From IMG/VR virus record IMGVR_UViG_3300032167_000006: 64,000 nucleotides of DNA, one strand, 5' to 3'. Numbering within the stretch: the stretch's first letter is position 1; each line of letters opens with the position of its first letter. This document shows, piece by piece, positions 1 to 64,000 of this stretch. A program made the position numbers and the translations under genes. This DNA is from a virus. Its lineage: Duplodnaviria; Caudoviricetes. The notes under the pieces are model-generated. The model saw nothing but the letters and a program-made list of their open reading frames with translations. It was not told where the DNA came from and ran no database searches.

Positions 1-74
1 CGACCTGGATGGGGTTCGAACCCACGACCTCTAGCGTGACAGGCTAGCGTTCTAACCAACTGAACTACCAGGCC
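1..74 (-). tRNA. tRNA-Asp(GTC), 3' end cut by window edge
   Basis: Revcomp GGCCTGGTAGTTCAGTTGGTTAGAACGCTAGCCT-GTC-ACGCTAGAGGTCGTGGGTTCGAACCCCATCCAGGTCG; cloverleaf with GTTCGA T-loop. Confidence 0.95.
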
Positions 75-84
75 GTTTTAAATT

Positions 85-231
85 AATAAGGCTGTTCATC
101 TCACTCCATTTACTACTGCTGCTGGGTTCCGTCAAGGTATCCATATTTCGCAATTAGATTCCTCCGAGCATTACCTCGTGTACTTTATTTAACTCTAATC
201 ACTACCTTCTGTCTGGCTTCGTAGCACCTTA
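85..231 (-). ncRNA. Putative structured ncRNA, family copy 1
   Basis: 5' block TAAGGTGCTACGAAGC and 3' block GCAGTAGTAAATGGAGTGAGATGAACAGCCTTA shared with two other copies; ends pair; strand inferred from flanking tRNAs. Confidence 0.6.
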
Positions 232-299
232 CATTTAAGTCGTATTGCTACGACTCAAGTTTGATCTACGTAGGGGATCATAGATCATTTTAAATTTAT

Positions 300-414
300 T
301 AAGGCTGTTCATCAAACTCCATTTACTACAGCACACAGCTGAAAAGTAGTATTACTTATTTTCCACGTTTGAAACGGTCCTTGCCTCATACTATCAGCCA
401 CGTAGCACCTTATT
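300..414 (-). ncRNA. Putative structured ncRNA, family copy 2
   Basis: Same conserved end blocks, different core (GCTGA/TCAGC stem). Confidence 0.6.
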
Positions 415-422
415 AAATTTAT

Positions 423-498
423 TGGCTCCCCAAGTTGGACTCGAACCAACGACTCTGCGGTTAACAGCCGCATGCTCTACCGACTGAGCTATTGAGGA
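423..498 (-). tRNA. tRNA-Asn(GTT)
   Basis: TCCTCAATAGCTCAGTCGGTAGAGCATGCGGCT-GTT-AACCGCAGAGTCGTTGGTTCGAGTCCAACTTGGGGAGCCA. Confidence 0.96.
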
Positions 499-583
499 AT
501 GTTTAGGGATAAGTGATAGGAGGTTCACGCATGAACCTCCTAGATTATGGGCCCCACGAGCATTCATAATACGATCACTTAAG

Positions 584-659
584 TGGCTCCCCCTGTTGGA
601 CTCGAACCAACGACTCTGCGGTTAACAGCCGCATGCTCTACCGACTGAGCTAAGGAGGA
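584..659 (-). tRNA. tRNA-Asn(GTT), second copy
   Basis: Same body as 423-498, with compensatory acceptor-stem changes; encoded CCA. Confidence 0.96.
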
Positions 660-664
660 ATGTT

Positions 665-808
665 TATTTGGTCGGTGCGCACCTACTACCTGAAGCATCT
701 GCAACCTTTTAAGCTATTATCGAGGATTTTATAAAACATAATCGCGATAGCAAACATATTATGCAACCGCAATTATATGAGCTCAACCCCGTCAGGTTTC
801 AACCAAAT
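665..808 (-). ncRNA. Putative ~145-nt hairpin ncRNA
   Basis: ATTTGGTTG/CGACCAAAT terminal stem and ACCTGA/TCAGGT inner stem; GC-richer than the genome; between tRNAs. Confidence 0.4.
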
Positions 809-837
809 GTAGGCTTTATCCACTAAAAGAAAAAGAA

Positions 838-1061
838 GCATTCTTTAGATTTGCGTTAGCCGCTGTATACGGTAAAACTCTCTGTGTGGCGAACGACATG
901 AGTTGCAAAGCACTTGATCCTACAGCAGTCTCCCACCTTAAAGAGCTAAGCTGCAACGATGTAATAACAAGTGATGTTAAATACAAAAATCCAATAACTT
1001 TTGTTAATACATCCAAAATTATTTTAACAAGCAACCATGCGGTTCTACCTTCTAAGAATGC
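838..1061 (-). ncRNA. Putative ~225-nt structured ncRNA
   Basis: GCATTCTTAGA/TCTAAAGAATGC closing stem; internal TTGTTAA/TTAACAA and GTTGCA/TGCAAC stems. Confidence 0.35.
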
Positions 1062-1072
1062 AAAAGGAGAAA

Positions 1073-1159
1073 TGGTGCCGGTGACCAGACTCGAACTGGT
1101 ACGGTATTGCTACCACAGGATTTTAAGTCCTGGGTGTCTGCCAATTCCACCACACCGGC
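1073..1159 (-). tRNA. tRNA-Leu(TAA)
   Basis: GCCGGTGTGGTGGAATTGGCAGACACCCAGGACT-TAA-AATCCTG, long variable arm, GTTCGAGTC, ends ACCA. Confidence 0.96.
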
Positions 1160-1170
1160 ATTTGTAAAAT

Positions 1171-1280
1171 GTATATAATAAGGCCGTTCATTTCACTCCA
1201 TTTACTACTGCTCCTGTAATCCTTAGAATAGTCTTTGAGCTCCAAGACGTCTATAGGCTTCGTAGCACCTTATTATATAC
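1171..1280 (-). ncRNA. Putative structured ncRNA, family copy 3
   Basis: Perfect 13-bp terminal inverted repeat GTATATAATAAGG/CCTTATTATATAC plus the conserved blocks. Confidence 0.6.
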
Positions 1281-1325
1281 TAAAAGAAAAGCACATATAA
1301 AAGAATTCTTATATACATACACATA

Positions 1326-1358
1326 TATATTATATAATTAAATATACGTACTTTTACA
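1326..1358 (-). promoter_or_regulatory. Putative promoter of tRNA/ncRNA cluster
   Basis: 33 bp identical to 18281-18313; contains TATAATAT motif. Confidence 0.6.
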
Positions 1359-1369
1359 TATTCATTATT

Positions 1370-1990
1370 TTAAATGTTCCTTATCCCATATAATTGTATT
1401 TTTATATCTTTATTTAATATATCATTTACTTCATTAATAGGGATGTCACAAACATCGATATCATCAACAGGTTTAAAATGATTAAGTATATGAATAGCAA
1501 TAATTGCCTGATTCCATCTTTGAATTGTAGCCATAGCTGTAGTTAATAATCCGCCAGGCATAGGTTCTGTTGTTAAATAAAATACTTCAACTATTTTCCT
1601 AATAGCGTCATAGTATATAGAATTTCCAATTATAATTTTTAACTTATATGGATCAGTTTCTTCTGGTTCGTTTTCAGTTAAAAAATTAAAATAATCAACA
1701 AATATTACAAGTACTTTCTTACCATTGAATATTAAGAAATCATAACACTCTGTAGCATCATTTCCAACCATACCGGTAATAAAACGTACTTCATATTCAT
1801 CTACTATAATATCACTAATTTTTTGATACTGATTTGAATTTGGATCTTCTTTACATCCATTATTAAGTAGAATTAATTTAAGTATATTATCGATTTCTTC
1901 ATAATCAGTATCTATATTATAATAGGTAAATCCTTTAAGTAATTCATCATAGAATATCTCTATAGGATTAAACCCGTATTTTCCTTTCAT
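1370..1990 (-). CDS. Hypothetical protein
   Basis: 206-aa ORF overlapping the upstream stop. Confidence 0.75.
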   Translation of the reverse strand: MKGKYGFNPIEIFYDELLKGFTYYNIDTDYEEIDNILKLILLNNGCKEDPNSNQYQKISDIIVDEYEVRFITGMVGNDATECYDFLIFNGKKVLVIFVDYFNFLTENEPEETDPYKLKIIIGNSIYYDAIRKIVEVFYLTTEPMPGGLLTTAMATIQRWNQAIIAIHILNHFKPVDDIDVCDIPINEVNDILNKDIKIQLYGIRNI

Positions 1991-2304
1991 TCAATCGCCT
2001 CCATAGGATTTATTACATCATCCCAAGTTGAATCGCCTACTTCTAAAGCATGAGGTGAATAATCAAACATAATTTCTCTTAATCGTGTTAATGGAATAAA
2101 TCCTTTCCACGTTGGCATCATTTTAAATACTGAATTGCAATTACAGCACATTCCTTCTGCATTATAATCCAATTCAGAATGATCTATAGTTTCTCCATCT
2201 GCATTTGTAAGAAACTTTCTAAGTTGACTTTCAAGTACGACAAATTGTTTATGCCCACATTTAGGACAAGCTCCAGAAGGAACAATATTAACCATCTCAA
2301 TCAT
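1987..2304 (-). CDS. Zn-ribbon protein
   Basis: CPKC...CCNC; GGAGG RBS; N-terminal EMVNIV motif. Confidence 0.75.
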   Translation of the reverse strand: MIEMVNIVPSGACPKCGHKQFVVLESQLRKFLTNADGETIDHSELDYNAEGMCCNCNSVFKMMPTWKGFIPLTRLREIMFDYSPHALEVGDSTWDDVINPMEAIE

Positions 2305-2332
2305 AAAAAATTACCTCCATATCAGAATTCAT

Positions 2333-2358
2333 AGGTAGAGAGTTTTAGTACTCTCTAC
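2333..2358. terminator. Intrinsic terminator-like hairpin
   Basis: GGTAGAGAG/CTCTCTACC inverted repeat between genes. Confidence 0.6.
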
Positions 2359-2378
2359 CGTAATATGAATTTTGTAAT

Positions 2379-2642
2379 TTATTTTTTCTGAGGTGGTGTG
2401 TATTTAATTTTTCGAATATCGCCCTTGATAAGTACAATAGCATCAGGTTTAGAGTCATTAGGATCTCTAACAATAGATGTGTATCTTTTTGGAACACCTC
2501 TAACTGATACGGTTCCAAATGAAGTATTAGGACCGTGTACTTTTATCTGTAAAGCTTCTTCTTCGGCTGAATATACGAAATATCTAAGATACATAGATGA
2601 TGCATTATTCATAGCACCAGCACCTCCGTTTTTATTAATCAA
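2379..2642 (-). CDS. Hypothetical protein
   Basis: 87-aa ORF; probable start at MNNASS after GGAGG. Confidence 0.65.
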   Translation of the reverse strand: MINKNGGAGAMNNASSMYLRYFVYSAEEEALQIKVHGPNTSFGTVSVRGVPKRYTSIVRDPNDSKPDAIVLIKGDIRKIKYTPPQKK

Positions 2643-4446
2643 ATCTTTCGTAATACATTAAACCATCACCAAAGATATCAAATCCGTCGATAAATTCTTC
2701 TTGTGAATAAGTAAATAACGAATAATCAACTAATTTCTTAGCGACTTGTATACACTCATTGAGCACCTCATTATTTTTCTGTTCATCTTTAATTGATCCT
2801 ACAATTCTACACATTTCTTTTTTAGCAATCATCTTATTATAAGTATCAATTACTTTAGCAAGATCCGATTCCCATGTTGATGGTTCAGTATATTCTGAGA
2901 AATGATTATCATATAATGAAACAAGTGGACAAACTGTACCACTGATTCCAGGATCAGAGTTAGAAGAACTATCTATATCAACTCTGCCAAGATGAGATGG
3001 ATGAATAGATCTATATGCATTTGATATTGCATTAGCTTTTTCACCAATACCAGATACACCTTTATATGTATATTTAAGTGCAGTAATAGCATCGAGATCA
3101 TTAACACAATCTTTATAGTTAACTAACTGACATTTGCTTATAGAATTAATCAGATACATAGGAGATATTTGTAAAGCTTTCTTAATCGTAGTAAGATCTG
3201 CTTTATCACCTTTATCAGAAATTCTATAAATACCAGTTGCTAACTTGGAAGCATAATAAGAAGCTATATATTCAGCCCATCTTATTTTCTTTGTAGATAT
3301 GTCAAGATTATCTTTCTGACGTAATGAGTTAAACTCATACATCATCCAACGAAGCACTCTATACACATCTGACTTATCTTCCATATCAAGTTTAAGATCA
3401 TTCATTGTTATATCATCATAAATAAAATCAAGTGAATTTAAGATATTATAACCTTTTTCATGTATACTATCAAAATCTTTTGTAGTGAATTCCATACCAA
3501 GAGATTTAACCCATTCACTATTAGTAAATACATCTGAGAAAGATATATTCTTTGTTACATTATAAACTGTATATAATGTATATACAAATGACTGAACCAC
3601 TTGAACAGAATCATACATTAATTTATTTACGACAATATATGCATCTTTTACAGGGAAAATATAATTATCATCAGAATTGAATTCTTTAAATGATTTGGTA
3701 AAATAAACACCTTTTATACCAAGAAATTTCATAGATTCATAAAATCCCATTTTTGCTAATATATATTTCATTAGCAATAAAGATTTCTTAAACATATTTC
3801 CTACAAAATATGTACATGGAATTGCTCGTCCATTTAAATCTTTAAGAGTATTCATATATCTATAAACTCTTATAGGCATAAAGATAGTTTTAAAAGTTAT
3901 AGATTGTTTCTTAGCATTCTTTGCAGCACTATTATTATAAGTACTAGCATCTACAATCTGATACATTGCAGAATACATATTTCCATTTAGTCTAAAATAG
4001 AAACCATCAACAATCCTAGGTATAGCAATATATACTGTGATATTATCGCTTACTAAACCATTCTTCTTTTCAAAAATTTGTATAAAATAATCAACTTTTA
4101 TAATTTTAAGGTCTGAATCTTTTAAATTAATAAAATTATATTGATTATCTTTTGCTTTATAAACACTTTTTCCATCTTCAGATTTTTTACCTTTGCTAAG
4201 AATATTATCTTCATATTCCCAAAGGATATGATTTACATCATCATAGTCATCAATAACCTGAAAATTAGTAATTTTAATTGTAAAGACAGAATCACGTTCG
4301 CATGAATATACTACAGCTTTAATAGCTTCAATAAGATCATCATCTGATCTTTGAAATAATTCTTTAGTGAATTTAGGTCTATGAGTATTATTAAAATTAT
4401 AAATAAATTCTCTTTGATTCATAATTAGCACCCCATAATATTGCAA
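2635..4446 (-). CDS. Phage multisubunit RNAP beta, N-terminal part (probably non-virion RNAP)
   Basis: YRSIHPSHLGRVD..SS.SDPG matches beta motif RDVHPTHYGR; YFRLNG; likely start 4422. Confidence 0.85.
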   Translation of the reverse strand: MQYYGVLIMNQREFIYNFNNTHRPKFTKELFQRSDDDLIEAIKAVVYSCERDSVFTIKITNFQVIDDYDDVNHILWEYEDNILSKGKKSEDGKSVYKAKDNQYNFINLKDSDLKIIKVDYFIQIFEKKNGLVSDNITVYIAIPRIVDGFYFRLNGNMYSAMYQIVDASTYNNSAAKNAKKQSITFKTIFMPIRVYRYMNTLKDLNGRAIPCTYFVGNMFKKSLLLMKYILAKMGFYESMKFLGIKGVYFTKSFKEFNSDDNYIFPVKDAYIVVNKLMYDSVQVVQSFVYTLYTVYNVTKNISFSDVFTNSEWVKSLGMEFTTKDFDSIHEKGYNILNSLDFIYDDITMNDLKLDMEDKSDVYRVLRWMMYEFNSLRQKDNLDISTKKIRWAEYIASYYASKLATGIYRISDKGDKADLTTIKKALQISPMYLINSISKCQLVNYKDCVNDLDAITALKYTYKGVSGIGEKANAISNAYRSIHPSHLGRVDIDSSSNSDPGISGTVCPLVSLYDNHFSEYTEPSTWESDLAKVIDTYNKMIAKKEMCRIVGSIKDEQKNNEVLNECIQVAKKLVDYSLFTYSQEEFIDGFDIFGDGLMYYERFD

Positions 4447-4808
4447 GAATAGTTTCTTATTGTGAAATTTAAACCATTAGGATCTTTAATAAATGATTCA
4501 TCGTTTTCATCTTCACCAATAAAGGCTTTGAATTTATTCCATTCATCTTCAGTTTGATCCTTATATCTATCTCTTAAATCTCCAATAATAGTAATTACAA
4601 CCCTCGTTTGAAATTCTCTAAATCCTTCGTCATCATAAATACTATGATTATGACCAGAAAGTACATTAACAAACACATCTGCAGGGCCTTCGCTACCTGT
4701 TATTTTTGGTGCTTTTTCAAGTAATTTTTCTACATGCTCTTTGATATTATCACTTTCAATATATGTGTCTACATCAAGAGATGCTGTTATATGTGTCCAC
4801 CAACTCAT
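4425..4808 (-). CDS. Hypothetical protein
   Basis: 127-aa ORF in operon. Confidence 0.75.
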   Translation of the reverse strand: MSWWTHITASLDVDTYIESDNIKEHVEKLLEKAPKITGSEGPADVFVNVLSGHNHSIYDDEGFREFQTRVVITIIGDLRDRYKDQTEDEWNKFKAFIGEDENDESFIKDPNGLNFTIRNYSCNIMGC

Positions 4809-4809
4809 A

Positions 4810-5436
4810 TTAAACTCTCCCTTCTGTAAGATCTATTACTATGGTTTGATGCATAGGATTAGGAGTATTTTCATCTCTATCTCTAATAGTAAGATCGACA
4901 GAAATATCAAGAGCATTACTAATACTAATCAATTTACCAAGTGTTATAGAATTACCTTTAAGTAATCTCATATCATTCTGAAATTGATCAAATCTATCTT
5001 CGTATTGTTTTGTATCTATACGCTTAAGATTAATAGCAGTCTTTAAAGCTCTCATTTCAGGAGTATCTTTTTCGCCTATTTTAAGACATAATACATTATC
5101 ACTAGTAGTCATTATTTCATCTTGTATATCGCGAATTATTTGCTGTTTTTCAAATACCTCTCCTATAGATTTAGGATTAGTAAAATCAATAATTTTATCC
5201 GGATCATATTCTGCCGTGTTATCCGGTTTTTCAACTATAGCTACCATAGCTCCATTTTGGTAATAAATACCAGGACCAGTTTCTCCAACTCTACTTTTTA
5301 TAGGTAAGATACATTCTCCTGGTCTTTCAATTGCTGTAAATTTTGGAGAATATAAATCTGGATGATCAGTATAATCATCCATATCAGTTACACTGTATAG
5401 TCTTCCATCAATTTCTGCTTTTTTCATCTCAGACAC
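4810..5436 (-). CDS. Hypothetical protein, possible C-terminal XRE-like HTH
   Basis: ITLGKLISISNALDISV resembles the end of an XRE HTH. Confidence 0.6.
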   Translation of the reverse strand: MSEMKKAEIDGRLYSVTDMDDYTDHPDLYSPKFTAIERPGECILPIKSRVGETGPGIYYQNGAMVAIVEKPDNTAEYDPDKIIDFTNPKSIGEVFEKQQIIRDIQDEIMTTSDNVLCLKIGEKDTPEMRALKTAINLKRIDTKQYEDRFDQFQNDMRLLKGNSITLGKLISISNALDISVDLTIRDRDENTPNPMHQTIVIDLTEGRV

Positions 5437-5495
5437 CTACTTTCAAAAAATAAAATAATTTGGGGCGAGAAATTAATCTCACCCCAATAATAATT

Positions 5496-6203
5496 TTACT
5501 TATCAAGCGCTGTATCGTCTTTAACAACCTGTTTCAGATGACCATCAGGAGTAATAGCAAATACTTTTTCTCCATCTTCTACTGAAACTGATGCTACAAA
5601 GTATCCAGGAAGCTCAATATCAACAACTTCGTCTTCTTTAGCTTCACGATCAAGTACCTGAAGAAGTGTATCTATTACAAGACCACAAGCATCAAACATG
5701 TACTGTGTATGCTGGAACTGAATAGATGCTACATCATAAGAAACTTTATCGAAGATAGCTTTAAAAGCATCTGAGCTATACAGATATTTCTTAAGAGACT
5801 TACTCTTCTCCAAAGTATCAAGAGTTTTAGAATCAAATGTCATTGTAAAACTCCAGTTACCAGGCTCATCAGGATTATCTTTATTTTCATGATATTCAAC
5901 AATACCTGCAAACTTAAAGTTGCCTGATGTGTCTACAAGAACAATAGCTACAGCTTCGTCTGCCTTCGAAACTTTAACCTTTGATAAATATGCTGCTGTT
6001 GCTGTAAAGAAAGACTTTACAATACGCTCAGGACGATCATCATCGCCAAAAGCAAAGCCAATACTATTACTATTGACTACAAATGCCTGATGCATCTCTG
6101 TTTCTTCATATGTCTTAGCCGCACCCATATTGCTGAACAAGCCAAGTGCATATGCTGAATTTTTGTACATTGCATCAAATGTTGTCTCTTTAAAATTTTT
6201 CAT
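5496..6203 (-). CDS. Putative HU/IHF-like DNA-binding protein
   Basis: C-terminal DIELPGYFVA...VFAITPDGHLKQVVK resembles the HU fold. Confidence 0.45.
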   Translation of the reverse strand: MKNFKETTFDAMYKNSAYALGLFSNMGAAKTYEETEMHQAFVVNSNSIGFAFGDDDRPERIVKSFFTATAAYLSKVKVSKADEAVAIVLVDTSGNFKFAGIVEYHENKDNPDEPGNWSFTMTFDSKTLDTLEKSKSLKKYLYSSDAFKAIFDKVSYDVASIQFQHTQYMFDACGLVIDTLLQVLDREAKEDEVVDIELPGYFVASVSVEDGEKVFAITPDGHLKQVVKDDTALDK

Positions 6204-6283
6204 TTTGGTTTTCCTCCATAAAATAATAATTAATGTATATCTTTATACTCAATTATATTATACATTTATAATTAAGTTTAAAG

Positions 6284-8575
6284 CTATTGTAAAACTATAT
6301 TATTTGCTTCTAAGAATCCAGATTTATTAAATACCGGAATTCCATACTTTTTAGCTTTCTGCACTTTTGATGAAATAGAATTGATATCATCTGCTATAAG
6401 TGCAAATGTATCTTTAGTTACAGAATATTTATCACTTGCATCAAATCCATTATTAATTAAAAGCTGGATGAATGCAGAATCTCTAAATCCTGTAATTGCT
6501 ATCCTTGGACCAGTAGATAATCCTTTAGAATTAATAATATGGAAATTATCTATACAATATTGTACATCTTTATCATATAATAAAAATCCTTCCACAATAG
6601 CATCCACTGTCTTTGGACCAATGCCATTTATATTAATTAATTTTTCATGATCAGTAAAGATTTGATGCATTAATTCTTGTAATGTGTAATTTCTAAAAAT
6701 TAATTTCCAAGTCTCATCTGCCATTCCATCAAAGCTGAAAGCTGACATAAGCTTATAATCCATTATTTCAGAATTTTTAAGTTGCTCTATATAAGATAGT
6801 AGATTTGAACTATTTATAGGTCCTAAAAATTGTACTTGCTCATAAGTTAAATTCATTAATTTACTAAATGAAGTTAATTTAAGAGCTCTAACTGTTTCTT
6901 CTGAGAAATCTTTAAAACCAAATCTATCAATCATATCAACCATTCTCATTATAGAACGTTCATAACATTTTACATTTGGGCATTTAGCAGATTTTCCAGA
7001 ATCAGATATAATTAATTCAGTACCACAACATGGACAATGAGTGATAAATTCAACAGGTTTTTCTTTTTGATCTCTATTATGCTGTGTGTCAGGTTTCGTA
7101 ATATAGGTGATTACGTCATTTACATAATCAATATCTATCTCGTCACCAACAGCAAGATTCAATTCTTTAAATCTTTTATATGAATGAATAGTCTGTTTGG
7201 TGTGAATACCTCCTATGAATTCACAGGCTTTAAAATGACACATCGGTATAATATCACCAGATTTACCAATAGAATATGAATATCCTAAGAATAAAGTTCT
7301 GGCGTTGCGAGGATTAAATTTAATTGCCATTGAATATTTATTAACTGAATTAATTCTACCAAGCCTATTAATTTTATCTTTATCGATAAATGATACTACA
7401 ACTCCATCTATCATATAAGGTAAAATCTTTCTAATAGTCTCTGCAGATTCTACAAACTGTTTGACCTGAAATAATATAGATTGATAGTCTCCTTTAAGAA
7501 TACAAAATCTATTATATTCTCCAGAATGATAATATTTATTTAAGAAATTAAGTTCGGGAATTCTATCCATCTCCAGAGATGTAGCTATTGGTATTAATGT
7601 AATATAATCTATGTAATTGTAAGCATCACTTGCACCACATAAACCAATTATTGCATTTCTTCCATTCTTATAACTCTTACCTCTGGCTTCTGATAAACGC
7701 TGAAGGTTATAATAAGTTATAACAGCCTCAAATTTCATGCCAAATGTAATATCTGTTGGTACATCTTTAGCATTATGAAATTTATATCCGCCAAATATTG
7801 GAGTTAAATCGGTTGCAATATTATCTCCAGTATCTCCACGAGATAGTGCGCTTATAATTGTATCTCCACATACTTCAGCCTCAACTGAAATACCATCATA
7901 TTTTAATTCAGCTACCATTTCAAATTCTTCATTTGGATATATTATTCCTTGATCCAAACACTTATGAATAAAATCCCTTTCAAATATCTGAACTGATGGT
8001 TTATCATATACGTTAGCTATAACAGCATCATTGTTTAAAACAAATTTACATTTATCTAACGTACCAACCAATTCTGGATATTTATGTTCTGTATTAATAA
8101 GTCTTTTAGTAATAGGTTCTCTAACTAAAAAGCACATATTAACAGGTCTCATCTCACGCAATGGAGTATGCTGTTTCCAAATATCTCTAGTAAATAATTT
8201 ATCATCCATATTATCTACAGCTACACACATTACTTTTTCAGTTTCAACTTCATTTTGAGGCTGCTCCTTGAATATTATAGGAGCAGCACCAACTTGATAG
8301 TTAGGATCATAGTTATAATACTTTACAGCCAGCTGATCATATATACCATCATCTAATGGAAGTAAAGTATTGCTTGTATTATTGTATGCAATATTACTAA
8401 TTCTTAATATTAAATTAGCCATATTAATCATACCTTCATTCCAATCTTGGCAATTAATTAAATTAACTGCCATGTTGCTAAGTTCTGCACAAGTTTTAGT
8501 ATCATTCAGTAGTTCTGGATTTCCTTTTTCCAACTCCGACAACATCTTTTCTAACTTGACCATATTCCTCACCAA
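6284..8575 (-). CDS. ligA: NAD-dependent DNA ligase
   Basis: ELKYDG adenylation motif, LSRGD, DGVV, C4 Zn finger, HhH, BRCT; likely start 8563. Confidence 0.95.
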   Translation of the reverse strand: MVRNMVKLEKMLSELEKGNPELLNDTKTCAELSNMAVNLINCQDWNEGMINMANLILRISNIAYNNTSNTLLPLDDGIYDQLAVKYYNYDPNYQVGAAPIIFKEQPQNEVETEKVMCVAVDNMDDKLFTRDIWKQHTPLREMRPVNMCFLVREPITKRLINTEHKYPELVGTLDKCKFVLNNDAVIANVYDKPSVQIFERDFIHKCLDQGIIYPNEEFEMVAELKYDGISVEAEVCGDTIISALSRGDTGDNIATDLTPIFGGYKFHNAKDVPTDITFGMKFEAVITYYNLQRLSEARGKSYKNGRNAIIGLCGASDAYNYIDYITLIPIATSLEMDRIPELNFLNKYYHSGEYNRFCILKGDYQSILFQVKQFVESAETIRKILPYMIDGVVVSFIDKDKINRLGRINSVNKYSMAIKFNPRNARTLFLGYSYSIGKSGDIIPMCHFKACEFIGGIHTKQTIHSYKRFKELNLAVGDEIDIDYVNDVITYITKPDTQHNRDQKEKPVEFITHCPCCGTELIISDSGKSAKCPNVKCYERSIMRMVDMIDRFGFKDFSEETVRALKLTSFSKLMNLTYEQVQFLGPINSSNLLSYIEQLKNSEIMDYKLMSAFSFDGMADETWKLIFRNYTLQELMHQIFTDHEKLININGIGPKTVDAIVEGFLLYDKDVQYCIDNFHIINSKGLSTGPRIAITGFRDSAFIQLLINNGFDASDKYSVTKDTFALIADDINSISSKVQKAKKYGIPVFNKSGFLEANNIVLQ

Positions 8576-10760
8576 CTTTCTTACACATTACTTTACCAGC
8601 CATCATTTTTCCATTACCACGTTTATAATCATCGAGAGCCGCATTGTATTGCATTTGTAATTCATCAAACCTACCTAAAACATCACGTATATTAGTCTTA
8701 GGTTTATGAAGTCTAGGTGGTACAATTTTAGCCATGACATTAAGAACCATATCTTTTCTTTGTTTTGGTATCCTTTTAAATGTCAATCTAAGACCCATAG
8801 TTTCCATCAATGCATTAATTATTTCAGCATTTCTATTTTTAGAATTCTGATCTAATTTAATATCAATATTATATGGATCACCAACTAAAAGTTGCTCAAC
8901 AAGTCTTCTACCTTGAGGTGATGACGAATAAAGCATAAGATTCATTACAACATATTGAACTCCCATATGAAGCAAGTCACCAGATTCCATAAAACCAAAC
9001 ATGATAGGTGTTTTGGTATACTTAGCTTCATACATCTTGTTTGCTTTAGAACGTGTATTAAGATTCTTTAAGTTTGTTGCAGAAAGTGAAGTAACTGAGA
9101 ATTTTTCTTCTGCGTACTGTTTTAATCTATAATGATAGATTTTACTTACAACCATAGGTCTTAATGCTTTAACCATTCTAATATTACCATTAGAATCTTC
9201 CATAGGCATCATAATTTTATATGGTTTTATAAACTCAAATTCATCATATATTTTTTCTATAGTATCTATATTAATAGATGTAGTAAATGGTTGAGTTGTT
9301 AAAATAATAGCATCATCTTCTAAAATACTATTAATTATATTTCTACATTCAAATTCATCTTCTGGATCTATATAATAAAGCATTTCATCAGCCTGCTCTT
9401 TATCAACCATCGAGATAAATTTATATAACATTTTAACTTGTTCACCATATGTCATATGTCCTATCCTAAAATAGTCTAAAAGACGCATTCCGATAAATGA
9501 TAAAGATTGCTCATGAAGCTGTCCGATATTTTCACGGTTGATACAAGTAGACTGATTTTTAATAACCTCTACTCTTTTACCATTTTCAAGCATAGGCATT
9601 AACTCATCATCAAGTATCTGAGATACAACACCTTTACCACCGTATCTATCACACATTTTATCGCCAGGTTCCATAGGAAGTTTCTGAATAACTGTAACTT
9701 CCATAATAACATGGTTAAATACTTTTTCTTTATAGAATTGCTTACCAGAAATAATATCTCTACATCTACCATAAAATTTCTTTAAGTTATATGATAAATT
9801 AGAAGTCATAGCTAATGGTCCAACAATGTCATTAACTTCTTTACAAAATCTAAGACTTTGATTATAATAATAAAATAACTGTGCATTATAATGTGAATCT
9901 CCAAGAGCTTCAGGATTATTACAATATATATTTATATCTGCTACAGTGCCTTCCATAAGGATATTTCTATCCGAAAGCATTATATCTCTAAGATTTTGCT
10001 GACTTAAAGAATACAGTATATTTTCATTTTCCATACGACGTATAGAACAAAATATACCATTTTTAACTTCTTCTCCGATATCAGGAAATGTTTTATATAC
10101 ATTTTCATCTCCATAAAGATTAAGAAGAATATCGTTATCATTTATTGTTATAGGCGTATTTTTAACCAAAGGTATTGCTAATTTTTCAGCACATGATTTT
10201 GATAATATTATAGAGTCTTCCATATTTTGAGCACATGATACATACAACGTGGTTAAATTAATACCATTCATTTTATTACCATACTCATCAAAACCAATAG
10301 ATGTTTTAATAGGTGCACCTTTATTTATCTTATCGCCTACTCTTAAATCATCTAATTTATTATTATTCCATAAGAATCCATATGATTCAGTATTGTAATT
10401 ATATGCAACTCTTTCAATAACATCATACACACCATTTATATTATCATATATTAATAAATAATAATGATGATCTTTACCTTCAATTGTTTGAAACTTATGC
10501 ACAACGGTATAGTCTGATGGAGATGCTATATATGAAGTTGAATTTCTGCCGAATTCATTTTCATATCCAGTTTGAATAATAGGCACTTCTCCATTATAAA
10601 GCACTGTAAGATGCTCAGTATGTACTGAAGTCATTAGTGCTCTAGAACCAGAGTTGGCAGGTCTAAATGGTTGCATTGAAGTTCGTCCAAGCATATAATT
10701 ATAATTAGGTAAATAATTAGTACTTTCTATGATTTGTTCATTAATATTAATATTTGCCAT
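8502..10760 (-). CDS. Phage multisubunit RNAP beta, C-terminal part (probably non-virion RNAP)
   Basis: SRALM, NMEDSI, GDKMCDRYGGKGVVS, RENIGQ, YRLKQ, FGFME. Confidence 0.92.
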   Translation of the reverse strand: MANININEQIIESTNYLPNYNYMLGRTSMQPFRPANSGSRALMTSVHTEHLTVLYNGEVPIIQTGYENEFGRNSTSYIASPSDYTVVHKFQTIEGKDHHYYLLIYDNINGVYDVIERVAYNYNTESYGFLWNNNKLDDLRVGDKINKGAPIKTSIGFDEYGNKMNGINLTTLYVSCAQNMEDSIILSKSCAEKLAIPLVKNTPITINDNDILLNLYGDENVYKTFPDIGEEVKNGIFCSIRRMENENILYSLSQQNLRDIMLSDRNILMEGTVADINIYCNNPEALGDSHYNAQLFYYYNQSLRFCKEVNDIVGPLAMTSNLSYNLKKFYGRCRDIISGKQFYKEKVFNHVIMEVTVIQKLPMEPGDKMCDRYGGKGVVSQILDDELMPMLENGKRVEVIKNQSTCINRENIGQLHEQSLSFIGMRLLDYFRIGHMTYGEQVKMLYKFISMVDKEQADEMLYYIDPEDEFECRNIINSILEDDAIILTTQPFTTSINIDTIEKIYDEFEFIKPYKIMMPMEDSNGNIRMVKALRPMVVSKIYHYRLKQYAEEKFSVTSLSATNLKNLNTRSKANKMYEAKYTKTPIMFGFMESGDLLHMGVQYVVMNLMLYSSSPQGRRLVEQLLVGDPYNIDIKLDQNSKNRNAEIINALMETMGLRLTFKRIPKQRKDMVLNVMAKIVPPRLHKPKTNIRDVLGRFDELQMQYNAALDDYKRGNGKMMAGKVMCKKVGEEYGQVRKDVVGVGKRKSRTTE

Positions 10761-10835
10761 CTTGGTTTTCCTCCTTATAAATTATTAAAGAGATGGAATT
10801 GCTCCCATCTCTCTAATATATAATATACCATTATT

Positions 10836-11048
10836 CTATTTTTTAACAATTTCACACATTACCTTTTTACGATCATTACATTTACGATTGATGTACTCTT
10901 CTACACTCTTTTTAGGAATTTTCCATACAGTTCCAACTTTAAATGCATCAATTTCCTGATCATTTAATAACTGATATGCCGTGTTCTTTCCTATTCCAAG
11001 AATCTCACAGAGCCCATCAATTTCCATAACTAAACGCTCTTTGGGCAT
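10836..11048 (-). CDS. Excisionase-like HTH DNA-binding protein
   Basis: LCEILGIGKNTAYQLL..IDAFKVG..WKIPK; ends KKVMCEIVKK. Confidence 0.85.
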   Translation of the reverse strand: MPKERLVMEIDGLCEILGIGKNTAYQLLNDQEIDAFKVGTVWKIPKKSVEEYINRKCNDRKKVMCEIVKK

Positions 11049-11066
11049 ATTATATTCATCCTTTCA

Positions 11067-12311
11067 TTATACTGGTTTATTAAGTTGCTGTAATATTGCC
11101 TGATAAGGTGATACCATTCCAGCTCCAAATTGTTCTTCTATATTCTTTTTAGCTTCTCTTTCAAGAATATCTTTTGTAAGAGCATCATAGCATACAGAAA
11201 CAAACTGATTATAGAAATCTGGATTGGTATATAAAGTTTGTTTAAATTGTTTCTGAGAGAATTTAATATCACTTCCAGGAAGTTTAAGATAAGCTCCTGC
11301 TCCCTCAAGTATATTATTTTCTTTAAGATACATAAATAATGAAAGATCAGGGTCGTATCCATTATTTTGGTCAAATACTAATGTAGCACTCTTACCAGCT
11401 TTATTTGTTCTAGATTTAACTATATCTACGTTTACAATAGAACCATCTATACCAAAAGCTTCAGATTCTTTAAGTTTACTCTTTCCATCAAGTCTAAAGA
11501 TATTATTCTGAAGATAAGTTGATGTAGTTCTACCGCCAGGTAATGATTCATTCTGTTTAAGATATGCAAGGTCTGCCTTAACTGGCATGAATGAACCAAT
11601 ACCATTCATGGTAATATGGTTGATAATAAGCATAATGATATTAGCTTCTCTACACAGTGGAATTAATCTTAAGAATACATCAGAATTTGTTTTTGCAGTG
11701 ATTGCACCATTCATATTACTACCTTCATCATCTGATAATTTCTTAGGCATAATAGCTTTAAGTGAATCTAAGATATATACTGTAGGTTCAAACTTAATAA
11801 TCGGTTTACCATATTCATCTTTAATTCCTGTATCATATGTATATTCTTCAGGATTATCTACTTTAATATCATGAATAAGTCTTACACGATCATACACACT
11901 TTCTGTTGTAATACCAGCATCACGCATAATGCATCTTTTATCAAATTCTTCTTGAGATAAACCTGATAATTGAATAGCTCTACTACGAAGAAAACCTGAT
12001 TCAGCATTATCCATATATACACAAGATGTAGGGAAATTTCTAATTATATTGAAAGCCCATTGTGTACAAATAGTAGATTTACCTTCGCCTGAACGAGAAA
12101 TTACGGCATTAATTGAACCATCAACAATTCCAACTTGGAAATACTTATTATTATTAATATTAAGAATAGTACCATTAAGGAAATCTATATTAAGAAATCC
12201 AGTACTATAACCAACTGAATGTTGCTGTTCATTAATCATAGATATATCTTTAGTTTTCTTTACTTGTTCTCTAAAAGCAGCACTTAATAATGACATATTT
12301 TTGCCCTCCAT
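11067..12311 (-). CDS. RecA/UvsX-like recombinase
   Basis: STGF..ID, Walker A SGEGKST, YILDS, INHI, PGG. Confidence 0.85.
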   Translation of the reverse strand: MEGKNMSLLSAAFREQVKKTKDISMINEQQHSVGYSTGFLNIDFLNGTILNINNNKYFQVGIVDGSINAVISRSGEGKSTICTQWAFNIIRNFPTSCVYMDNAESGFLRSRAIQLSGLSQEEFDKRCIMRDAGITTESVYDRVRLIHDIKVDNPEEYTYDTGIKDEYGKPIIKFEPTVYILDSLKAIMPKKLSDDEGSNMNGAITAKTNSDVFLRLIPLCREANIIMLIINHITMNGIGSFMPVKADLAYLKQNESLPGGRTTSTYLQNNIFRLDGKSKLKESEAFGIDGSIVNVDIVKSRTNKAGKSATLVFDQNNGYDPDLSLFMYLKENNILEGAGAYLKLPGSDIKFSQKQFKQTLYTNPDFYNQFVSVCYDALTKDILEREAKKNIEEQFGAGMVSPYQAILQQLNKPV

Positions 12312-12334
12312 TAAAACATAATTTATTTTATAAT

Positions 12335-12346
12335 TACAAAAATGTA
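12335..12346 (-). promoter_or_regulatory. ACA-N6-TA promoter motif
   Basis: TACA-TTTTTG-TA upstream of recombinase. Confidence 0.5.
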
Positions 12347-12420
12347 CTAGACGAAATAAATTATTACAATTTCATAAAGGTATCGTATAACAAAAAATAA
12401 AGAATTGATAGTAATTTAAT

Positions 12421-12444
12421 ACGGTAGGGAATTAACCCTACCGT
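12421..12444. terminator. TAGGG/CCCTA hairpin terminator
   Basis: ACGGTAGGG-AATTAA-CCCTACCGT. Confidence 0.7.
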
Positions 12445-12455
12445 ACTATATTTTA

Positions 12456-12800
12456 CTAATTATTTTCTTCAGATTCTCCTGCCCATTCAAGCAATTCTTC
12501 TTTTTGATTTGGAGATAGTTCTTCTGCTTCTTTAGAAATTAATAAATGAGCCATGCAAACATCTCCATTCACATATATAGATTTCCATTTTGTTATTAAT
12601 TCAAGATTCATTTTAGACTCTTCACATCCAAAACAACCTATACAGTTTTTTCTTAATTGCTTTCTTTTTTCAATAACCAGTTCTTCATTTTCTAATACAG
12701 GTTCTTTATAATTTAAAACCTCACAACACTCTTTAATTGTGTCTAGGTCCACAGAACTATCATAAAGTCTACCAGTATAAAAACCAATTCTTGTTGCCAT
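12456..12800 (-). CDS. Hypothetical Cys-containing protein
   Basis: 114-aa ORF with RBS. Confidence 0.7.
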   Translation of the reverse strand: MATRIGFYTGRLYDSSVDLDTIKECCEVLNYKEPVLENEELVIEKRKQLRKNCIGCFGCEESKMNLELITKWKSIYVNGDVCMAHLLISKEAEELSPNQKEELLEWAGESEENN

Positions 12801-12821
12801 ATTATTTCTCCTAACATCTGT

Positions 12822-13772
12822 TTACGGAACTATGATATTTTCATATACTCTAAGTCTATCAATCATATCATTTATTTTTTGATAATCATCAGATAATCTT
12901 CTCATACTAAATCTAACCGGCTTTCCATAATGGACTAGCTTATACGATTCTGTATAATTCAATAATACATGTCTAATATTATCACTAGTAAACTCATTAA
13001 GTATATCTAATACAGCAAGAGATAATGTTGAATCTACCTCTTGTATATCATCAGTTATCCAATGAGTTGACTCATCCGCATCATCATAATCATCTAAAAC
13101 ATCCATCATTATATGAGGGAATATTTTAACATAATTTCTCTGATCTCTATCAAGCTCATATAAAATCTTTAAGATTTGTACTATGGTTTCTTGAGTCATG
13201 ATTGATTTATGCTGACCAATTATAATAAAATTAACTCTCTTAACACATACCTTAGGATTAAGATTAGACCATCTTGCTATAAGAAGTAAGTTAGCTACAT
13301 TATTATTTAATCCAAGTCCAAGTAATCTTGGAAGATATGGTGCATTAATAATATTAGCAAGCATATACATTCTGCTTACAACAGCAGGATTTTTATTCAC
13401 ATGGCTAAATGTGATATAATCATAACAAATATTATTTATCTTGGCAATATTATCTCTATCAAAATAGTTACCTTGATGAATATAACGTTGTACTACATCA
13501 ATAAATGCATCTAAGAATCTTACATTTGTAAAACAGTTAATATAATCTGCTGATTCTTTAGAACCAAAGAATATATTATTTAATATAGTCCTAAATGAGT
13601 TTTGAACAAACATACGAAGTTCAGTATCATTCATATTATTCATATCATATATTGATCCTAAGAGGATTGATTTATTGAACGATGGTGAATTTGCAGGTAC
13701 TATTTTTACCATCTCCACTAAATGTTTTTCATCATAGTTTTTCTTATCTTCCCAGTATTTTTCAAATGCCAT
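12822..13772 (-). CDS. Hypothetical protein downstream of tubulin
   Basis: 316-aa ORF, GGGAGG RBS, N-terminal EMVKIV motif. Confidence 0.8.
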   Translation of the reverse strand: MAFEKYWEDKKNYDEKHLVEMVKIVPANSPSFNKSILLGSIYDMNNMNDTELRMFVQNSFRTILNNIFFGSKESADYINCFTNVRFLDAFIDVVQRYIHQGNYFDRDNIAKINNICYDYITFSHVNKNPAVVSRMYMLANIINAPYLPRLLGLGLNNNVANLLLIARWSNLNPKVCVKRVNFIIIGQHKSIMTQETIVQILKILYELDRDQRNYVKIFPHIMMDVLDDYDDADESTHWITDDIQEVDSTLSLAVLDILNEFTSDNIRHVLLNYTESYKLVHYGKPVRFSMRRLSDDYQKINDMIDRLRVYENIIVP

Positions 13773-13810
13773 ATTAATTACCTCCCTTAAAAGTCAATGA
13801 AGAGGATAAA

Positions 13811-14989
13811 TTAATATTCATCCTCTTCTGTTACAACATTATTCACTGCTCTTTTTGCTGGTGTACCGCCCTGTTCTTTAGTATCAGTATTACCAAAGTT
13901 AGCTAATACATCATCAGGATTTCTCATTTGAGGAATATTGGTTTCTTCAATATCATCATCGAAATCCATATCTCCAAATATATCAGAAAATCCTTTAACT
14001 TCACTGTTAAGTTTTTCTTTAAGAGTATCATATTTTCTAACCATACTCTTAATACCATCTTCAGGATAAAGAAGACCTGCTACAACTATATCCATATATT
14101 CTTTAGAATCATCATATTGAATATGACGGAATATTTCAAGAGGTTCTCCTGTATACCTTTTAATAACTTCAAATCTATTATCGATAGCATCTTGAGTTTT
14201 CTGTGTTGCGTTAATAATAACAGCAAGACGTTTACAACCCTTATTACTATATTCCATACAACTCATTGATTCAAATGAATCAATAATTGCCTGATTTGTA
14301 AGTTCTATATTTTTAGCTCCCTCAAGATCTACATGACGAATATCCATATAACCAGATGTAGTTATAATCTTATAATGATCTGTATCATCTATATTCTGAT
14401 TTGACGGAATCATTTTAGAACCAATAAGAATTTCTAATTGTTCTACAAATTCTTTATTGGCTGCAATTTCTGCTTTAGAATAATTCTTAGTAAAATCTAA
14501 GAATTTAGAATTATCTATAGTATGAAGAATAACTCCATCGGGAAGATCTTTAAAGAACTTCAAGCTGTTATTAATTCCTCTAACTTCATCTTGAAATCCT
14601 ATAAATGCAAATACATGCACAGGTATATTTAATGCTGTAAAGTATTTTGCAATTACAGGGGTTGCTCCACAACCAGTACCGCCTTCAACAGATGTTACAA
14701 GAACAACTGCTTTAGTATTAGGATTAATAAGAGCACTAAAATCAATATCTCTATCTCTTATAGCCTGGAACATAGCTTTCTGACCTTTAACAGGTTCTTT
14801 ACCACATCCACCAAGCATAGAGCTAAATTTAATAATCTTTTCAGGCTCTTTCTTATATTTCTCAGGAATATCTTTAACTGTTGTATTTACGAGTTTTACA
14901 TTATCCTCGTTTATAATTTTTGCTTCTAATGCTGCAATAGCTGCTTTATTACCTGCAGCTCCTACACCAAATAATGCTAAATCCATCAT
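13811..14989 (-). CDS. Tubulin/FtsZ-family GTPase (PhuZ/TubZ-like)
   Basis: GVGAAGN, GGCGKEP, signature EGGTGCG, IDNS, T7-like NIDDTD; acidic tail. Confidence 0.92.
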   Translation of the reverse strand: MMDLALFGVGAAGNKAAIAALEAKIINEDNVKLVNTTVKDIPEKYKKEPEKIIKFSSMLGGCGKEPVKGQKAMFQAIRDRDIDFSALINPNTKAVVLVTSVEGGTGCGATPVIAKYFTALNIPVHVFAFIGFQDEVRGINNSLKFFKDLPDGVILHTIDNSKFLDFTKNYSKAEIAANKEFVEQLEILIGSKMIPSNQNIDDTDHYKIITTSGYMDIRHVDLEGAKNIELTNQAIIDSFESMSCMEYSNKGCKRLAVIINATQKTQDAIDNRFEVIKRYTGEPLEIFRHIQYDDSKEYMDIVVAGLLYPEDGIKSMVRKYDTLKEKLNSEVKGFSDIFGDMDFDDDIEETNIPQMRNPDDVLANFGNTDTKEQGGTPAKRAVNNVVTEEDEY

Positions 14990-15066
14990 ATTATTTTCCT
15001 CCTTAAATTACTTTAATAAATAATTTACCCGTGCCGTATTATTGGCACGGGTGATTGTACTAATAA

Positions 15067-15195
15067 TTACTTATCAGTTTCTTCTTTGCTTTCAGCAGAA
15101 GATTCGTTTACAGTTGCATTTTCTTCTTCAGATAACATTACAGGTTCCATAAATTCACCCTGTTCTCTGATAATGCCATAATTTTTATCACACAT
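15067..15195 (-). CDS. Small acidic protein (42 aa) missing from the ORF track
   Basis: AAGGAGG RBS then MCDKNYGIIREQGEFMEPVMLSEEENATVNESSAESKEETDK*. Confidence 0.6.
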   Translation of the reverse strand: MCDKNYGIIREQGEFMEPVMLSEEENATVNESSAESKEETDK

Positions 15196-15433
15196 ATAAA
15201 GTTCCTCCTTTTGTGCTAAATATTATTTATATTAGTGTAGAAAATATTACACTTAATTACAGTATTATATTATACAATTAAAAATAAAATTATCAAAACA
15301 AAAAGTTTTATCCGGATGGATTAACCATCCGGAGTCAACTCTTTACAAGGGGCGTGTGTCTAAGGTTAAAACCAAAATGTAACTCATAATATAATTCGGC
15401 AGAAATTATATTACTATTTAGTTATAATGATTA

Positions 15434-15670
15434 TTATTTATTACATACAGGTTTTAATGCGCCATGTAAAGGATTTATTGTACAATGATATATTTTATTT
15501 TGGGGATTTGGGTATACACTATAATCTAAATTATTTAAAAACTCATCATAATCTTTCATATGTGGTTCTTTACAAGATTTAACAGTATTATGAATTTCAT
15601 ATAATGGATCATTATATGTAGCCTTAGGGCTATTAAATACATCTGCAATTGAATTATACATTGGTTTCAT
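15434..15670 (-). CDS. Hypothetical protein
   Basis: 78-aa ORF coupled to upstream gene. Confidence 0.6.
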   Translation of the reverse strand: MKPMYNSIADVFNSPKATYNDPLYEIHNTVKSCKEPHMKDYDEFLNNLDYSVYPNPQNKIYHCTINPLHGALKPVCNK

Positions 15671-16571
15671 CCTTTCTAACTATTATACACATTTCTTTCT
15701 TAGGCATGCTATAATACGGAATATAATTATACATATATGGATTATACATTCTTGCAGCAATAGGCTGATAACCAACTACACTATCATAATAGTATGAAGC
15801 AGCATTTAAATCCAAATATACATTAATTCCAGTTTGTTTGGTAAATAGAGTTTCTTTAATATTTATTTCGCCATTTCTATATTTAGTTGTAATAATTAAG
15901 TCTTTAGGATATGTATTTAAATTTATAGGCAAATTAATATATTTACAAATATCACTTTGTTTAAATGGTTTAAGTTTAACATACCCTGGAGCATATATTC
16001 TTTGAGATGGGTGGATATGTTTTTGTATATCATATAAATCTACTATATAATGCTTATAGTAGATTTCATCTTTAGCTTCAGTATATCCTTCAATATGTCT
16101 AAGATCAGCAAGAAAGTATTCAAAACATTTCCATCTATCACATACTGTTGTACCAAGGGCACCAATATATGGGAAAGCTTGAGATTCTGGATGATAGCAC
16201 TTATCTATTATATTTCTCCAGATCTTATGTTCTGATACAAAATGGTATGGATCTGCAAATCCTAAATATGAAGGATCGTAGTTTAAATCTGGTATATATT
16301 TAGCTAAAGCCCCAGATATTAATCTATCTATTGGAACTATAGAATTAGTTGCTAATAAATTTTCTTCTTTATCAAAGATATCTACCTTTACTAAAGTAAT
16401 TTTATATTCTCCATATCCATCCTCATAGTTTCTTTGATTATCTGCAATTTCTTTTACTAAGGTAAAATACTTTGATTTATATGCTCTAAAGTAATCTCCT
16501 ACATGCAGAATTGTGCTTTCATCAAATTTTAATACTTGTTGTTTCATTTTTGTGTATCTCTCCTTAGACAT
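15654..16571 (-). CDS. Degenerate HNH-endonuclease-related protein
   Basis: WRNIIDKCY..YIGALGTTVCDRWKCFEYFLAD matches the WxxMxxRC..YGGRGIxVCxRW phage HNH-associated domain. Confidence 0.6.
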   Translation of the reverse strand: MSKERYTKMKQQVLKFDESTILHVGDYFRAYKSKYFTLVKEIADNQRNYEDGYGEYKITLVKVDIFDKEENLLATNSIVPIDRLISGALAKYIPDLNYDPSYLGFADPYHFVSEHKIWRNIIDKCYHPESQAFPYIGALGTTVCDRWKCFEYFLADLRHIEGYTEAKDEIYYKHYIVDLYDIQKHIHPSQRIYAPGYVKLKPFKQSDICKYINLPINLNTYPKDLIITTKYRNGEINIKETLFTKQTGINVYLDLNAASYYYDSVVGYQPIAARMYNPYMYNYIPYYSMPKKEMCIIVRKDETNV

Positions 16572-16864
16572 CTATGCTTTTTAATTAAGTCCCATGATTA
16601 TTAATTATAATTTATCACGATATTCTCACTCGCGTTTAAACCTTCTGTAGCACGCCTTTAGCGTGCGGCGATAATTTATTTTTATTATTAATTATATTAT
16701 TTATTAATTAATATTTATTTGTTGGCCGTAGGCCCACTTATTTATAAAAGTTAATATGTTTATCTGTTCGCTCTTACTCCGAGAACGTGTCTCTTTTATC
16801 ATCATGTATACCCCCTATGTAAAACTTTACATTTAACAATTTTACGTTAGTATAAGTAATTTCG

Positions 16865-16876
16865 GACAAATAATTA
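16865..16876 (+). promoter_or_regulatory. ACA-N6-TA late-type promoter
   Basis: GACA-AATAAT-TA, 36 nt upstream of 16912. Confidence 0.6.
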
Positions 16877-16911
16877 ATAAATTACAGAATAATCTTATAG
16901 GAGGAAATGCT

Positions 16912-17640
16912 ATGAATCAACAAAGATTAGAATGTGAAAGACTTATCTATAAAATTATGGATACATTAGATCCATCAGGTAAGAATAGAGAATTCTGGAT
17001 GGAAGAATTTTCAAATATGAGTGATGAACAATTTAAAAAATATATGTCAGGTCATTATCCATTATATTACCAAACTGGAGCTTTTAAAGAACCAAGTATG
17101 GATCAAATTAATAAAGCTCTTAAAGAAATTAATGTACCATTATTAGAATCAGTATATATGCCATATAAATATAAGAATCCCAAAACAGGTAAACCTGTAA
17201 AAAGTAAACCTTGTCTTGTAGTGTATTATCATGAAAAGAGAATGAAACAGATATTAACTAAAAAGAATAGTGCTTCTATATCTGCAGATACTAGAGATAT
17301 GAAAACAGGTTTACTTACTGGTATTGATAAGAATGGTAAAGAATCTGATAGAGAATTTGAATCACTTGCAGTATCAGGATTAATGAAAACTGCAGAAGAA
17401 TTAAGTAGACCTAGAGCTGACTCTATGGATGATAAAGATCTTATGAATAATATAATTAAGAATCTTGGTCAAGTAACATTATCAGAATTACCTGAAAATG
17501 TAGATGACTCTTTATCAAAAAATTTATTAAATGCTTATTTTATTGGCGCTCAGTTATACAGTAACATTGTAGAAAAAGATAGCTACATGTTACCATATAC
17601 AGCAAAAGATAAAGAACTTAAAGTTCAAAGAGTTGATTAA
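16912..17640 (+). CDS. Short RNAP beta C-terminal fragment (probably virion RNAP)
   Basis: KRMKQILTKK...R...TGLLTG..KNGKESDREFESL aligns with beta KLxH..R..TQQP..GG..GEME. Confidence 0.7.
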   Translation: MNQQRLECERLIYKIMDTLDPSGKNREFWMEEFSNMSDEQFKKYMSGHYPLYYQTGAFKEPSMDQINKALKEINVPLLESVYMPYKYKNPKTGKPVKSKPCLVVYYHEKRMKQILTKKNSASISADTRDMKTGLLTGIDKNGKESDREFESLAVSGLMKTAEELSRPRADSMDDKDLMNNIIKNLGQVTLSELPENVDDSLSKNLLNAYFIGAQLYSNIVEKDSYMLPYTAKDKELKVQRVD

Positions 17641-17703
17641 AAAAATAATTAAAGTAATTCATATACCCAGTACGGATGTCCGTACTGGGTATAATATCTT
17701 CAA

Positions 17704-17943
17704 TTATTTTTCAGGTTTAAAAGAATGATCATAATGACGATCTTTTGTTTTAGCAGCAATTTCCATACACGCTGTCATTTCAACATATCTACATACAAGA
17801 TATACTATCCATAACATAGCTGCTGTCCAAATGCAATTCATATACCATGTAAATGCATATGCATCTGTTACTGCGATTACTGCGAATAATGCGTTTATAA
17901 TTACGCATGCCAATGTGATAAGTCTTAAAATAGTCGATTTCAT
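17704..17943 (-). CDS. Small membrane protein
   Basis: Two hydrophobic segments, RBS. Confidence 0.7.
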   Translation of the reverse strand: MKSTILRLITLACVIINALFAVIAVTDAYAFTWYMNCIWTAAMLWIVYLVCRYVEMTACMEIAAKTKDRHYDHSFKPEK

Positions 17944-17968
17944 TTTTAAGTTCTCCTTTAAATTTAAA

Positions 17969-18214
17969 TTATTTGTTTTCGATTATTTTGTTAAATTCTT
18001 CATTTGTAACGATTACGATAAATAAGTTATCGCCTCTATCATATGATATAAGGAAATCGCCACCATTAAAACCTTTGTCTTTCGACATGTCGATCATGCT
18101 ATGAATTTCTTTTCTATCATAGCCACAATCTGTTAAGTTGATTACCAAATCTACTACTGATAATCTTGCCATGTTTACTGTGAATTCTTTTGCTGTGTTA
18201 GTTGAGTTGTCCAT
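17969..18214 (-). CDS. Hypothetical protein
   Basis: 81-aa ORF with AGGAG RBS. Confidence 0.7.
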   Translation of the reverse strand: MDNSTNTAKEFTVNMARLSVVDLVINLTDCGYDRKEIHSMIDMSKDKGFNGGDFLISYDRGDNLFIVIVTNEEFNKIIENK

Positions 18215-18280
18215 TGTTTTGTTCTCCTAATTATGTAAAATATTTAATTTGTAAGATTATTCTTTTGCTTCTTACACTAT

Positions 18281-18313
18281 TATATTATATAATTAAATAT
18301 ACGTACTTTTACA
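18281..18313 (-). promoter_or_regulatory. TATAATAT-type promoter, 33-bp repeat of 1326-1358
   Basis: Exact repeat at the head of a minus-strand unit. Confidence 0.6.
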
Positions 18314-18318
18314 CATTC

Positions 18319-18330
18319 GACATTTAGATA
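18319..18330 (+). promoter_or_regulatory. ACA-N6-TA late-type promoter
   Basis: GACA-TTTAGA-TA. Confidence 0.6.
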
Positions 18331-18353
18331 ATTGATAGAGGGAGGTACTATAA

Positions 18354-19520
18354 ATGAAAGATACCAAAGCAATACTTACCGAAGCATATCCAGTTATAGA
18401 AGCTGGCTTAAAAAAGAATACTACTAAATATAAAAAATTCTTATCAGATTATATGAATAAAAATTCTGATATTTTATATTCTACAATACCGTCAAAACAG
18501 TTGTATTTCTCGCAAGAAGATTGTGATAATTATTTTAAATCTATTGATGTAAATCCTGGCATTGTAAAAAATGCAATAAGCCATACATATTACTATGATA
18601 TTAGCAATTTCAATCCTAGATATGCTAAAGATGAAACTACAATAGCATTAATATGTACTGTAAGATACTTTATGTTACACAATATGAAAAAAGAGTTAGA
18701 ATTAGCTCTTATTAATATTGCATGTAGTGGTAAATATTATCCTAGTATATGGCATGGATCATTCCAAGTTACAGCTCCAAATGAGCATATTATGGAATAT
18801 GCTATAACACATCTAGCAACAAACAAATTTGAAATTGTTCGTGAAGGTTCAGTTGTAGGAGCACTTAAATCTATAGCTGCGACATGGGTGAATACATATA
18901 AAACTAAATTTAAAGAATTTCATGATGATGATGTTGTATATGTAGTACAGCAATTACATAATAGACTACGTTCCTTTATGAATAATATCGCTAGTTTATA
19001 TTATGAAGCTAATAAAAATAAAGATATTTATATAACTTATGATTCGGATGATGTAGGTGAAGATAATTACCATATGGCTGATTCTGATTCGTTGCTTATA
19101 GATAGATACGTAAATGCCACAATGAATTATATTAATTCACATGGGTTAAATTATAAGATATGCAAATTAGCGTCAAATGATCTTGTTAAGTTTGATGAGC
19201 TTAAAGGTATAATAGATATGCTTACTAGAGAAAAAAATAATATTCCGATAATTAAAGAATATATTACTCTCATGATAACTAACTATTATATGGATAGTGG
19301 TAAGAAAAATATAGAAGATATTGAATTTGTTTCATATTCTATATCCCCTAAACCTAATTCTAAAAATGCTTACCATCTTAGGCAAAAAGAGCTATCTGAG
19401 AAGCTTCTTATTAACAATGCAGCTAATTTTAGTAGACGCCGCAGTAGAGGCGCTACCGAGTCCGCATATTTCCGTGCTTTTAATGCATACTTTGCTCTAC
19501 TCATACAGGAAGCCAATTAA
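18354..19520 (+). CDS. Hypothetical protein (probably late)
   Basis: 388-aa ORF, GGGAGG RBS, late-type promoter. Confidence 0.8.
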   Translation: MKDTKAILTEAYPVIEAGLKKNTTKYKKFLSDYMNKNSDILYSTIPSKQLYFSQEDCDNYFKSIDVNPGIVKNAISHTYYYDISNFNPRYAKDETTIALICTVRYFMLHNMKKELELALINIACSGKYYPSIWHGSFQVTAPNEHIMEYAITHLATNKFEIVREGSVVGALKSIAATWVNTYKTKFKEFHDDDVVYVVQQLHNRLRSFMNNIASLYYEANKNKDIYITYDSDDVGEDNYHMADSDSLLIDRYVNATMNYINSHGLNYKICKLASNDLVKFDELKGIIDMLTREKNNIPIIKEYITLMITNYYMDSGKKNIEDIEFVSYSISPKPNSKNAYHLRQKELSEKLLINNAANFSRRRSRGATESAYFRAFNAYFALLIQEAN

Positions 19521-19535
19521 AAACAAAAAATAAAT

Positions 19536-19560
19536 ACCGGTAGGGATTATCCCTACCGGT
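19536..19560. terminator. Bidirectional terminator
   Basis: ACCGGTAGGG-ATTAT-CCCTACCGGT between convergent genes. Confidence 0.8.
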
Positions 19561-19568
19561 TATATTAT

Positions 19569-20150
19569 TTACCATAAAATATCTTTATAATGAGTATTCA
19601 TATATTGCATAAACTTATCAATTTTAAATCTTGTATCAAAGCTTAAAGGTAACTTATTACCTTTAGCATTCCAATATTCAAAAGTTGAAGAATTAAAATG
19701 TTTACTCATAGCCATCCAATCACATAACATTTCGATTATATAAATATCCGGCATATCAAGTATAACAATTTCTTTATTTTCTTCAACCAACACCCAATAC
19801 ATTGGATGATGAGGATTACTATGAACATGATGTAGCCACGCATAATTAAATTTAGATTTAATTTTTTCTTTATCTTCTTCTATACCTAAGATTGGATAAA
19901 ATTTATTTGCATAAGCTTCAAATTCATATTCACTATATTTAGATAAATCGTGATAACGTATATTATTTATTAGAGAAGTATGCTTAACATCATATGCATA
20001 TACAGAAGGAAAGATTTCTTTAAAACATTTCACATATTCAAAATAACAAAATTCAACATTCTTAATATGTTCATTTATATATTCTGAATATCTATTACGC
20101 TGTTCTTCTTTATCTTTTGTATAAATTATTTTATTTGGCATAAGGATCAT
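19569..20150 (-). CDS. HD-like phosphohydrolase (DUF5662-like)
   Basis: HDLSK, AWLHH..NPHHP.YW, EMLCDW. Confidence 0.75.
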   Translation of the reverse strand: MILMPNKIIYTKDKEEQRNRYSEYINEHIKNVEFCYFEYVKCFKEIFPSVYAYDVKHTSLINNIRYHDLSKYSEYEFEAYANKFYPILGIEEDKEKIKSKFNYAWLHHVHSNPHHPMYWVLVEENKEIVILDMPDIYIIEMLCDWMAMSKHFNSSTFEYWNAKGNKLPLSFDTRFKIDKFMQYMNTHYKDILW

Positions 20151-20331
20151 TCCTCCCGTCTATTTTAATTATTTTACCGCAATTATCGCATCTATATACT
20201 CGTACTGAATATAATATAGTAACTGAACGTCCATATCTATCTATAGCTTTATCACACTCTGCATAATATCCTATTTCAGTTGCTTTCTGATGAAGACAGA
20301 AAAGCCTTTTCAATAGTTGTTTAAACTTCAT
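20131..20331 (-). CDS. Small Zn-finger protein
   Basis: LFCLH...RCDNCGK. Confidence 0.7.
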   Translation of the reverse strand: MKFKQLLKRLFCLHQKATEIGYYAECDKAIDRYGRSVTILYSVRVYRCDNCGKIIKIDGRNDPYAK

Positions 20332-21016
20332 TAATATTTCCTTCCTTTTCCACTTTCTTAACCATAACTAAATGAGCTAAATATACTGGATCATCTCCAG
20401 GTAGAAAATCTACTTCTTCTTCATGCATGTCTTCATAATAATCAACCTCATTAACAACATAGTCTTCAAATTGATCTTTTGTCATACTGGTATTTGGATA
20501 ATCTGCTTTGACTTCTTCATATGAATTATAATTATCTAAATATATAAGATTATAATCAAGACACTCATCTTTAACTAAAATACCAGAACAAATTTTATAA
20601 TGTTCTTGAAAAGCCATTCCAGGTTCTTGCGACCACAATTCTATTTCTAATTGTAATCTTTTAGATTCTTTTAAAAGAGTGCTACCATAATGCTCGCCTG
20701 GATGATCATGTTCAAACTGCATGAAGTATGACCAAGGACCACCCATCATACATGAACTAACAGACCATGCACATTCAAAATCAATAGATACACATTTATA
20801 TATTCCACTATTCCAATGCTCATCAAATTTATATGCTGAGAATACCCTAAAGAAATGTGGTATATGCGTAAAGTTTTTAGGATCTACACACCAACTATAA
20901 TCATAATTATTTTTATCTTTATAATATGAATAGTTAGCATCTAATATTTTTAATAATTCATCAACGCAATCGGCACGACCTCTAACGTTCATGAAACCAG
21001 TACATATATTTGGCAT
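20321..21016 (-). CDS. YubB/DUF1281-like ferredoxin-fold protein
   Basis: MPNxC start, FECAWS, EPGMAF. Confidence 0.6.
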   Translation of the reverse strand: MPNICTGFMNVRGRADCVDELLKILDANYSYYKDKNNYDYSWCVDPKNFTHIPHFFRVFSAYKFDEHWNSGIYKCVSIDFECAWSVSSCMMGGPWSYFMQFEHDHPGEHYGSTLLKESKRLQLEIELWSQEPGMAFQEHYKICSGILVKDECLDYNLIYLDNYNSYEEVKADYPNTSMTKDQFEDYVVNEVDYYEDMHEEEVDFLPGDDPVYLAHLVMVKKVEKEGNINEV

Positions 21017-21034
21017 AATAACACCTTCTTTATA

Positions 21035-21616
21035 TTAATTACCTAATCTTTCATTGATACATTCATGTATAATACATCTTAAATCTCTTCCATCATAATA
21101 TGGAGTTGAATTTATTGTATTGCCTACTAAACGTTCTCTTATTCTTTCTTTCATATCATTTGCATATCCAGTAATAGAATATTCTACTAAATCATTAGCT
21201 ATCTTGTCAATACGCTCTTGATAGTCGGTTGAAGTAACTATTTCTTCTACCTTTTTAATCAATTCTTCTTTAATACGTTCATTAAATCTATTTTTAATCA
21301 TCTCTCCTATAGATGGTTCTGTTACATTACCCCAAGAATTTTTCTTGCCTTCTGTGATAACTTTTATTTCTTTTGATATACCTTCAGTGTAATCATATCT
21401 AGATTGCTTTGTGAATAAATCATTTGATATAAAATCCATTAATCTTTGCATATCTTCAGATGATAACTGAGCTATATATTGTTCAGCTAACATATTGCCC
21501 ATAGTTTTAGATAGGTCTATATTAATACCCATCATATTAATTTTTCCTGCGGTTTCACCTCTGGTTACTCCCATTTGTTCTAATTGTTCTTTGTCATAAA
21601 TAACATTGTTCTCCAT
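21035..21616 (-). CDS. Hypothetical protein
   Basis: 193-aa ORF. Confidence 0.75.
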   Translation of the reverse strand: MENNVIYDKEQLEQMGVTRGETAGKINMMGINIDLSKTMGNMLAEQYIAQLSSEDMQRLMDFISNDLFTKQSRYDYTEGISKEIKVITEGKKNSWGNVTEPSIGEMIKNRFNERIKEELIKKVEEIVTSTDYQERIDKIANDLVEYSITGYANDMKERIRERLVGNTINSTPYYDGRDLRCIIHECINERLGN

Positions 21617-21729
21617 AGTTATTATTCCTTTCTATTTTTATTCATAATTATAATATACTATTGTATTACTTTTTAGTAAAAAATAAAATAAAAATTAATA
21701 GAGGTAGGGATCACTCCCTACCTCATATT

Positions 21730-24093
21730 TTATTTTCTAATAAGTTCTGCTTTAATTACTCCATCTTTACAGAGTTTAACACCCTGGCTTACACTTGAAC
21801 CATAAGGAATACTATCAGTATCTATTTCTAATACTTCATCTGCTCTTACTACACGAATAGTACTATTACCTGCACAAGAGAATATATTTAAAATATAATC
21901 ACCCTTATTAAGTTTGATAACTTTACTACCTGCTTTGTTACGAGCACTTCTTTCAAATGCAGCCTGAGATATTTTATTAAATCTACCTTTAGCTGTAACT
22001 ACAACTACATCTTTTGTATCCGATGTAACAACTGAAATACCATCAATTGTTTCTGTAGTTTTCATAGCTTGATTACCAAGTGTAGATCTCTTTAAATAAG
22101 GAATCTGTTCAATTGGCATTCTTAAAGCTTTAGATTTTGTATATACAATAACATCAGATTTTTGATTTGCTATAAGAATATCACAAACCATATCATTAGC
22201 ATTAAGCTTAGAATAAATAATACCAGACGGTGTAGCATTAAGCACATCATCTATATCCATTCTCTTGATTAAACCATTCTTAGTTACTGTAACTACAAAA
22301 TACTTAGAACCTTTATTCTGTAAGTGTTCAAGTATCGGTAAATACATTACAGAAATGATATTACTTGTAAGCTTCTTAAGGATAAGACGAATATCCAATC
22401 CAGGACTGTTCTTATCTGTAAAAGCAATCTTATGTACAGGTAATCTAAATACTTTACCCATCTGATCGAATAATAAAATATCTTTACTATTATCAGCAAT
22501 AATAATACATTTAGCATTATCGCCTTTAACAGTTTTAATAGGATCATTTATTTGAAGTTTCTTAATATAATTCTGTTCTGTTACAACTAATTTAAATTCA
22601 CCTTCGGGTATATTAGATGCTTCAGATTCAGAAATAAGAATGCTCTGTCTGGGTTTACCATATTTAGCTTTAATTTCAAGAAGCTCTTGTTCAATTTCTT
22701 GATCAATAAGTTTTTCATTTGTAATTATATTTATATAATTATTTACATCTGCAAATAATCTAGCTTGTTCTTCTTTATACTTATTAAGATGACCTTTAGA
22801 AAGTCTACCAATTTCAGTATGAAGAACGAATTTGGCCTGAAGGTCTGTAATCTTAAGTTTCTTCATAAGCCAATCTACAAGATATCCTTCATCCATAGAT
22901 GCCTGATTACGAATCATACGTATAATATTTTCTACGTCACCAGATTCAAGAATCTTAATATATGTATCAAGCTGATGTAATCTTGTTTCCGCTTTCTGTA
23001 ATCTAAAATTATATAAACGGAATTTAACAGATCTACGAAACTCTAAGAAATATGCAATATATGCTTTATAACTAATACGACTTACATCTGTCTCATTAAT
23101 TACCTGCATATTAATTCTCTTAGTATCCTGAAGAGGAGTATTCTTATAAAGAACCTGTTTTACATAATTAGGATCTGAACCTCTCTTAAGGATAATATGA
23201 ATATCAAGTTGATTTTCTGTAGAATGATCTTGTATGTCTGCAATCTGAACAAGTTTCTTATCTTTAATAAGATTCTCAATCTTTTCAGCTATGCTATCAT
23301 AGAAGATCAAATCAGGTGTAGATAAAATATGTAATGTATCTATTCCTGTTTTTGGATTATGCTCTATATTAATTATACCACGTTCAATATAATAACCATA
23401 ACCAGTATTACTTATTTTCTTCCAGTCTGTATCAATAACTTCACATTTTTGACATGGGTCAGGAATAAGTATTACCTTAGCTTTAGGATCATGTAATACT
23501 GCAATAGTTGCATCTATAACATCATTAAGACTATGCTTAGGACTCTCTATACGGCTACCAATTGCAATACCAAAACATCCATTAACTAAAAGAAGCGGAA
23601 CCTTTACAGGTAAGCACTCTGGTTCTTTAGTATGATTATCAAATGTATTCTGCCAGTCAACTACATCTCTTACTTCTTGTAAATCTCCTATAACACAATC
23701 CATAGAAAATTTAGATAAATAAGCTTCAGTATAACGCATAGCTGCCTGAGGACCACCCTGAAGTGAACCTGAGTTTGAGTCATAATTAATAAGAGGCACT
23801 TTTATTTCGAACCAGTTTGTTAATGCTTTCATACTTCCGTATACAGCATCCTGTGAATGCGGATGGTATTTAGCTATAACAAGACCTACGGTATTTGCTG
23901 ATTTACGTTTTGTATTTACCGAAATGCATCCAACGTCATTCCACATAGCATACAAGGTTCTTCTTTGACCTGGTTTAAGACCATCTCTAATATCTGGCGT
24001 ATATCTATCATATAAAATATATAATGAATATCTAGCCATGTTTTCCATATAAGCTTTACGCGAATCTATCTGAATAATATTATCATTAGCCAT
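21730..24093 (-). CDS. gyrA: Type IIA topoisomerase subunit A (GyrA/ParC family)
   Basis: RDGLKPGQRR, KYHPH, AAMRYTE catalytic Tyr, beta-pinwheel repeats; gyrase vs topo IV unresolved. Confidence 0.93.
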   Translation of the reverse strand: MANDNIIQIDSRKAYMENMARYSLYILYDRYTPDIRDGLKPGQRRTLYAMWNDVGCISVNTKRKSANTVGLVIAKYHPHSQDAVYGSMKALTNWFEIKVPLINYDSNSGSLQGGPQAAMRYTEAYLSKFSMDCVIGDLQEVRDVVDWQNTFDNHTKEPECLPVKVPLLLVNGCFGIAIGSRIESPKHSLNDVIDATIAVLHDPKAKVILIPDPCQKCEVIDTDWKKISNTGYGYYIERGIINIEHNPKTGIDTLHILSTPDLIFYDSIAEKIENLIKDKKLVQIADIQDHSTENQLDIHIILKRGSDPNYVKQVLYKNTPLQDTKRINMQVINETDVSRISYKAYIAYFLEFRRSVKFRLYNFRLQKAETRLHQLDTYIKILESGDVENIIRMIRNQASMDEGYLVDWLMKKLKITDLQAKFVLHTEIGRLSKGHLNKYKEEQARLFADVNNYINIITNEKLIDQEIEQELLEIKAKYGKPRQSILISESEASNIPEGEFKLVVTEQNYIKKLQINDPIKTVKGDNAKCIIIADNSKDILLFDQMGKVFRLPVHKIAFTDKNSPGLDIRLILKKLTSNIISVMYLPILEHLQNKGSKYFVVTVTKNGLIKRMDIDDVLNATPSGIIYSKLNANDMVCDILIANQKSDVIVYTKSKALRMPIEQIPYLKRSTLGNQAMKTTETIDGISVVTSDTKDVVVVTAKGRFNKISQAAFERSARNKAGSKVIKLNKGDYILNIFSCAGNSTIRVVRADEVLEIDTDSIPYGSSVSQGVKLCKDGVIKAELIRK

Positions 24094-24237
24094 AACTTAT
24101 ATATCCTCCTTAATTAATACTTTTAATTATGAGTTACTTCTTATGTAACTTCTTAATTATAATATATTATTTTAATTAATTTTACATAAGAATTCCGGAG
24201 TAGTTTAAACTACTCCGGAGTAAAGGTTTAATATATT

Positions 24238-24696
24238 TTAATCTTCGGAGGGAATCTCTTCTACAGCTTCTTCACAAGGTGTAAGATTAAATTTAGTAAT
24301 AGTTTTTAATCCGCCTTCTCTAAATGTGGTAAAAATAGGCTCGATAATAAACTCTTTATACATCTTTGTATATTCTACAAAGTTGTTATAAATAACAACA
24401 GTAAACTCTGTTGCATTAGCATCATAATCACGAATATATCCGATTGTAGATACACGTGTATCATCTGCATCTGTAGTTGTATGATCAATCAAACTTCTAT
24501 AAGCAGTAAGCGAAATAGAAATTTTATTAAACAAAGTGTTAGCGAGAACATCCATAATTTCAGTATGAAGATTCTCATCCACATTTGCAGGTAAGCCAAG
24601 CTTCACTTTAAGTTCACACAGAACTTTTTTAGGTTTATTGCTGTTAAAAGGTTTTTTAGTTTTCTGATTAAAATTGCTCATATAAGAGTCCTCCAT
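24238..24696 (-). CDS. Hypothetical protein between topoisomerase genes
   Basis: 152-aa ORF with own ACA-N6-TA motif at 24732-24743. Confidence 0.75.
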   Translation of the reverse strand: MEDSYMSNFNQKTKKPFNSNKPKKVLCELKVKLGLPANVDENLHTEIMDVLANTLFNKISISLTAYRSLIDHTTTDADDTRVSTIGYIRDYDANATEFTVVIYNNFVEYTKMYKEFIIEPIFTTFREGGLKTITKFNLTPCEEAVEEIPSED

Positions 24697-24819
24697 TGAA
24701 AATTAATTATAAGAATTATTTTAAATTCTAGTAATTTAATGTACGTGGTACAGTTAAATATTTACATTTTTAAATAAAAAATAAAATACCGATAGGAATT
24801 TATCCTATCGGTATATTTT

Positions 24820-27129
24820 TTAAACAATATCTTCTTTACGTATTTTAATGCCTCTTGAGAAGATTGCTTTATCACTTTGTAATTCTGTGAAATACTTAAG
24901 TTCTTTCTTACAATCTTCGATGGTATATTGTTTAAGAGTACGTCCCATTCCTGGTAATACTGTAGATTCTCCTAACATCTTAGGAGGCATTTCGCCGAGA
25001 CCTTTATATCTAGTAAGATTCTTAGGTTCAAATTCATTAAATAAATTCATCAATCCAAGTAATGTCATTTTTTGACCATTGACCATATAGAATTTATCAG
25101 AGTTATTAATCATATCTATAAGTCTAGCACAGTCTGCAAACATACGTTGATTACAAAATACTGTTTGGAATCTAGAACCTACAAGACCTCTTAATATAAT
25201 AACTCCATTTTCTTTAGAAACCTTAACAAATTTAAATTGCTTTTCTATAGCAGTTTTAAATTTAGCAGAATCAATACCAAGATCTAAATTATATAAAATG
25301 AATTCCATTAACGAATGGTCTATTGCGTATGTAGAACATACATGATTCATATATTTTATATAATCTATATTATCATAAAGAATTTTTGTAATTTGCTGCT
25401 TACTATAAGCTTTATTTTTAATATCTGCAACTACATTTTCTTTACAGAATACAGATTGTACATACTCTACATATGCTATATTATTTTCAAAGAATTTCAT
25501 TTTATTCTTTCCTACAGATACGCCATATAATGGTGGATTAGCTGCATATAATTTACCCTGTTCTATAACGAAAGGTAAATATCTAAGAAACAATCCAAAT
25601 ACCAGACACTGGATATGAGAACCATCAGCGTCACCATCGGCAGCTATAACTACTTTAGATGGTTTAAATTGTTCTGGATCAAATTTCTTTTGATAGCCAT
25701 TATAACCACAGATTTTGAAAATAGAAGCTACTTCTTCATTTTCAAAGAAACGTTTTGTAGGTGTTGTAAAAGCATTAATAATTTTACCACGTATGGGAAA
25801 TACTGACTGTGTTGCTTTATCTCTATTATTTTCCATAGCTGAGGCGCAAGAATCACCTTCAACTATCCAGAACTCAAAAGGACCTTTACCATTTGGTTTC
25901 TTATATTTAGCAGGCATTCCACTAACTACAGAAGCAGTATATTTATCAGACATTTTTATTTTTTCATTATCTGATTTCATACGAATTTCACATACCTCTT
26001 TAAGGTATTTACAAATCTTCTGCAATTCATTAGGACTGCTTTGTGCCCAGTTTTCAAGCGCTTTTAAAGTTACGTTATAGATATAAGGTTTCATATCTTC
26101 TTTAGAAAAGATTTCTTTTGACTGTCCTGTGAACATCGGATTTACGTGGAATATACTTATTACAGCACGTAAACCTGTTCTTATATCCTGTGCATTTACC
26201 TGAAGTTTTTTGTTATTCACTAAATATATTTTGTTCATATAATCACGAAAATATTTAATGATAGCATCCAAAAAGCCGTCGATATGAGTACCTGCCGAAG
26301 TCGGGCACATATTCGCAAAGCCCAATATTTTTGGGTCGTCCATATTGGCAATATCATATGAAAACAAAACTTCTGCTTTCATAGTTCCATTATCTTCAGT
26401 AAAATATATTGGATTGAAAACCTTTTTCTCACATATGCTATCCATTAGTTCAAGTATGCCATTTTTATTTTCTATGACAACTTTTCTTGTTCTACCCATA
26501 GAATCAATAGCATTAAATAAAACACGTGTTCCAGGGCGACATAAATGAGTAATAAGCCATGTTAGATTTTGAATTTCATCTACCGTAACTGTTATTTGTC
26601 CCATCATATTAGATGGGCAAAATGATGTGATAAGACCATGCTTATCTTTTTTAGGTTTTATAGTTTGTAATCCTTTAGAGTTGATTCTACCCTCTTCAAA
26701 TTCAACCTTACCAGCTGTACCATCAGGTCTATAAGATTCAACTACAAAGAATTTAGATAAATAGTTTGTAATAGTAGCACCCATACCATTCTTACCAGAA
26801 CTGTATTCGCCGCTACCTTCTTTTTTATCATAGTTTGATGATGAATGCAATACAGAGAATACAGGCACAAGCATATTTATTTCAATACCTTGACCATTGT
26901 CTTCTATAATACATGTATGAGATCTTTCATCGAAAGATATAATGATATTTTTATCAAGAGTGTTACCCTTAATAATTTCATCAAGTGAGTTTTGTACAAT
27001 CTCTCTGTACATATTTAAAAATCCAGCATTGCCGAGAGCACCAATATACACATCTGGTAATTTTCGCACCGCCTCTACTGGGTCATCTATAATTTGTATT
27101 TTCTTTTGCTGTTTAGGCATCTCAGCCAT
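24820..27129 (-). CDS. gyrB: Type IIA topoisomerase subunit B (GyrB/ParE family)
   Basis: EIVQNSLDE, DNGQG, GKNGMG, VEGDS, PIRGK, DGDADGSHI, RYKGLGEM. Confidence 0.95.
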   Translation of the reverse strand: MAEMPKQQKKIQIIDDPVEAVRKLPDVYIGALGNAGFLNMYREIVQNSLDEIIKGNTLDKNIIISFDERSHTCIIEDNGQGIEINMLVPVFSVLHSSSNYDKKEGSGEYSSGKNGMGATITNYLSKFFVVESYRPDGTAGKVEFEEGRINSKGLQTIKPKKDKHGLITSFCPSNMMGQITVTVDEIQNLTWLITHLCRPGTRVLFNAIDSMGRTRKVVIENKNGILELMDSICEKKVFNPIYFTEDNGTMKAEVLFSYDIANMDDPKILGFANMCPTSAGTHIDGFLDAIIKYFRDYMNKIYLVNNKKLQVNAQDIRTGLRAVISIFHVNPMFTGQSKEIFSKEDMKPYIYNVTLKALENWAQSSPNELQKICKYLKEVCEIRMKSDNEKIKMSDKYTASVVSGMPAKYKKPNGKGPFEFWIVEGDSCASAMENNRDKATQSVFPIRGKIINAFTTPTKRFFENEEVASIFKICGYNGYQKKFDPEQFKPSKVVIAADGDADGSHIQCLVFGLFLRYLPFVIEQGKLYAANPPLYGVSVGKNKMKFFENNIAYVEYVQSVFCKENVVADIKNKAYSKQQITKILYDNIDYIKYMNHVCSTYAIDHSLMEFILYNLDLGIDSAKFKTAIEKQFKFVKVSKENGVIILRGLVGSRFQTVFCNQRMFADCARLIDMINNSDKFYMVNGQKMTLLGLMNLFNEFEPKNLTRYKGLGEMPPKMLGESTVLPGMGRTLKQYTIEDCKKELKYFTELQSDKAIFSRGIKIRKEDIV

Positions 27130-27199
27130 AATAACACTCCCTTTCTGAACATTGATTATTTAATCGTTTGTTTCATTATAAAAAATAATTTAGTTATAC

Positions 27200-27274
27200 T
27201 GGCTGGGGTAGCTGGGCTCGAACCAGCGAATGTAGGAGTCAAAGTCCTATGCCTTACCGCTTGGCTATACCCCA
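27200..27274 (-). tRNA. tRNA-Gln(TTG)
   Basis: TGGGGTATAGCCAAGCGGTAAGGCATAGGACT-TTG-ACTCCTACATTCGCTGGTTCGAGCCCAGCTACCCCAGCCA. Confidence 0.96.
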
Positions 27275-27345
27275 GTATAACTAGAGCAGAGGAAATTACT
27301 CCTCTGCTCTTCATTATTTTTTATTAGGTTTATGTGTTATTGATC

Positions 27346-28281
27346 TTAGAGCTCAATCTTTGTCTCTGTTGTTACAGTACCATCTGCTGCAGGAGCTGAT
27401 GCTGTTGCCTGCTGTACAGGTGCCTGCTGTGCAGGAGCCTGAGCCTGAGGTGCAGCATATACAGGAGCGCCATAAGGAGCTACTGTACCACCCATCATCA
27501 TATTAGCCTGTGATACAAACTGCTGATTGGGAGCCATAGGATTTACTCCATATGTAGGTGCTTGCATGGGATTAACATTTGCGTTTGCAGGCATGCCGTT
27601 GGGAACATAGCCCTGGGGAGCCTGATTGTAATATCCCTGGTTAGCTGCAGGTGCCTGACCATAATAACCCTGTGCCGGAGCTGCATATCCAACTGAAGGA
27701 ACGCCTGCACCAAAGAGGCTATTATACATACCGTAGATATTTGTATCTGCAGCATTGTACATACCACGTGCGCTGTAATACTTATTGAAAGTATTCATTG
27801 CATATTCGTGAATATCAGGATACTTCATAAGAAGCGGCATAAGAGTAAAGAGCTCTCTTGTGAGATCTACAGGAAGATCACCAGCCCATTTAGCATTCTG
27901 CATTTGATCGATGAGCTCAGTTACAAGAGCTTCAACTTCTTCTTTTGTCTTCATATCGGGCTTCCATCTAGCACCGCAGATAGGACAAAATACATCGCCG
28001 CTACCATCTGATACCTGCATAACTACATCGCGACCCTTATCTTTATGGGTACACATTGAGCGAAGTACGTCATTGCGATCAATCGATAACACAATGTTGC
28101 TTGTCGGACGAGCATTCTTAAGAATCTGAATTTCCTCGTCTGTCAAAGCATTCTGGTTTGCAGGAGTAGGAATCTGACTAAATCCCATTGCATTGTAACC
28201 AAACATATTAGGATCGTAGTTACCGTAATAGGGTTGTCCTGCTGCCTGCTGCTGTCCGTAGTAATAATTGTTCATGTCCAT
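27346..28281 (-). CDS. Zn-binding domain protein with Q/Y/G/N/A/P low-complexity tails
   Basis: CTH...CPICG core; imperfect QGYY repeats. Confidence 0.8.
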   Translation of the reverse strand: MDMNNYYYGQQQAAGQPYYGNYDPNMFGYNAMGFSQIPTPANQNALTDEEIQILKNARPTSNIVLSIDRNDVLRSMCTHKDKGRDVVMQVSDGSGDVFCPICGARWKPDMKTKEEVEALVTELIDQMQNAKWAGDLPVDLTRELFTLMPLLMKYPDIHEYAMNTFNKYYSARGMYNAADTNIYGMYNSLFGAGVPSVGYAAPAQGYYGQAPAANQGYYNQAPQGYVPNGMPANANVNPMQAPTYGVNPMAPNQQFVSQANMMMGGTVAPYGAPVYAAPQAQAPAQQAPVQQATASAPAADGTVTTETKIEL

Positions 28282-28448
28282 TTTTGTTACCTCCGTTTAA
28301 AATTTTATAATATAATAAAATGGATACCAATTGAGTATAGAGCACCACCTCTATACTCAACTATGATATACAATTACTTTTTTGTTTAAGCTAGTATAAA
28401 TTTATACTTAAACTTTATGTAATTGTTAAATCATTAATAATAAAATTA

Positions 28449-29150
28449 TTATTCTTCTGTATTAGATGTTTCATCTACTTCTGTTTCTGGTACAATTGTT
28501 TCTTCTACAACTGTATCTTCTACATTAGATGTTTCATCTATAAGTACTTCTTCTACATTAGATGTTTCATCTTTTATTTCATTAATATTAGATTCTTCAT
28601 CTTCTGTTTTATTTTTTGCATTAACTTTTTCTACATAAGCATTATATTCTGCTTTAGCTCTAGTTTCTGCAAAATTTTGTGTGAAACGACCATTGTAATA
28701 ATCGTCATTATCATTAACTGCCTTTTGACCATCAATAACGCCATGAGCTTTATTAATATCAGTAGGTCCAAGATTAACAATATTTGGATTAAGAGCAGAT
28801 TTAAATCTGTCAATGATGCGCTCTTTCCATTCATCGCTAACACAACCAAGTGAATCTAACGATTCTTTAAGCTGTGGTATAGTCATTCTAGCTACTTCCA
28901 TAGACTGAATATGCTCGTAAGCAACTGCGAATAATGATACAGTACCTCCAATATTTGAAGGTGATCTTTCTTTAATGGGTTCTGTTAAAGCGTAATTATA
29001 AAGAATTCCGTTTTCATCATCCCATTTAACAAACTGATATTTTGTAGACTCATCAATAAGTCTAAATGTATTATCTATATATACTATAAGTGGCCAGTTT
29101 TTACCTGCTTTAAGTATATTTCTTACTTTTATAACATCAGCTTTTTCCAT
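28449..29150 (-). CDS. Hypothetical protein with acidic DETSN repeats
   Basis: DETSNVEE / DETSNVED / DETSNTEE at C-terminus. Confidence 0.8.
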   Translation of the reverse strand: MEKADVIKVRNILKAGKNWPLIVYIDNTFRLIDESTKYQFVKWDDENGILYNYALTEPIKERSPSNIGGTVSLFAVAYEHIQSMEVARMTIPQLKESLDSLGCVSDEWKERIIDRFKSALNPNIVNLGPTDINKAHGVIDGQKAVNDNDDYYNGRFTQNFAETRAKAEYNAYVEKVNAKNKTEDEESNINEIKDETSNVEEVLIDETSNVEDTVVEETIVPETEVDETSNTEE

Positions 29151-29233
29151 TTAAATATGCCTCCTTATAATAAAATATTAATCCTGGGGGCTTACGCACC
29201 CAGGCTAAATATTTTTTAGTTTTACCAAAATGT

Positions 29234-29701
29234 TTAGAGATTAGAAATATCCCTAGTATCTATCATTCTGATAGGCATAAGTGTTGTTATAATATCTGCA
29301 CCATATGAAATAGCTTCAAACATTTTTAAAATTGCGTACCAATGTTTTGCTCTCATATTCTGCACAACTTGTTCATTAGAAGCACGTATTCTTTCTTCAA
29401 GTATATTACTTGACGGAAAAGGTTTAATGCCTCTATTTAAACATTCATTAATATAGAAATTTAATGAATTACAAATAACTACACTTGAATTATAGTTATC
29501 CTGTGCCTCAGCTATACATGCTTGTATAATCTGAGGGCTATGAAAATAATTATAATCTTGCTCCTGAATCATATCAAAACGAATATCTTTAACAATTCGT
29601 TTTACATTCTTACGAATCTCATCAAGAGGGATACGATTAAAGAAATTCGGATCATTATTTTGACCACGTTTCTCTGCAAAATAACTTTGTCTTCCTGCCA
29701 T
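29234..29701 (-). CDS. Hypothetical protein
   Basis: 155 aa, GGAGG RBS. Confidence 0.75.
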   Translation of the reverse strand: MAGRQSYFAEKRGQNNDPNFFNRIPLDEIRKNVKRIVKDIRFDMIQEQDYNYFHSPQIIQACIAEAQDNYNSSVVICNSLNFYINECLNRGIKPFPSSNILEERIRASNEQVVQNMRAKHWYAILKMFEAISYGADIITTLMPIRMIDTRDISNL

Positions 29702-29716
29702 TTCTCTTCACCTCCT

Positions 29717-30142
29717 TTATTCAAGATCTTGCGTATTAATATCTCCGTCCATAAAGGATTTCATATCAATACGTTCTTTGTTGTCGATTATAAGATTCAT
29801 ATCATTCATTCTCTTATAATCATCTTCATCCCAATCGCCTTTGATATAATCTTCTATATCAAATCCATCGGAATAGAATTCTCCGGCGTATTTCATAAAT
29901 GCGTAAATAGATTTACGCTCGGCAAGAGTTACGGATTCTACTAATACGAAACTATGCTCTAAATCAATATCGTCAATAACGTTTTTAATGTATTCATAAG
30001 CTTCAGTTCGACCTGTAACAAGATCCCATGAATCTTGAACTCCAGAATCTATTTTAGCTCTAATACAAATTAAGTATTGGCGGTCTTCAGGATGTTTCTT
30101 AGTATTATCCACAATCTTGACCATTTCTTTTAATTCTGCCAT
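29717..30142 (-). CDS. Hypothetical protein
   Basis: 141 aa, RBS, N-terminal KEMVKIV. Confidence 0.75.
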   Translation of the reverse strand: MAELKEMVKIVDNTKKHPEDRQYLICIRAKIDSGVQDSWDLVTGRTEAYEYIKNVIDDIDLEHSFVLVESVTLAERKSIYAFMKYAGEFYSDGFDIEDYIKGDWDEDDYKRMNDMNLIIDNKERIDMKSFMDGDINTQDLE

Positions 30143-30201
30143 AAATAAAATACCTCCTTTGTTTATTACACCTCTATAATATGCAATTTATTTAATTTTT
30201 A

Positions 30202-31419
30202 TTAGTTCATTTTTACATATATTAATGATGTATCTGCTCTCGATGCTCCAACCAAATTCATAGGTCTCTGAATATCACCGTGCATATATTCTTCAATATA
30301 TACAACCTTACTCCATTGACCACCTTGAGATAGATATGTAGTTATAGCATATGCAAATTCAAACATATTACCTTTAGAATACTTATTTTTACGTATAGAA
30401 TCTCTAATTTTATAATCTGAAATCATATGCTTATAATTACATCTTGTATTGAAAAATATAGCATTTGGAGCTAACTCTGGAGCTATAGTCATTGAGAATT
30501 GTTCACCATCATATGATGATACGTCTGGTTGACTTAATACTTTACATACTAATCCATTTGTAATATTAATTTCTGTACCATTAGAAAGTTCTACGCCTTC
30601 AAGCCAGTTATTAGATCTTGCTACAACTTTCTCTCCATATTGAGGCAAATCGGATGTATAACCTTTTAATTTTCTAACACGAGCATTTATTTCATCTCTT
30701 GTTCTATTTGTGCCACAGATTATAATATCTGCCCATAGCAACATATCATCTGTTAATGCACTTCTATTTATAACTAAACTATTACCATGATATCCGCTTA
30801 ATAATGGTAACCCCAATCCAGCCCTACCAGCTATAAAACTGATATCTTCTCTACCTAACTGACGCATACATTTAGTAAGATGATATATCTTACCATCGGT
30901 AAGAAATGCAGGTTCATCATTTACAGGCGGTAACTGATTTTGGTCACCACAAACTAGAATCTTTTTTCCAAATCGTTTTATGTGTTCTCCTACAGTTTTT
31001 GGCAAACAATATCCCTCATCAATTACAATAAGTTTAATGCTATCATCAAGTTTATGAACTAATCTAAACCTTGGTATCATAATAGGTACATTCAAAAGAA
31101 GGTCTTTTACAACATCTCCATTTTTATCTTTCATAGGTACTGCTTCTACATGATATATCCATGAATGTGCTGTTTTAGCATTAATAAAACCTTTCATTCT
31201 CATTACTAAAGAAGCTGTGCCTGTAAAACTCATAGGAGCTGTTTCTGTTAATATATCCAAATCAAGTTTTCGTATTATTTCCATCAATACAACAGATTTA
31301 CCTGCTCCTGGAACACCATCGTATTGAAATACTGGTTCATCGCTTTTATAAAACCAATCTACAGCTTCATCTACTACAAGCTGTTGTTCTTCATTAAGTA
31401 CGATCATAAATAATAACAC
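30202..31419 (-). CDS. Dda/RecD-like SF1B helicase
   Basis: GVPGAGKS, IVIDE, GDQNQLPPV, MRQ, AYAIT..SQG. Confidence 0.88.
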   Translation of the reverse strand: MLLFMIVLNEEQQLVVDEAVDWFYKSDEPVFQYDGVPGAGKSVVLMEIIRKLDLDILTETAPMSFTGTASLVMRMKGFINAKTAHSWIYHVEAVPMKDKNGDVVKDLLLNVPIMIPRFRLVHKLDDSIKLIVIDEGYCLPKTVGEHIKRFGKKILVCGDQNQLPPVNDEPAFLTDGKIYHLTKCMRQLGREDISFIAGRAGLGLPLLSGYHGNSLVINRSALTDDMLLWADIIICGTNRTRDEINARVRKLKGYTSDLPQYGEKVVARSNNWLEGVELSNGTEINITNGLVCKVLSQPDVSSYDGEQFSMTIAPELAPNAIFFNTRCNYKHMISDYKIRDSIRKNKYSKGNMFEFAYAITTYLSQGGQWSKVVYIEEYMHGDIQRPMNLVGASRADTSLIYVKMN

Positions 31420-31675
31420 CTTCTTTTATAAGACGCTTTTTCTCAGTTTTATTAATAATTAAAAAATCATCACCGTTTTTTAATTTATAATATTTAAGCA
31501 TCTTATCGCCATTTTCTAATAAAAATTTATTATATTCATCATCAGTCATTTCAACTTTATCTAAATATAAATTTAATTTATTATTACTAGAAATATATGT
31601 TTTTGCTATTTTTTCATTTAAACAAAATCCATTTAAATTATTATTTGATGATTCATACACCATCATAACTACCAT
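31394..31675 (-). CDS. Hypothetical protein
   Basis: 93-aa ORF in operon. Confidence 0.6.
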   Translation of the reverse strand: MVVMMVYESSNNNLNGFCLNEKIAKTYISSNNKLNLYLDKVEMTDDEYNKFLLENGDKMLKYYKLKNGDDFLIINKTEKKRLIKEGVIIYDRT

Positions 31676-31687
31676 ACTAGATAATCC

Positions 31688-32197
31688 TCACTTTTTATCT
31701 TTTTTATCTCTTTCAATAATAATATCCATATCATTAAAATCATATAAATGAGTGCGCTTAGTGATTTTACAAATCAAATTAAATACACGTACTGACTCAT
31801 TCATAAATGGATCTGATTTAATGCATTCAGTTTTTCCATTTTTAATATATGACATTGCAAATACACCCTTAGTACTTCCAGGTATTATACACTGATCTAA
31901 TGATAAAATGTCATTATGGATATGATCATGTAACCATGCATTAGCTAAAGTCTCACAAAGTTTTGGATTTTCTAAAAGATTAAAATCAATTTCATTAGCG
32001 TTTAATACAGGATATTCATAATCCCTGTATTTAAGGAATTTTTCATTAATAACAAGAGCATGATCTGTTTCTAAATTAAATACATGATCATTATCATCAA
32101 TATCAAGACCAGTTTCACGCATAAATGCGTCATTAAATATAAGTGTGGTTCTAAATATTTTTTCTTTTTGTTTCTTTGTCATAAAAGATCCCTCCAT
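31688..32197 (-). CDS. Hypothetical protein
   Basis: 169-aa ORF. Confidence 0.75.
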   Translation of the reverse strand: MEGSFMTKKQKEKIFRTTLIFNDAFMRETGLDIDDNDHVFNLETDHALVINEKFLKYRDYEYPVLNANEIDFNLLENPKLCETLANAWLHDHIHNDILSLDQCIIPGSTKGVFAMSYIKNGKTECIKSDPFMNESVRVFNLICKITKRTHLYDFNDMDIIIERDKKDKK

Positions 32198-32284
32198 AAA
32201 ATATTTATTATTTTCTTTGACATTGTTATAATATACATTTATAGTTTTATTTATGATTATTTTTAAGTCCGGAGGTGTATAAAA

Positions 32285-32677
32285 ATGAGCAAATTTGTAG
32301 GAAGCTTTACTAAGCAGATTAATCTTCAGACTGAAGTGGCTATATTACAAAAAAAGATATTAGCTTTCAAACCATGTTATGCTAAAGTAATAGTACCAGC
32401 TCTTATGGGGAATAATACAGATTATACAATAGATTTACCTATGCCATTACATCTATCTATTACATATGGAGATAAAGTAATTCCAGAGGGTACTAAATTA
32501 ATAATTCAAACAGTAGCTGGAAATTATAATGATTTTAGAATTATAGGATTTTATGATGATCCAAAACCATTTGATTTCATTTCTTTTATAAAAAAATATA
32601 TAACTGGAGAAGAAGATATATTACCAGATGATTATCGAAAATTTGATTATGATGAGATTACAGGGGGTGATATTTAA
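32285..32677 (+). CDS. Hypothetical late protein
   Basis: GGAGG RBS; GACA-TTGTTA-TA at 32219-32230. Confidence 0.75.
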   Translation: MSKFVGSFTKQINLQTEVAILQKKILAFKPCYAKVIVPALMGNNTDYTIDLPMPLHLSITYGDKVIPEGTKLIIQTVAGNYNDFRIIGFYDDPKPFDFISFIKKYITGEEDILPDDYRKFDYDEITGGDI

Positions 32678-33162
32678 TGCCTAATAGCAGTGTAATAGAA
32701 TATACATACGACTATCAAAAACCAGAAAAAACATGGACACTTGATCAATTTATAGCCTGTCAATCTGATACTGTATTTTGTTATAATAATTTATCTTTTA
32801 TAGATCAGATAGATAATATTAAGTATAACGTATATAATGTAGCTTCTGATTATATTGATGAGTTACGAGCTAAATACTGTATAGATGTAGAGTTAACAGA
32901 TGAACAATTAACAAAATATAAATATCGTCCTAAATTATTATGCTATGATATTTATGGCAGCCAGGAATTATATTATATAATTCTTATAATAAATGATATT
33001 TGTTCTATTAAAGATTTTGTAAAAAATAAAATAAAATTACCAACAAGAGATAATATGGCTGAACTTACCAAAGCAATAATGAATTCCAATAGAACAGATA
33101 TTCAAAAATATAATGATGCTAATATAAGAACCTCTGCAGAAATTGAAGAAAATAAAAAATAA
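32677..33162 (+). CDS. LysM-like/T4 gp53-like baseplate protein
   Basis: YRPKLLCYDIYGSQELYYIILIIN matches the gp53/LysM-like pattern. Confidence 0.6.
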   Translation: MPNSSVIEYTYDYQKPEKTWTLDQFIACQSDTVFCYNNLSFIDQIDNIKYNVYNVASDYIDELRAKYCIDVELTDEQLTKYKYRPKLLCYDIYGSQELYYIILIINDICSIKDFVKNKIKLPTRDNMAELTKAIMNSNRTDIQKYNDANIRTSAEIEENKK

Positions 33163-33195
33163 AATATTTACAAATAATATCCCAGGTAGGTGATC

Positions 33196-34917
33196 CTACC
33201 TGGGAACTATTGTGCACATTACTTTTTTACCATTTATAATATTACTATTATTAAAATATTCAAGGTTTCTAGATGCAAATCCTGATGCATTTGCAAACAT
33301 ATTTTCCACATCATCAGATGGTAATTTAACATCATTAAATTCTACTATTTTACCAACTGCTCCATTACTTGGTGCGGCGCCATTCAATTCTACTTGTTCT
33401 CTCATAGTTATCTTATGAACTGGTACTGGCGAGAAAATATCTTCAACAAATTTAATGGTCTTACTAATATAAGGTAGATAACAAGTATGAAGATCATTAT
33501 TAATATAATATCTACTTTTTACTCGTTGTATACCAAGATATCTATTATTATCTTTATCATATTCTGGAGCTATCAGACAAATCCAGTCACTATTCTCAAG
33601 AATAAGATTAGATTCACCAACATTAGCTCTGCCAATAAGTCTTACTAAATCTGCTTTATTCTTAATACGAGCTTCGTCTACAGAACTTGTTGCTGTTCTA
33701 TTCAACTGAGAAGCTGTGATAACAGGAATATTTTTAAGCGTAGCAAATGTTTTAAATTCATTTATAACTGCACCTAATTGTAATCTTAAATCGCCACCAA
33801 ATGCACCTTCAACTGAACGAATACGTTTCATATAGTCTTGAAGTATACATATAACTTCATATCCTTCATCTTCAAGATCTTCGGTTAATGTATAAAGATA
33901 GCTTGTATCTACAGATAAATTTGGTTTAAATTTAATAATAATATCAATAGGATCATCAGTTGTCATTCTTAAGTTACCTTGATTCTTAAGTATTTCAATT
34001 GCATCTTCCAAAGAATAATTGAGCATACCTGAACCAACACACATGCTAAATAATCTTTCTACAGATTCTTTAACACCATTTTCCATAACAAGCAATACAA
34101 CACATGGTCTTTTTGTTGGATCAGCACATTGATAATTACGATTATATCTTTTAATCTGAATTGCCATATCGAGCAATGTACTAGATTTACCTTCACCAGG
34201 TAATCCTAATATGGTATAAACTCTACCGGCTTCAACACCGCCACCTGTTAATGCATTTAAAGCTTGTACACCAAACTGAAGTTTATTAGATGGTGATGAT
34301 AACTGACGATACGTGTCCGTCATTGCTTCTATAAATGTATCTCCATCTAATGAGAATGTTATATCCTCAGCAGTATCAGCTTTAGATCTACGAAACTTAA
34401 CTTGTAAAGCATTAACCCAATCTTCAATTTCTTTAACAACAGCCCCTCTATTAATATAGTCTGTTGCTTTAAATTTAGTTAATAGAGCTAATCCTTTATC
34501 TATATCATTATATATAATCGCATATTTAAGAGTTTCTGATACTGTATTATTAACCCACTGAACTTCATTATTATTAAGCTCAGAAAGTCCATCTATTTTT
34601 TCACCGCCAAGACCACCTGCGATTTGGCTTAATATCATATTTTTATTATTAAGGTTATGGGTTAATCTAGCATCTATACCTTTCATAATAAAATCTATTC
34701 TTGATAAACGTTCTTGATCACCATTATAATTATCCATATTCATAGTAAGAAACAAGTTTCTCATATTAATAACATTTCCTCTATGAATATTTCTATTTTC
34801 ACTTACTATATAAGCACACATTAAGTCAAGTTCTGTAATATCAAACTTGACATCAATAACAAAATTTTGATTCTTTATAGGTGAACCAGGACCATATCTC
34901 TGCCTTCTATTTTCCAT
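33196..34917 (-). CDS. dnaB: DnaB-like replicative helicase
   Basis: GLPGEGKS, MEN, QDYM, PVITASQLNR, KSR; ends KKVMCTIVPR. Confidence 0.9.
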   Translation of the reverse strand: MENRRQRYGPGSPIKNQNFVIDVKFDITELDLMCAYIVSENRNIHRGNVINMRNLFLTMNMDNYNGDQERLSRIDFIMKGIDARLTHNLNNKNMILSQIAGGLGGEKIDGLSELNNNEVQWVNNTVSETLKYAIIYNDIDKGLALLTKFKATDYINRGAVVKEIEDWVNALQVKFRRSKADTAEDITFSLDGDTFIEAMTDTYRQLSSPSNKLQFGVQALNALTGGGVEAGRVYTILGLPGEGKSSTLLDMAIQIKRYNRNYQCADPTKRPCVVLLVMENGVKESVERLFSMCVGSGMLNYSLEDAIEILKNQGNLRMTTDDPIDIIIKFKPNLSVDTSYLYTLTEDLEDEGYEVICILQDYMKRIRSVEGAFGGDLRLQLGAVINEFKTFATLKNIPVITASQLNRTATSSVDEARIKNKADLVRLIGRANVGESNLILENSDWICLIAPEYDKDNNRYLGIQRVKSRYYINNDLHTCYLPYISKTIKFVEDIFSPVPVHKITMREQVELNGAAPSNGAVGKIVEFNDVKLPSDDVENMFANASGFASRNLEYFNNSNIINGKKVMCTIVPR

Positions 34918-34943
34918 GGTTTCCCTCCTAACCTAGACTTGTG

Positions 34944-34955
34944 TATTTAAATGTC
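34944..34955 (-). promoter_or_regulatory. ACA-N6-TA motif within an inverted repeat
   Basis: GACA-TTTAAA-TA upstream of dnaB. Confidence 0.55.
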
Positions 34956-34987
34956 TAGGTTAATAATATAATTAAATTTATTTGGTA

Positions 34988-35431
34988 TTATTCATCTTTA
35001 TCCCAAGTGACATCTAAATTACCATGCATCGCCATTTTTCTCAATGTTTGTCTTTTTTGCCATTCTTCACATTCTGATTCTAGTAATTTTTGATATTCTT
35101 CACAACTTTCAATCATATTTCTAACTGTATTAATTTTTATATTAGTATATGAGTGATCATAATTTACTTTAACCCATGATATTAGTAAAAATCCTATGAT
35201 GTAAATACCACAAAATATACCAATTGATTTTAAACATGGTAACCAGCCTTTAGTCACACTTATATAAATACTCGATATAACCATAAACCAAACTGCAATA
35301 GTTTTTATTGTACGAGTAAAGCATTCAAATAAAGCATAATTAGCTGCAAATTTAATATCTATATCAATAACTTTAGATGATATTTCTTTTTCGCATTCAT
35401 CTATAGTTTTATAATAATAAATATTTCTCAT
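34988..35431 (-). CDS. Membrane protein
   Basis: Two hydrophobic helices. Confidence 0.7.
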   Translation of the reverse strand: MRNIYYYKTIDECEKEISSKVIDIDIKFAANYALFECFTRTIKTIAVWFMVISSIYISVTKGWLPCLKSIGIFCGIYIIGFLLISWVKVNYDHSYTNIKINTVRNMIESCEEYQKLLESECEEWQKRQTLRKMAMHGNLDVTWDKDE

Positions 35432-35433
35432 TT

Positions 35434-36582
35434 CTATAAATCTCCTTCTAATAATTTAATTAATTCATCTGATGATATAAATTCGTAACCTTCATTTTGA
35501 TTTACATACATTACGAATTTATCATAATCTGATATTTCATTATCAAGAATATAAGAATATTGGATATTCTGCTCTAAAATAGTTTGATCTATTTCTTGCA
35601 TTTGTTTATCCTTTTTATCTAATTCTTGTAATTTTACATTGTTAGAGTTTCTAAAATAGTTTCTAACAATATTCATATTTTCATTAGCATTATTAAATTG
35701 AACTCTAATGTAATCTATTCCTTGTTCTTCCTTAATCCTTTTAATATAATCAATAATATCTTTAGGATCAGATTTAATCAAGTGATCAATATTGATAGTA
35801 TTATAAATATAACTATCAATAGGAATTAGCTCAGTATAATGAGCTCTTTTATTTGGATTATAAAGAGTTACTAGAAATCCTTTTTCTTGTTCCTCTCCAA
35901 ATCTAAATCTTAATGGACTTCCATTATAATAAGCATACTCCTGATAACATCCAGGAATATGATAATGTCCCATAAGAATAACCCCTGCACAATTACAAAA
36001 TGAGTTAATTGAAAATACAGGAGCATGATTGCTTTTTAAAGTAGCAATTTCAGAACCTTTAAATGAATCTTTAAAAGTTCCATGCATTAAACAAATATCA
36101 TATCTACCTGAATTAAATAATACTTCATTATATTCTTCTTCAGGTATACCATATCGTTCTGGAATGCATAAAATATTTAATCCTTTAACTTGTTCGAATT
36201 GTATTTTTTCTACGATCCTGACATCTAAGTTTGGATTATTCATGTAATGATAGAATAATGATAATTGACCATTATCATGACTTTGAGTTCCATCTACTAT
36301 AATAAGTGTAGCATTTTTACTAGCACATAAATTAACAATATCATTTACCAATTGCATGGTATATGATATTATAGGATTATTACTCATAAATCTAGAATCA
36401 AATATATCTCCACATATTGCAAGTATATCAAAATCTAAATTTATTAATTTATCTATAAATTGTTGTTTTAGCTGAGTGTACATATAATGCGGATCTAAAG
36501 CCCCCATATGTATATCAGATATTGAGACAATTTTATATACGTCCTTATCCATAATATTCCTCAACTGTTCCACGTAGTGCAA
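35434..36582 (-). CDS. SbcD/Mre11-like metallophosphoesterase nuclease
   Basis: SDIH, GDIFD, GTQSHD, MHG, GHYH, GS. Confidence 0.87.
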   Translation of the reverse strand: MHYVEQLRNIMDKDVYKIVSISDIHMGALDPHYMYTQLKQQFIDKLINLDFDILAICGDIFDSRFMSNNPIISYTMQLVNDIVNLCASKNATLIIVDGTQSHDNGQLSLFYHYMNNPNLDVRIVEKIQFEQVKGLNILCIPERYGIPEEEYNEVLFNSGRYDICLMHGTFKDSFKGSEIATLKSNHAPVFSINSFCNCAGVILMGHYHIPGCYQEYAYYNGSPLRFRFGEEQEKGFLVTLYNPNKRAHYTELIPIDSYIYNTINIDHLIKSDPKDIIDYIKRIKEEQGIDYIRVQFNNANENMNIVRNYFRNSNNVKLQELDKKDKQMQEIDQTILEQNIQYSYILDNEISDYDKFVMYVNQNEGYEFISSDELIKLLEGDL

Positions 36583-37255
36583 TTACATTATCAATTGTAC
36601 CTACTAATCTTTTAAATACTTTTTCCATATCCATATTAGTAGTATCTATCATGCTGTGCACTGCACCAATAGTATTAACATCTTGTATATATAATCTAGA
36701 ATAAGCATCATTAATCTTCTTATAATCTTCTATAGGAAGTACATCATGCTTATTTCTTTCATGTCCTTCGGCTGCAGCTCTCTCTATAGCAACCTTTGGA
36801 TCGCATAATAATGTGAATTCTAATATATAACTAGAATCAATTATAGGTTTTTTAACCATACTTTCACACTGTTCGATAAATTTCATATTTCCATTTTTAA
36901 GTATTCCTTGATATACTTTAGTGGATTTAGCAAATCTATCTAATATTACCAAACATCCATCATTTAATGCAGGTAATAAATTATTATTTATATTAATATT
37001 TCTAGCGGCATTCATTAACAGAATTTCTGTAGTAGGATCCATTTCATTATAAAGAATCATATTACGAATATTTTCTGCTATTTCATTTCCGCCAGGTTCT
37101 CTAAAATATTTAGTATTATAACCTTTATCATTATAATATTCTACTAATTTTTTAGCTTGAGAAGTTTTTCCTGCCCCTTCTCCGCCTTCAAGTATTACTA
37201 ATAAACCTTTAGTTATTTTTTTCATAATAAAATATCCTCCATATTTATATTTCAT
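36545..37255 (-). CDS. tmk: Thymidylate (dNMP) kinase
   Basis: EGGEGAGKTS, REPGG, AAR, DRF. Confidence 0.92.
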   Translation of the reverse strand: MKYKYGGYFIMKKITKGLLVILEGGEGAGKTSQAKKLVEYYNDKGYNTKYFREPGGNEIAENIRNMILYNEMDPTTEILLMNAARNININNNLLPALNDGCLVILDRFAKSTKVYQGILKNGNMKFIEQCESMVKKPIIDSSYILEFTLLCDPKVAIERAAAEGHERNKHDVLPIEDYKKINDAYSRLYIQDVNTIGAVHSMIDTTNMDMEKVFKRLVGTIDNVIALRGTVEEYYG

Positions 37256-37429
37256 ACTTATAATATATCATTATATCTTTATTTCGCTTTAAATTATATT
37301 CCAACATATTTGTAAAAGTTATTTGATAACTTTTATGTGATGGTAAGACCGTTGCAAGGTAAAATATTTGTTCATTTTTGTTCTCCGGTACGAACCCCAA
37401 GAGGTTAACTCCTCTTGGGGGTAGTATCA

Positions 37430-37936
37430 TCAAAATTTTTTGTTTTTAAAATAATATGTAATTAATTCACATACTCCGTCCATTAAGCATGATGTAATAA
37501 ACAAAAACTTTTCTTGATCGTAAATATCTATAAATTGATAATCGCCATCTATAAAAGTTATATATTCTTTTTCTGATTTTGTATTTTGACCTCTGCGTTC
37601 TATCTCAATATTAATTGTTCTAGATTCCTTAAGCAATACAAATCCTATGGTAAAAGAATCTTTTTGTTTATAAAACATACTACATGCTGTTGATCTAGTG
37701 TAACCCTTTGGCAGGGTTCCAGTGAATAAATGTAATGAATCATTGTTTCCATACATATACGTATTTCTAAGAATTCTAATGAATTCATCTATACGACACA
37801 TCTGATCAAATGACGGGCTTAATTTTTTACATTTTTTAATAAGTTTTCTATAAGCTCTCCAAGCCTTGATATCAAATTTATGTTTTCGCATAATAATGGG
37901 CTTTATAAATTCATTAACATTATCCATCTTTATCAC
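37430..37936 (-). CDS. Hypothetical protein
   Basis: 168-aa ORF. Confidence 0.7.
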   Translation of the reverse strand: MIKMDNVNEFIKPIIMRKHKFDIKAWRAYRKLIKKCKKLSPSFDQMCRIDEFIRILRNTYMYGNNDSLHLFTGTLPKGYTRSTACSMFYKQKDSFTIGFVLLKESRTINIEIERRGQNTKSEKEYITFIDGDYQFIDIYDQEKFLFITSCLMDGVCELITYYFKNKKF

Positions 37937-37967
37937 CTCTATTCTATTTCATTATTTTAATGCTTTA

Positions 37968-38432
37968 TTAAATATATCTAGTAGCTTCGAAGATAATATC
38001 TAAATATATATTTTTTAAATCATCTGTTAATGGTTCCCATATTTTATTTATTATACTACTATTTTTAGTATTACGATAAATAGTATATGATATATTTTTA
38101 TCTGTTATTTCAAATCTATTAGATTTTGGATAATAAGTAACTATAGATTCATTCTTATAACCATCAATTGTACAATACGTGCCCATATCTATATTTATAA
38201 AATTTATATCATATGTAACACCCCATACAGATTCAGATGGTAACTCTTTTAAACTAAGCAGGAAAGTAATAATATTATCAGAAGCATCAAATATATCTAA
38301 ATTTAAAAATTTATTTATATTATTATTTAATAATTTATTTTCTTTATATATAGATACTATCTTCCATTTAGGTAACTGATTAATATGAATTTTACTTAAA
38401 CATATGGCATGAATTAAATTCATAATATTCAA
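37968..38432 (-). CDS. Hypothetical protein
   Basis: 154-aa ORF. Confidence 0.7.
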   Translation of the reverse strand: MNIMNLIHAICLSKIHINQLPKWKIVSIYKENKLLNNNINKFLNLDIFDASDNIITFLLSLKELPSESVWGVTYDINFINIDMGTYCTIDGYKNESIVTYYPKSNRFEITDKNISYTIYRNTKNSSIINKIWEPLTDDLKNIYLDIIFEATRYI

Positions 38433-39227
38433 CTAAAATACCTCCCAATTAAGATTTTTATATGCATTTTCTATATTTATAATATTATAATATGAATTAA
38501 CAAGAGAGAGGAATGTATATTCACAGTCGTTAATATATTTTAAATGATCTGGGTTAGTGAAGTTTAAAACAAATTCATTATAAGAAACACTATTTTTTGA
38601 TAATTGTAATATAATACATCCATCTATTTCTATACCAAGCTCATTACGAAGCATATAACGATATGCGGCTAATTGTAAAATATATTTAAAAGTAATATGA
38701 TTACTAGTCTTATAATCTACTAAATATATTTTACCATTAATTTCATATAATCCATCTAATGTGCCGCCAAAATATTTGCATGCTAAAGATTTTTCATGGA
38801 AAATAACTCTTACGTTTGCTGCATTATTTATATCTGTAAACCATTTTAAAAATGATTGATATGCATTATAAGATTGATTTGGCATAGATGTAGCATCTGC
38901 TTCATAATTATCATTACTTAAAAAGTTATCTATGTTTTCATGAGCATGATGTCCTACGTTAGCTGCAGCATCTAAAGTTTTAGCATATGATTGATGCTTA
39001 AATCCTAAAGAATTAGCCCAATACATAAGTGAGTCTGAATGTATGCATTTTGAAAGTATTTTTGTAACTCTGGGTACAATTATACCATTATGAATATAGT
39101 CAGATTCTACATTTATAGGTGGCATTTTTTCTAATATTTTTACCATTTCATTCATTTGAACTATTATCCCCATAGCGTTTTTCAAATTCTTGAATTGCTT
39201 CTTTTGCAATTTCATCAATTGTGCCAT
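38433..39227 (-). CDS. PD-(D/E)XK nuclease (Cas4/RecB-like exonuclease)
   Basis: PRVTKIL, G..AH, GGTLD..LVDYKTS, QLAAY; probable start MNEMVKIL. Confidence 0.85.
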   Translation of the reverse strand: MAQLMKLQKKQFKNLKNAMGIIVQMNEMVKILEKMPPINVESDYIHNGIIVPRVTKILSKCIHSDSLMYWANSLGFKHQSYAKTLDAAANVGHHAHENIDNFLSNDNYEADATSMPNQSYNAYQSFLKWFTDINNAANVRVIFHEKSLACKYFGGTLDGLYEINGKIYLVDYKTSNHITFKYILQLAAYRYMLRNELGIEIDGCIILQLSKNSVSYNEFVLNFTNPDHLKYINDCEYTFLSLVNSYYNIINIENAYKNLNWEVF

Positions 39228-39705
39228 ATGGTATAAACCATATATTTTCTATAACATATTTAAGATTATTGTACACAATTTTTATTTCTTCACTATTTCC
39301 ACTTTTTACAGTATCTCTTGATATATTACCTAATTCCACAACTACATCTTTATAGAACATTGGTCTTAGTAATAAGCTACTTAAAATTCTATTAATTACC
39401 CAAAGTTTACTAACTTGAATAGCGTTAATACCTTCAAGAGCATATAAGCTACCATATATTATCTGGCAGCATTCAATAACATGGCGATTTTCAAATGATA
39501 GCAATGTATCATTAGTTAAATCTTCAGTATCTTTAACTTTATCAATATATGATTTTACATTTGGAAGAGTCATCAAATACATACCGACTATAGCATTTGG
39601 ATTTTCTATATTAAAGTTAATTTTATGAACAGGGCTTCCTGATTTGATTTTCTTTAAAAAATCATTATATTCGTCCATACTAAACTCTTGTTTATTATTT
39701 TCCAT
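39148..39705 (-). CDS. Hypothetical protein
   Basis: 185-aa ORF, GGAGG RBS. Confidence 0.75.
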   Translation of the reverse strand: MENNKQEFSMDEYNDFLKKIKSGSPVHKINFNIENPNAIVGMYLMTLPNVKSYIDKVKDTEDLTNDTLLSFENRHVIECCQIIYGSLYALEGINAIQVSKLWVINRILSSLLLRPMFYKDVVVELGNISRDTVKSGNSEEIKIVYNNLKYVIENIWFIPYGTIDEIAKEAIQEFEKRYGDNSSNE

Positions 39706-39785
39706 TTTTACACGCCTCCATTTTATATCATTTTTATATTAAATGTAGTTAACTTTTTATATTTTAAATATTCCAAAATAGCCAA

Positions 39786-39797
39786 AACATCTTATTA
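39786..39797 (+). promoter_or_regulatory. AACA-N6-TA late-type promoter
   Basis: AACA-TCTTAT-TA upstream of putative structural operon. Confidence 0.6.
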
Positions 39798-39823
39798 AAT
39801 AATCATGCAGGAGGTGCTCCAAA

Positions 39824-40765
39824 ATGGCAAAAACATACTCTCAAACATACTTATTTGGTCAGTATGGAGAATACGAAAAGAAAATATATGAATTTATTAT
39901 CAATGCGGAACGCATTGATACTAAGAGTGCAGAATTTGATGATATACTTTATGATATTAAACGTAGAAAAATAAGCGACCATTTGGCAAAAATTATAACA
40001 TCTGATAATGTTGTGGTTGCTATAAATCCTACAGGTAGAGCATTGCCTAAAGCATTTAAAGCTTTTGTTGCTGCCGATGTTAAAGATGGTAATAAAGTCA
40101 AAGTATTTATTGATGTTACAGAATGTGTAGTTTATAAAGATGGCGTTTATGTATGTAATAAATTAGATTGGCTTGTAAGTTATGTTATTAATGCTATGAC
40201 AGCGTATATATACGTCAAGGCTGAAAATAAATTATTAGGTAACGCATCAGTTCTTAAAGATGGATGTGATGCATGGGTATCATGCTTCTCTTATATTATA
40301 GATAGAATGTATAAGATTAGCACAGTACCTCAGATTAAGCGTAGAGTTAATTACTTATCTGCTATATATTATCAAACTAATATAATGTGTAAAGATCTTA
40401 AAAAGTTTGAGGATTCTATCAAGGCTAATGCAATTAGAGTTTCAGGTATTGATTCTAAAGATGCTAGAGTTATGGATATGATGATAGAAGAAAAAGACTT
40501 TACAAATATTGATACATTTGTGAAAGCATTAGGTAGAGTAATTAATCTTAAAGATATTAAAACAAGTAATATTGTTTCATACTGGATGAATGCATTTGGA
40601 CCTGGAACAGTATTTGCTTTAGAATATTTCCCTGCATTTTCTATGATGATGACAAATACATATGTTGGAGCATATATTGACCAGCAGATGACAATAGAAA
40701 AAGTAGCAGGGCAATCAATGATTAGATTTTCAAAAACAATTCTTCAGATAGGAGCTAGTGTATAA
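39824..40765 (+). CDS. Hypothetical protein, probably virion-associated
   Basis: 313 aa, late-type promoter, coupled to the large gene downstream. Confidence 0.75.
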   Translation: MAKTYSQTYLFGQYGEYEKKIYEFIINAERIDTKSAEFDDILYDIKRRKISDHLAKIITSDNVVVAINPTGRALPKAFKAFVAADVKDGNKVKVFIDVTECVVYKDGVYVCNKLDWLVSYVINAMTAYIYVKAENKLLGNASVLKDGCDAWVSCFSYIIDRMYKISTVPQIKRRVNYLSAIYYQTNIMCKDLKKFEDSIKANAIRVSGIDSKDARVMDMMIEEKDFTNIDTFVKALGRVINLKDIKTSNIVSYWMNAFGPGTVFALEYFPAFSMMMTNTYVGAYIDQQMTIEKVAGQSMIRFSKTILQIGASV

Positions 40766-43700
40766 TGGATAAATTGAGCGAAAAAATTATAAGTACGCTC
40801 AAGAGTAATACATATAACTCTGTTTATCAAAATACATTAGCAAAGCTACCTATTGTTATTACTGAAGAGGGTACTTATATTAATAAAATTGAGATTGATG
40901 GAGATTTATATTTTGCTGTAACTTCAGAAGATGGTTCAATAAAGGAAACTTATTCAAGCAATGAAATACAAGTTGATGTTAAAGATACAGTATTTACGGA
41001 TTATAATCCTGATAATGTAGTTGCTTTAAATAAAATCAATATTGAAAAAGAACTTATCAGAAAATGTAGATTGGTTAATGTTGAAAAGTTCCATTATGAT
41101 GATACTTGGTATAGCCATAGATGCTCTGTAGATAATAGAATAGAAAATTTTGGCATACTCCAAGTTGGTAATCTACCATTTAGATCTTTAGATAAATTGG
41201 TTAATAAAAAATCATTTATTTGTAGAATGGATCAACTTATATTTACTGGTATAATGCAACCATTTATGTTATTTATTAATCGTAAATTTGTAAATTGGAA
41301 TAATATTGATATAGTATTTGATTGTGATGAATCTTATTTACTTATTCATGAGGATAAGTATGAATATAAGGATGAAGATGGTAATAAAAAGACTAAATAT
41401 ATATATAATTATTATGATCTTAAAGATGCTAATGATATGTATATGATTATTTTACCATATAGTGTAGAATTTGTTGGAACAGAGTCTGATGAAATATGGG
41501 ACAAAAACTATGAAATGCTTTGTAGTTTCTTACAAGATTCTCTTCATCTTAATAATGATAATAAAATTGAAATTGAAGTACCTACAATGTATTCTATATA
41601 TAAAAATCGTGGAATGGTTTATAATGTAGGTGCTTGGTTGTTTTCTCAACTTCATATGAATTATCTTGATTCATTATCAGAAATAAGAATTAAAAAGCTT
41701 AAAAATATAAATCTTGAAAGAAAGATATATGATGATAATGGAAATTTATTAGAAATTTATCGTACTAGATTTAATGCTATGGATAAAGATAGTTATGATA
41801 TGGAAACTTATAATAAGATTTGTTATGGGGATAAATATCGTATTATTAATCATCCTACATTTAAATTTAATGATGATGGTATACTTGATTATGAAAACGG
41901 TACTAATATTTTAACAATATTAGATGAAAGTCTTAAAATTAAAAGAATTGTAAGAAAAGATAAAAAGATCATAATAAATCAGTCATCAGACAATGAGACT
42001 TTATTTAAAGAAAGTTTTATTGTATTTAAAAATGGAAAGTATTATCAAGAATGTGAATTTGATTATTATGATTCTAATATATTTACGATAAATAATGAAA
42101 ACGAAGATACTTTAGATATAATTTCATTTATTCCTGATGATATTGAATATATAAGTAATCATAAAAATCATTTTATAAATAAAGATTTCTACGCTAATAA
42201 GATTTTAGATTATATACATGATAAATTTATTGAGCCAAAGACAGATGATGAAAGTAAGAAACGTATTAATGATATGGAAGAACTACTTAAAATATCATCA
42301 AATAATCTTAATTATTTATTCTTAGATTCGTATAAATATGAAGAAAATTTAAATAGTGGATTTAATTCAATAATGAATTATGATCCATTGTTGCTTAATG
42401 ATTCAATAAAAACAAGTATTAGATCTAAGTCTATTCGTGGTTCTGAGGCTAATAAATATATTATTAAAGAAGCTCTTAAAGATTATGATAAAGACGGTAA
42501 ATTATATAAACGAGATGCTTTAAAAATTACAAGATGCAAGTATACTGATCATGAATCATATGTACTTATATTTCTTAATGGTGAACTTATAGAAAATTAT
42601 AGCGAAATGTATGTAACATCAAACTATTTTCTTTTACCATTAGATGAAGAGTTTAACAGTGATGATATTATTGAATTGCTCTATTTTACAGATTGTGACA
42701 ATAATGAAATTCATTTTAATATTACTGATAATATGATTGCAAAATTAGAAGAATCTGATGATACTAAATTTGTAAAAACAGATTTGTTCAAAGAATATAT
42801 CAAATCAGAAGATATAAAAATATTTGCAGATTATCCTAATAACTTAATTTATAAAGATCTTATAGAAAAAAATAATGATATTGCGTTTAATATTTCTTAT
42901 AGAAATACTAATAAAGATTTATTAGTATTTAAAGATGAAATTGAAAATAAGAATAATAATCTTACAGCAGTATCATCTCGTAAATTTATTTATGAAAGAC
43001 TCTATGTAGATCAAAAAGCATATAGAATTAAATTAGGAGAAAGATTTAGATATTGTGATAACCAAAAACAGTACATGCTATTTATTAATGGTCGTCGTAT
43101 GGAAGATGATACATTTTTAATCACAATTCCTAAATACACTAGACCTTTCTGGGGTATGTTTTTATATACTGCAAAATTTGTAGAACCTGGTGATAGAATA
43201 GAAATATTCTATGTGCCCGAGGAATTAAATAATATAAATACTGAAGAGGTTGCACCTTCTACATTTAATATAGATGGTTATATTGAAACTGAGAAGGAGA
43301 ATCTTAAAGTTCCATATACGGGTGATTTTTATCTTTATTTTGTTAATGGTAAAAAAATTCCTAATGATGATATAATACCAGTAGATTCTCATACAGTGAA
43401 ATTAAAATCTAATCCAGGTTCTCTTTTAAAATTAAATATAAATCCAGTATATAGAGATATCAATAATAATATCGCAAAATATATGCAAAGTAGTTCAATA
43501 TCTAAATATGACAAATTTATTGATATTATTAAAGAAAAATTTACTTATTATTGGTTGGATAGATTGTTTGATGCTCAAATTAAAATATCACAAAATCCAA
43601 CTGAAGAAGAAGTAAATAAACTTAAAACTAATGTAGGTACTATTGCGCTTGTTAATGAAATTGTAAGAGATTTCTGGGTCACAGGCGGAGTTGAATACAA

Positions 43701-45111
43701 TAAAATAGATGATAGCGGTAATGGATTTGTTATATATGATAAAGAGCATGATGATTCATTTATTTATGATTATAATTTAGATGAGTATATTAAAACTGAT
43801 AATAACGGTAATATACTTTTACCTTCATTAGATGCTCCATTAGTTATAAATATTAAGAAAAATGATATTATTCTTGAATATATTGATACGTATAAGTATA
43901 TGACAAATGAAGCTTATGGTATTAATATATTCGAGATAGGACGTGTTTTGGAAGGTATTAGATTTAAATGGAATTTTTCAGATCATATTGATGGCACTAT
44001 TGGTGTAATAGAGCAATATGTAAATGATGAAAAAATAGATACAGAATCTAGAGTATATGATTATCCTGAAGATATTAAATCTAATATAAGTTTTAAATTC
44101 AAATTTAATACATTGCAATCTACTATAGAAAAGCAAGTAGATATTAAATTCTGTAATGGTATATATTATGGTATTATTGATGAGGATGAACTTCAGTATT
44201 ATAGAAGAAAAAATATGCTTTCTCTAAATAATGCAATAGGAGTTGTACCAAAAAATAAAGAAATTCCATCAACTGCAGAGCTGGAAACAATTGAAGAACC
44301 TATAAGTATTCTTAAGATAAATAATGAGATTGTTGATGATATACGTATAATTAATTATAATATGGATATTATATATAACTATATAGCTTATTATATTAAA
44401 GAAGATGGTTCTTATGATTTTGAGAATCCAATAACCGATATTTATGCTATAAAAAATGAATATGCTTCAGGTAATATTGTTATATTTGATAGTGAAGGTA
44501 ATCTTGTAAAACCAGAAGCAGTAATTATTGAAACTATAGAACCGTCTATTTATATATCAGAAGATAAATTACCAGAGATTATGTCTAAATTTGTAGGTAA
44601 TAAAACTGATGGATACCATAGCGAAGTATTACTTCAAGATACAGCAGCTATAGACGATAATTACGTTATCGGAAATAATAATTATTTTATTTATGCATGT
44701 CCTAAGAGATTGGCATTTGATAATATCGGTAATATGCTAATAAGTTTCAATATGCCAGATATTACTGAAGATTTGATAAAAGATAATCTTGATGAGCATA
44801 CTACTCCAGTATATACAAATGGCGATTTTGATGATCAAAATTTACTTATAAAACTTGATGAGTACAAAATGGAATATATGGGAGAATTTGAATATACTAA
44901 TAGCTCTAATTATACTGAAACGTATGTTATGTGGAAATCTAATGGCTTCTTCACACGTGGGTATGAAGATCAAGAATTCAATATATCAGTCACAACAGAT
45001 TATGATAATTCAAAAACTTCTAATAATCAAGTTAGATTAGTAAATACAGCATCTCTAGATGGCGCAAGCATAAATGATGATGTTGTATTCATTGATACAT
45101 TCTTATTATAA
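40765..45111 (+). CDS. Large putative virion structural protein
   Basis: 1448 aa with repeated beta modules LFINRK/VFKNGK/IFLNGE/LFINGR/YFVNGK. Confidence 0.7.
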   Translation: MDKLSEKIISTLKSNTYNSVYQNTLAKLPIVITEEGTYINKIEIDGDLYFAVTSEDGSIKETYSSNEIQVDVKDTVFTDYNPDNVVALNKINIEKELIRKCRLVNVEKFHYDDTWYSHRCSVDNRIENFGILQVGNLPFRSLDKLVNKKSFICRMDQLIFTGIMQPFMLFINRKFVNWNNIDIVFDCDESYLLIHEDKYEYKDEDGNKKTKYIYNYYDLKDANDMYMIILPYSVEFVGTESDEIWDKNYEMLCSFLQDSLHLNNDNKIEIEVPTMYSIYKNRGMVYNVGAWLFSQLHMNYLDSLSEIRIKKLKNINLERKIYDDNGNLLEIYRTRFNAMDKDSYDMETYNKICYGDKYRIINHPTFKFNDDGILDYENGTNILTILDESLKIKRIVRKDKKIIINQSSDNETLFKESFIVFKNGKYYQECEFDYYDSNIFTINNENEDTLDIISFIPDDIEYISNHKNHFINKDFYANKILDYIHDKFIEPKTDDESKKRINDMEELLKISSNNLNYLFLDSYKYEENLNSGFNSIMNYDPLLLNDSIKTSIRSKSIRGSEANKYIIKEALKDYDKDGKLYKRDALKITRCKYTDHESYVLIFLNGELIENYSEMYVTSNYFLLPLDEEFNSDDIIELLYFTDCDNNEIHFNITDNMIAKLEESDDTKFVKTDLFKEYIKSEDIKIFADYPNNLIYKDLIEKNNDIAFNISYRNTNKDLLVFKDEIENKNNNLTAVSSRKFIYERLYVDQKAYRIKLGERFRYCDNQKQYMLFINGRRMEDDTFLITIPKYTRPFWGMFLYTAKFVEPGDRIEIFYVPEELNNINTEEVAPSTFNIDGYIETEKENLKVPYTGDFYLYFVNGKKIPNDDIIPVDSHTVKLKSNPGSLLKLNINPVYRDINNNIAKYMQSSSISKYDKFIDIIKEKFTYYWLDRLFDAQIKISQNPTEEEVNKLKTNVGTIALVNEIVRDFWVTGGVEYNKIDDSGNGFVIYDKEHDDSFIYDYNLDEYIKTDNNGNILLPSLDAPLVINIKKNDIILEYIDTYKYMTNEAYGINIFEIGRVLEGIRFKWNFSDHIDGTIGVIEQYVNDEKIDTESRVYDYPEDIKSNISFKFKFNTLQSTIEKQVDIKFCNGIYYGIIDEDELQYYRRKNMLSLNNAIGVVPKNKEIPSTAELETIEEPISILKINNEIVDDIRIINYNMDIIYNYIAYYIKEDGSYDFENPITDIYAIKNEYASGNIVIFDSEGNLVKPEAVIIETIEPSIYISEDKLPEIMSKFVGNKTDGYHSEVLLQDTAAIDDNYVIGNNNYFIYACPKRLAFDNIGNMLISFNMPDITEDLIKDNLDEHTTPVYTNGDFDDQNLLIKLDEYKMEYMGEFEYTNSSNYTETYVMWKSNGFFTRGYEDQEFNISVTTDYDNSKTSNNQVRLVNTASLDGASINDDVVFIDTFLL

Positions 45112-45135
45112 AATAAAAAATAAAAAGAAATATAT

Positions 45136-45161
45136 AACCCTAGGGAGTAATCCCTAGGGTT
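45136..45161. terminator. Bidirectional terminator
   Basis: AACCCTAGGG-AGTAAT-CCCTAGGGTT between convergent genes. Confidence 0.8.
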
Positions 45162-45167
45162 GTTATT

Positions 45168-45893
45168 TTATTCTTCTATTTCTTTCATTAATTTTTCAGC
45201 ATTCTTTTTTAATATATCTTCACCATATACTTTTATATAATCAAATTCGCTATATCGTATACTTTCTTCTTTTTCTGGTAGGCTTATAGCCCAATTATAG
45301 ATATCTTCAAGTCTTTTTTGTTGATTCCAATTATTGTATATCCATTCTATGAATTTATCTTCATCGTCTATACAACTAATATCTTCAGGAATATTATCTA
45401 TAATATTATCGTAAATTTGAAATATTTCATTTTGTATACTTCTATTATCTATTGACCAAGTGTCTGGCAATGGATGTTCTTTTAATATATTAAAATCGTT
45501 CCATAAATAAAAGTAAATATATGGATAAGAAAATATTTCTAATGTAGTTTCATATGTATCTTTTTCTATATGACCTTCACATGAGAATGCAGTATAATAA
45601 CCTTTAGAATTAAGTACTTCTACTATTTGGGCTATATTGATATCTAAAGGTATTTGCAATGAATGTTTACCACATCTTTTACAAGCTCCATGATATGATA
45701 CACTAGTAGAAAAATAATCTAACTTGTCTAAAATATCTTCAGTTGTATTATCATGCGCTACTGAGATTCTTATTACATTTAAACATTCTGGACACATTAA
45801 AGCGATAGTGCCATTTTCAGCAAATGACTTATCGTTATTGTATTCCCATACACCTCTTTGTGATGATTCATAGTATTTAAATTCATTATTCAT
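45168..45893 (-). CDS. Hypothetical Cys/His metal-binding protein
   Basis: CPEC, CKRC, LNSKGYYTAFSCEGH. Confidence 0.75.
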   Translation of the reverse strand: MNNEFKYYESSQRGVWEYNNDKSFAENGTIALMCPECLNVIRISVAHDNTTEDILDKLDYFSTSVSYHGACKRCGKHSLQIPLDINIAQIVEVLNSKGYYTAFSCEGHIEKDTYETTLEIFSYPYIYFYLWNDFNILKEHPLPDTWSIDNRSIQNEIFQIYDNIIDNIPEDISCIDDEDKFIEWIYNNWNQQKRLEDIYNWAISLPEKEESIRYSEFDYIKVYGEDILKKNAEKLMKEIEE

Positions 45894-46293
45894 TATCAGA
45901 TTCCTCTTCTTCTAAATTTTGAGTGATTATATCATTAAGTAAATCATCCACTTCTTCATATCTCATATATATTTCATTACCTACATCATGAAGATTTGAT
46001 ATATGTAAAAGCAATGGAATCATATCAAAATATTTTTGTGCTGCTTTGATTTCTTTCTTACTGCCATAATTATTAACTATCATTTTAAGTGTTTCAAGAT
46101 AGCTAATTAAATTATTAGAAGATTTTATCATATCTTCTCTATCAATCTTAAGATTAATTTTAATACCACATATTGAACAAGTACCATCATATTCACTGTA
46201 TTCATAATGTGTACATTTATTACGTTCAATATCAACATTGCTTGGTTTAAGTTTTTTAACATTGTACTTGATTTGATTAAATATTTTTCTCAT
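45886..46293 (-). CDS. Zn-binding protein, paralog of the 27346-28281 core
   Basis: CTH..CSICG..YFDMIPLL..LH. Confidence 0.75.
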   Translation of the reverse strand: MRKIFNQIKYNVKKLKPSNVDIERNKCTHYEYSEYDGTCSICGIKINLKIDREDMIKSSNNLISYLETLKMIVNNYGSKKEIKAAQKYFDMIPLLLHISNLHDVGNEIYMRYEEVDDLLNDIITQNLEEEESDNE

Positions 46294-46426
46294 AATTTTA
46301 TCTCCTTTAGTTTTTATTACATTATTATATTATATTATTTAAATAAAATTTGAATGTTGTTACCCGTAGGGCGTTAACCCTACGGGCTTTATCAAGGAGG
46401 TGTAAAAATAGCTAACAAGTTATATT

Positions 46427-47023
46427 TTACTTTGTTGGAAAATAACCTATAATTTTTAAATAATTTCTAACTGAATTAGCGCATCTTCCGGTCTCTTTTG
46501 CTATCTTTGGAACTGTATATCCAAGCTCCCATAGCTCTATAAAATGCTCTATTTCAGTTTTAGTTATTCGATGTTTAATTTTTCTTTTAGTTTTAGTATG
46601 TTGCAAACGGAACCTAACATTGTTTGATTTAACATTTAACTCTTTAGCAATAGTAGCAATACTTTTATCACGAGTATCCATTTCATTCATTTCTATAACT
46701 TGCTCGTCAGTAAATTTATTTGAATAGCATGTACATTTTGCCGAAGATTTAATACGTTCTCTAATACATGCTCTGCTTCTATGCATTATTTTACTAATAA
46801 GACTTATAGAATATCCTTTACTACGCAATTCAAGAATTTCTTCTCTTTCTTTAATAGTAGTGAATTTGCGTCCTTTTGTTATAGAATTATAAACCTCAAT
46901 AGGATCTACATCCAATTTTTCAGATATTTCCATTACAGAATATCCAACAGCATACAATTCTTTAGCCATCCGTTTATTGCAATTTTCTATTGCTCTATCG
47001 TATTTTTTTAATAGCTCCGTCAT
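46427..47023 (-). CDS. Multi-HTH DNA-binding protein
   Basis: Four tandem GYS..EI/IAK HTH units. Confidence 0.8.
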   Translation of the reverse strand: MTELLKKYDRAIENCNKRMAKELYAVGYSVMEISEKLDVDPIEVYNSITKGRKFTTIKEREEILELRSKGYSISLISKIMHRSRACIRERIKSSAKCTCYSNKFTDEQVIEMNEMDTRDKSIATIAKELNVKSNNVRFRLQHTKTKRKIKHRITKTEIEHFIELWELGYTVPKIAKETGRCANSVRNYLKIIGYFPTK

Positions 47024-47093
47024 TTTAATTCTCCTCCATTTTAATAAATAAAATTATGACTTTATTAAAATGTCAGATATAAAAATGGTATTT

Positions 47094-47774
47094 TTAGATA
47101 CTTTTAATCCAATTATAGATAATCATTACATTATCTTTAAATGAATCTTCTTTATTAATCTTTGCAAGCACGTCATAACCAGATGCTGCAAAATCAGCTT
47201 TAGTGATAAGTGCTTTAAGTGATGTTGAAATAACACCCTTAGGTCTACCAAATAAGCTAGAAAGATCATTAATAAGAGTATCATAGCTCTCATGCTTTTC
47301 AACTAATGTAGGAATTACAGTAATGCAGTTGTATCCAAGACTATCAGCACTAATACCCCAAAGATCAAGTTCGCTTTCTACAAAAGAGCATCCATCATCT
47401 ATATAACAATCCTCTTCAGTGTCACCCTCATTACAATCTTCTACTACTTCTTCTTCAATAGGTAGCTCTTCATTAACAGCCTCTTCTTCTAAAAGAAGAT
47501 GATTATCATCTGTGCCATTTAAAGTAGAATCTGTTTCCTCTTCATCCTTACAAGTGCATTCACACTCTCCATTACAACAGCAACACTCTTCTTTGGATTC
47601 CTCTACAATGGTATCTACTTCATCAAGTGTTACTACATTAGGATCTTCTTTTACAGTATTTTCTGTATGATCCTGCTTACAGAAAATAGATTTGAAAATT
47701 TCGATTAATTTCTTAATCATTGGAAATCCCTCCATAAAATAAAATAAATTATTTCTAAGAATGCTTGACCACAT
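47094..47774 (-). CDS. Acidic, Cys-cluster protein
   Basis: ECCCCNGECECTCKDE in a D/E-rich region; probable start MIKKL. Confidence 0.75.
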   Translation of the reverse strand: MWSSILRNNLFYFMEGFPMIKKLIEIFKSIFCKQDHTENTVKEDPNVVTLDEVDTIVEESKEECCCCNGECECTCKDEEETDSTLNGTDDNHLLLEEEAVNEELPIEEEVVEDCNEGDTEEDCYIDDGCSFVESELDLWGISADSLGYNCITVIPTLVEKHESYDTLINDLSSLFGRPKGVISTSLKALITKADFAASGYDVLAKINKEDSFKDNVMIIYNWIKSI

Positions 47775-47820
47775 TCTCTAAATTTAATAATTTGTTTGTT
47801 TAGTAGTATTTTTATAATAA

Positions 47821-49044
47821 TTATTTTAATGAAAATACTTCATATGGATCAATAGAAATCATTTCTAGTGTAGAGTCATGGAATGCTTTCATGGCACGAT
47901 TCTTAACGCTACTCATCATAACCATACTTGTTAATCCAGCATTTTCAATACCAGCACGTCTAAATAAAGTACCAGCACAAGCTTCGCATATACATCCATC
48001 TTTAGTTCTTTTACATAAAGAAGAAAATCTCATATTTACAGTTTTACCTATGAGAGATGCCATATTTTCAGAAGTAATTTCTTCAATACTACCATTTGAT
48101 TTAATGTAGTATGAATACATCCAGTTTTTAATATTTTTCTTATTTAATGTAACTTTAATTGTTCTATTAGTACCACAATCTGTATTAGGTATTACTTTAA
48201 TATGCTGAGTTGCACGAGTGAATAATTTCTCATCATAACCACCATATCTTGTTTTCTGTGATCTAGAATATGGACCACCTACAGCGGCATCATTTGTCTT
48301 AGCAAAATCTTTAGGTTTTAAACCAGAAATGTAAGATGATCCAACGTAATCATATGAACCATCGGTTTTTCTAATTGAACCCTTAACAAGATACATATTC
48401 TTAAAGTTATTACCCCATGAAGAACGAGCACCGGAATTATACATATCTACAGATTCTGAATCTTTTAATTCATCTTTAGCAAAACTAATTAATTCTTTTT
48501 CTATATTTTTTATTGCTGTAAGATCTTTATTTTCAATACCTTCTTTATATTGTTTTTCTAACTCTTTCTTTTTCTGCTCTGCTTTATTTGTAAATAATAA
48601 CATATCCATTGTATGTGATGGGCATATAGCAGAAGCGCAGCCCATTAATATTTGAGATTGTACTATAAATTCTTTTAATTGATCTACTGTAATCTTTTCT
48701 TCTAAAAGAGCATAAGAAAGTTTAGAATTTATATCACCATAAACGTCATCTGTTATTGGTTCATTTACATATCCGATTATATTTGAAAATGGTTCTATAA
48801 ATGCTTTATTAAATACCCAAAGACCAATTGTGGTTTTAAATGAATTTTTATTCTTTTTAGAAGAACCATAATAACCCTTAGGGATATCTATGGTATCATA
48901 AGTATTAAATCTTGGACCATCGCCATAATCAGCAAACCAATCCATTATAAGAGATTTTTCACATGCTTTTTCATGAGTTAATTCCAGTATCTCTTTTACG
49001 TCATCTGGCTTTTGTATTTGTTTGCTAGAACGTTTTGTTGCCAT
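47821..49044 (-). CDS. RNAP beta' C-terminal part (probably virion RNAP)
   Basis: SGARSS, bridge helix KTRYGGY..K, DCGT, C..CICEAC Zn site, trigger-loop AMKAFH; GACA-TTCTAG-TA at 49084-49095. Confidence 0.88.
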   Translation of the reverse strand: MATKRSSKQIQKPDDVKEILELTHEKACEKSLIMDWFADYGDGPRFNTYDTIDIPKGYYGSSKKNKNSFKTTIGLWVFNKAFIEPFSNIIGYVNEPITDDVYGDINSKLSYALLEEKITVDQLKEFIVQSQILMGCASAICPSHTMDMLLFTNKAEQKKKELEKQYKEGIENKDLTAIKNIEKELISFAKDELKDSESVDMYNSGARSSWGNNFKNMYLVKGSIRKTDGSYDYVGSSYISGLKPKDFAKTNDAAVGGPYSRSQKTRYGGYDEKLFTRATQHIKVIPNTDCGTNRTIKVTLNKKNIKNWMYSYYIKSNGSIEEITSENMASLIGKTVNMRFSSLCKRTKDGCICEACAGTLFRRAGIENAGLTSMVMMSSVKNRAMKAFHDSTLEMISIDPYEVFSLK

Positions 49045-49257
49045 ATATATTACCTCCTATGAATCTTAATTTCATAATAATTTTACTAGAATGTCGCATG
49101 ATTTTAAATATAGAAATTGCTTAAGTTTACGTCTTTATTTATCTCTTTACATAATTATACTAATTTATATAAGCGATAAATTTATATAAACTACTTTGGG
49201 TTTCAATTAATTTTATAGCTCTACAATTTAGTAAATTTCAAAAGAAAATATTTTAAA

Positions 49258-51456
49258 ATGGAGGACGCATCAATGAATAATATTACTATTATTAAAAAAG
49301 ATGGAACAAAACAACCATTCAATATAGATAAGGTTATTAAAGCTGTATCTAAATCTGCTGAAAGAGTAATGCATTCTTTTACTGAAGAAGAAATTGAAAA
49401 GCTTAAAAAGATTGTTATAGCTAAAGCTAAAGAAAAAGCAATATTGTTTGATAACGAAATTAATATTGCATCTATGCATTCTATAGCAGAATATGCTTTA
49501 GACCAAATCAATCCAGATATTGCAAGAAGCTATAGAGAATATAGAAATTATAAAGTAGACTTCTGTGAAATATTGGATTCTGTATATAGAAAATCACAAA
49601 GCATTCGTTATATAGGAGATGTATCTAATGCTAACACAGATTCTAGCATGGCATCAACTCAAAGATCACTTGTATATGGTCAGCTTAATAAGAAATTATA
49701 TAAGAAATTCTTTCTTACTGTTGATGAAGTACAAGCTGCTAATGATGGATACATTTATATACATGATATGAAAGATAGATTAGATTCTATCAACTGCTGT
49801 CTTTGTGATATTGGTAATGTGCTTCGTGGTGGATTTGAAATGGGTAATGTATGGTATACAGAGCCTAAATCTCTTGATGTTGCATTCGACGTTATTTCAG
49901 ATGTAACTATGTCAGCGGCTGCACAGCAGTATGGTGGATTTACAATACCTAGAGTAGATACAATTCTTGCGTATTATGCGGAAAAATCTTATGAATTATA
50001 TTGTAAAGAATATCTCAAGATATTAATTGATCTTGGATTATACGAAGGAAATGGGGCAGAATTATCACATCATTTAGAAAAGAAAATGGATAAATATGCC
50101 ACTAGAAAAGTATATAGAGATTTTGAACAAGGTTTCCAATCTTGGGAAATGGCATTTAATACTGTAGGTTCATCTCGTGGAGATTATCCTTTTATTACTA
50201 TTAGCTTTGGCGTTGATACATCTCGTTGGGGAGTTATGGCGTCAGTAGCTGCTTTAAGAGTTCGTAAAGGCGGTCAGGGAAGAAAAGGTAGAAAGAAAGC
50301 TGTATTATTCCCTAAACTTACATTCTTATATGATGAGAATCTTCATGGTAAAGGAAAAGAATATGAGTTCATGTTTGATGAAGCAATAGAATGCTCAAAG
50401 AAAGCAATGTATCCTGATTACTTATCGCTCACAGGTGAGGGTTATATTCCTTCTATTTATAAAAAATATGGACAAGTTATATCTCTTATGGGATGTCGTG
50501 CATCTTTATCTCCTTGGTATGCTAAAGGTGGTATGAAACCTGCTGATGAGAATGATAAGCCTATATTTGAAGGAAGATGCAATCTTGGTGCTATCTCGCT
50601 TCACTTAAGTATGATATTAGCAAAATCAAGAGAAGAGAATAAAGATTTCTATGAAGTGCTTGATTATTATCTCGAACTTATTAGAAATTTACATAAAAGA
50701 ACTTTTACTTATTTATCAGAAAAGAAAGCTAGTACAAACCCAATTCAGTTTATGCAGGGTGGTTTGTTAAATGGTTATCTTAAAGCAAATGAAAAAATTG
50801 GTGAATTATTAAGACCAATGACAATGAGTTTTGGTATTACTGGTTTAAATGAATTACAAGTTCTTTATAATGGTAAATCTATCTGTGAGGATGGACAGTT
50901 TGCTTTAGAAGTAATGCAGTATATTAATGATAAGGTTGCTGCTTTTAAAGAAGAAGATAATATACTTTATGCTATTTATGGAACCCCTGCGGAATCACTT
51001 TGTGGTCTTCAGATTGAACAATTTAGAAATAAATATGGTATAATCGAGGGTGTTTCTAGTAGAGAATATGTATCTAATTCATTCCATTGTGGTGTATGGG
51101 AAAATATCACACCTATCGAGAAACAAGATTATGAAGAAAGATTTTATAATTTGTTTAACGGTGGTAAAATTCAGTATTGTAGATATCCTATTAACTATAA
51201 CACAGAAGCTATGAAAATCTTAGTTCGTAGAGGTATGGATAAAGGATTCTATGAGGGTGTAAATGAACAGTTATCTTATTGCGATGATTGTGGTCATGAA
51301 GAGCTTAATATGACTGAAGAATGCACTTGCTGTGGTTCAGAAAATCTTACAATTGAAGATAGAATGAACGGATATTTGGGATATACCAAAGTAAATGGAA
51401 AATCAAGATATAATAAAGCTAAACTCATTGAAATCAAGGAAAGAGTTAGCATGTAA
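49258..51456 (+). CDS. nrdD: Anaerobic ribonucleoside-triphosphate reductase
   Basis: ATP cone, IYIHD, MGCR, TPAESL, CxxC...CxCC, RMNGY glycyl site. Confidence 0.96.
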   Translation: MEDASMNNITIIKKDGTKQPFNIDKVIKAVSKSAERVMHSFTEEEIEKLKKIVIAKAKEKAILFDNEINIASMHSIAEYALDQINPDIARSYREYRNYKVDFCEILDSVYRKSQSIRYIGDVSNANTDSSMASTQRSLVYGQLNKKLYKKFFLTVDEVQAANDGYIYIHDMKDRLDSINCCLCDIGNVLRGGFEMGNVWYTEPKSLDVAFDVISDVTMSAAAQQYGGFTIPRVDTILAYYAEKSYELYCKEYLKILIDLGLYEGNGAELSHHLEKKMDKYATRKVYRDFEQGFQSWEMAFNTVGSSRGDYPFITISFGVDTSRWGVMASVAALRVRKGGQGRKGRKKAVLFPKLTFLYDENLHGKGKEYEFMFDEAIECSKKAMYPDYLSLTGEGYIPSIYKKYGQVISLMGCRASLSPWYAKGGMKPADENDKPIFEGRCNLGAISLHLSMILAKSREENKDFYEVLDYYLELIRNLHKRTFTYLSEKKASTNPIQFMQGGLLNGYLKANEKIGELLRPMTMSFGITGLNELQVLYNGKSICEDGQFALEVMQYINDKVAAFKEEDNILYAIYGTPAESLCGLQIEQFRNKYGIIEGVSSREYVSNSFHCGVWENITPIEKQDYEERFYNLFNGGKIQYCRYPINYNTEAMKILVRRGMDKGFYEGVNEQLSYCDDCGHEELNMTEECTCCGSENLTIEDRMNGYLGYTKVNGKSRYNKAKLIEIKERVSM

Positions 51457-52021
51457 AAGGAGGTATTATGATATGAATTATCATAGTATATTTCATGATG
51501 ATATGAAAAATGGTACAGGTTTAAGAGTTGTACTATTTGTAAGTGGCTGTAGCCATAATTGTAGAGGGTGTCAAAATCCAGACACGCATGATTTTAAATC
51601 AGGAGAATTATTTGATAAGTCCGCAATGGACAGAATCAGAAAATACCTTGATCGTGATTATATAGACGGTATCACATTAACAGGTGGAGATCCTTTACAT
51701 CCTGCAAATTTAGAGGAAATTGATGAACTTATTCATATGATAAGAGAAGAATTTCCTGATAAGACAATCTGGTTATATACTGGATATACTATAGAAGAAA
51801 TTATGGAAAGAGAAAGTCTTTCTAAAATTGTTTCTGAAGTGGATGTTTTAGTTGATGGAAGATTTGATATAGAGTTACTTGATGCAAATTATCCATGGGC
51901 TGGAAGTACAAATCAGAGAGTAATTGATATAAAAGAAACTCTTAAAACATATCCTGAAATTGTCTTATTTAAAGAAGATGATGTAGAATCTAAAACTAAT
52001 AAAATATTATTTGGCGAATAA
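51395..52021 (+). CDS. nrdG: Anaerobic RNR activase (radical SAM)
   Basis: NGTGLRV, CSHNCRGC, GGDP, GSTNQR; probable start 51473. Confidence 0.95.
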   Translation: MENQDIIKLNSLKSRKELACKRRYYDMNYHSIFHDDMKNGTGLRVVLFVSGCSHNCRGCQNPDTHDFKSGELFDKSAMDRIRKYLDRDYIDGITLTGGDPLHPANLEEIDELIHMIREEFPDKTIWLYTGYTIEEIMERESLSKIVSEVDVLVDGRFDIELLDANYPWAGSTNQRVIDIKETLKTYPEIVLFKEDDVESKTNKILFGE

Positions 52022-52124
52022 TAAATAGAGGGTGGAGTGATCCACCCTCTAGCACTTATTTTATTTTTTAATTGTATAATATAAATATGTAGAAATACAA
52101 TATTTATAAAAAGGAGTAAATAAA

Positions 52125-52613
52125 ATGAAAGAAATTAATATTAAAACTGATGGTAAAATTATTATGGCTTTTACTGATCCGGTAGATGGAGATGAAAATC
52201 CTTATAAATATTTTACCGATAATTTCACAGGTGAAGGAGTTCATGCATATCATATTTTTAACACTCCAAAAGAATTTGTAACTAAATGGTTAGAAATTTA
52301 TAATAAACCTAATGGAATGTGGTATTGGGTTTTAGATGGAGATAAATGTATTTGTTCTGGAGCATGTGATCCTGATGATATACATATATTTAGAACACAT
52401 TGGAATTTAATTATAAATTATAAAGTTAAATTATATGAAGGCAAAGATGAAATGATGCCATATGAAATAAATGTAACAGACGTATACAGCGAAGAAGATG
52501 CAAAACAAAAAGCAAAAGAAATTATTGCAGATATTGGTTATTTTGGTGCAATGACAAAGGAAGAAATAATAAAAAGACTTACTGTTAAAAATGTTACAGT
52601 AGGTGTTGTATAA
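52125..52613 (+). CDS. Hypothetical protein
   Basis: 162 aa, RBS, TATAATAT motif upstream. Confidence 0.75.
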   Translation: MKEINIKTDGKIIMAFTDPVDGDENPYKYFTDNFTGEGVHAYHIFNTPKEFVTKWLEIYNKPNGMWYWVLDGDKCICSGACDPDDIHIFRTHWNLIINYKVKLYEGKDEMMPYEINVTDVYSEEDAKQKAKEIIADIGYFGAMTKEEIIKRLTVKNVTVGVV

Positions 52614-52748
52614 AATAACTTAAATAGAGGGGAATCATACCCCTCTATTATTTTTTGATCAAAATTCATAATAATAATATATTATAAATAGGAATAATTA
52701 GAAATAATTTATTCAAATACAATTAAGTAAACTAATGAAAGGAGTTAT

Positions 52749-54287
52749 GTGTCTATGTATAATCAAAATAAAACGGATTCTGGTGGTCCTAATATACGAC
52801 TGCAGTATCCATATAATGACAAATTTGATTACGAAACATGTTTAGAGAGATTAGATCTTGATAAACAAAGGGAGCAAAATATTAGAACAGGCAGAGGTTT
52901 TATTATTTCGGCTCCTAAAGGTATTAAAAAGGATATCAAGAATCAAGACGGTATATTTTCTAGTCGTTATGGTTCAAATTCAATATCCGATGTAGACTCA
53001 TTTAATGGACGTTATCGTTGTAGGTGCGGTATGAAGAGAGGCTCAATCAACCACGGTGAGCTTTGTGATGCTTGTAATACACGAGTACGTTTTGTGGATG
53101 ACGATGTATCTATTAAAGGATACCTTGTATTAAAAGATAAATATTGGATTATTCATCCTAATATATATCGTTCTCTTGAAGGTTTTATTGGACCTGCAAG
53201 GCTTAATAGAATTATAGAACCTGAAGTTACTGTAGATTCTAATGGTGCTGTTGTAGAAAATACAATAGTAAAGAAAAAAGATGAACCATTTAGAGGTATA
53301 GGTTTAATAGAATTTCATGATAGATTTGATGAAATTATGGATTTCTATCTTACAAGATTTCCTAATAAAAAGCATTTCTATGATGACATAATGAGACACA
53401 AGGATATTGCATTTACCCATACAATCAGTGTGTATTCATCATTGTTAAGACCTTCTCGTTTGGATAATGGTTCTCTTAGATATGAAGCATGTAATGAGCA
53501 GTTTAATATGCTTGCTACATTGGTATATCAAGTTAATAACGATAAGCTTCATATAAATAGAAAAATAAAAGAAAAATATCAGCTTTTATATGATATTCAG
53601 TATCAATTAAATACTGTATACAACGAGCTAAAAGAGATCTTAGCCAAGAAGAAAGGTGACTTAAGAAGCTCTATTGGTGGTAGATATTCATTTAGTTCAA
53701 GATCGGTAATAAGACAAGATCCTTATCTTATGGCGGATCAAATTAAATTACCTTTCCATGGATTATGTGAATTATTACAACAGGTAATAATTAATATCTT
53801 GGTTAAAACTTATAACTTTAGCTATGCTGAAGCTTATAAGAAATGGTATAAAGCTCAGGTTACTGGAAATGATCAGGTTGTCTATGATATCATAGATGGT
53901 TTAATTAAAGATAATCCTGATGGTGGATTACCATTCATTATAAATAGAAATCCTACTATTAACTATGGTGGTATATTAGCTGTAAGATGTATTGGTATTA
54001 ATATGGATTATACTATGAGTATTTCGTTATTGGTACTAAAGAGCCTTGCAGCTGACTTTGATGGTGATACACTTAACATCTTATTCTTATTGAATAAAGA
54101 GTTTATCCAAATGGCAGAGAATATTTTATCACCAAGACAAATGTTTATCAGTAGAAATGACGGAATGTGTAATGGAGATTTCATTCATTCACGTGACGTT
54201 ATAATTAATGCTAACTCTATGAAAAATCTCTATCAGTATAAACCTGATGAGATTGCTAAGATTAAAGCATTACAAGCAATGGATTAA
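52749..54287 (+). CDS. RNAP beta' N-terminal part with catalytic site (probably non-virion RNAP)
   Basis: CRCG..CDAC Zn finger, KKG.LR..GGR..S.R.VI, NRNPT, AADFDGD. Confidence 0.93.
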   Translation: MSMYNQNKTDSGGPNIRLQYPYNDKFDYETCLERLDLDKQREQNIRTGRGFIISAPKGIKKDIKNQDGIFSSRYGSNSISDVDSFNGRYRCRCGMKRGSINHGELCDACNTRVRFVDDDVSIKGYLVLKDKYWIIHPNIYRSLEGFIGPARLNRIIEPEVTVDSNGAVVENTIVKKKDEPFRGIGLIEFHDRFDEIMDFYLTRFPNKKHFYDDIMRHKDIAFTHTISVYSSLLRPSRLDNGSLRYEACNEQFNMLATLVYQVNNDKLHINRKIKEKYQLLYDIQYQLNTVYNELKEILAKKKGDLRSSIGGRYSFSSRSVIRQDPYLMADQIKLPFHGLCELLQQVIINILVKTYNFSYAEAYKKWYKAQVTGNDQVVYDIIDGLIKDNPDGGLPFIINRNPTINYGGILAVRCIGINMDYTMSISLLVLKSLAADFDGDTLNILFLLNKEFIQMAENILSPRQMFISRNDGMCNGDFIHSRDVIINANSMKNLYQYKPDEIAKIKALQAMD

Positions 54288-54343
54288 TTATATAGGGTTA
54301 GTTTATCTAACCCTATAAATTTTATATTAAGGAGAACAAAAAT

Positions 54344-55105
54344 ATGAAAAAGAATAAGAAATTAAGCAATGCTGAATTAGATCAACTTATTGAAAATGTA
54401 GTAGACAAACTTGAAAAACAAGATGTTATTTATAAAGATGAAAATGATGTTATTCATCTTGTAGATAAAGATGGTATAAAATATACCAAGATTGATACTG
54501 GCGTAAAACAGGCAAATTCTGTTGGAGAATTTATTAAAATTTTAGAACAGCTTCCGCAAGATGCTGAGTTTGAATTGAATGGCATAGCTAAAGTAAAAAC
54601 ATCTGAAATGGGTTATCCTGAGGGAGATCTAACAATCACACCTATGTATAATGAAGATCTTCCAGAAATTCCTTTTGAAGATTGTGAAGAATGCTGTGGC
54701 GAATGCAAATGTGATGAAGCTGGTGATATAGATCAGTGTGAGAAAGAGTTTGCTGAATATTCAATGAAAAAATATCTCTATGGAGTAAATGAAACTGCGC
54801 CTGAGATTATTCATGGTATGAGACATAGTCCTGTAGATCAAATTATTTATCAAACAAAAGTATGTCATCCTAATGCACTTCAGCTTGATTATGAAGCAAC
54901 AATGCTTGGCAATAATCAGTGTGCTATAATTGATGAAATGAGACATCATAACGCATATGTTGCCGAATGTATTGCTGAGATGACTCGTAGACAAGTATCA
55001 GCACTTCTTGAATATAATACTCAGGCAATGGCTAACTTTGCTGTGGCTACAAAGAAAGATATGTGTGTTATTGTAGATAAAGATACTGACGATTTTGAGG
55101 ATTAA
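54344..55105 (+). CDS. Hypothetical protein with acidic Cys cluster
   Basis: DCEECCGECKCDE; C-terminal KKDMCVIV. Confidence 0.78.
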   Translation: MKKNKKLSNAELDQLIENVVDKLEKQDVIYKDENDVIHLVDKDGIKYTKIDTGVKQANSVGEFIKILEQLPQDAEFELNGIAKVKTSEMGYPEGDLTITPMYNEDLPEIPFEDCEECCGECKCDEAGDIDQCEKEFAEYSMKKYLYGVNETAPEIIHGMRHSPVDQIIYQTKVCHPNALQLDYEATMLGNNQCAIIDEMRHHNAYVAECIAEMTRRQVSALLEYNTQAMANFAVATKKDMCVIVDKDTDDFED

Positions 55106-55358
55106 TAAAATGAATTGTAATTTTCAAATTGGAGATATTGTTGAAGTAGCAGATAAAGTTGATACTGATATAACTACAATCGCAACAATTAAAATTATAG
55201 AACCAGATGCAGATTTACCAAATGTATTTTGGTTATATCTTTTAGCAAATGAGGAAGTTCTTAATACTAATATGCATCCTGTTGTTGGATACTATTGGGA
55301 TATAATTGCTAGCGATAGTGAATATATTAGACTTCTTAGCAGAGCTACAATATCATAA
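55095..55358 (+). CDS. Hypothetical protein
   Basis: 87-aa ORF. Confidence 0.65.
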   Translation: MRINKMNCNFQIGDIVEVADKVDTDITTIATIKIIEPDADLPNVFWLYLLANEEVLNTNMHPVVGYYWDIIASDSEYIRLLSRATIS

Positions 55359-55457
55359 ATATTTAAATCTATTTATTAGAGGGAGGATTAACCTCCCTCT
55401 TTTATTTTTTATTAAATTATATAATAAATGTATATTATATAAATATAATAAAAGGAG

Positions 55458-56135
55458 GTGAAAATATTTATGAGTAACGTATTAGAAATTTGTACAGATG
55501 CAAGTATACGCACATTTCCTAATGGTAGAACATTTGGATGTGCTGGAGCTTTATGCATCACTACAATGGAACAAGATTATTTAGTATCGCAAGATACAAC
55601 CAATAATAGATCTGAGCTCTTAGGAGTATATTTAGGTCTTAAATTGGGAAAACGTATTATGGATGAAAATCCTAATTACAAAAGTATGATTATTTATTCA
55701 GACAGTCAGTTTGCAATATTTGGATTGACAAAATGGATGGCTGGATGGATGAAATCAAAAGATACTAACGGAATAATTTATGGTTCTAATGGTAAACCTG
55801 TAAAGAACCAAGAGTTATTTATGTGTATCTTATCATTTATTACATCTAATCAAATTAAAGTTACATTTAGACATTGTTCTGGCCACGTTAGATACACCAG
55901 TACTAAGATGCTCAGACAAGCAAACGATGTTTATTATAGGTCTAATGGAGAATATCTACGTCCAGAAGATATTTTTAAATTAGCATATTATAATGACATT
56001 GTAGATACTACAACTAGAGAATATTTACAAACTATCAATCCTGATATATATCCAAAAATGGATTATTCAAATAATTATCAGATGATGGCAAAATATGTAG
56101 TTCCAAATAATTATACGAACTTTATAGGAGATTAA
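55458..56135 (+). CDS. rnhA: Ribonuclease HI
   Basis: TDAS, TNNRSEL, YSDSQ, W..GW, VKNQEL, GH, ND.VD. Confidence 0.9.
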   Translation: MKIFMSNVLEICTDASIRTFPNGRTFGCAGALCITTMEQDYLVSQDTTNNRSELLGVYLGLKLGKRIMDENPNYKSMIIYSDSQFAIFGLTKWMAGWMKSKDTNGIIYGSNGKPVKNQELFMCILSFITSNQIKVTFRHCSGHVRYTSTKMLRQANDVYYRSNGEYLRPEDIFKLAYYNDIVDTTTREYLQTINPDIYPKMDYSNNYQMMAKYVVPNNYTNFIGD

Positions 56136-57164
56136 ATGATGTATGAGAATATGCAAGGGATGATTCAAAATGGTGGATTTGGAACTTCTGGTCCAATGAA
56201 CTTTCAAGGATTTAACCCCTATCAAAACAATATGATACCATTTGGAAACTATAATCAACCATCGGTACAACAGCCGTATCAGTATTATAATAATCCATAT
56301 GGAAATCAACAACCACAAAATAATGGACTGGTATTTCAACCAGTCGGAGGTTATCAACAACCAAAAAATAATTACAATTATTATAATCCTTATGGAAATA
56401 CATTTACTCCAACACCATACGGTTATAATTCATATGGTAATGCTTATAGCTATAATTATTATAATGGATATAGACCATATGCATCACCTGTTGCAATGCA
56501 ACAATATCAAAATCAACAAATAGAATTGTTTAAAATGAAATATCGTTTAGCAAATCATTATGTTGGAAATGAGATTAATGAAGATTATCTTGATAAATTA
56601 TGTAACCCTAATAATCAAATATATCAGAAATCTCAAGAACAAATAGCTGCAGAAGAAGAGCATAGATTTATGCAATATGTTTCTAATGTAGCATGTGGAA
56701 TAATACAAGTTCCAAAATCTAATATACAACGTGAAGCAGATATGTTGAATCTAATGTCTTATAATTTACATCAAGCATTAGATAATCATTCATTATGTGA
56801 ATTTTTAGAAGATGATCTTTGGAAGTTACAAAGAGAATTTTGGATTAGGGATAATCTTAAATTAAATGGTAATAGAGATCTTTCAACCACATATAATAGT
56901 AGTGATTATAATGAACTATTAAGGCTACACAATAGCTCTACAAGTCCATATGTAAGCGATTTACTTAATAATTCAAGATATGATAATAATCTTGACGATA
57001 TAGAAATCGGTATGAAAATGGCATTTGATAGAGAACGAAGAAGGAAAGCAATATTAGAAGGTAAAGTTCCTGATTTCATTTCGTCGGACGAAACACAAAA
57101 ACGTCGACATGAATGGACGCAGCAACTAATGAATCAAATTTATAGAAAAGGAGGAGGCGTATAA
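56136..57164 (+). CDS. Protein with N/Y/Q/G/P prion-like N-terminus
   Basis: About 130 nearly charge-free aa with repeated NPYG; charged helical C-terminus. Confidence 0.8.
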   Translation: MMYENMQGMIQNGGFGTSGPMNFQGFNPYQNNMIPFGNYNQPSVQQPYQYYNNPYGNQQPQNNGLVFQPVGGYQQPKNNYNYYNPYGNTFTPTPYGYNSYGNAYSYNYYNGYRPYASPVAMQQYQNQQIELFKMKYRLANHYVGNEINEDYLDKLCNPNNQIYQKSQEQIAAEEEHRFMQYVSNVACGIIQVPKSNIQREADMLNLMSYNLHQALDNHSLCEFLEDDLWKLQREFWIRDNLKLNGNRDLSTTYNSSDYNELLRLHNSSTSPYVSDLLNNSRYDNNLDDIEIGMKMAFDRERRRKAILEGKVPDFISSDETQKRRHEWTQQLMNQIYRKGGGV

Positions 57165-58924
57165 TGTCTAGGGTATCTTTAATTGAACAACTCTATGCTC
57201 CTAAGAAGAAAAGTGCCCTGGAATTTGATTATGATAAATTATGGGCACCACCCATAAGATTCTTTTTATCGCAGCAGGATATTAATGAATTATATAAAAT
57301 TGCTACTTCATTAAAATATAATGATAATATTGAAAAGAAGTACGAACTCATAGATGCAGTCATGAGGCCTCGTGGATTTAAACGTGGTAATTGCGGCACT
57401 AATAGAGTAGTTTATAATTTCTTAGAAGACACATCATTTTGTATGAAGATTGCACTTGATCGTGTAGGTATTAAAGATTCTCCAAGAGAATTTAAAAATC
57501 AAGAATTCTTTAAACCGTTTTGTTGCAAGATATTTGAAGTGGATCCAACTGGAGTTATAGCATGTGTAGAGCGTGTTAATCCAATATCCTCATTAGAGGA
57601 ATTTATATCTGTTGCAGATGATATATTTAATATGATGGTAACTAAAATCATTGGAAAATATGTTGTAGATGATTTAGGTACTGAAAAGTTTATGAATTAC
57701 GGAACTCGTTATAATGCTAATGGTACAGCATTTGGTCCCGTAGTTTTAGATTATCCGTATGCTTATGAATTAGACGGAGCTAAACTCCATTGTGCAAAGC
57801 CTGTTCTGATTGGAGATAAAGAATTTGCTTGTAATGGAGAAATTGATTATGATGCTGGCTTAAACAATCTAGTATGCAGTAAATGTGGACGAACTTATAG
57901 CGCTAGAGAGCTAGCAAGAGATGATTCAAATGTACTAAAATTCTATTCAGATGAAGATCGTGGTAGACTTAGGGCAAGAATCGTGAGAGAAGATGGAACG
58001 ATTATAAAAGATAGTGGTCGTTCATCAAAAACATACATTACTAAAGAAGAATATGAGGAGGGCATTAGAATGTTCGAATTAAAAGACTTAGGTCCACGTC
58101 CGGTAGAAAAAACAATTAAAAATAAATATGTCCCGATGAAGAAACTTAGGGAACAATATCATTCAGAACTTCAACTTAAAGCTTATGAGGAAATGCAAAA
58201 AAGAAATGCAGAACCTTTTAATCCTGCAATGAAATCTGAATTTAGTCCTAGACCAGCAAAAAGAGCTGGTAAAAATGAATCTAAAGATAATACAATCATT
58301 GCAGATCCTATAGTAGCAACTGAAGAAAGAATTCAAAATGTTACAATAGCAGCAAGAGCAGAAGATGCTATCAATGAACAGGAATCTGAAATTGTAAAAG
58401 AAACAACTTTTGAAGAGGCTTTAGCTGAAGCTTTAGAAGCAGAACCTGATACGGTCGATGAAGATATGCCTTTAGAAGAAGCTATAAATAAAGCTTTAGA
58501 GGAAGCTGAAGACGATGATTCTGAAGATGAAGAGGGTACTGAGTATTATGAAGAGAATGATACTGTTGAAAATTCTGATGAGGAATCAGAAGAAGAGGAA
58601 GATGAAGAAACTGTTTCAGAAGATGAAGAATTTGAATCAAATAATTCAGATGAACAGAAAGGATTTGATGAAGAAATGGAAGCAGAAGTATTTCCTGAAA
58701 TGAATAATGATAATATTATAGTTGGAGTAGACTTATCTAATGATGAGGAAGATTATTCTAATTATATTCCGCCTGAAGAAGAAGATGAAGAAGACTTTGA
58801 GGATGATGAAGACGATGAGTATTCTGAACTGTATGCATTTGATCGTAAAGCACAAAAACGCGACAATAAAAAACAGCAGAATAAATCCAAAAAGTTTAAT
58901 AGTGGAGATATGAGCGATTATTAA
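57164..58924 (+). CDS. Atypical protein kinase-like protein with Zn ribbon and acidic tail
   Basis: GNCGTNRVVY loop, MKIA Lys, REF Glu, DDLG..MNYG catalytic loop, LDY (DFG-like), CSKC, long D/E tail. Confidence 0.7.
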   Translation: MSRVSLIEQLYAPKKKSALEFDYDKLWAPPIRFFLSQQDINELYKIATSLKYNDNIEKKYELIDAVMRPRGFKRGNCGTNRVVYNFLEDTSFCMKIALDRVGIKDSPREFKNQEFFKPFCCKIFEVDPTGVIACVERVNPISSLEEFISVADDIFNMMVTKIIGKYVVDDLGTEKFMNYGTRYNANGTAFGPVVLDYPYAYELDGAKLHCAKPVLIGDKEFACNGEIDYDAGLNNLVCSKCGRTYSARELARDDSNVLKFYSDEDRGRLRARIVREDGTIIKDSGRSSKTYITKEEYEEGIRMFELKDLGPRPVEKTIKNKYVPMKKLREQYHSELQLKAYEEMQKRNAEPFNPAMKSEFSPRPAKRAGKNESKDNTIIADPIVATEERIQNVTIAARAEDAINEQESEIVKETTFEEALAEALEAEPDTVDEDMPLEEAINKALEEAEDDDSEDEEGTEYYEENDTVENSDEESEEEEDEETVSEDEEFESNNSDEQKGFDEEMEAEVFPEMNNDNIIVGVDLSNDEEDYSNYIPPEEEDEEDFEDDEDDEYSELYAFDRKAQKRDNKKQQNKSKKFNSGDMSDY

Positions 58925-58947
58925 TTATTTATTGGAGGTGAATAGAT

Positions 58948-59595
58948 ATGTTTAATAATCATGCAATGTCTGTAGTTACAGACTTACGAATGTTAGGGCC
59001 TGAAATAAATAATAAAGATTTTATAGCTATTGCAGCGATTACAACAAATGATTATCCTAAATTGCCTAATATATATAATGCAAGCATATTAATTCCACCT
59101 ACTGAAATTCTTATGCGTTGGGCAGATGGAGATCCGTATGTACTTCAAGCAAACTATCCTAATTATCTTAGAACTCAGACTCCTGATGATATGATAGTAG
59201 CATTAATTGCTCTTCTTACTCAAAAGAATGTGATATTATACATACCTGGAGATGAGTTTAATATATTTGGTCAAATGTTATTAGATCATATATATTTCAA
59301 TTATGGTATTATATGTAATACCCCAACAACGCAATTTGCAATGGATCAAGCAAAGATACCATTTTTACTTTCTAGATTCTATATGATTGATGCTATGAAT
59401 CCAGAAGATTATCTTTCAGCATATCCAGCAAATGCATTATTACCAGAGTTTGTTATAAATAAGCTTGCTGAAGAAATGAAACCGTTCCAACAACCTGTAT
59501 CATTCCAACAGTATGCAGAATATTTTAACAAACTAAATGCTGCCAAAGGAACAACCATTGCCCATCCAGAGATGGTTAAGGTGGTGGAAAAATGA
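58948..59595 (+). CDS. Hypothetical protein, possible degenerate DUF488-like fold
   Basis: LIPP.EIL..Y..YL..NVILY pattern; ends EMVKVVEK. Confidence 0.7.
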   Translation: MFNNHAMSVVTDLRMLGPEINNKDFIAIAAITTNDYPKLPNIYNASILIPPTEILMRWADGDPYVLQANYPNYLRTQTPDDMIVALIALLTQKNVILYIPGDEFNIFGQMLLDHIYFNYGIICNTPTTQFAMDQAKIPFLLSRFYMIDAMNPEDYLSAYPANALLPEFVINKLAEEMKPFQQPVSFQQYAEYFNKLNAAKGTTIAHPEMVKVVEK

Positions 59596-60119
59596 TAGCA
59601 TTTATGGATGATCCTAAGTATGCAGAATTAATCCGCTATAAATTTCCAGGAAGAGAGCCAGTTATATTAAATCTCTCTTCTTATTATAGCGGTCATATAA
59701 ATATTGCTCATTTGATTACAAAGATCTCACCAATTAATAATACAGGTATGATGATGCCCGATTTTGTTAATTCTGTGGATTTTGATATTCAATATGCTTC
59801 GGCTGTATTAAATAATCCAGAGTTATTTGGATCTTTAATTAATATCATGCTTAGAGCTTATGAAGGATATTTAGTATGTATTCTGGTGCAAAGGGATCCA
59901 TATAGAGATGCCGTTATGGAATCTTTAATTAAATTAATCCAGCAAAGATACGGATATAATTGTTGGATTATTGAAGATGCTGATGATATTGAAGTGATAT
60001 CCGAACAAATGATGTTCCCTAACGGGCTTATTACGTTAGATGAGGATATTAAACAATACAATCAGATGTATTCTAAAGGTTTGGTAGGCAGTATACTGCC
60101 AAATATAAATCTTGAATAA
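59592..60119 (+). CDS. Hypothetical protein, possible paralog of upstream gene
   Basis: ISP..F..QY...VCILV...YG pattern. Confidence 0.7.
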   Translation: MIAFMDDPKYAELIRYKFPGREPVILNLSSYYSGHINIAHLITKISPINNTGMMMPDFVNSVDFDIQYASAVLNNPELFGSLINIMLRAYEGYLVCILVQRDPYRDAVMESLIKLIQQRYGYNCWIIEDADDIEVISEQMMFPNGLITLDEDIKQYNQMYSKGLVGSILPNINLE

Positions 60120-60161
60120 TTTTATAGGAGAGCCATAATAGGCTCTCCTAAATTATATTTT

Positions 60162-60818
60162 TTGGAGGTTAATATGAAAAGAATATTATCTAATATAGAT
60201 GATAATAGGGATTGTAATAAATCTATGAATGAAATTATATATAGTGAAAATAATTATGCAGATTCAAAAGATATTAAAGTAAAAGAAGAATCTATAGAGA
60301 TTAATTGTCCCATTAAGGTCGATGAGCAAATACTTAATATAGATTTATCAGTTCTTAATAATGAAGAAAAGATTCAATTTTATAATTTATTAAAGAAAAT
60401 TCAACAACCTAAAGCATGGAAACCTAAAGCAGGTGAAAATTATTTTTATATTAATCAGCATGCTGAAGTTATGAATGGTAATTGGAGCAATGAATCTGTA
60501 GATATAGGTAGATATTCTATAGGTAATTGTTTTAAAACAGGAGAAGAAATTAAATTTACTATAGAAAAACTTAAAGTTGAGGCTGAAATAAGAAGATACA
60601 TTGAAGCTAATGATACTGAAAAAATAGATTGGAATAATAGCAAACAGCATAAATGCTATTTAATTTATTTGCATATACACAATATGATTAGTGTAAAATA
60701 TGCTAATACTACTATGATTCAAGGACCAATATATTTTTCTAAAAATATTAATGTTGATGATATGATTAAAACTATTGGTGCTGATAGAATTAAAAAATAT
60801 CTTTTTGGAGTTGAATAA
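60162..60818 (+). CDS. Hypothetical phage protein
   Basis: WKPK.GE.YFYI...GNCFKT motif; probable start 60174. Confidence 0.75.
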   Translation: MEVNMKRILSNIDDNRDCNKSMNEIIYSENNYADSKDIKVKEESIEINCPIKVDEQILNIDLSVLNNEEKIQFYNLLKKIQQPKAWKPKAGENYFYINQHAEVMNGNWSNESVDIGRYSIGNCFKTGEEIKFTIEKLKVEAEIRRYIEANDTEKIDWNNSKQHKCYLIYLHIHNMISVKYANTTMIQGPIYFSKNINVDDMIKTIGADRIKKYLFGVE

Positions 60819-60820
60819 TT

Positions 60821-61099
60821 ATGGATAAATATACAAGTGCGATAAAAGAAAGAATAAAATTTATTCTTGAAGAAGATCCTGAAGTTAAACAAGTTTATGA
60901 TAATAATGAAGGATGTTTTAAGAATATTATTATTCCAAGTATAATGGATTCTGATAATGAAATCCATACAATGATTAGCATTCTTGCAGCTCAGGCAGTT
61001 ATGTATGATAGGCTTTTAAATAATATTGCTCAATATGGCGATAAAGAACTTATCAAGAAATGTAATGAGGATATACATAACGTATTTGCTCAAGAATAA
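60821..61099 (+). CDS. Hypothetical protein
   Basis: 92-aa ORF. Confidence 0.7.
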   Translation: MDKYTSAIKERIKFILEEDPEVKQVYDNNEGCFKNIIIPSIMDSDNEIHTMISILAAQAVMYDRLLNNIAQYGDKELIKKCNEDIHNVFAQE

Positions 61100-61135
61100 T
61101 TACACCTTTGACATTCTATTAATTATAGTACGGAG

Positions 61136-61858
61136 GTGTTAATTATGCTTACTCAAGCTAATATTGATGCTTTAATGAAAGAAATTCAAACTAATGGATA
61201 TGCAGAAATATATTATGTAGCTCATATGATTGAAGGTCGTGAGACTAATACTTTGGATGAGCATACATATAAAAGTGTATCTGATTTTAAAGTAGTTAAA
61301 GTTAAAGTAGATAATATTAAAAATGCTTATATTGAATATTATAATTATAAGAAAAATCCTGATAATTATCATGAAGAATCTGAAGAATGCTATTATGATA
61401 AAAATACTAAATATATTCACTATTTTACAGTACCTAACGGCGAAACATCATATACTAAAGATTTTAATGCAAGAATACCTGCTATAATTTATGGTTATAG
61501 AAGAAAAATAGGAGACAGCGATGAAGCTATTATAGATCCTTCACCTGTAAAAGAAGTATACGTTAAAAAACCAGTATATGGTAATACGGTATATGATGAA
61601 AATGTAGATTTAATCAAAAATAATCTTGACTGGAAATATATTGATCTCGAAGGAACAGCAACTATAGATGATGATGAATATGGATTTGTGACATCTGATT
61701 GGTATATATTAAATCTGGTTAACTATCCTATGATTGAAAAACCATTAATTAATGTAAATCAATTTAGTTGTTATTTTATGTCAGAAAATGTGCCTAAAGG
61801 CCAGATAGATCCAGGTCTTATAAACGCATTTGATTATATTGAACAATTAAAAGCTTAA
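61136..61858 (+). CDS. Hypothetical protein (probably late)
   Basis: GACA-TTCTAT-TA at 61110-61121, GGAGG RBS. Confidence 0.75.
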   Translation: MLIMLTQANIDALMKEIQTNGYAEIYYVAHMIEGRETNTLDEHTYKSVSDFKVVKVKVDNIKNAYIEYYNYKKNPDNYHEESEECYYDKNTKYIHYFTVPNGETSYTKDFNARIPAIIYGYRRKIGDSDEAIIDPSPVKEVYVKKPVYGNTVYDENVDLIKNNLDWKYIDLEGTATIDDDEYGFVTSDWYILNLVNYPMIEKPLINVNQFSCYFMSENVPKGQIDPGLINAFDYIEQLKA

Positions 61859-61909
61859 TATTAATGGATAGGGTAAATCCCTATCCATTAAATTATCTAG
61901 AAAGGATGA

Positions 61910-62407
61910 TTGATTATGATAGCAATAGCAGCAGTTGATGCAAATTGGGGAATAGGAAAAAATAATAAACTTTTATTCCGTCTTAAAGAAGATATGGAAT
62001 TCTTTAAAAAAATGACAACTGGTAAAGTTGTTGTTATGGGTAGAAAAACATTTGAATCTCTGCCTAATGGTAAACCGCTTAAAAATAGATTAAATCTTGT
62101 CATTACATCTCAACCAAGAGAATCATATGATAACGTTATTTTCGGTACAATGGAAGAGATTCTTGAAGAGATTAAAAAACATCATACCAATGATGTATTT
62201 ATTATTGGTGGTGAGTCAATCTATAAACAATTTATAGGCTTATGCGATATGGCTTATATAACACATGTGAATAAAGTGTATGATGCAGATGCCCATATGC
62301 CAAGATTACTTAATGAAGGTTTTAAATTTCATGATGTTATAGAATCTCATGTAATAGAAGATGATATTTATTGGCATATAGATAAATGGATTAGATACCC
62401 TATTTAA
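61910..62407 (+). CDS. folA: Dihydrofolate reductase
   Basis: IAAV..GIG, D..FF..T.G..VMGRKTFESL, PL.NR.N, IIGG..IY. Confidence 0.96.
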   Translation: MIMIAIAAVDANWGIGKNNKLLFRLKEDMEFFKKMTTGKVVVMGRKTFESLPNGKPLKNRLNLVITSQPRESYDNVIFGTMEEILEEIKKHHTNDVFIIGGESIYKQFIGLCDMAYITHVNKVYDADAHMPRLLNEGFKFHDVIESHVIEDDIYWHIDKWIRYPI

Positions 62408-62425
62408 TATTAAGGAGAAATCAAC

Positions 62426-62695
62426 ATGCAAAAAACCAAGAAATCAGTTGAAGTTACTAGAAAAGATTTAGATGAAATTATTATTGCATTTAATGCAGCG
62501 CATTTATATATGAAAGAAGCTAGCAAAAAAACTAATATTGCTTCTTTAAAGAAGCATTATATTAATGCAGCTAGAAAATATGAAAGACGTATGAATAAAT
62601 GGATTATTAAACGCAATGATTTATTTGGAGGAATTTCGGCAAAAGAAATTATGGATAAATATTTGATAGTAAAATCTGAATTAACCAATAATTAA
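62426..62695 (+). CDS. Hypothetical basic protein
   Basis: 89-aa ORF with RBS. Confidence 0.7.
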   Translation: MQKTKKSVEVTRKDLDEIIIAFNAAHLYMKEASKKTNIASLKKHYINAARKYERRMNKWIIKRNDLFGGISAKEIMDKYLIVKSELTNN

Positions 62696-62729
62696 ACCAT
62701 AATTAATATTCTTAGGAGGTGAAGATATT

Positions 62730-63530
62730 ATGTTATGGGATAAAGTTAATTATACAGCAGATATATCATATTTAACTAATATCTTCATTACTGAGTATGA
62801 TATATCAAAATGCAACATAAATGTTTTATATACTAAAGGTATTATAGATAAATCTACTTATGATTATCTTTATAAAGCCGAACGTATGGTAAGACAGACA
62901 TTTGTTGGTAAATTACAGAAGGATAATCCTAAGATTGCTAGAGCATTAAAAGATGGTATTATCGAAGCCAAGAAAATATTATTTGAAGCAAATGGTATTG
63001 AAGATAGAGATGTATTAAGTATCAAAAATGATGCTGTATTTCTAATCAATAAGAAACCAAAAATAACTAAATTTGGTTTAATAGAGTTTTTACCTAAAGG
63101 ATTGTATACTTCATTCTTTAAATTTAGAGGTATTGAAGTATATTATTACTATAATAATGTGAATAAGATGGAATATATCGAAGTTAAAGGTATATCTGAA
63201 GAAAACCTAGCTAAGCATGAAGGATACTTTTTACAACTTCTTAAAGATGTATTTTATTCTATTCAAATTAATGGACCTGAAATATCACTTAGAATGATAA
63301 AAGATTTCTATATGGATTATATAACTAAAAAACTTCCTATAGAATATTATAGAAAGTTTGATACAGGTTCTAATTATCATTATATTTGTAATACAATGAT
63401 CAATACAGGTTTTGAAGCAGAGTATGTGTCAGAACAATATAAAGATGTGATTGATATATCTTATAATTTAGATATATTAACACAATTACAAAGATACGTA
63501 GTTTCTATGTACTTTAATAAAAACAGATAA
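62730..63530 (+). CDS. DNA polymerase B palm-like protein (small or split)
   Basis: ITEYDISKCN (motif A-like), LSIKNDAVF (motif C-like), EVKG. Confidence 0.55.
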   Translation: MLWDKVNYTADISYLTNIFITEYDISKCNINVLYTKGIIDKSTYDYLYKAERMVRQTFVGKLQKDNPKIARALKDGIIEAKKILFEANGIEDRDVLSIKNDAVFLINKKPKITKFGLIEFLPKGLYTSFFKFRGIEVYYYYNNVNKMEYIEVKGISEENLAKHEGYFLQLLKDVFYSIQINGPEISLRMIKDFYMDYITKKLPIEYYRKFDTGSNYHYICNTMINTGFEAEYVSEQYKDVIDISYNLDILTQLQRYVVSMYFNKNR

Positions 63531-63532
63531 TA

Positions 63533-63560
63533 TTACCGTAGGGATTACTCCCTACGGTAT
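63533..63560. terminator. Bidirectional terminator
   Basis: TACCGTAGGG-ATTACT-CCCTACGGTA between convergent genes. Confidence 0.8.
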
Positions 63561-63575
63561 ATTTAATCTTATATT

Positions 63576-63998
63576 TTATTTTTTATTTACTTTATGGTCA
63601 TTTTGTACATTAAACTGGATTACATATTCAAGTACTTTTGTGTAAATTTTTTCTCCAATAACTGCAGCTATTTGATTAGAATCATAAATAAGTGATAATT
63701 GTGAATACAATGTTGGTGATATTCTAGCTGGAACTAATTCACCTAAAGCAGTAGTAATTTCATTTTCTATTGTATTATTAATATAATATAATTGCTTTGG
63801 TGTAAGATTTATAGCAACATAATAATCAAGACATTCATCAATAATAAAATTAAGATGAGCTAATATATCCTGTTCTGAAAATTTAATCTTATACATTTCG
63901 ATATCTCTATGCATAAGGTTTCTACTATTTAATACGTTAGCAAATTTTTTAGATATTATATAAACTGTATATAATGCTATAATTGCTATAATAATCCA
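63576..63998 (-). CDS. Membrane-anchored hypothetical protein, probably 5' partial
   Basis: Frame stays open from 63914 to the window edge, adding WIIIAIIALYTVYII. Confidence 0.65.
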   Translation of the reverse strand, partial: WIIIAIIALYTVYIISKKFANVLNSRNLMHRDIEMYKIKFSEQDILAHLNFIIDECLDYYVAINLTPKQLYYINNTIENEITTALGELVPARISPTLYSQLSLIYDSNQIAAVIGEKIYTKVLEYVIQFNVQNDHKVNKK

Positions 63999-64000
63999 TA

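Follow-up and report, generated by a model that had tools for sequence, protein, structure and literature searches.

A family of small folded RNAs with a conserved bulge, encoded among the tRNA genes of large gut and rumen phages

The tRNA islands of phages hold several abundant orphan RNAs, including RNAs C and D of phage T4, GOLLD, ROOL and skipping-rope. The T4 RNAs (species 1 and 2, encoded by rnaC and rnaD) are around 120-140 nt long and lie within the phage tRNA cluster, on the strand of the tRNAs and only a few nucleotides away from them (NC_000866), and ROOL (RF03087), GOLLD (RF01998) and skipping-rope (RF02924) are structured orphan RNAs of phages and prophages that are often found beside tRNA islands (PMC5737381; PMC12286853); in these respects, the family described here resembles all of them. 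It adds a compact and very widespread member to the orphan RNAs of tRNA islands, and was recognized in a 64,000-nt stretch of DNA (the window) that is part of the genome of a 259-kb jumbo phage, 96% complete. Its members are real small folded RNAs, widespread in large gut and rumen phages and encoded among their tRNA genes. Our best reading, which as a whole we hold to be slightly more likely than not, is that the three elements of the window are paralogous genes of one small structured phage RNA family, and that their product would be a stable, trans-acting RNA derived from tRNA-operon transcripts, with a helical junction and a bulge that dock a conserved partner.

Three copies are present on the minus strand of the window, at 86-232, 300-412 and 1171-1280, each consisting of a core that is unrelated from copy to copy, framed by a 5' handle and a 3' handle of 30 nt. 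A sequence-only reading of the window had placed them at 85-231, 300-414 and 1171-1280; these copies are real, with boundaries that agree with ours to 1-2 nt, and the shared handles around unrelated middles that it described are borne out, the sharing lying far above chance as judged from shuffles and the cores failing to align. The 30-nt 3' block, GTAGTAAATGGAGTNNNATGAACNGCCTTA, has three exact matches with 0 mismatches (87-116, 300-329 and 1179-1208, the 3' handles of copies 1, 2 and 3, respectively) versus none in 100 dinucleotide shuffles, and the 5' block, TAAGGTGCTACG, matches three times (220-231, 401-412 and 1261-1272, the 5' handles in the same order) versus a shuffle mean of 0.13. 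The middles at 117-219 (103 nt), 330-400 (71 nt) and 1209-1260 (52 nt) show no mutual alignment. Copy 3 (110 nt; covariance model 89.5 bits, E 5e-21) opens the tRNA operon, its end lying 11 nt upstream of tRNA-Leu(UAA) at 1073-1159. Copy 2 (113 nt; 75.3 bits, E 2e-17), in which the inner handle is atypical with GUGGC in place of GAAGC, starts some 10 nt past the second of two tRNA-Asn(GUU) genes (584-659 and 423-498, together spanning 423-659) that are themselves separated by an 85-nt structured spacer. Copy 1 (147 nt; 83.3 bits, E 2e-19) ends 11 nt upstream of a tRNA-Asp(GUC) that the window edge truncates (1-74), which is followed outside the window by tRNA-Pro and then a terminator. All of these tRNAs within the window are encoded on the minus strand, as are the copies. 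A pattern search and the covariance model agree on exactly three copies in the whole 259-kb genome; the segment 665-808, considered as a diverged member, was rejected, as the model, run at E up to 10, still gives no match in it.

Across the family, the RNA measures about 90-170 nt and is closed by a stem, P1, of 5-13 bp (13 bp in copy 3), which is free in sequence and terminates with two G-C pairs; next come a tandem U.G/G.U junction and a second helix, P2, of 4-5 bp. Between P1 and P2 only the 3' strand is interrupted, by a purine-rich bulge of 19-20 nt, and past P2 a short purine-rich internal loop leads into a distal domain (P3 onward) that is free in both sequence and length. In copy 3, the 5' handle, assigned from the block match and from pairing, comprises the end of P1 (..AAGG), the U of U.G, the G of G.U and the 5' strand of P2 (GCUAC) plus a G, and the 3' handle, assigned from the block match and from family conservation, comprises the 3' strand of P2 (GUAGU), the 19-nt conserved bulge (AAAUGGAGUGAAAUGAACG), the G of U.G and the start of the 3' strand of P1. 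The core of this copy has a semi-conserved GAAGCC at its start and ACAGGAGCA at its end, both of which frame the distal helix P3.

The two helices had already been proposed from the window, as TAAGGT with GCCTTA (P1) and GCTAC with GTAGT (P2), and both show strong covariation in homologues. The P1 pair 8-232, for instance, is UA in 24 sequences, AU in 18, GU in 2, UG in 2, CG in 1 and unpaired in 1; the covariation score of P1 is reached by none of 500 shuffles, and controls in which the pairing is slid collapse. At P2, the 117 unique sequences have UA in 68, CG in 32, UG in 6 and AU in 3 at position 15, AU in 94, CG in 8 and GC in 4 at position 16, and CG in 94, AU in 9 and UA in 3 at position 17. 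A set ascertained by the 3' bulge only provides an independent test, in which P1 and P2 again covary, the core of P2 is 98.5% paired and one P2 pair reads UA 23, CG 19, AU 2 and UG 2. Left to itself, RNAalifold arrives at P1 and P2 and at the U.G pair between them. Single-sequence folding, on the other hand, is no better than shuffles (MFE z-scores of -0.16, +0.71 and -0.39 for the three copies), so that the proposal that the middles fold into stems stands on comparison and not on thermodynamics: P3 is present in many members with differing sequences, and close relatives keep the core hairpin via compensatory changes without keeping its loop sequence, a simple test for P3 giving a weak signal (mean best helix of 4.9 versus 4.3 in shuffles).

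The junction G.U is found in 115 of the 117 unique sequences, and since the invariant G.U and U.G would become A-C mismatches on the opposite strand, the tRNA strand is the functional one. A role at the level of DNA, be it that of a miniature transposon, of a recombination site or of a hairpin in single-stranded DNA, would agree with the inverted-repeat ends of the element and with its presence in several copies in some genomes. We regard such a role as exceedingly improbable: what the outer arms show is covariation and not conservation, the invariant wobble pairs can form on a single strand only, the element always runs in the direction of the tRNAs, and the promoters point into it.

The conserved part of the family is the bulge of about 20 bases, and not the variable middle. 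The conserved one-sided bulge that had been put at ~18 nt from the window proves to be 19-20 nt long and confined to the 3' strand; its sequence, (U)UAAAUGGAGU-K-N-R-A-N-GAACAG, is nearly invariant, as is the tandem U.G/G.U junction, although the invariance of the bulge is overstated because the search patterns partly imposed the conserved positions, weaker covariance-model matches being variable there (e.g., GGAAAGAGUUAAAC). At the pattern-free positions, 119 sequences show G or U only at K, any base at N, and G or A at R. The GGAG-N4-ATG within the bulge had been likened to a ribosome binding site; that likeness fails because the ATG is not conserved, its U varying freely among 119 unique members, in which U, G, A and C all occur there. 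The second AUG of the bulge reads into UGA in many members, and a coding reading was discarded, as the bulge AUGs open no conserved frame.

A conserved asymmetric loop flanked by helices is the typical anatomy of ribozymes and aptamers. The internal loop found here, asymmetric, conserved and lying between covarying helices with an invariant G.U at the junction, could on this ground belong to a catalytic or ligand-sensing RNA, in which junction and bulge would form either a self-cleaving site that helps to cut the tRNA precursor or an aptamer. We consider this highly improbable, given that no ribozyme or riboswitch in Rfam 15 matches and that there is neither an expression platform nor a coding gene downstream; what follows the RNA is tRNAs or other structured RNA, with no alternative terminator seen. 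Moreover, similar orphan motifs tested by others showed no self-cleavage (PMC5737381).

The RNA matches no described family among those searched. A cmscan of the window with Rfam 15 at gathering thresholds returns nothing over the three copies besides the flanking tRNAs, and the same holds for positions 1-1500 at E up to 10, where only the flanking tRNAs are reported over the copies; five related loci, as well as positions 7000-8600 of the related locus L045, leave the family RNA equally unmatched. The families covered include tRNA, tmRNA, SRP, T-box, YrlA/Y RNA, skipping-rope, ROOL, GOLLD, RAGATH and self-cleaving ribozymes, and riboswitches, so that the lack of a tRNA, tmRNA, SRP or T-box pattern perceived in the sequence-only reading is matched by the scan. 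In 50,697 GenBank phage records, a "distant" blastn search with three family members gives no handle match, and a 1.5-kb query matches these records through tRNAs alone. The literature, searched by topic, contained no description of the family within a scope that did not extend to the 10,006 candidate RNAs of PMC10690425, and searches by sequence strings returned unrelated primer matches only; the family is, as far as we could find, undescribed so far. Hammerhead, K-turn, C/D-box, SRP domain IV, 5S rRNA and tRNA-frame readings, compared by eye, were dropped because their registers do not fit the conserved letters.

Among uncultured phages, the family is common. The 3' pattern is found in 42 IMG/VR stretches and a looser pattern in at least 115, and the building and searching of a covariance model (R1), which had been suggested together with the first description of the copies, recovers the three copies of the source genome and detects the family in all 46 phage records tested, 36 of which carry one copy and the remainder 2-6. 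The carrier phages range from 84 to 259 kb. At all tRNA-bearing loci, the motif lies within or beside the tRNA array, almost always inside it or at its head, and on the same strand as the tRNAs. In 185,579 bacterial species genomes, both motif halves occur on only ~18 contigs, nearly all of which bear phage-like tRNA arrays, one of them with an RNA copy identical to that on a viral contig of equal length.

The RNA would be transcribed on the tRNA strand, either together with the tRNAs of the operon or, when at the head of it, from a strong sigma-70-type promoter of its own. The enzymes trimming the adjacent tRNAs would presumably set it free, given that the spacers in the window are only 8-11 nt. 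At many loci, a strong promoter of the TTGACA-17-TATAAT or TGnTATAAT type is found 10-35 nt upstream of P1. A promoter scan of the source phage gives one 10-of-12 match, overlapping with copy 3 at its P1 arm, and a number of sites equal to that in shuffles; promoters of this phage may differ, because it encodes its own RNA polymerase subunit. In five phages, the promoter and the handle are ~95% identical while the cores and outer flanks have diverged, the core at about the rate of the flanks. Selection acts on the handle and its promoter.

At most loci, the same genomic data would also fit a role in cis in the processing or stability of the tRNA operon. In that case, the folded handle would be a processing, punctuation or stability element that is functionless once released, for instance a 5' structure shielding the polycistronic tRNA precursor from a 5'-exonuclease, or one guiding cleavage by RNase P- or Z-type enzymes. 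In favour of such a module, the RNA lies within tRNA arrays, is encoded on the strand of the tRNAs and has spacers of 8-11 nt like those of tRNAs; it is often the first element behind a strong promoter, and most genomes have one copy per array. In addition, P1 stacked on P2 would come to roughly the 12-bp length of an acceptor stacked on a T-arm. We nevertheless consider a purely cis-acting role doubtful, if well worth keeping in view: the near-invariance of a 19-20-nt bulge across phages of 84-259 kb goes far beyond what a stabilising hairpin needs, two of the three window copies sit mid-array, and stand-alone units exist, locus L085 having its own terminator and locus L078 placing the RNA between two promoters with no downstream tRNA.

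The layout of a constant handle with a variable cargo had suggested guide or decoy RNAs, in which an effector or target protein would be bound through the handle, with the core acting as a guide, decoy or mimic that differs by copy and by phage. What stands of this is a genuine non-coding family with a free core. The three window copies have unrelated cores between identical P1 arms, phages with near-identical promoter and handle carry wholly different cores of 53-86 nt, and some core modules recur across phages; furthermore, cores are enriched in UUGA-type hairpin loops that resemble the T-loop of tRNAs (UUUGAA in 21 cores versus 2.7 expected), and phage tRNA arrays would be a plausible site for counter-defence RNAs. 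The guide or decoy role itself is unsupported, because there is no target complementarity and no conserved partner gene, and usually a single copy per genome (36 of 46). When the three cores were compared with the whole genome of their own phage by blastn-short, a check that the sequence-only reading had proposed, no antisense match beyond chance appeared, the best match being a 16-nt same-strand identity (E 0.003) and the others having E of 0.75 or more. No conserved effector gene adjoins the RNA at ~60 loci, the core diverges about as fast as non-functional flanks, and what the compensatory changes of close relatives preserve is the core hairpin and not its loop sequence. We therefore hold a cargo function to be unlikely; in an RNA acting in trans through its junction and bulge, the variable domain would have a peripheral, structural role and would not be a guide.

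From the observed family, its distribution, its P1/P2 fold, its conservation pattern and its genomic niche, we infer expression, processing, action in trans and the nature of the partner. The junction and bulge would be the putative docking site for this conserved partner, which is probably tRNA itself or a component that the host uses in translation or tRNA metabolism, because most carrier phages encode no candidate adjacent to the RNA: when the ORFs of ~60 loci were clustered all-against-all, no conserved neighbour protein emerged, the top cluster being present in only 8 loci and the recurrent clusters being metabolic or tRNA enzymes, or proteins with no Pfam match. A host partner is a guess, drawn from a comparison of neighbouring genes. 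One specific protein partner to consider is a Ro60-type ring protein, either phage-encoded (DUF2828/DUF7788) or the host Rsr, which would make the RNA Y-RNA-like, with the terminal stem and bulge as putative protein-binding site and the core as effector module. The layout is that of Y RNAs, with paired 5' and 3' ends, a conserved bulged handle and a variable module, and DUF2828/DUF7788 genes occur within 5 kb at 8 loci. The domains are nevertheless found in just 14 of 49 motif-bearing records and 9 of the 33 that are at least 90% complete, TROVE and DUF2828 (PF05731, PF11443) are both absent from the 96%-complete source genome, and neither YrlA nor Y_RNA matches in Rfam at E up to 10, so that we regard a Y-RNA-like function as very unlikely.

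Should the partner be a tRNA, or a factor that handles tRNAs or the ribosome, large gut phages would manipulate host translation by means of RNA instead of protein. In a speculative version that we think rather improbable, the invariant junction and bulge would form a T-loop platform, sometimes joined by a T-loop-like core hairpin, which docks the tRNA elbow or mimics it for a tRNA-handling enzyme. A bulge pentad, U-K-N-R-A, is present in 119 of 119 members, with a second pentad, UUAAA, adjoining it in 47 of 120 (~40%), and the first fits what we take to be the T-loop sequence pattern. Such a platform would constitute a fourth class of tRNA-shape-recognising RNA, encoded by phages, following the L1 stalk, RNase P and T-boxes, and could chaperone, sequester or shield tRNAs during infection, e.g., from host defences that target tRNAs. 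The family is in any case tractable for pull-downs, structure determination and mutagenesis, because its functional site is easily defined as a 20-nt bulge with a wobble-pair junction; it also deserves an Rfam covariance model, such stretches being now annotated as empty intergenic DNA.

With Y RNAs (YrlA, RF02553; Y_RNA, RF00019) the family shares the terminal stem with a conserved bulged handle, backed here by covariation, and the phage versions of both lie near tRNAs, a shared layout and not homology; in contrast to them, it has no covariance-model match, needs no tRNA-like module, and is mostly carried by phages without TROVE/DUF2828, the source phage included. The T4 RNAs, considered as homologues, were set aside as positional analogues only: by eye they share no sequence or handle with the family, neither having the GGUG ... 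UAAAUGGAGU ... GAACAGCC frame, and rnaC has a tRNA-like T-arm and acceptor at its end, of which the T-arm is absent here. They are known from coliphages, whereas all finds of this family come from uncultured phages of gut and rumen. ROOL, GOLLD and skipping-rope differ in locus, architecture and size, and their models score nothing on this RNA: ROOL, a cage-forming RNA of ~600 nt, and skipping-rope, a multi-hairpin junction of 80 nt, are both unlike this family, even though they share one tRNA array with two of its copies at L045. Finally, interdigitated T-loop modules dock the tRNA elbow in the L1 stalk of 23S rRNA, the S-domain of RNase P and stem I of the T-box (PMC4810234); the present RNA likewise sits among tRNAs and carries a pentad that fits the T-loop pattern, a likeness of sequence pattern alone, and its pentads, unlike those of the known modules, lie side by side with no separating helix.

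The three copies in the window (copy 1, 86-232; copy 2, 300-412; copy 3, 1171-1280; all on the minus strand) belong to a family of small structured RNAs of phage tRNA arrays, in which a conserved handle, composed of a 5' and a 3' block, surrounds a variable core. The sequence-only reading had proposed common handles around unrelated middles, and this is borne out: there are three occurrences each of the 30-nt 3' block, absent from all 100 shuffled controls, and of the 12-nt 5' block, for which shuffling gives 0.13 on average; the middles do not align with one another. Searches of the whole genome with the pattern and with a covariance model return exactly these three copies. An IMG/VR scan with the 3' block yields 42 stretches, whose outermost arms differ in sequence from locus to locus while keeping their complementarity, and the 5' partner GGUGCUACGAAGC lies 60-150 nt upstream in every stretch with enough upstream sequence; a looser pattern, TAAATGGAGTNNGANGAACAGC, is found in at least 115 stretches. 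Trained on 48 non-redundant members, the covariance model detects the RNA in all 46 phage records examined (84-233 kb, many with terminal repeats), as a single copy in 36 and as two to six copies in the remainder. Among prokaryotes (185,579 species, one genome each), both motif halves are present on about 18 contigs, almost all of them with phage-like tRNA arrays and the few others showing only ORFs of unknown families; one contig carries an RNA copy identical to that of a viral contig. Their record titles refer to sheep, goat, deer, rabbit, mouse and human gut samples, and their bins are named Clostridia, Christensenellaceae, Acutalibacteraceae, Acholeplasmatales and Bacteroidales. The handle has no match among 50,697 GenBank phage records.

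Structurally, the handle comprises a closing stem (P1), an inner helix (P2) and a bulge between them on the 3' strand only. Both helices had been proposed from a single genome, and covariation in homologues now confirms them. Every variable position of P1 covaries (one pair, for example, is UA in 24 members, AU in 18, GU in two, UG in two, CG in one and mismatched in one), its covariation score exceeds that of all 500 column-shuffled controls, and the pairing is lost once the partner is shifted by one to three columns. In a second set, ascertained through the 3' bulge alone and thus unbiased for the 5' half and P2, both helices covary again and the P2 core is 98.5% paired; across 117 unique sequences, P2 takes the forms GCUAC/GUAGU, GCCAC/GUGGU, GCCGC/GCGGU, GCAAC/GUUGU, GCUCC/GGAGU, GCCC/GGGU and GCUC/GAGU, among others. 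P1, the U.G pair and P2 also emerge from RNAalifold without guidance; single-copy folding is uninformative (z-scores from -0.4 to +0.7). The bulge is bracketed by two wobble pairs, a U.G closing P1 and a G.U opening P2 (the latter in 115 of the 117 sequences), which are functional only on the tRNA strand, and a role at the DNA level is less likely. Beyond P2 follow a purine-rich internal loop (main class, GAAG facing A-N-AG-N-AGCW; another class, AAAUG facing AAGAAU) and a distal helix (P3) of many different sequences, for which a crude statistic is weak.

The consensus of the 3' bulge is (U)UAAAUGGAGU-K-N-R-A-N-GAACAG, where the pattern-free positions are K (G or U only), N (any base) and R (G or A); the invariance of the other letters is partly an ascertainment effect, since the search patterns fixed them, and some of them are changed in weaker covariance-model matches. 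The earlier likening of the bulge to a ribosome binding site does not hold, since the second base of the supposed ATG is free to vary and, in many members, the other AUG leads into UGA. The bulge strings GAGUUUGAU and GAUGAAC (the bulge at window 300-322 being an example) appear also to be present in the leading 35 nt of bacterial 16S rRNA, at the 27F primer site and the GAUGAACGCU that comes after it; this is probably a coincidence, because half of the family is free to vary at two of the shared letters.

The suggestion that the cores are the variable cargo of guide or decoy RNAs fares no better: most genomes have one copy, the three cores lack an antisense match beyond chance in the phage genome, and no neighbouring protein family is common to more than 8 of about 60 loci. 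In five phages with near-identical promoter and handle, both the core and the outer flanks have diverged, and in a closer subgroup the core hairpin is maintained through compensatory changes; thus, selection acts on promoter and handle, and the core mainly needs to fold. A 16-nt exact same-strand identity to the copy 2 core, CAAACGTGGAAAATAA, lies at window 23404-23419 (genome 153199-153214; E 0.003, blastn-short); it is not antisense and may be due to chance in AT-rich DNA.

On the best reading, the family RNA would be stable and act in trans, with the conserved junction and bulge as a putative docking site for a conserved partner, probably host-encoded and of tRNA metabolism or translation, or the tRNA itself; a catalytic role is less likely. 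As a lead, the U-K-N-R-A pentad of the bulge would, judging by its letters, fit the T-loop pattern, and three other RNAs hold on to the tRNA elbow through T-loop modules (PMC4810234). T-loop-like heptaloop hairpins (UUUGAAU, UUUGAUU) are seen in many cores (e.g. at the family loci L125:5025-5134, L094:5526-5628 and L105:3419-3569), UUGA is the commonest 4-mer in hairpin loops of 6-9 nt (23 of 117 cores), and 21 cores contain UUUGAA where 2.7 would be expected; pentad and loop excess are a lead rather than a result. The strongest alternative would be an exclusively cis-acting element that serves to process or stabilise the tRNA precursor. Some members, including the three window copies, are packed among tRNAs with 8-11-nt spacers, their ends presumably being set by tRNA-processing enzymes. 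Many others have a strong sigma-70-type promoter (TTGACA-17-TATAAT or extended -10) 10-35 nt upstream, and since the L085 member has a rho-independent terminator of its own and the L078 member lies between two promoters, stand-alone small-RNA genes exist.

A Y-RNA-like reading, with a Ro-like partner, is likewise less likely than trans-acting docking on a tRNA-related partner. Recurrent neighbours of the loci are isochorismatase, Thg1-like, NAPRTase, 5'-nucleotidase, HU and a DUF2828/DUF7788 protein, with a Thg1-like tRNA-His guanylyltransferase (L053:6971-7807), NAPRTase/NAMPT (L025:4514-6016) and isochorismatase (L011:3398-3961) beside phage tRNA arrays. The DUF2828 + DUF7788 protein (500-560 aa; L015:579-2270, minus strand, and 13 other phage records), which recurs close to tRNA arrays in some carriers, lacks a sequence match in PDB; it is found in 14 of 49 phage records and is not tightly correlated with the family RNA. 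Only 9 of 33 near-complete carriers have DUF2828, and both DUF2828 and TROVE are absent from the window phage genome.

That genome, a 258,973-bp IMG/VR record estimated as 96% complete, contains the window as the reverse strand of 112618-176617. Close to the RNA copies, window positions 6284-10760 (minus strand) hold an NAD-dependent DNA ligase-like ORF of 763 aa together with an RNA polymerase beta-like ORF of 752 aa (PF00562). The genome is thus that of a jumbo phage that supplies its own transcription machinery, a multisubunit RNA polymerase, and its promoters may therefore differ from the sigma-70 type. The copies are part of the main tRNA cluster. On the RNA strand this cluster opens with copy 3 and tRNA-Leu, followed by a 412-nt gene-free stretch and two tRNA-Asn genes separated by an 85-nt spacer; next come copy 2, two hairpins, copy 1 and tRNA-Asp and, after about 225 nt more, tRNA-Pro, a trailer and a terminator-like hairpin. 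The gene-free stretch (661-1072, minus strand), relatively GC-rich and without a match in Rfam at E up to 10 or to the family covariance model, is likely another structured RNA of the tRNA operon. The spacer between the near-identical tRNA-Asn genes (499-583, minus strand) contains a perfect 10-bp hairpin, GGAGGTTCAT/GTGAACCTCC; the second of the two hairpins separating copy 2 from copy 1 (233-299, minus strand), AGTCGTA-GCAA-TACGACT, has a GNRA-type loop and is like the variable arm of the neighbouring tRNA-Leu.

Rfam 15 gives no match over the family RNA at any threshold tried, in agreement with the initial impression, and full-text literature searches, by sequence as well as by topic, turned up no account of it; the 8,495 anonymous IMG/VR candidates of PMC10690425 may include the family. 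In L018, a short tmRNA-family match (3148-3228, minus strand; 58 bits, above threshold) lies in a tRNA array with three members. Orphan phage RNAs co-occur in L045, where one tRNA array (3725-4348, 7096-7229, 7533-7615 and 8361-8449, all minus strand) holds ROOL (274 bits), skipping-rope (67 bits) and two family members, so that the family shares the niche of those RNAs while being distinct from them. Likewise, rnaC and rnaD, with no handle in common with the family, occupy the same niche in T4.

Follow-up and report, generated by a model that had tools for sequence, protein, structure and literature searches.

We analysed a 64,000-nucleotide stretch (the window) of the 258,973-bp (~259 kb) genome of an uncultured jumbo phage, which encodes a 251-ORF proteome. 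The phage belongs to a tag-bearing group that is a large uncultured relative of AR9/PBS1. About 20 (to 20-25) of the non-virion proteins that handle DNA or RNA bear a common five-residue peptide, Met-Cys/Val-x-Ile-Val, on their loose ends. The window holds about 18 copies across 15 proteins, and further copies lie elsewhere in the genome.

Tagged proteins in the window

2281-2295, minus strand: MVNIV, aa 4 of a 105-aa Zn-ribbon protein (ORF 1987-2304)
2800-2814, minus strand: KKE-MCRIV, aa 545 of 603, tail of non-virion RNA polymerase beta-N (ORF 2635-4446; homologue of AR9 g105)
5233-5247, minus strand: MVAIV, internal, aa 64 of a 208-aa protein (ORF 4810-5436)
8123-8137, minus strand: VN-MCFLV, aa ~147, N-terminal region of the NAD-dependent DNA ligase (ORF 6284-8575)
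8216-8230, minus strand: EKV-MCVAV, aa 116 of the same ligase (ORF 6284-8575)
8574-8603, minus strand: MAGKV and MCKKV, aa 720 and 725 of 752, tail of non-virion RNA polymerase beta-C (ORF 8502-10760; homologue of AR9 g089)
8721-8735, minus strand: NV-MAKIV-P, aa 676, same beta-C tail (ORF 8502-10760)
10845-10859, minus strand: KKV-MCEIV-KK (stop), C-terminus of a 70-aa HTH_17 protein (ORF 10836-11048)
13698-13712, minus strand: VE-MVKIV-P, aa 21 of a 316-aa protein (ORF 12822-13772), just downstream of the tubulin-like gene
13811-14989, minus strand: FtsZ/tubulin-family gene, untagged; context, with a putative tie to the tag system
15678-15692, minus strand: KKE-MCIIV, aa 294 of 305 of an HNH endonuclease-like protein (ORF 15654-16571)
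20351-20365, minus strand: LV-MVKKV-EKE, aa 218 of 231 of the protein from ORF 20321-21016
30110-30124, minus strand: LKE-MVKIV-D, aa 7 of a 141-aa protein (ORF 29717-30142)
33205-33219, minus strand: KKV-MCTIV-PR (stop), C-terminus of the DnaB-like helicase (ORF 33196-34917)
39132-39146, minus strand: NE-MVKIL-EK, aa 28 of a Cas4/PD-(D/E)XK-type nuclease (ORF 38433-39227)
55061-55075, plus strand: KKD-MCVIV-DKD, aa 240 of 253 of the protein from ORF 54344-55105
56085-56102, plus strand: MAKYVV, weak six-residue variant, C-terminal region of RNase H (ORF 55458-56135)
59572-59586, plus strand: PE-MVKVV-EK (stop), C-terminus of a 215-aa protein (ORF 58948-59595)

An earlier note made from the DNA alone had listed most of these peptides, and at all 13 sites that it named the translation is as stated, in frame with the surrounding ORF. 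Its list lacked the internal copy in the 208-aa protein. The ligase copies are present, but the "insertion" in which they had been placed is the N-terminal region, before the adenylation domain begins at aa 211; RNase H likewise has its copy, but only as a weak variant. The consensus of the tag is [KR][KR]-[ED]-M-[CV]-x-[IV]-[VI]-[DN]-[KN], with Glu or Asp before the Met in 32 of 61 copies and with basic or mixed flanks that lack IPF. N-terminal, C-terminal and internal loop positions (the last in inserts of PolB and in ligase) are used alike. Most clients have a single copy, and beta-C, the PolB exonuclease subunit (PolB-exo), ligase and, in the related phage G004, the SF2 helicase are among several with 2-4 tandem copies. 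We know of no publication that describes such a tag.

The motif is real by comparison with within-protein shuffles of the whole 251-ORF proteome; the excess over composition-matched sequence by which the earlier note proposed to test it was found for every pattern counted: MC.IV (11 observed versus 0.22), M[CV].IV (17 versus 0.8), [EVD]M[CVA].[IVK]V (21 versus 0.65) and K[EVD]MC.[IVKA]V (8 versus 0). An unbiased count of 4-5-mers also put MC.IV near the top, with 10 proteins against 0.15 expected. A bias to protein ends was seen as well: of the 26 strong copies, 19 were no more than 30 residues from a terminus, where 19% would be expected (binomial p = 3.5e-9). Synonymous codons varied freely among the copies (Val: GTA 9, GTT 9, GTG 5, GTC 1; Ile: ATT 11, ATA 7; Glu: GAA 11, GAG 4). 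A six-frame scan placed all good matches in the true ORF frame, with no intergenic or opposite-strand copy among them. The motif is therefore at the protein level and not a DNA repeat, as had been proposed.

The tag is confined to one functional class. Carriers include DnaB, both PolB subunits, the NAD-dependent ligase, an SF2 helicase, nucleases and small DNA binders, together with four of the five subunits of the non-virion RNA polymerase, beta'-N being the one without a tag. No tag was found in gyrase A/B, UvsX, SbcCD, primase or the RecD-like helicase, which, like beta'-N, the earlier note does not mention, or in NrdG. In agreement with that note, whose division into tagged and untagged proteins stands, homologues of AR9 virion proteins, the virion RNA polymerase subunits and NrdD are untagged. 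By a class assignment that is our own, 16 of 26 DNA- or RNA-acting non-virion proteins are tagged versus 0 of 34 virion, virion RNA polymerase and metabolic proteins (Fisher p = 3.6e-8).

Lineage-specific switching of the tag

We compared seven tag-bearing genomes, namely this phage and six related uncultured phages, and added AR9 and LPJP1, which have neither tags nor tails. BLAST alignments of beta-C, beta-N, beta'-C, PolB-exo and DnaB with their AR9 and LPJP1 orthologues stop short of the tags, so the tags are appended outside the conserved cores, as the earlier note had supposed. They are also portable. Tags persist while the linkers around them diverge, and the tag sequence is swapped by lineage. 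In the DnaB tails the tag is kept and the rest diverges, and 67 of 120 beta'-C homologues (57% identity or higher) have GIEM[VC]KIV[DE]K at the end, with entire subclades carrying variants such as KKLVVIKRVDN. We count as support the purifying selection that appears, from these alignments, to act on the tag only in the DnaB and beta'-C tails.

The six related phages have the tag at equivalent sites, with a sequence that depends on lineage: M[CV]xIV, M[IYM]x[LV]V (G005), VIKRV (in G003, V[IA][IA]KRV) or NPFIH (in G004, [IV][IV]NPF[IE]H[IVM]). The core proteins of phages with differing versions are 45-65% identical. DnaB orthologues end in NMCRIVNA, NVIAIKRVAG, ETMIELV or IINPFIHVA, each followed by the stop, or have QMCRIVQN near the end; in the DnaB of AR9, LPJP1 and PALS_2, IPF or DDF stands at the end, in the place of this clade's tag. 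In G004, beta-N has RIIRPFIHTD at the site equivalent to KKE-MCRIV, the beta-C tail has four PFIH/PFIR copies, and the ligase has NPFIH at aa 117 and 149, against 116 and ~147 here; the sites in the insert of the PolB catalytic subunit are kept just as closely (376/394 versus 378/395). The loose G004 pattern P[FV]x[HR] has 33 matches versus 5.2 in shuffles. Orthologues of the Zn-ribbon protein bear their own lineage's version, and the G002 orthologue of the ORF 20321-21016 protein has KIMCKIVKK at its C-terminus. The MVAIV site of the 208-aa protein aligns with PFYHF (G004), VCSVV (G003) and MADVI (G005) and thus changes with lineage, while the RNase H site, with MCNYVI (G002), VCRYVI (G003) and MMIYKI (G005), tracks lineage only in part.

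For five of the seven genomes, a de novo Gibbs/EM search of orthologous termini returned a motif that was strong and distinct (19.7, 16.7, 16.0, 14.0 and 17.2 bits, with shuffles at 11-12.6 bits). The motif was weak in G005, and none rose above shuffle level in G006, AR9 or LPJP1. G006 is the most distant genome, and its tag version is weak and without statistical support. The tag thus switches in concert between lineages, and such a parallel change in ~20 proteins speaks for a single reader that they share and that co-evolves with them. Different peptides at equivalent places in related phages point to an undescribed address label that would be read by one partner, still a putative one.

A proposed shared reader and competing explanations

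We propose that the tag is a short linear docking motif that would have been added to flexible termini, tails or loops of ~20-25 non-virion proteins. One common receptor, probably encoded by the phage, would read all copies and co-evolve with them, so that each lineage would come to have a private version at equivalent sites. The likely effect would be that the replisome and the non-virion (late) RNA polymerase come together with ligase, RNase H, repair nucleases, DNA modifiers and small DNA binders on one hub, which may sit on or near phage DNA in a manner comparable to clamp 'toolbelts'. As a whole, this shared-reader docking model seems to us reasonably probable from the sequence comparisons; within it, we infer both that there is a single reader and what that reader does. 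The earlier note had suggested a phage-wide docking or addressing code. A code with a common partner is well supported by tags that are appended, kept and switched in step over ~20 clients; the options that it named, a clamp or hub, compartment import and a degron, are candidate functions of such a code.

The genome holds a tentative candidate for the reader, outside the window.

183607-184227 (genome coordinates): unannotated 206-aa protein, encoded behind the PolB exonuclease-subunit gene and overlapping its end

This family occurs in 7/7 tag-bearing genomes, each time directly behind PolB-exo, and was not detected in AR9 or LPJP1. It has no tag itself and evolves fast (mean identity 40.6% versus a median of 55%). 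A 58-sequence profile of the family searched against the PDB had PCNA and DnaN as its top two matches, both weak (E 0.22 and 0.24); a narrower profile (A6) gave no clamp matches, and hhalign against a gp45 alignment gave 1% probability. The genome had no match to the DnaN, gp45 and PCNA families (PF00712, PF02916, PF00705) or to clamp loader/AAA families (PF13177, PF00004). The 206-aa protein is our best guess for the reader, though a doubtful one.

Several observations run counter to the docking model. To the missing clamp and clamp-loader matches and the hhalign and A6 results are added the lack of a tag on gyrase, UvsX, primase, SbcCD and a RecD-like helicase, the weak G006 version, and the tags on four separate subunits of one RNA polymerase. 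Four tags exceed what docking of the assembled enzyme needs, so an address label fits at least as well. Such a label could be an NLS-like sorting signal that directs every protein or subunit, after its separate synthesis, to a replication/transcription compartment or a cytoskeleton-organised factory and not to a DNA-bound hub. Both PolB subunits are likewise tagged one by one, and untagged metabolic and virion proteins recall the inside/outside split of the chimallivirus phage nucleus. An FtsZ/tubulin-family gene, whose product matches Pfam Tubulin at 8.3e-9, above the family cut-off, and whose nearest PDB sequences are FtsZ, is confined to the tag-bearing clade (7/7 genomes; not in AR9 or LPJP1), but this association is a single evolutionary event. 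The untagged gyrase, UvsX, primase and SbcCD would be expected inside a compartment. Searches of proteomes G000-G002, AR9 and LPJP1 with the single sequence phiKZ gp54 (phmmer and jackhmmer), which have low sensitivity, found no chimallin homologue (best E 0.22), and chimallivirus nuclear import is reported to use surface patches of folded cargo, not terminal signals (PMC12908238). We regard sorting as unlikely.

A host protein (for example its sliding clamp, SSB or RNA polymerase, or an adaptor of a protease) could also be the partner, with lineage versions following different hosts. Our search turned up no phage receptor, and by our own comparison the hydrophobic spacing (positions 2, 4 and 5) resembles that of the bacterial clamp-binding pentapeptide QLxLF. 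However, pockets of such host hubs are conserved across bacteria, which is difficult to square with versions as unlike one another as MCxIV, VIKRV and NPFIH at 45-65% core identity, and AR9 and LPJP1 manage without such tags. We think a host partner quite improbable. Tags might instead pair with each other by beta-zipper contacts, multiple copies co-condensing the DNA/RNA machinery without a receptor. The MVKIV/VKIVEK version tends towards beta structure and is similar to hexapeptides known to form steric zippers, tandem copies occur, and a need for mutual compatibility would likewise force concerted change. Yet NPFIH, with its central proline and histidine, is a poor zipper former, most clients have one copy, and the charged flanks resemble a classic disordered-region motif that binds a folded domain; self-association is very improbable. 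If the tag were a degron, or a signal recognised by a protease or chaperone, it would set when early and middle proteins are removed or mature. Terminal placement, carriers of early class and the frequent acidic residue before Met, which recalls the phage prohead-protease sites x-x-E|, would suit such a role. But internal loop sites are used as well as both termini, cleavage or unfolding at the internal PolB and ligase copies would ruin essential enzymes, recruitment accounts better for tandem copies and for the strict limit to one functional class, and AR9, which lacks tags, also has GroEL and the prohead protease; we think this highly improbable. Chance translation of a DNA or RNA signal (promoter, terminator, intron/exon boundary or recombination site) could be imagined because many copies lie at gene boundaries and this phage group has split genes, PolB among them. 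The free codon variation, the restriction of good copies to coding frames, the persistence of the peptide at orthologous sites despite DNA change and the wholly different peptides at equivalent positions in other lineages contradict this reading, to which we give almost no credence.

Comparison with known systems

Like the T4 capsid-targeting sequence, the tag is a short common terminal peptide that may act as an address label within one phage. That sequence, however, is N-terminal only, occurs on proteins that are packaged in the virion and is removed through cleavage by the prohead protease, whereas the carriers here are non-virion enzymes and virion proteins are untagged. The chimallivirus nucleus, with import by PicA/Imp factors, also sorts DNA/RNA machinery from metabolic and virion proteins, in jumbo phages with two multisubunit RNA polymerases and a tubulin homologue; it differs in its import, reportedly through surface patches of folded cargo (PMC12908238), and in its chimallin, which the phiKZ gp54 query did not detect here. 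The SSB C-terminal tip (DDDIPF) and the acidic tails of T7 gp4 and gp2.5 are likewise terminal peptides for replisome contacts, but there the tail is on the hub and the pockets are on the clients, whereas here ~20 clients bear the peptide. An SSB-like end is found only on the DnaB of AR9, LPJP1 and PALS_2, and the tags lack an acidic tail with a hydrophobic tip.

Closer parallels are found among sliding-clamp clients. The PIP box of PCNA partners and the bacterial beta-clamp motif QL[SD]LF plug into one pocket of a multimeric hub and, like the tag, occur N-terminally, C-terminally or internally, sometimes in tandem, on many unrelated DNA enzymes. Those motifs are conserved across domains of life, whereas the tag is lineage-private and changes in concert (MCxIV, MIxLV, VIKRV, NPFIH). 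None of [ED]-M-[CV]-x-[IV]-[VI], VIKRV, MIxLV and NPFIH matched a clamp-binding consensus of the QxxLxxFF, QL[SD]LF or LDFLF type. In T4/RB69, gp43 polymerase, gp33 and gp55 (late transcription), RNase H and ligase have tails for gp45. The motif sequence is unrelated, no gp45/PCNA/DnaN member or clamp loader is detectable in this phage, tags here extend to helicases, HNH, methylase-like and Cas4-like proteins and four RNA polymerase core subunits, and the motif is replaced wholesale between sister lineages. The client list is nevertheless very similar, with one short peptide, on ends or loops of polymerase, ligase, RNase H and late-transcription proteins, that in T4 joins replication and late transcription at one hub. 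As in the sliding-clamp systems, one linear motif lies outside the folds of many replication, repair and transcription proteins.

Occurrence of the tag in the phage proteome

The earlier note proposed that a short peptide is shared by unrelated, mostly nucleic-acid-acting proteins. All of the peptides it quoted were found, each in the frame of its host ORF, and the enrichment over shuffled controls is clear: the whole genome has 11 copies of MC.IV where within-protein shuffles have 0.22, 17 of M[CV].IV (shuffles 0.8) and 8 of the extended form K[EVD]MC.[IVKA]V (shuffles 0). MC.IV also stands near the top of an unbiased enumeration of 4-5-mers (10 proteins, 0.15 expected). The copies cluster at protein ends, with 19 of the 26 strong ones lying within 30 residues of a terminus (19% expected; p = 3.5e-9). 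Alignment of 62 copies from three genomes gave the logo [KR][KR]-[ED]-M-[CV]-x-[IV]-[VI]-[DN]-[KN]. Synonymous codons vary at every position of the tag, as the note had argued in describing a protein motif rather than a DNA repeat, and no good copy was found in non-coding frames or intergenic DNA, so the motif works as protein sequence.

The window corresponds to bases 112618-176617, reverse strand, of a 258,973-bp virus record (29.6% GC; completeness 96% by CheckV). Megablast and tblastn searches of phage records returned distant relatives only, at about 30% identity. The window's proteins share about 30% identity with their counterparts in Bacillus phage AR9/PBS1, Listeria phage LPJP1 and Staphylococcus jumbo phages, a group with two multisubunit RNA polymerases. 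From the AR9 annotation together with Pfam and PHROGs, the window was found to encode beta-N, beta-C and beta'-N of the non-virion RNA polymerase (nvRNAP), two virion RNA polymerase pieces, NAD ligase, DnaB, gyrase A/B, UvsX, SbcD, a RecD-like helicase, RNase H, a Cas4-like nuclease, an HNH protein, NrdD/NrdG and an FtsZ/tubulin-like protein. The tagged proteins of the phage are as follows.

Tagged proteins
DnaB: tag at the C-terminus
PolB exonuclease subunit (PolB-exo): 2-3 copies in the tail
PolB catalytic subunit: two copies within an insert
NAD ligase: two copies, both N-terminal to the adenylation domain
SF2 helicase
nvRNAP beta-N, beta-C (2-3 copies) and beta'-C
Homologue of the AR9 promoter-specificity subunit gp226: tag at the N-terminus
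Cas4-like nuclease, HNH protein, methyltransferase-like protein and HTH_17 protein
Two Zn-ribbon proteins
RNase H: weak tag
About eight function-unassigned proteins

The virion-RNAP subunits, the homologues of AR9 virion proteins and NrdD all lack the tag, in agreement with the earlier note. Also untagged are NrdG, a HAD deoxyribonucleotidase and GroEL, as well as gyrase A/B, UvsX, SbcCD, primase, the RecD-like helicase and nvRNAP beta'-N. With proteins classified by ourselves, the tag is carried by 16 of 26 non-virion proteins acting on DNA or RNA vs none of 34 others (Fisher p = 3.6e-8).

Gain of the tag and its change between lineages

Ortholog alignments with AR9 and LPJP1 end before the tags, bearing out the suggestion that the element is appended; at the tag sites the tails of these two phages are missing or unrelated, and the same tag is absent from AR9, LPJP1 and PALS_2. 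When DnaB of this phage (G000) is compared with that of two closer relatives from IMG/VR, G001 and G002, the tails share nothing but the tag; the proteins end in KKVMCTIVPR, KGNMCRIVNA and KKQMCRIVQNKLQIAV, respectively. Public metagenome data hold more than 1000 homologues of beta'-C; the ending ..GIEM[VC]KIV[DE]K.. is present in 67 of the best 120, and V and C are exchanged at the tag among near-identical beta'-C proteins. By these comparisons the tag is portable, has been appended to its carriers and is under selection. Single clients are gained or dropped lineage by lineage, since SbcD has an N-terminal tag (MNFGMNPFIHIDAEP) in G004 (191209-192372; ortholog of window 35434-36582) and in none of the other six tag-bearing genomes.

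Two side observations concern the tails. The DnaB of the cultured relatives has an SSB-like end (..DSGIPF in AR9, ..EDDIPF in LPJP1, ..IFDDF in PALS_2) at the site that the tag-bearing clade uses for its private tag; elsewhere in the AR9 and LPJP1 proteomes no tip resembling the SSB C-terminus occurs. The PolB-exo ORF is shortened in G002 (207813-209345) and G003 (186401-187879), ending ..NNLNDFD, and in G002 the tag-bearing tail is found in a separate 152-aa ORF (209936-210394); an intron or homing endonuclease probably interrupts the gene in both genomes.

Five further related genomes were taken from IMG/VR for comparison. At the same positions in the proteins, each related genome carries a peptide of its own.

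Versions of the tag
G000, G001 and G002: [ED]-M-[CV]-x-[IV]-[VI]
G007: the same version, on the basis of nine MC.IV DNA-pattern matches only
G005: M-[IYM]-x-[LV]-[VL] (DnaB ends ..KKETMIELV; gp226 homologue begins MKMYDLV..)
G003: V-[IA]-[IA]-K-R-V (DnaB ends ..NVIAIKRVAG; gp226 homologue begins MIVIKRVKK..; beta'-C ..KKVLAIKRVDN..)
G004: [IV][IV]-N-P-F-[IE]-H-[IVM]-[DE]

A de novo Gibbs/EM search confined to orthologous termini gave motifs of 19.7, 16.7, 16.0, 14.0 and 17.2 bits in G000, G001, G002, G003 and G004 (shuffles 11-12.6). The motif of G005 was weak (12.9 bits), and none rose above shuffles at the orthologous termini of G006, AR9 or LPJP1. In G004 the loose pattern P[FV]x[HR] has 33 matches vs 5.2 in shuffles, mostly on the same clients, and the sites themselves are kept: residues 376/394 of the PolB catalytic subunit, within its insert, in G004 vs 378/395 in G000, and residues 117/149 of ligase vs 116/~147. 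An alignment of the PolB insert anchored at the conserved ..DEWG flank shows the versions to be homologous at each position, [ED], M, [CV], x, [IV] and [VI] of the M[CV]xIV type corresponding to N, P, F, x, H and I of G004. The tag is very probably a selected protein-level motif belonging to a system common to the tag-bearing clade, its sequence changing in concert. If there is a single co-evolving reader, some 20 unrelated proteins are expected to switch peptide together, a pattern that is hard to account for otherwise.

Candidates for a shared reader

Candidates were sought among untagged proteins conserved in all tag-bearing genomes and having no homologue in AR9 or LPJP1; the presence/absence lists used rest on greedy ORF calling and may contain gaps. 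The clade has some 30 ORFs specific to it, and the untagged ones include those for the 233-aa protein described below and for proteins of 198, 261, 308 and 1448 aa. No DnaN, gp45 or PCNA is detectable by Pfam in the genome, and neither a DNA_pol3_delta2 nor an AAA domain of a clamp loader was found; the AR9/phiKZ jumbo-phage group has been reported to be without a classical sliding clamp (PMC7824862). A single-sequence search with phiKZ chimallin, of low sensitivity, gave no match. The loci discussed below are the following.

Genome 183607-184227 (L007:13607-14227), plus strand, outside the window: 206-aa ORF
Window 13811-14989, minus strand: FtsZ/tubulin-family GTPase
Window 12822-13772, minus strand: 316-aa protein downstream of the tubulin-like gene
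Window 28449-29150, minus strand: 233-aa early-cluster protein
L001:9646-10041, plus strand, outside the window: PC4-like ssDNA-binding protein with an acidic tail
L009:10735-11403, plus strand, outside the window: 222-aa untagged protein with no Pfam match

The 206-aa ORF overlaps the end of the PolB-exo gene and has the same position in 7/7 tag-bearing genomes; its product is untagged and was not detected in AR9 or LPJP1 by jackhmmer. Its sequence changes more rapidly than those of most shared genes (mean identity of 40.6%, the median being 55%), and its family comprises 516 cluster representatives (E <= 1e-3) in public metagenome data, all of about 200-215 aa. Pfam searches with 28 and with 58 family members gave nothing consistent. 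The best two PDB matches of the 58-member profile were PCNA (1ud9, E 0.22) and DnaN (2awa, E 0.24), and alignment of the family with gp45 had an hhalign probability of 1%. This protein is put forward as a tentative candidate that may well not be the reader.

The tubulin-like protein (Pfam Tubulin 8.3e-9; nearest PDB sequences FtsZ) carries a conserved C-terminal tip of its own, ..K[IV]xNNV..[DE][YF]. Its gene and the 316-aa neighbour are conserved in all seven tag-bearing genomes, the G004 copy of the tubulin-like gene having been located by tblastn, and both are absent from AR9 and LPJP1; tblastn found no phage homologue of the tubulin-like gene. The 233-aa protein is another possible reader. 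Its model has an N-terminal helix, a six-stranded small barrel (Sm/SH3-like), further helices and a long acidic tail; the barrel gave weak Sm/Hfq-like matches and no significant PDB match. A DDYYxGxF motif is shared by this protein and the tail of the PC4-like protein, whose tip EEYYDPSELLG is conserved throughout the tag-bearing genomes; the latter protein's AR9 homologue (g093, 78 aa) has no tail. The PC4-like acidic tail may be a second, classical hub-tail system. A complex prediction of the tubulin-like protein, the N-domain of the 233-aa protein and the PC4-like protein with the beta'-C tail scored 0.19, below the mark for either call.

Six other proteins were dropped as readers: the 222-aa protein for its HAD fold, a 574-aa protein that looks baseplate-like, a 161-aa baseplate wedge subunit, virion proteins of 164 and 313 aa, and a 208-aa protein that is itself a tagged client. 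The fold predicted for the 222-aa protein is that of a HAD-family 5'(3')-deoxyribonucleotidase (pTM 0.80), which would fit the nucleotide-pool editing expected in a dU-DNA phage.

Readings of the tag and comparison with known systems

We consider it likely that one shared reader binds the tags and recruits their carriers to one shared location, on the phage DNA or close to it. A DNA-level signal or translated promoter is ruled out by the variable codons, the fixed frame and the zero intergenic copies, and these leave a signal in nucleic acid of any kind with practically no probability. Read-through at intron or split-gene boundaries was rejected as a general cause, most carriers being intact genes; it is also contradicted by the N-terminal and internal copies and by the concerted change at orthologous positions. 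That the tag serves as a degron or protease signal is highly improbable, homotypic assembly of the tags on one another is given little weight, and binding to a hub of the host is quite unlikely.

An address label for a compartment or cytoskeleton is an unlikely reading, and so is its fuller form, in which a private, fast-evolving code of 5-7 residues would suffice for delivery to a bounded or tubulin-organised centre and be rewritten in each lineage. Under such a code the label alone would send any protein, even the product of a new mobile-element gene, to the replication/transcription centre, which would be a tubulin-organised or otherwise bounded compartment rather than a classical clamp. 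If this were true, rewriting in each lineage would shut co-infecting relatives off from one another's machinery.

On the preferred reading of a shared reader, about one tenth of the proteome in a large, widespread uncultured jumbo-phage clade would be linked to one putative partner by a five-residue tag, which would make the clade a clear example from nature of the joint rewriting of a linear motif and its putative reader in about 20 proteins. The tag offers a handle on the organisation of replication and its coupling to late transcription in the AR9/phiKZ supergroup, and a genomic rule predicting which unassigned ORFs act on phage DNA. The lineage versions would constitute a ready set of orthogonal pairs of peptide and putative receptor, and docking can be tested with peptides and co-expression, without phage culture.

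Our literature search found no publication describing this system. It would work like the clamp toolbelts (T4 gp45 tails, PIP box/PCNA, QL[SD]LF/beta clamp), but it cannot be shown to belong with them: the phage tag fits no known consensus, is private to each lineage and occurs here with no recognisable clamp or loader. The T4 capsid-targeting sequence, unlike the tag of this phage, marks virion cargo. Chimallivirus import, which is reported to depend on surface patches and not on terminal signals (PMC12908238), is different as well.
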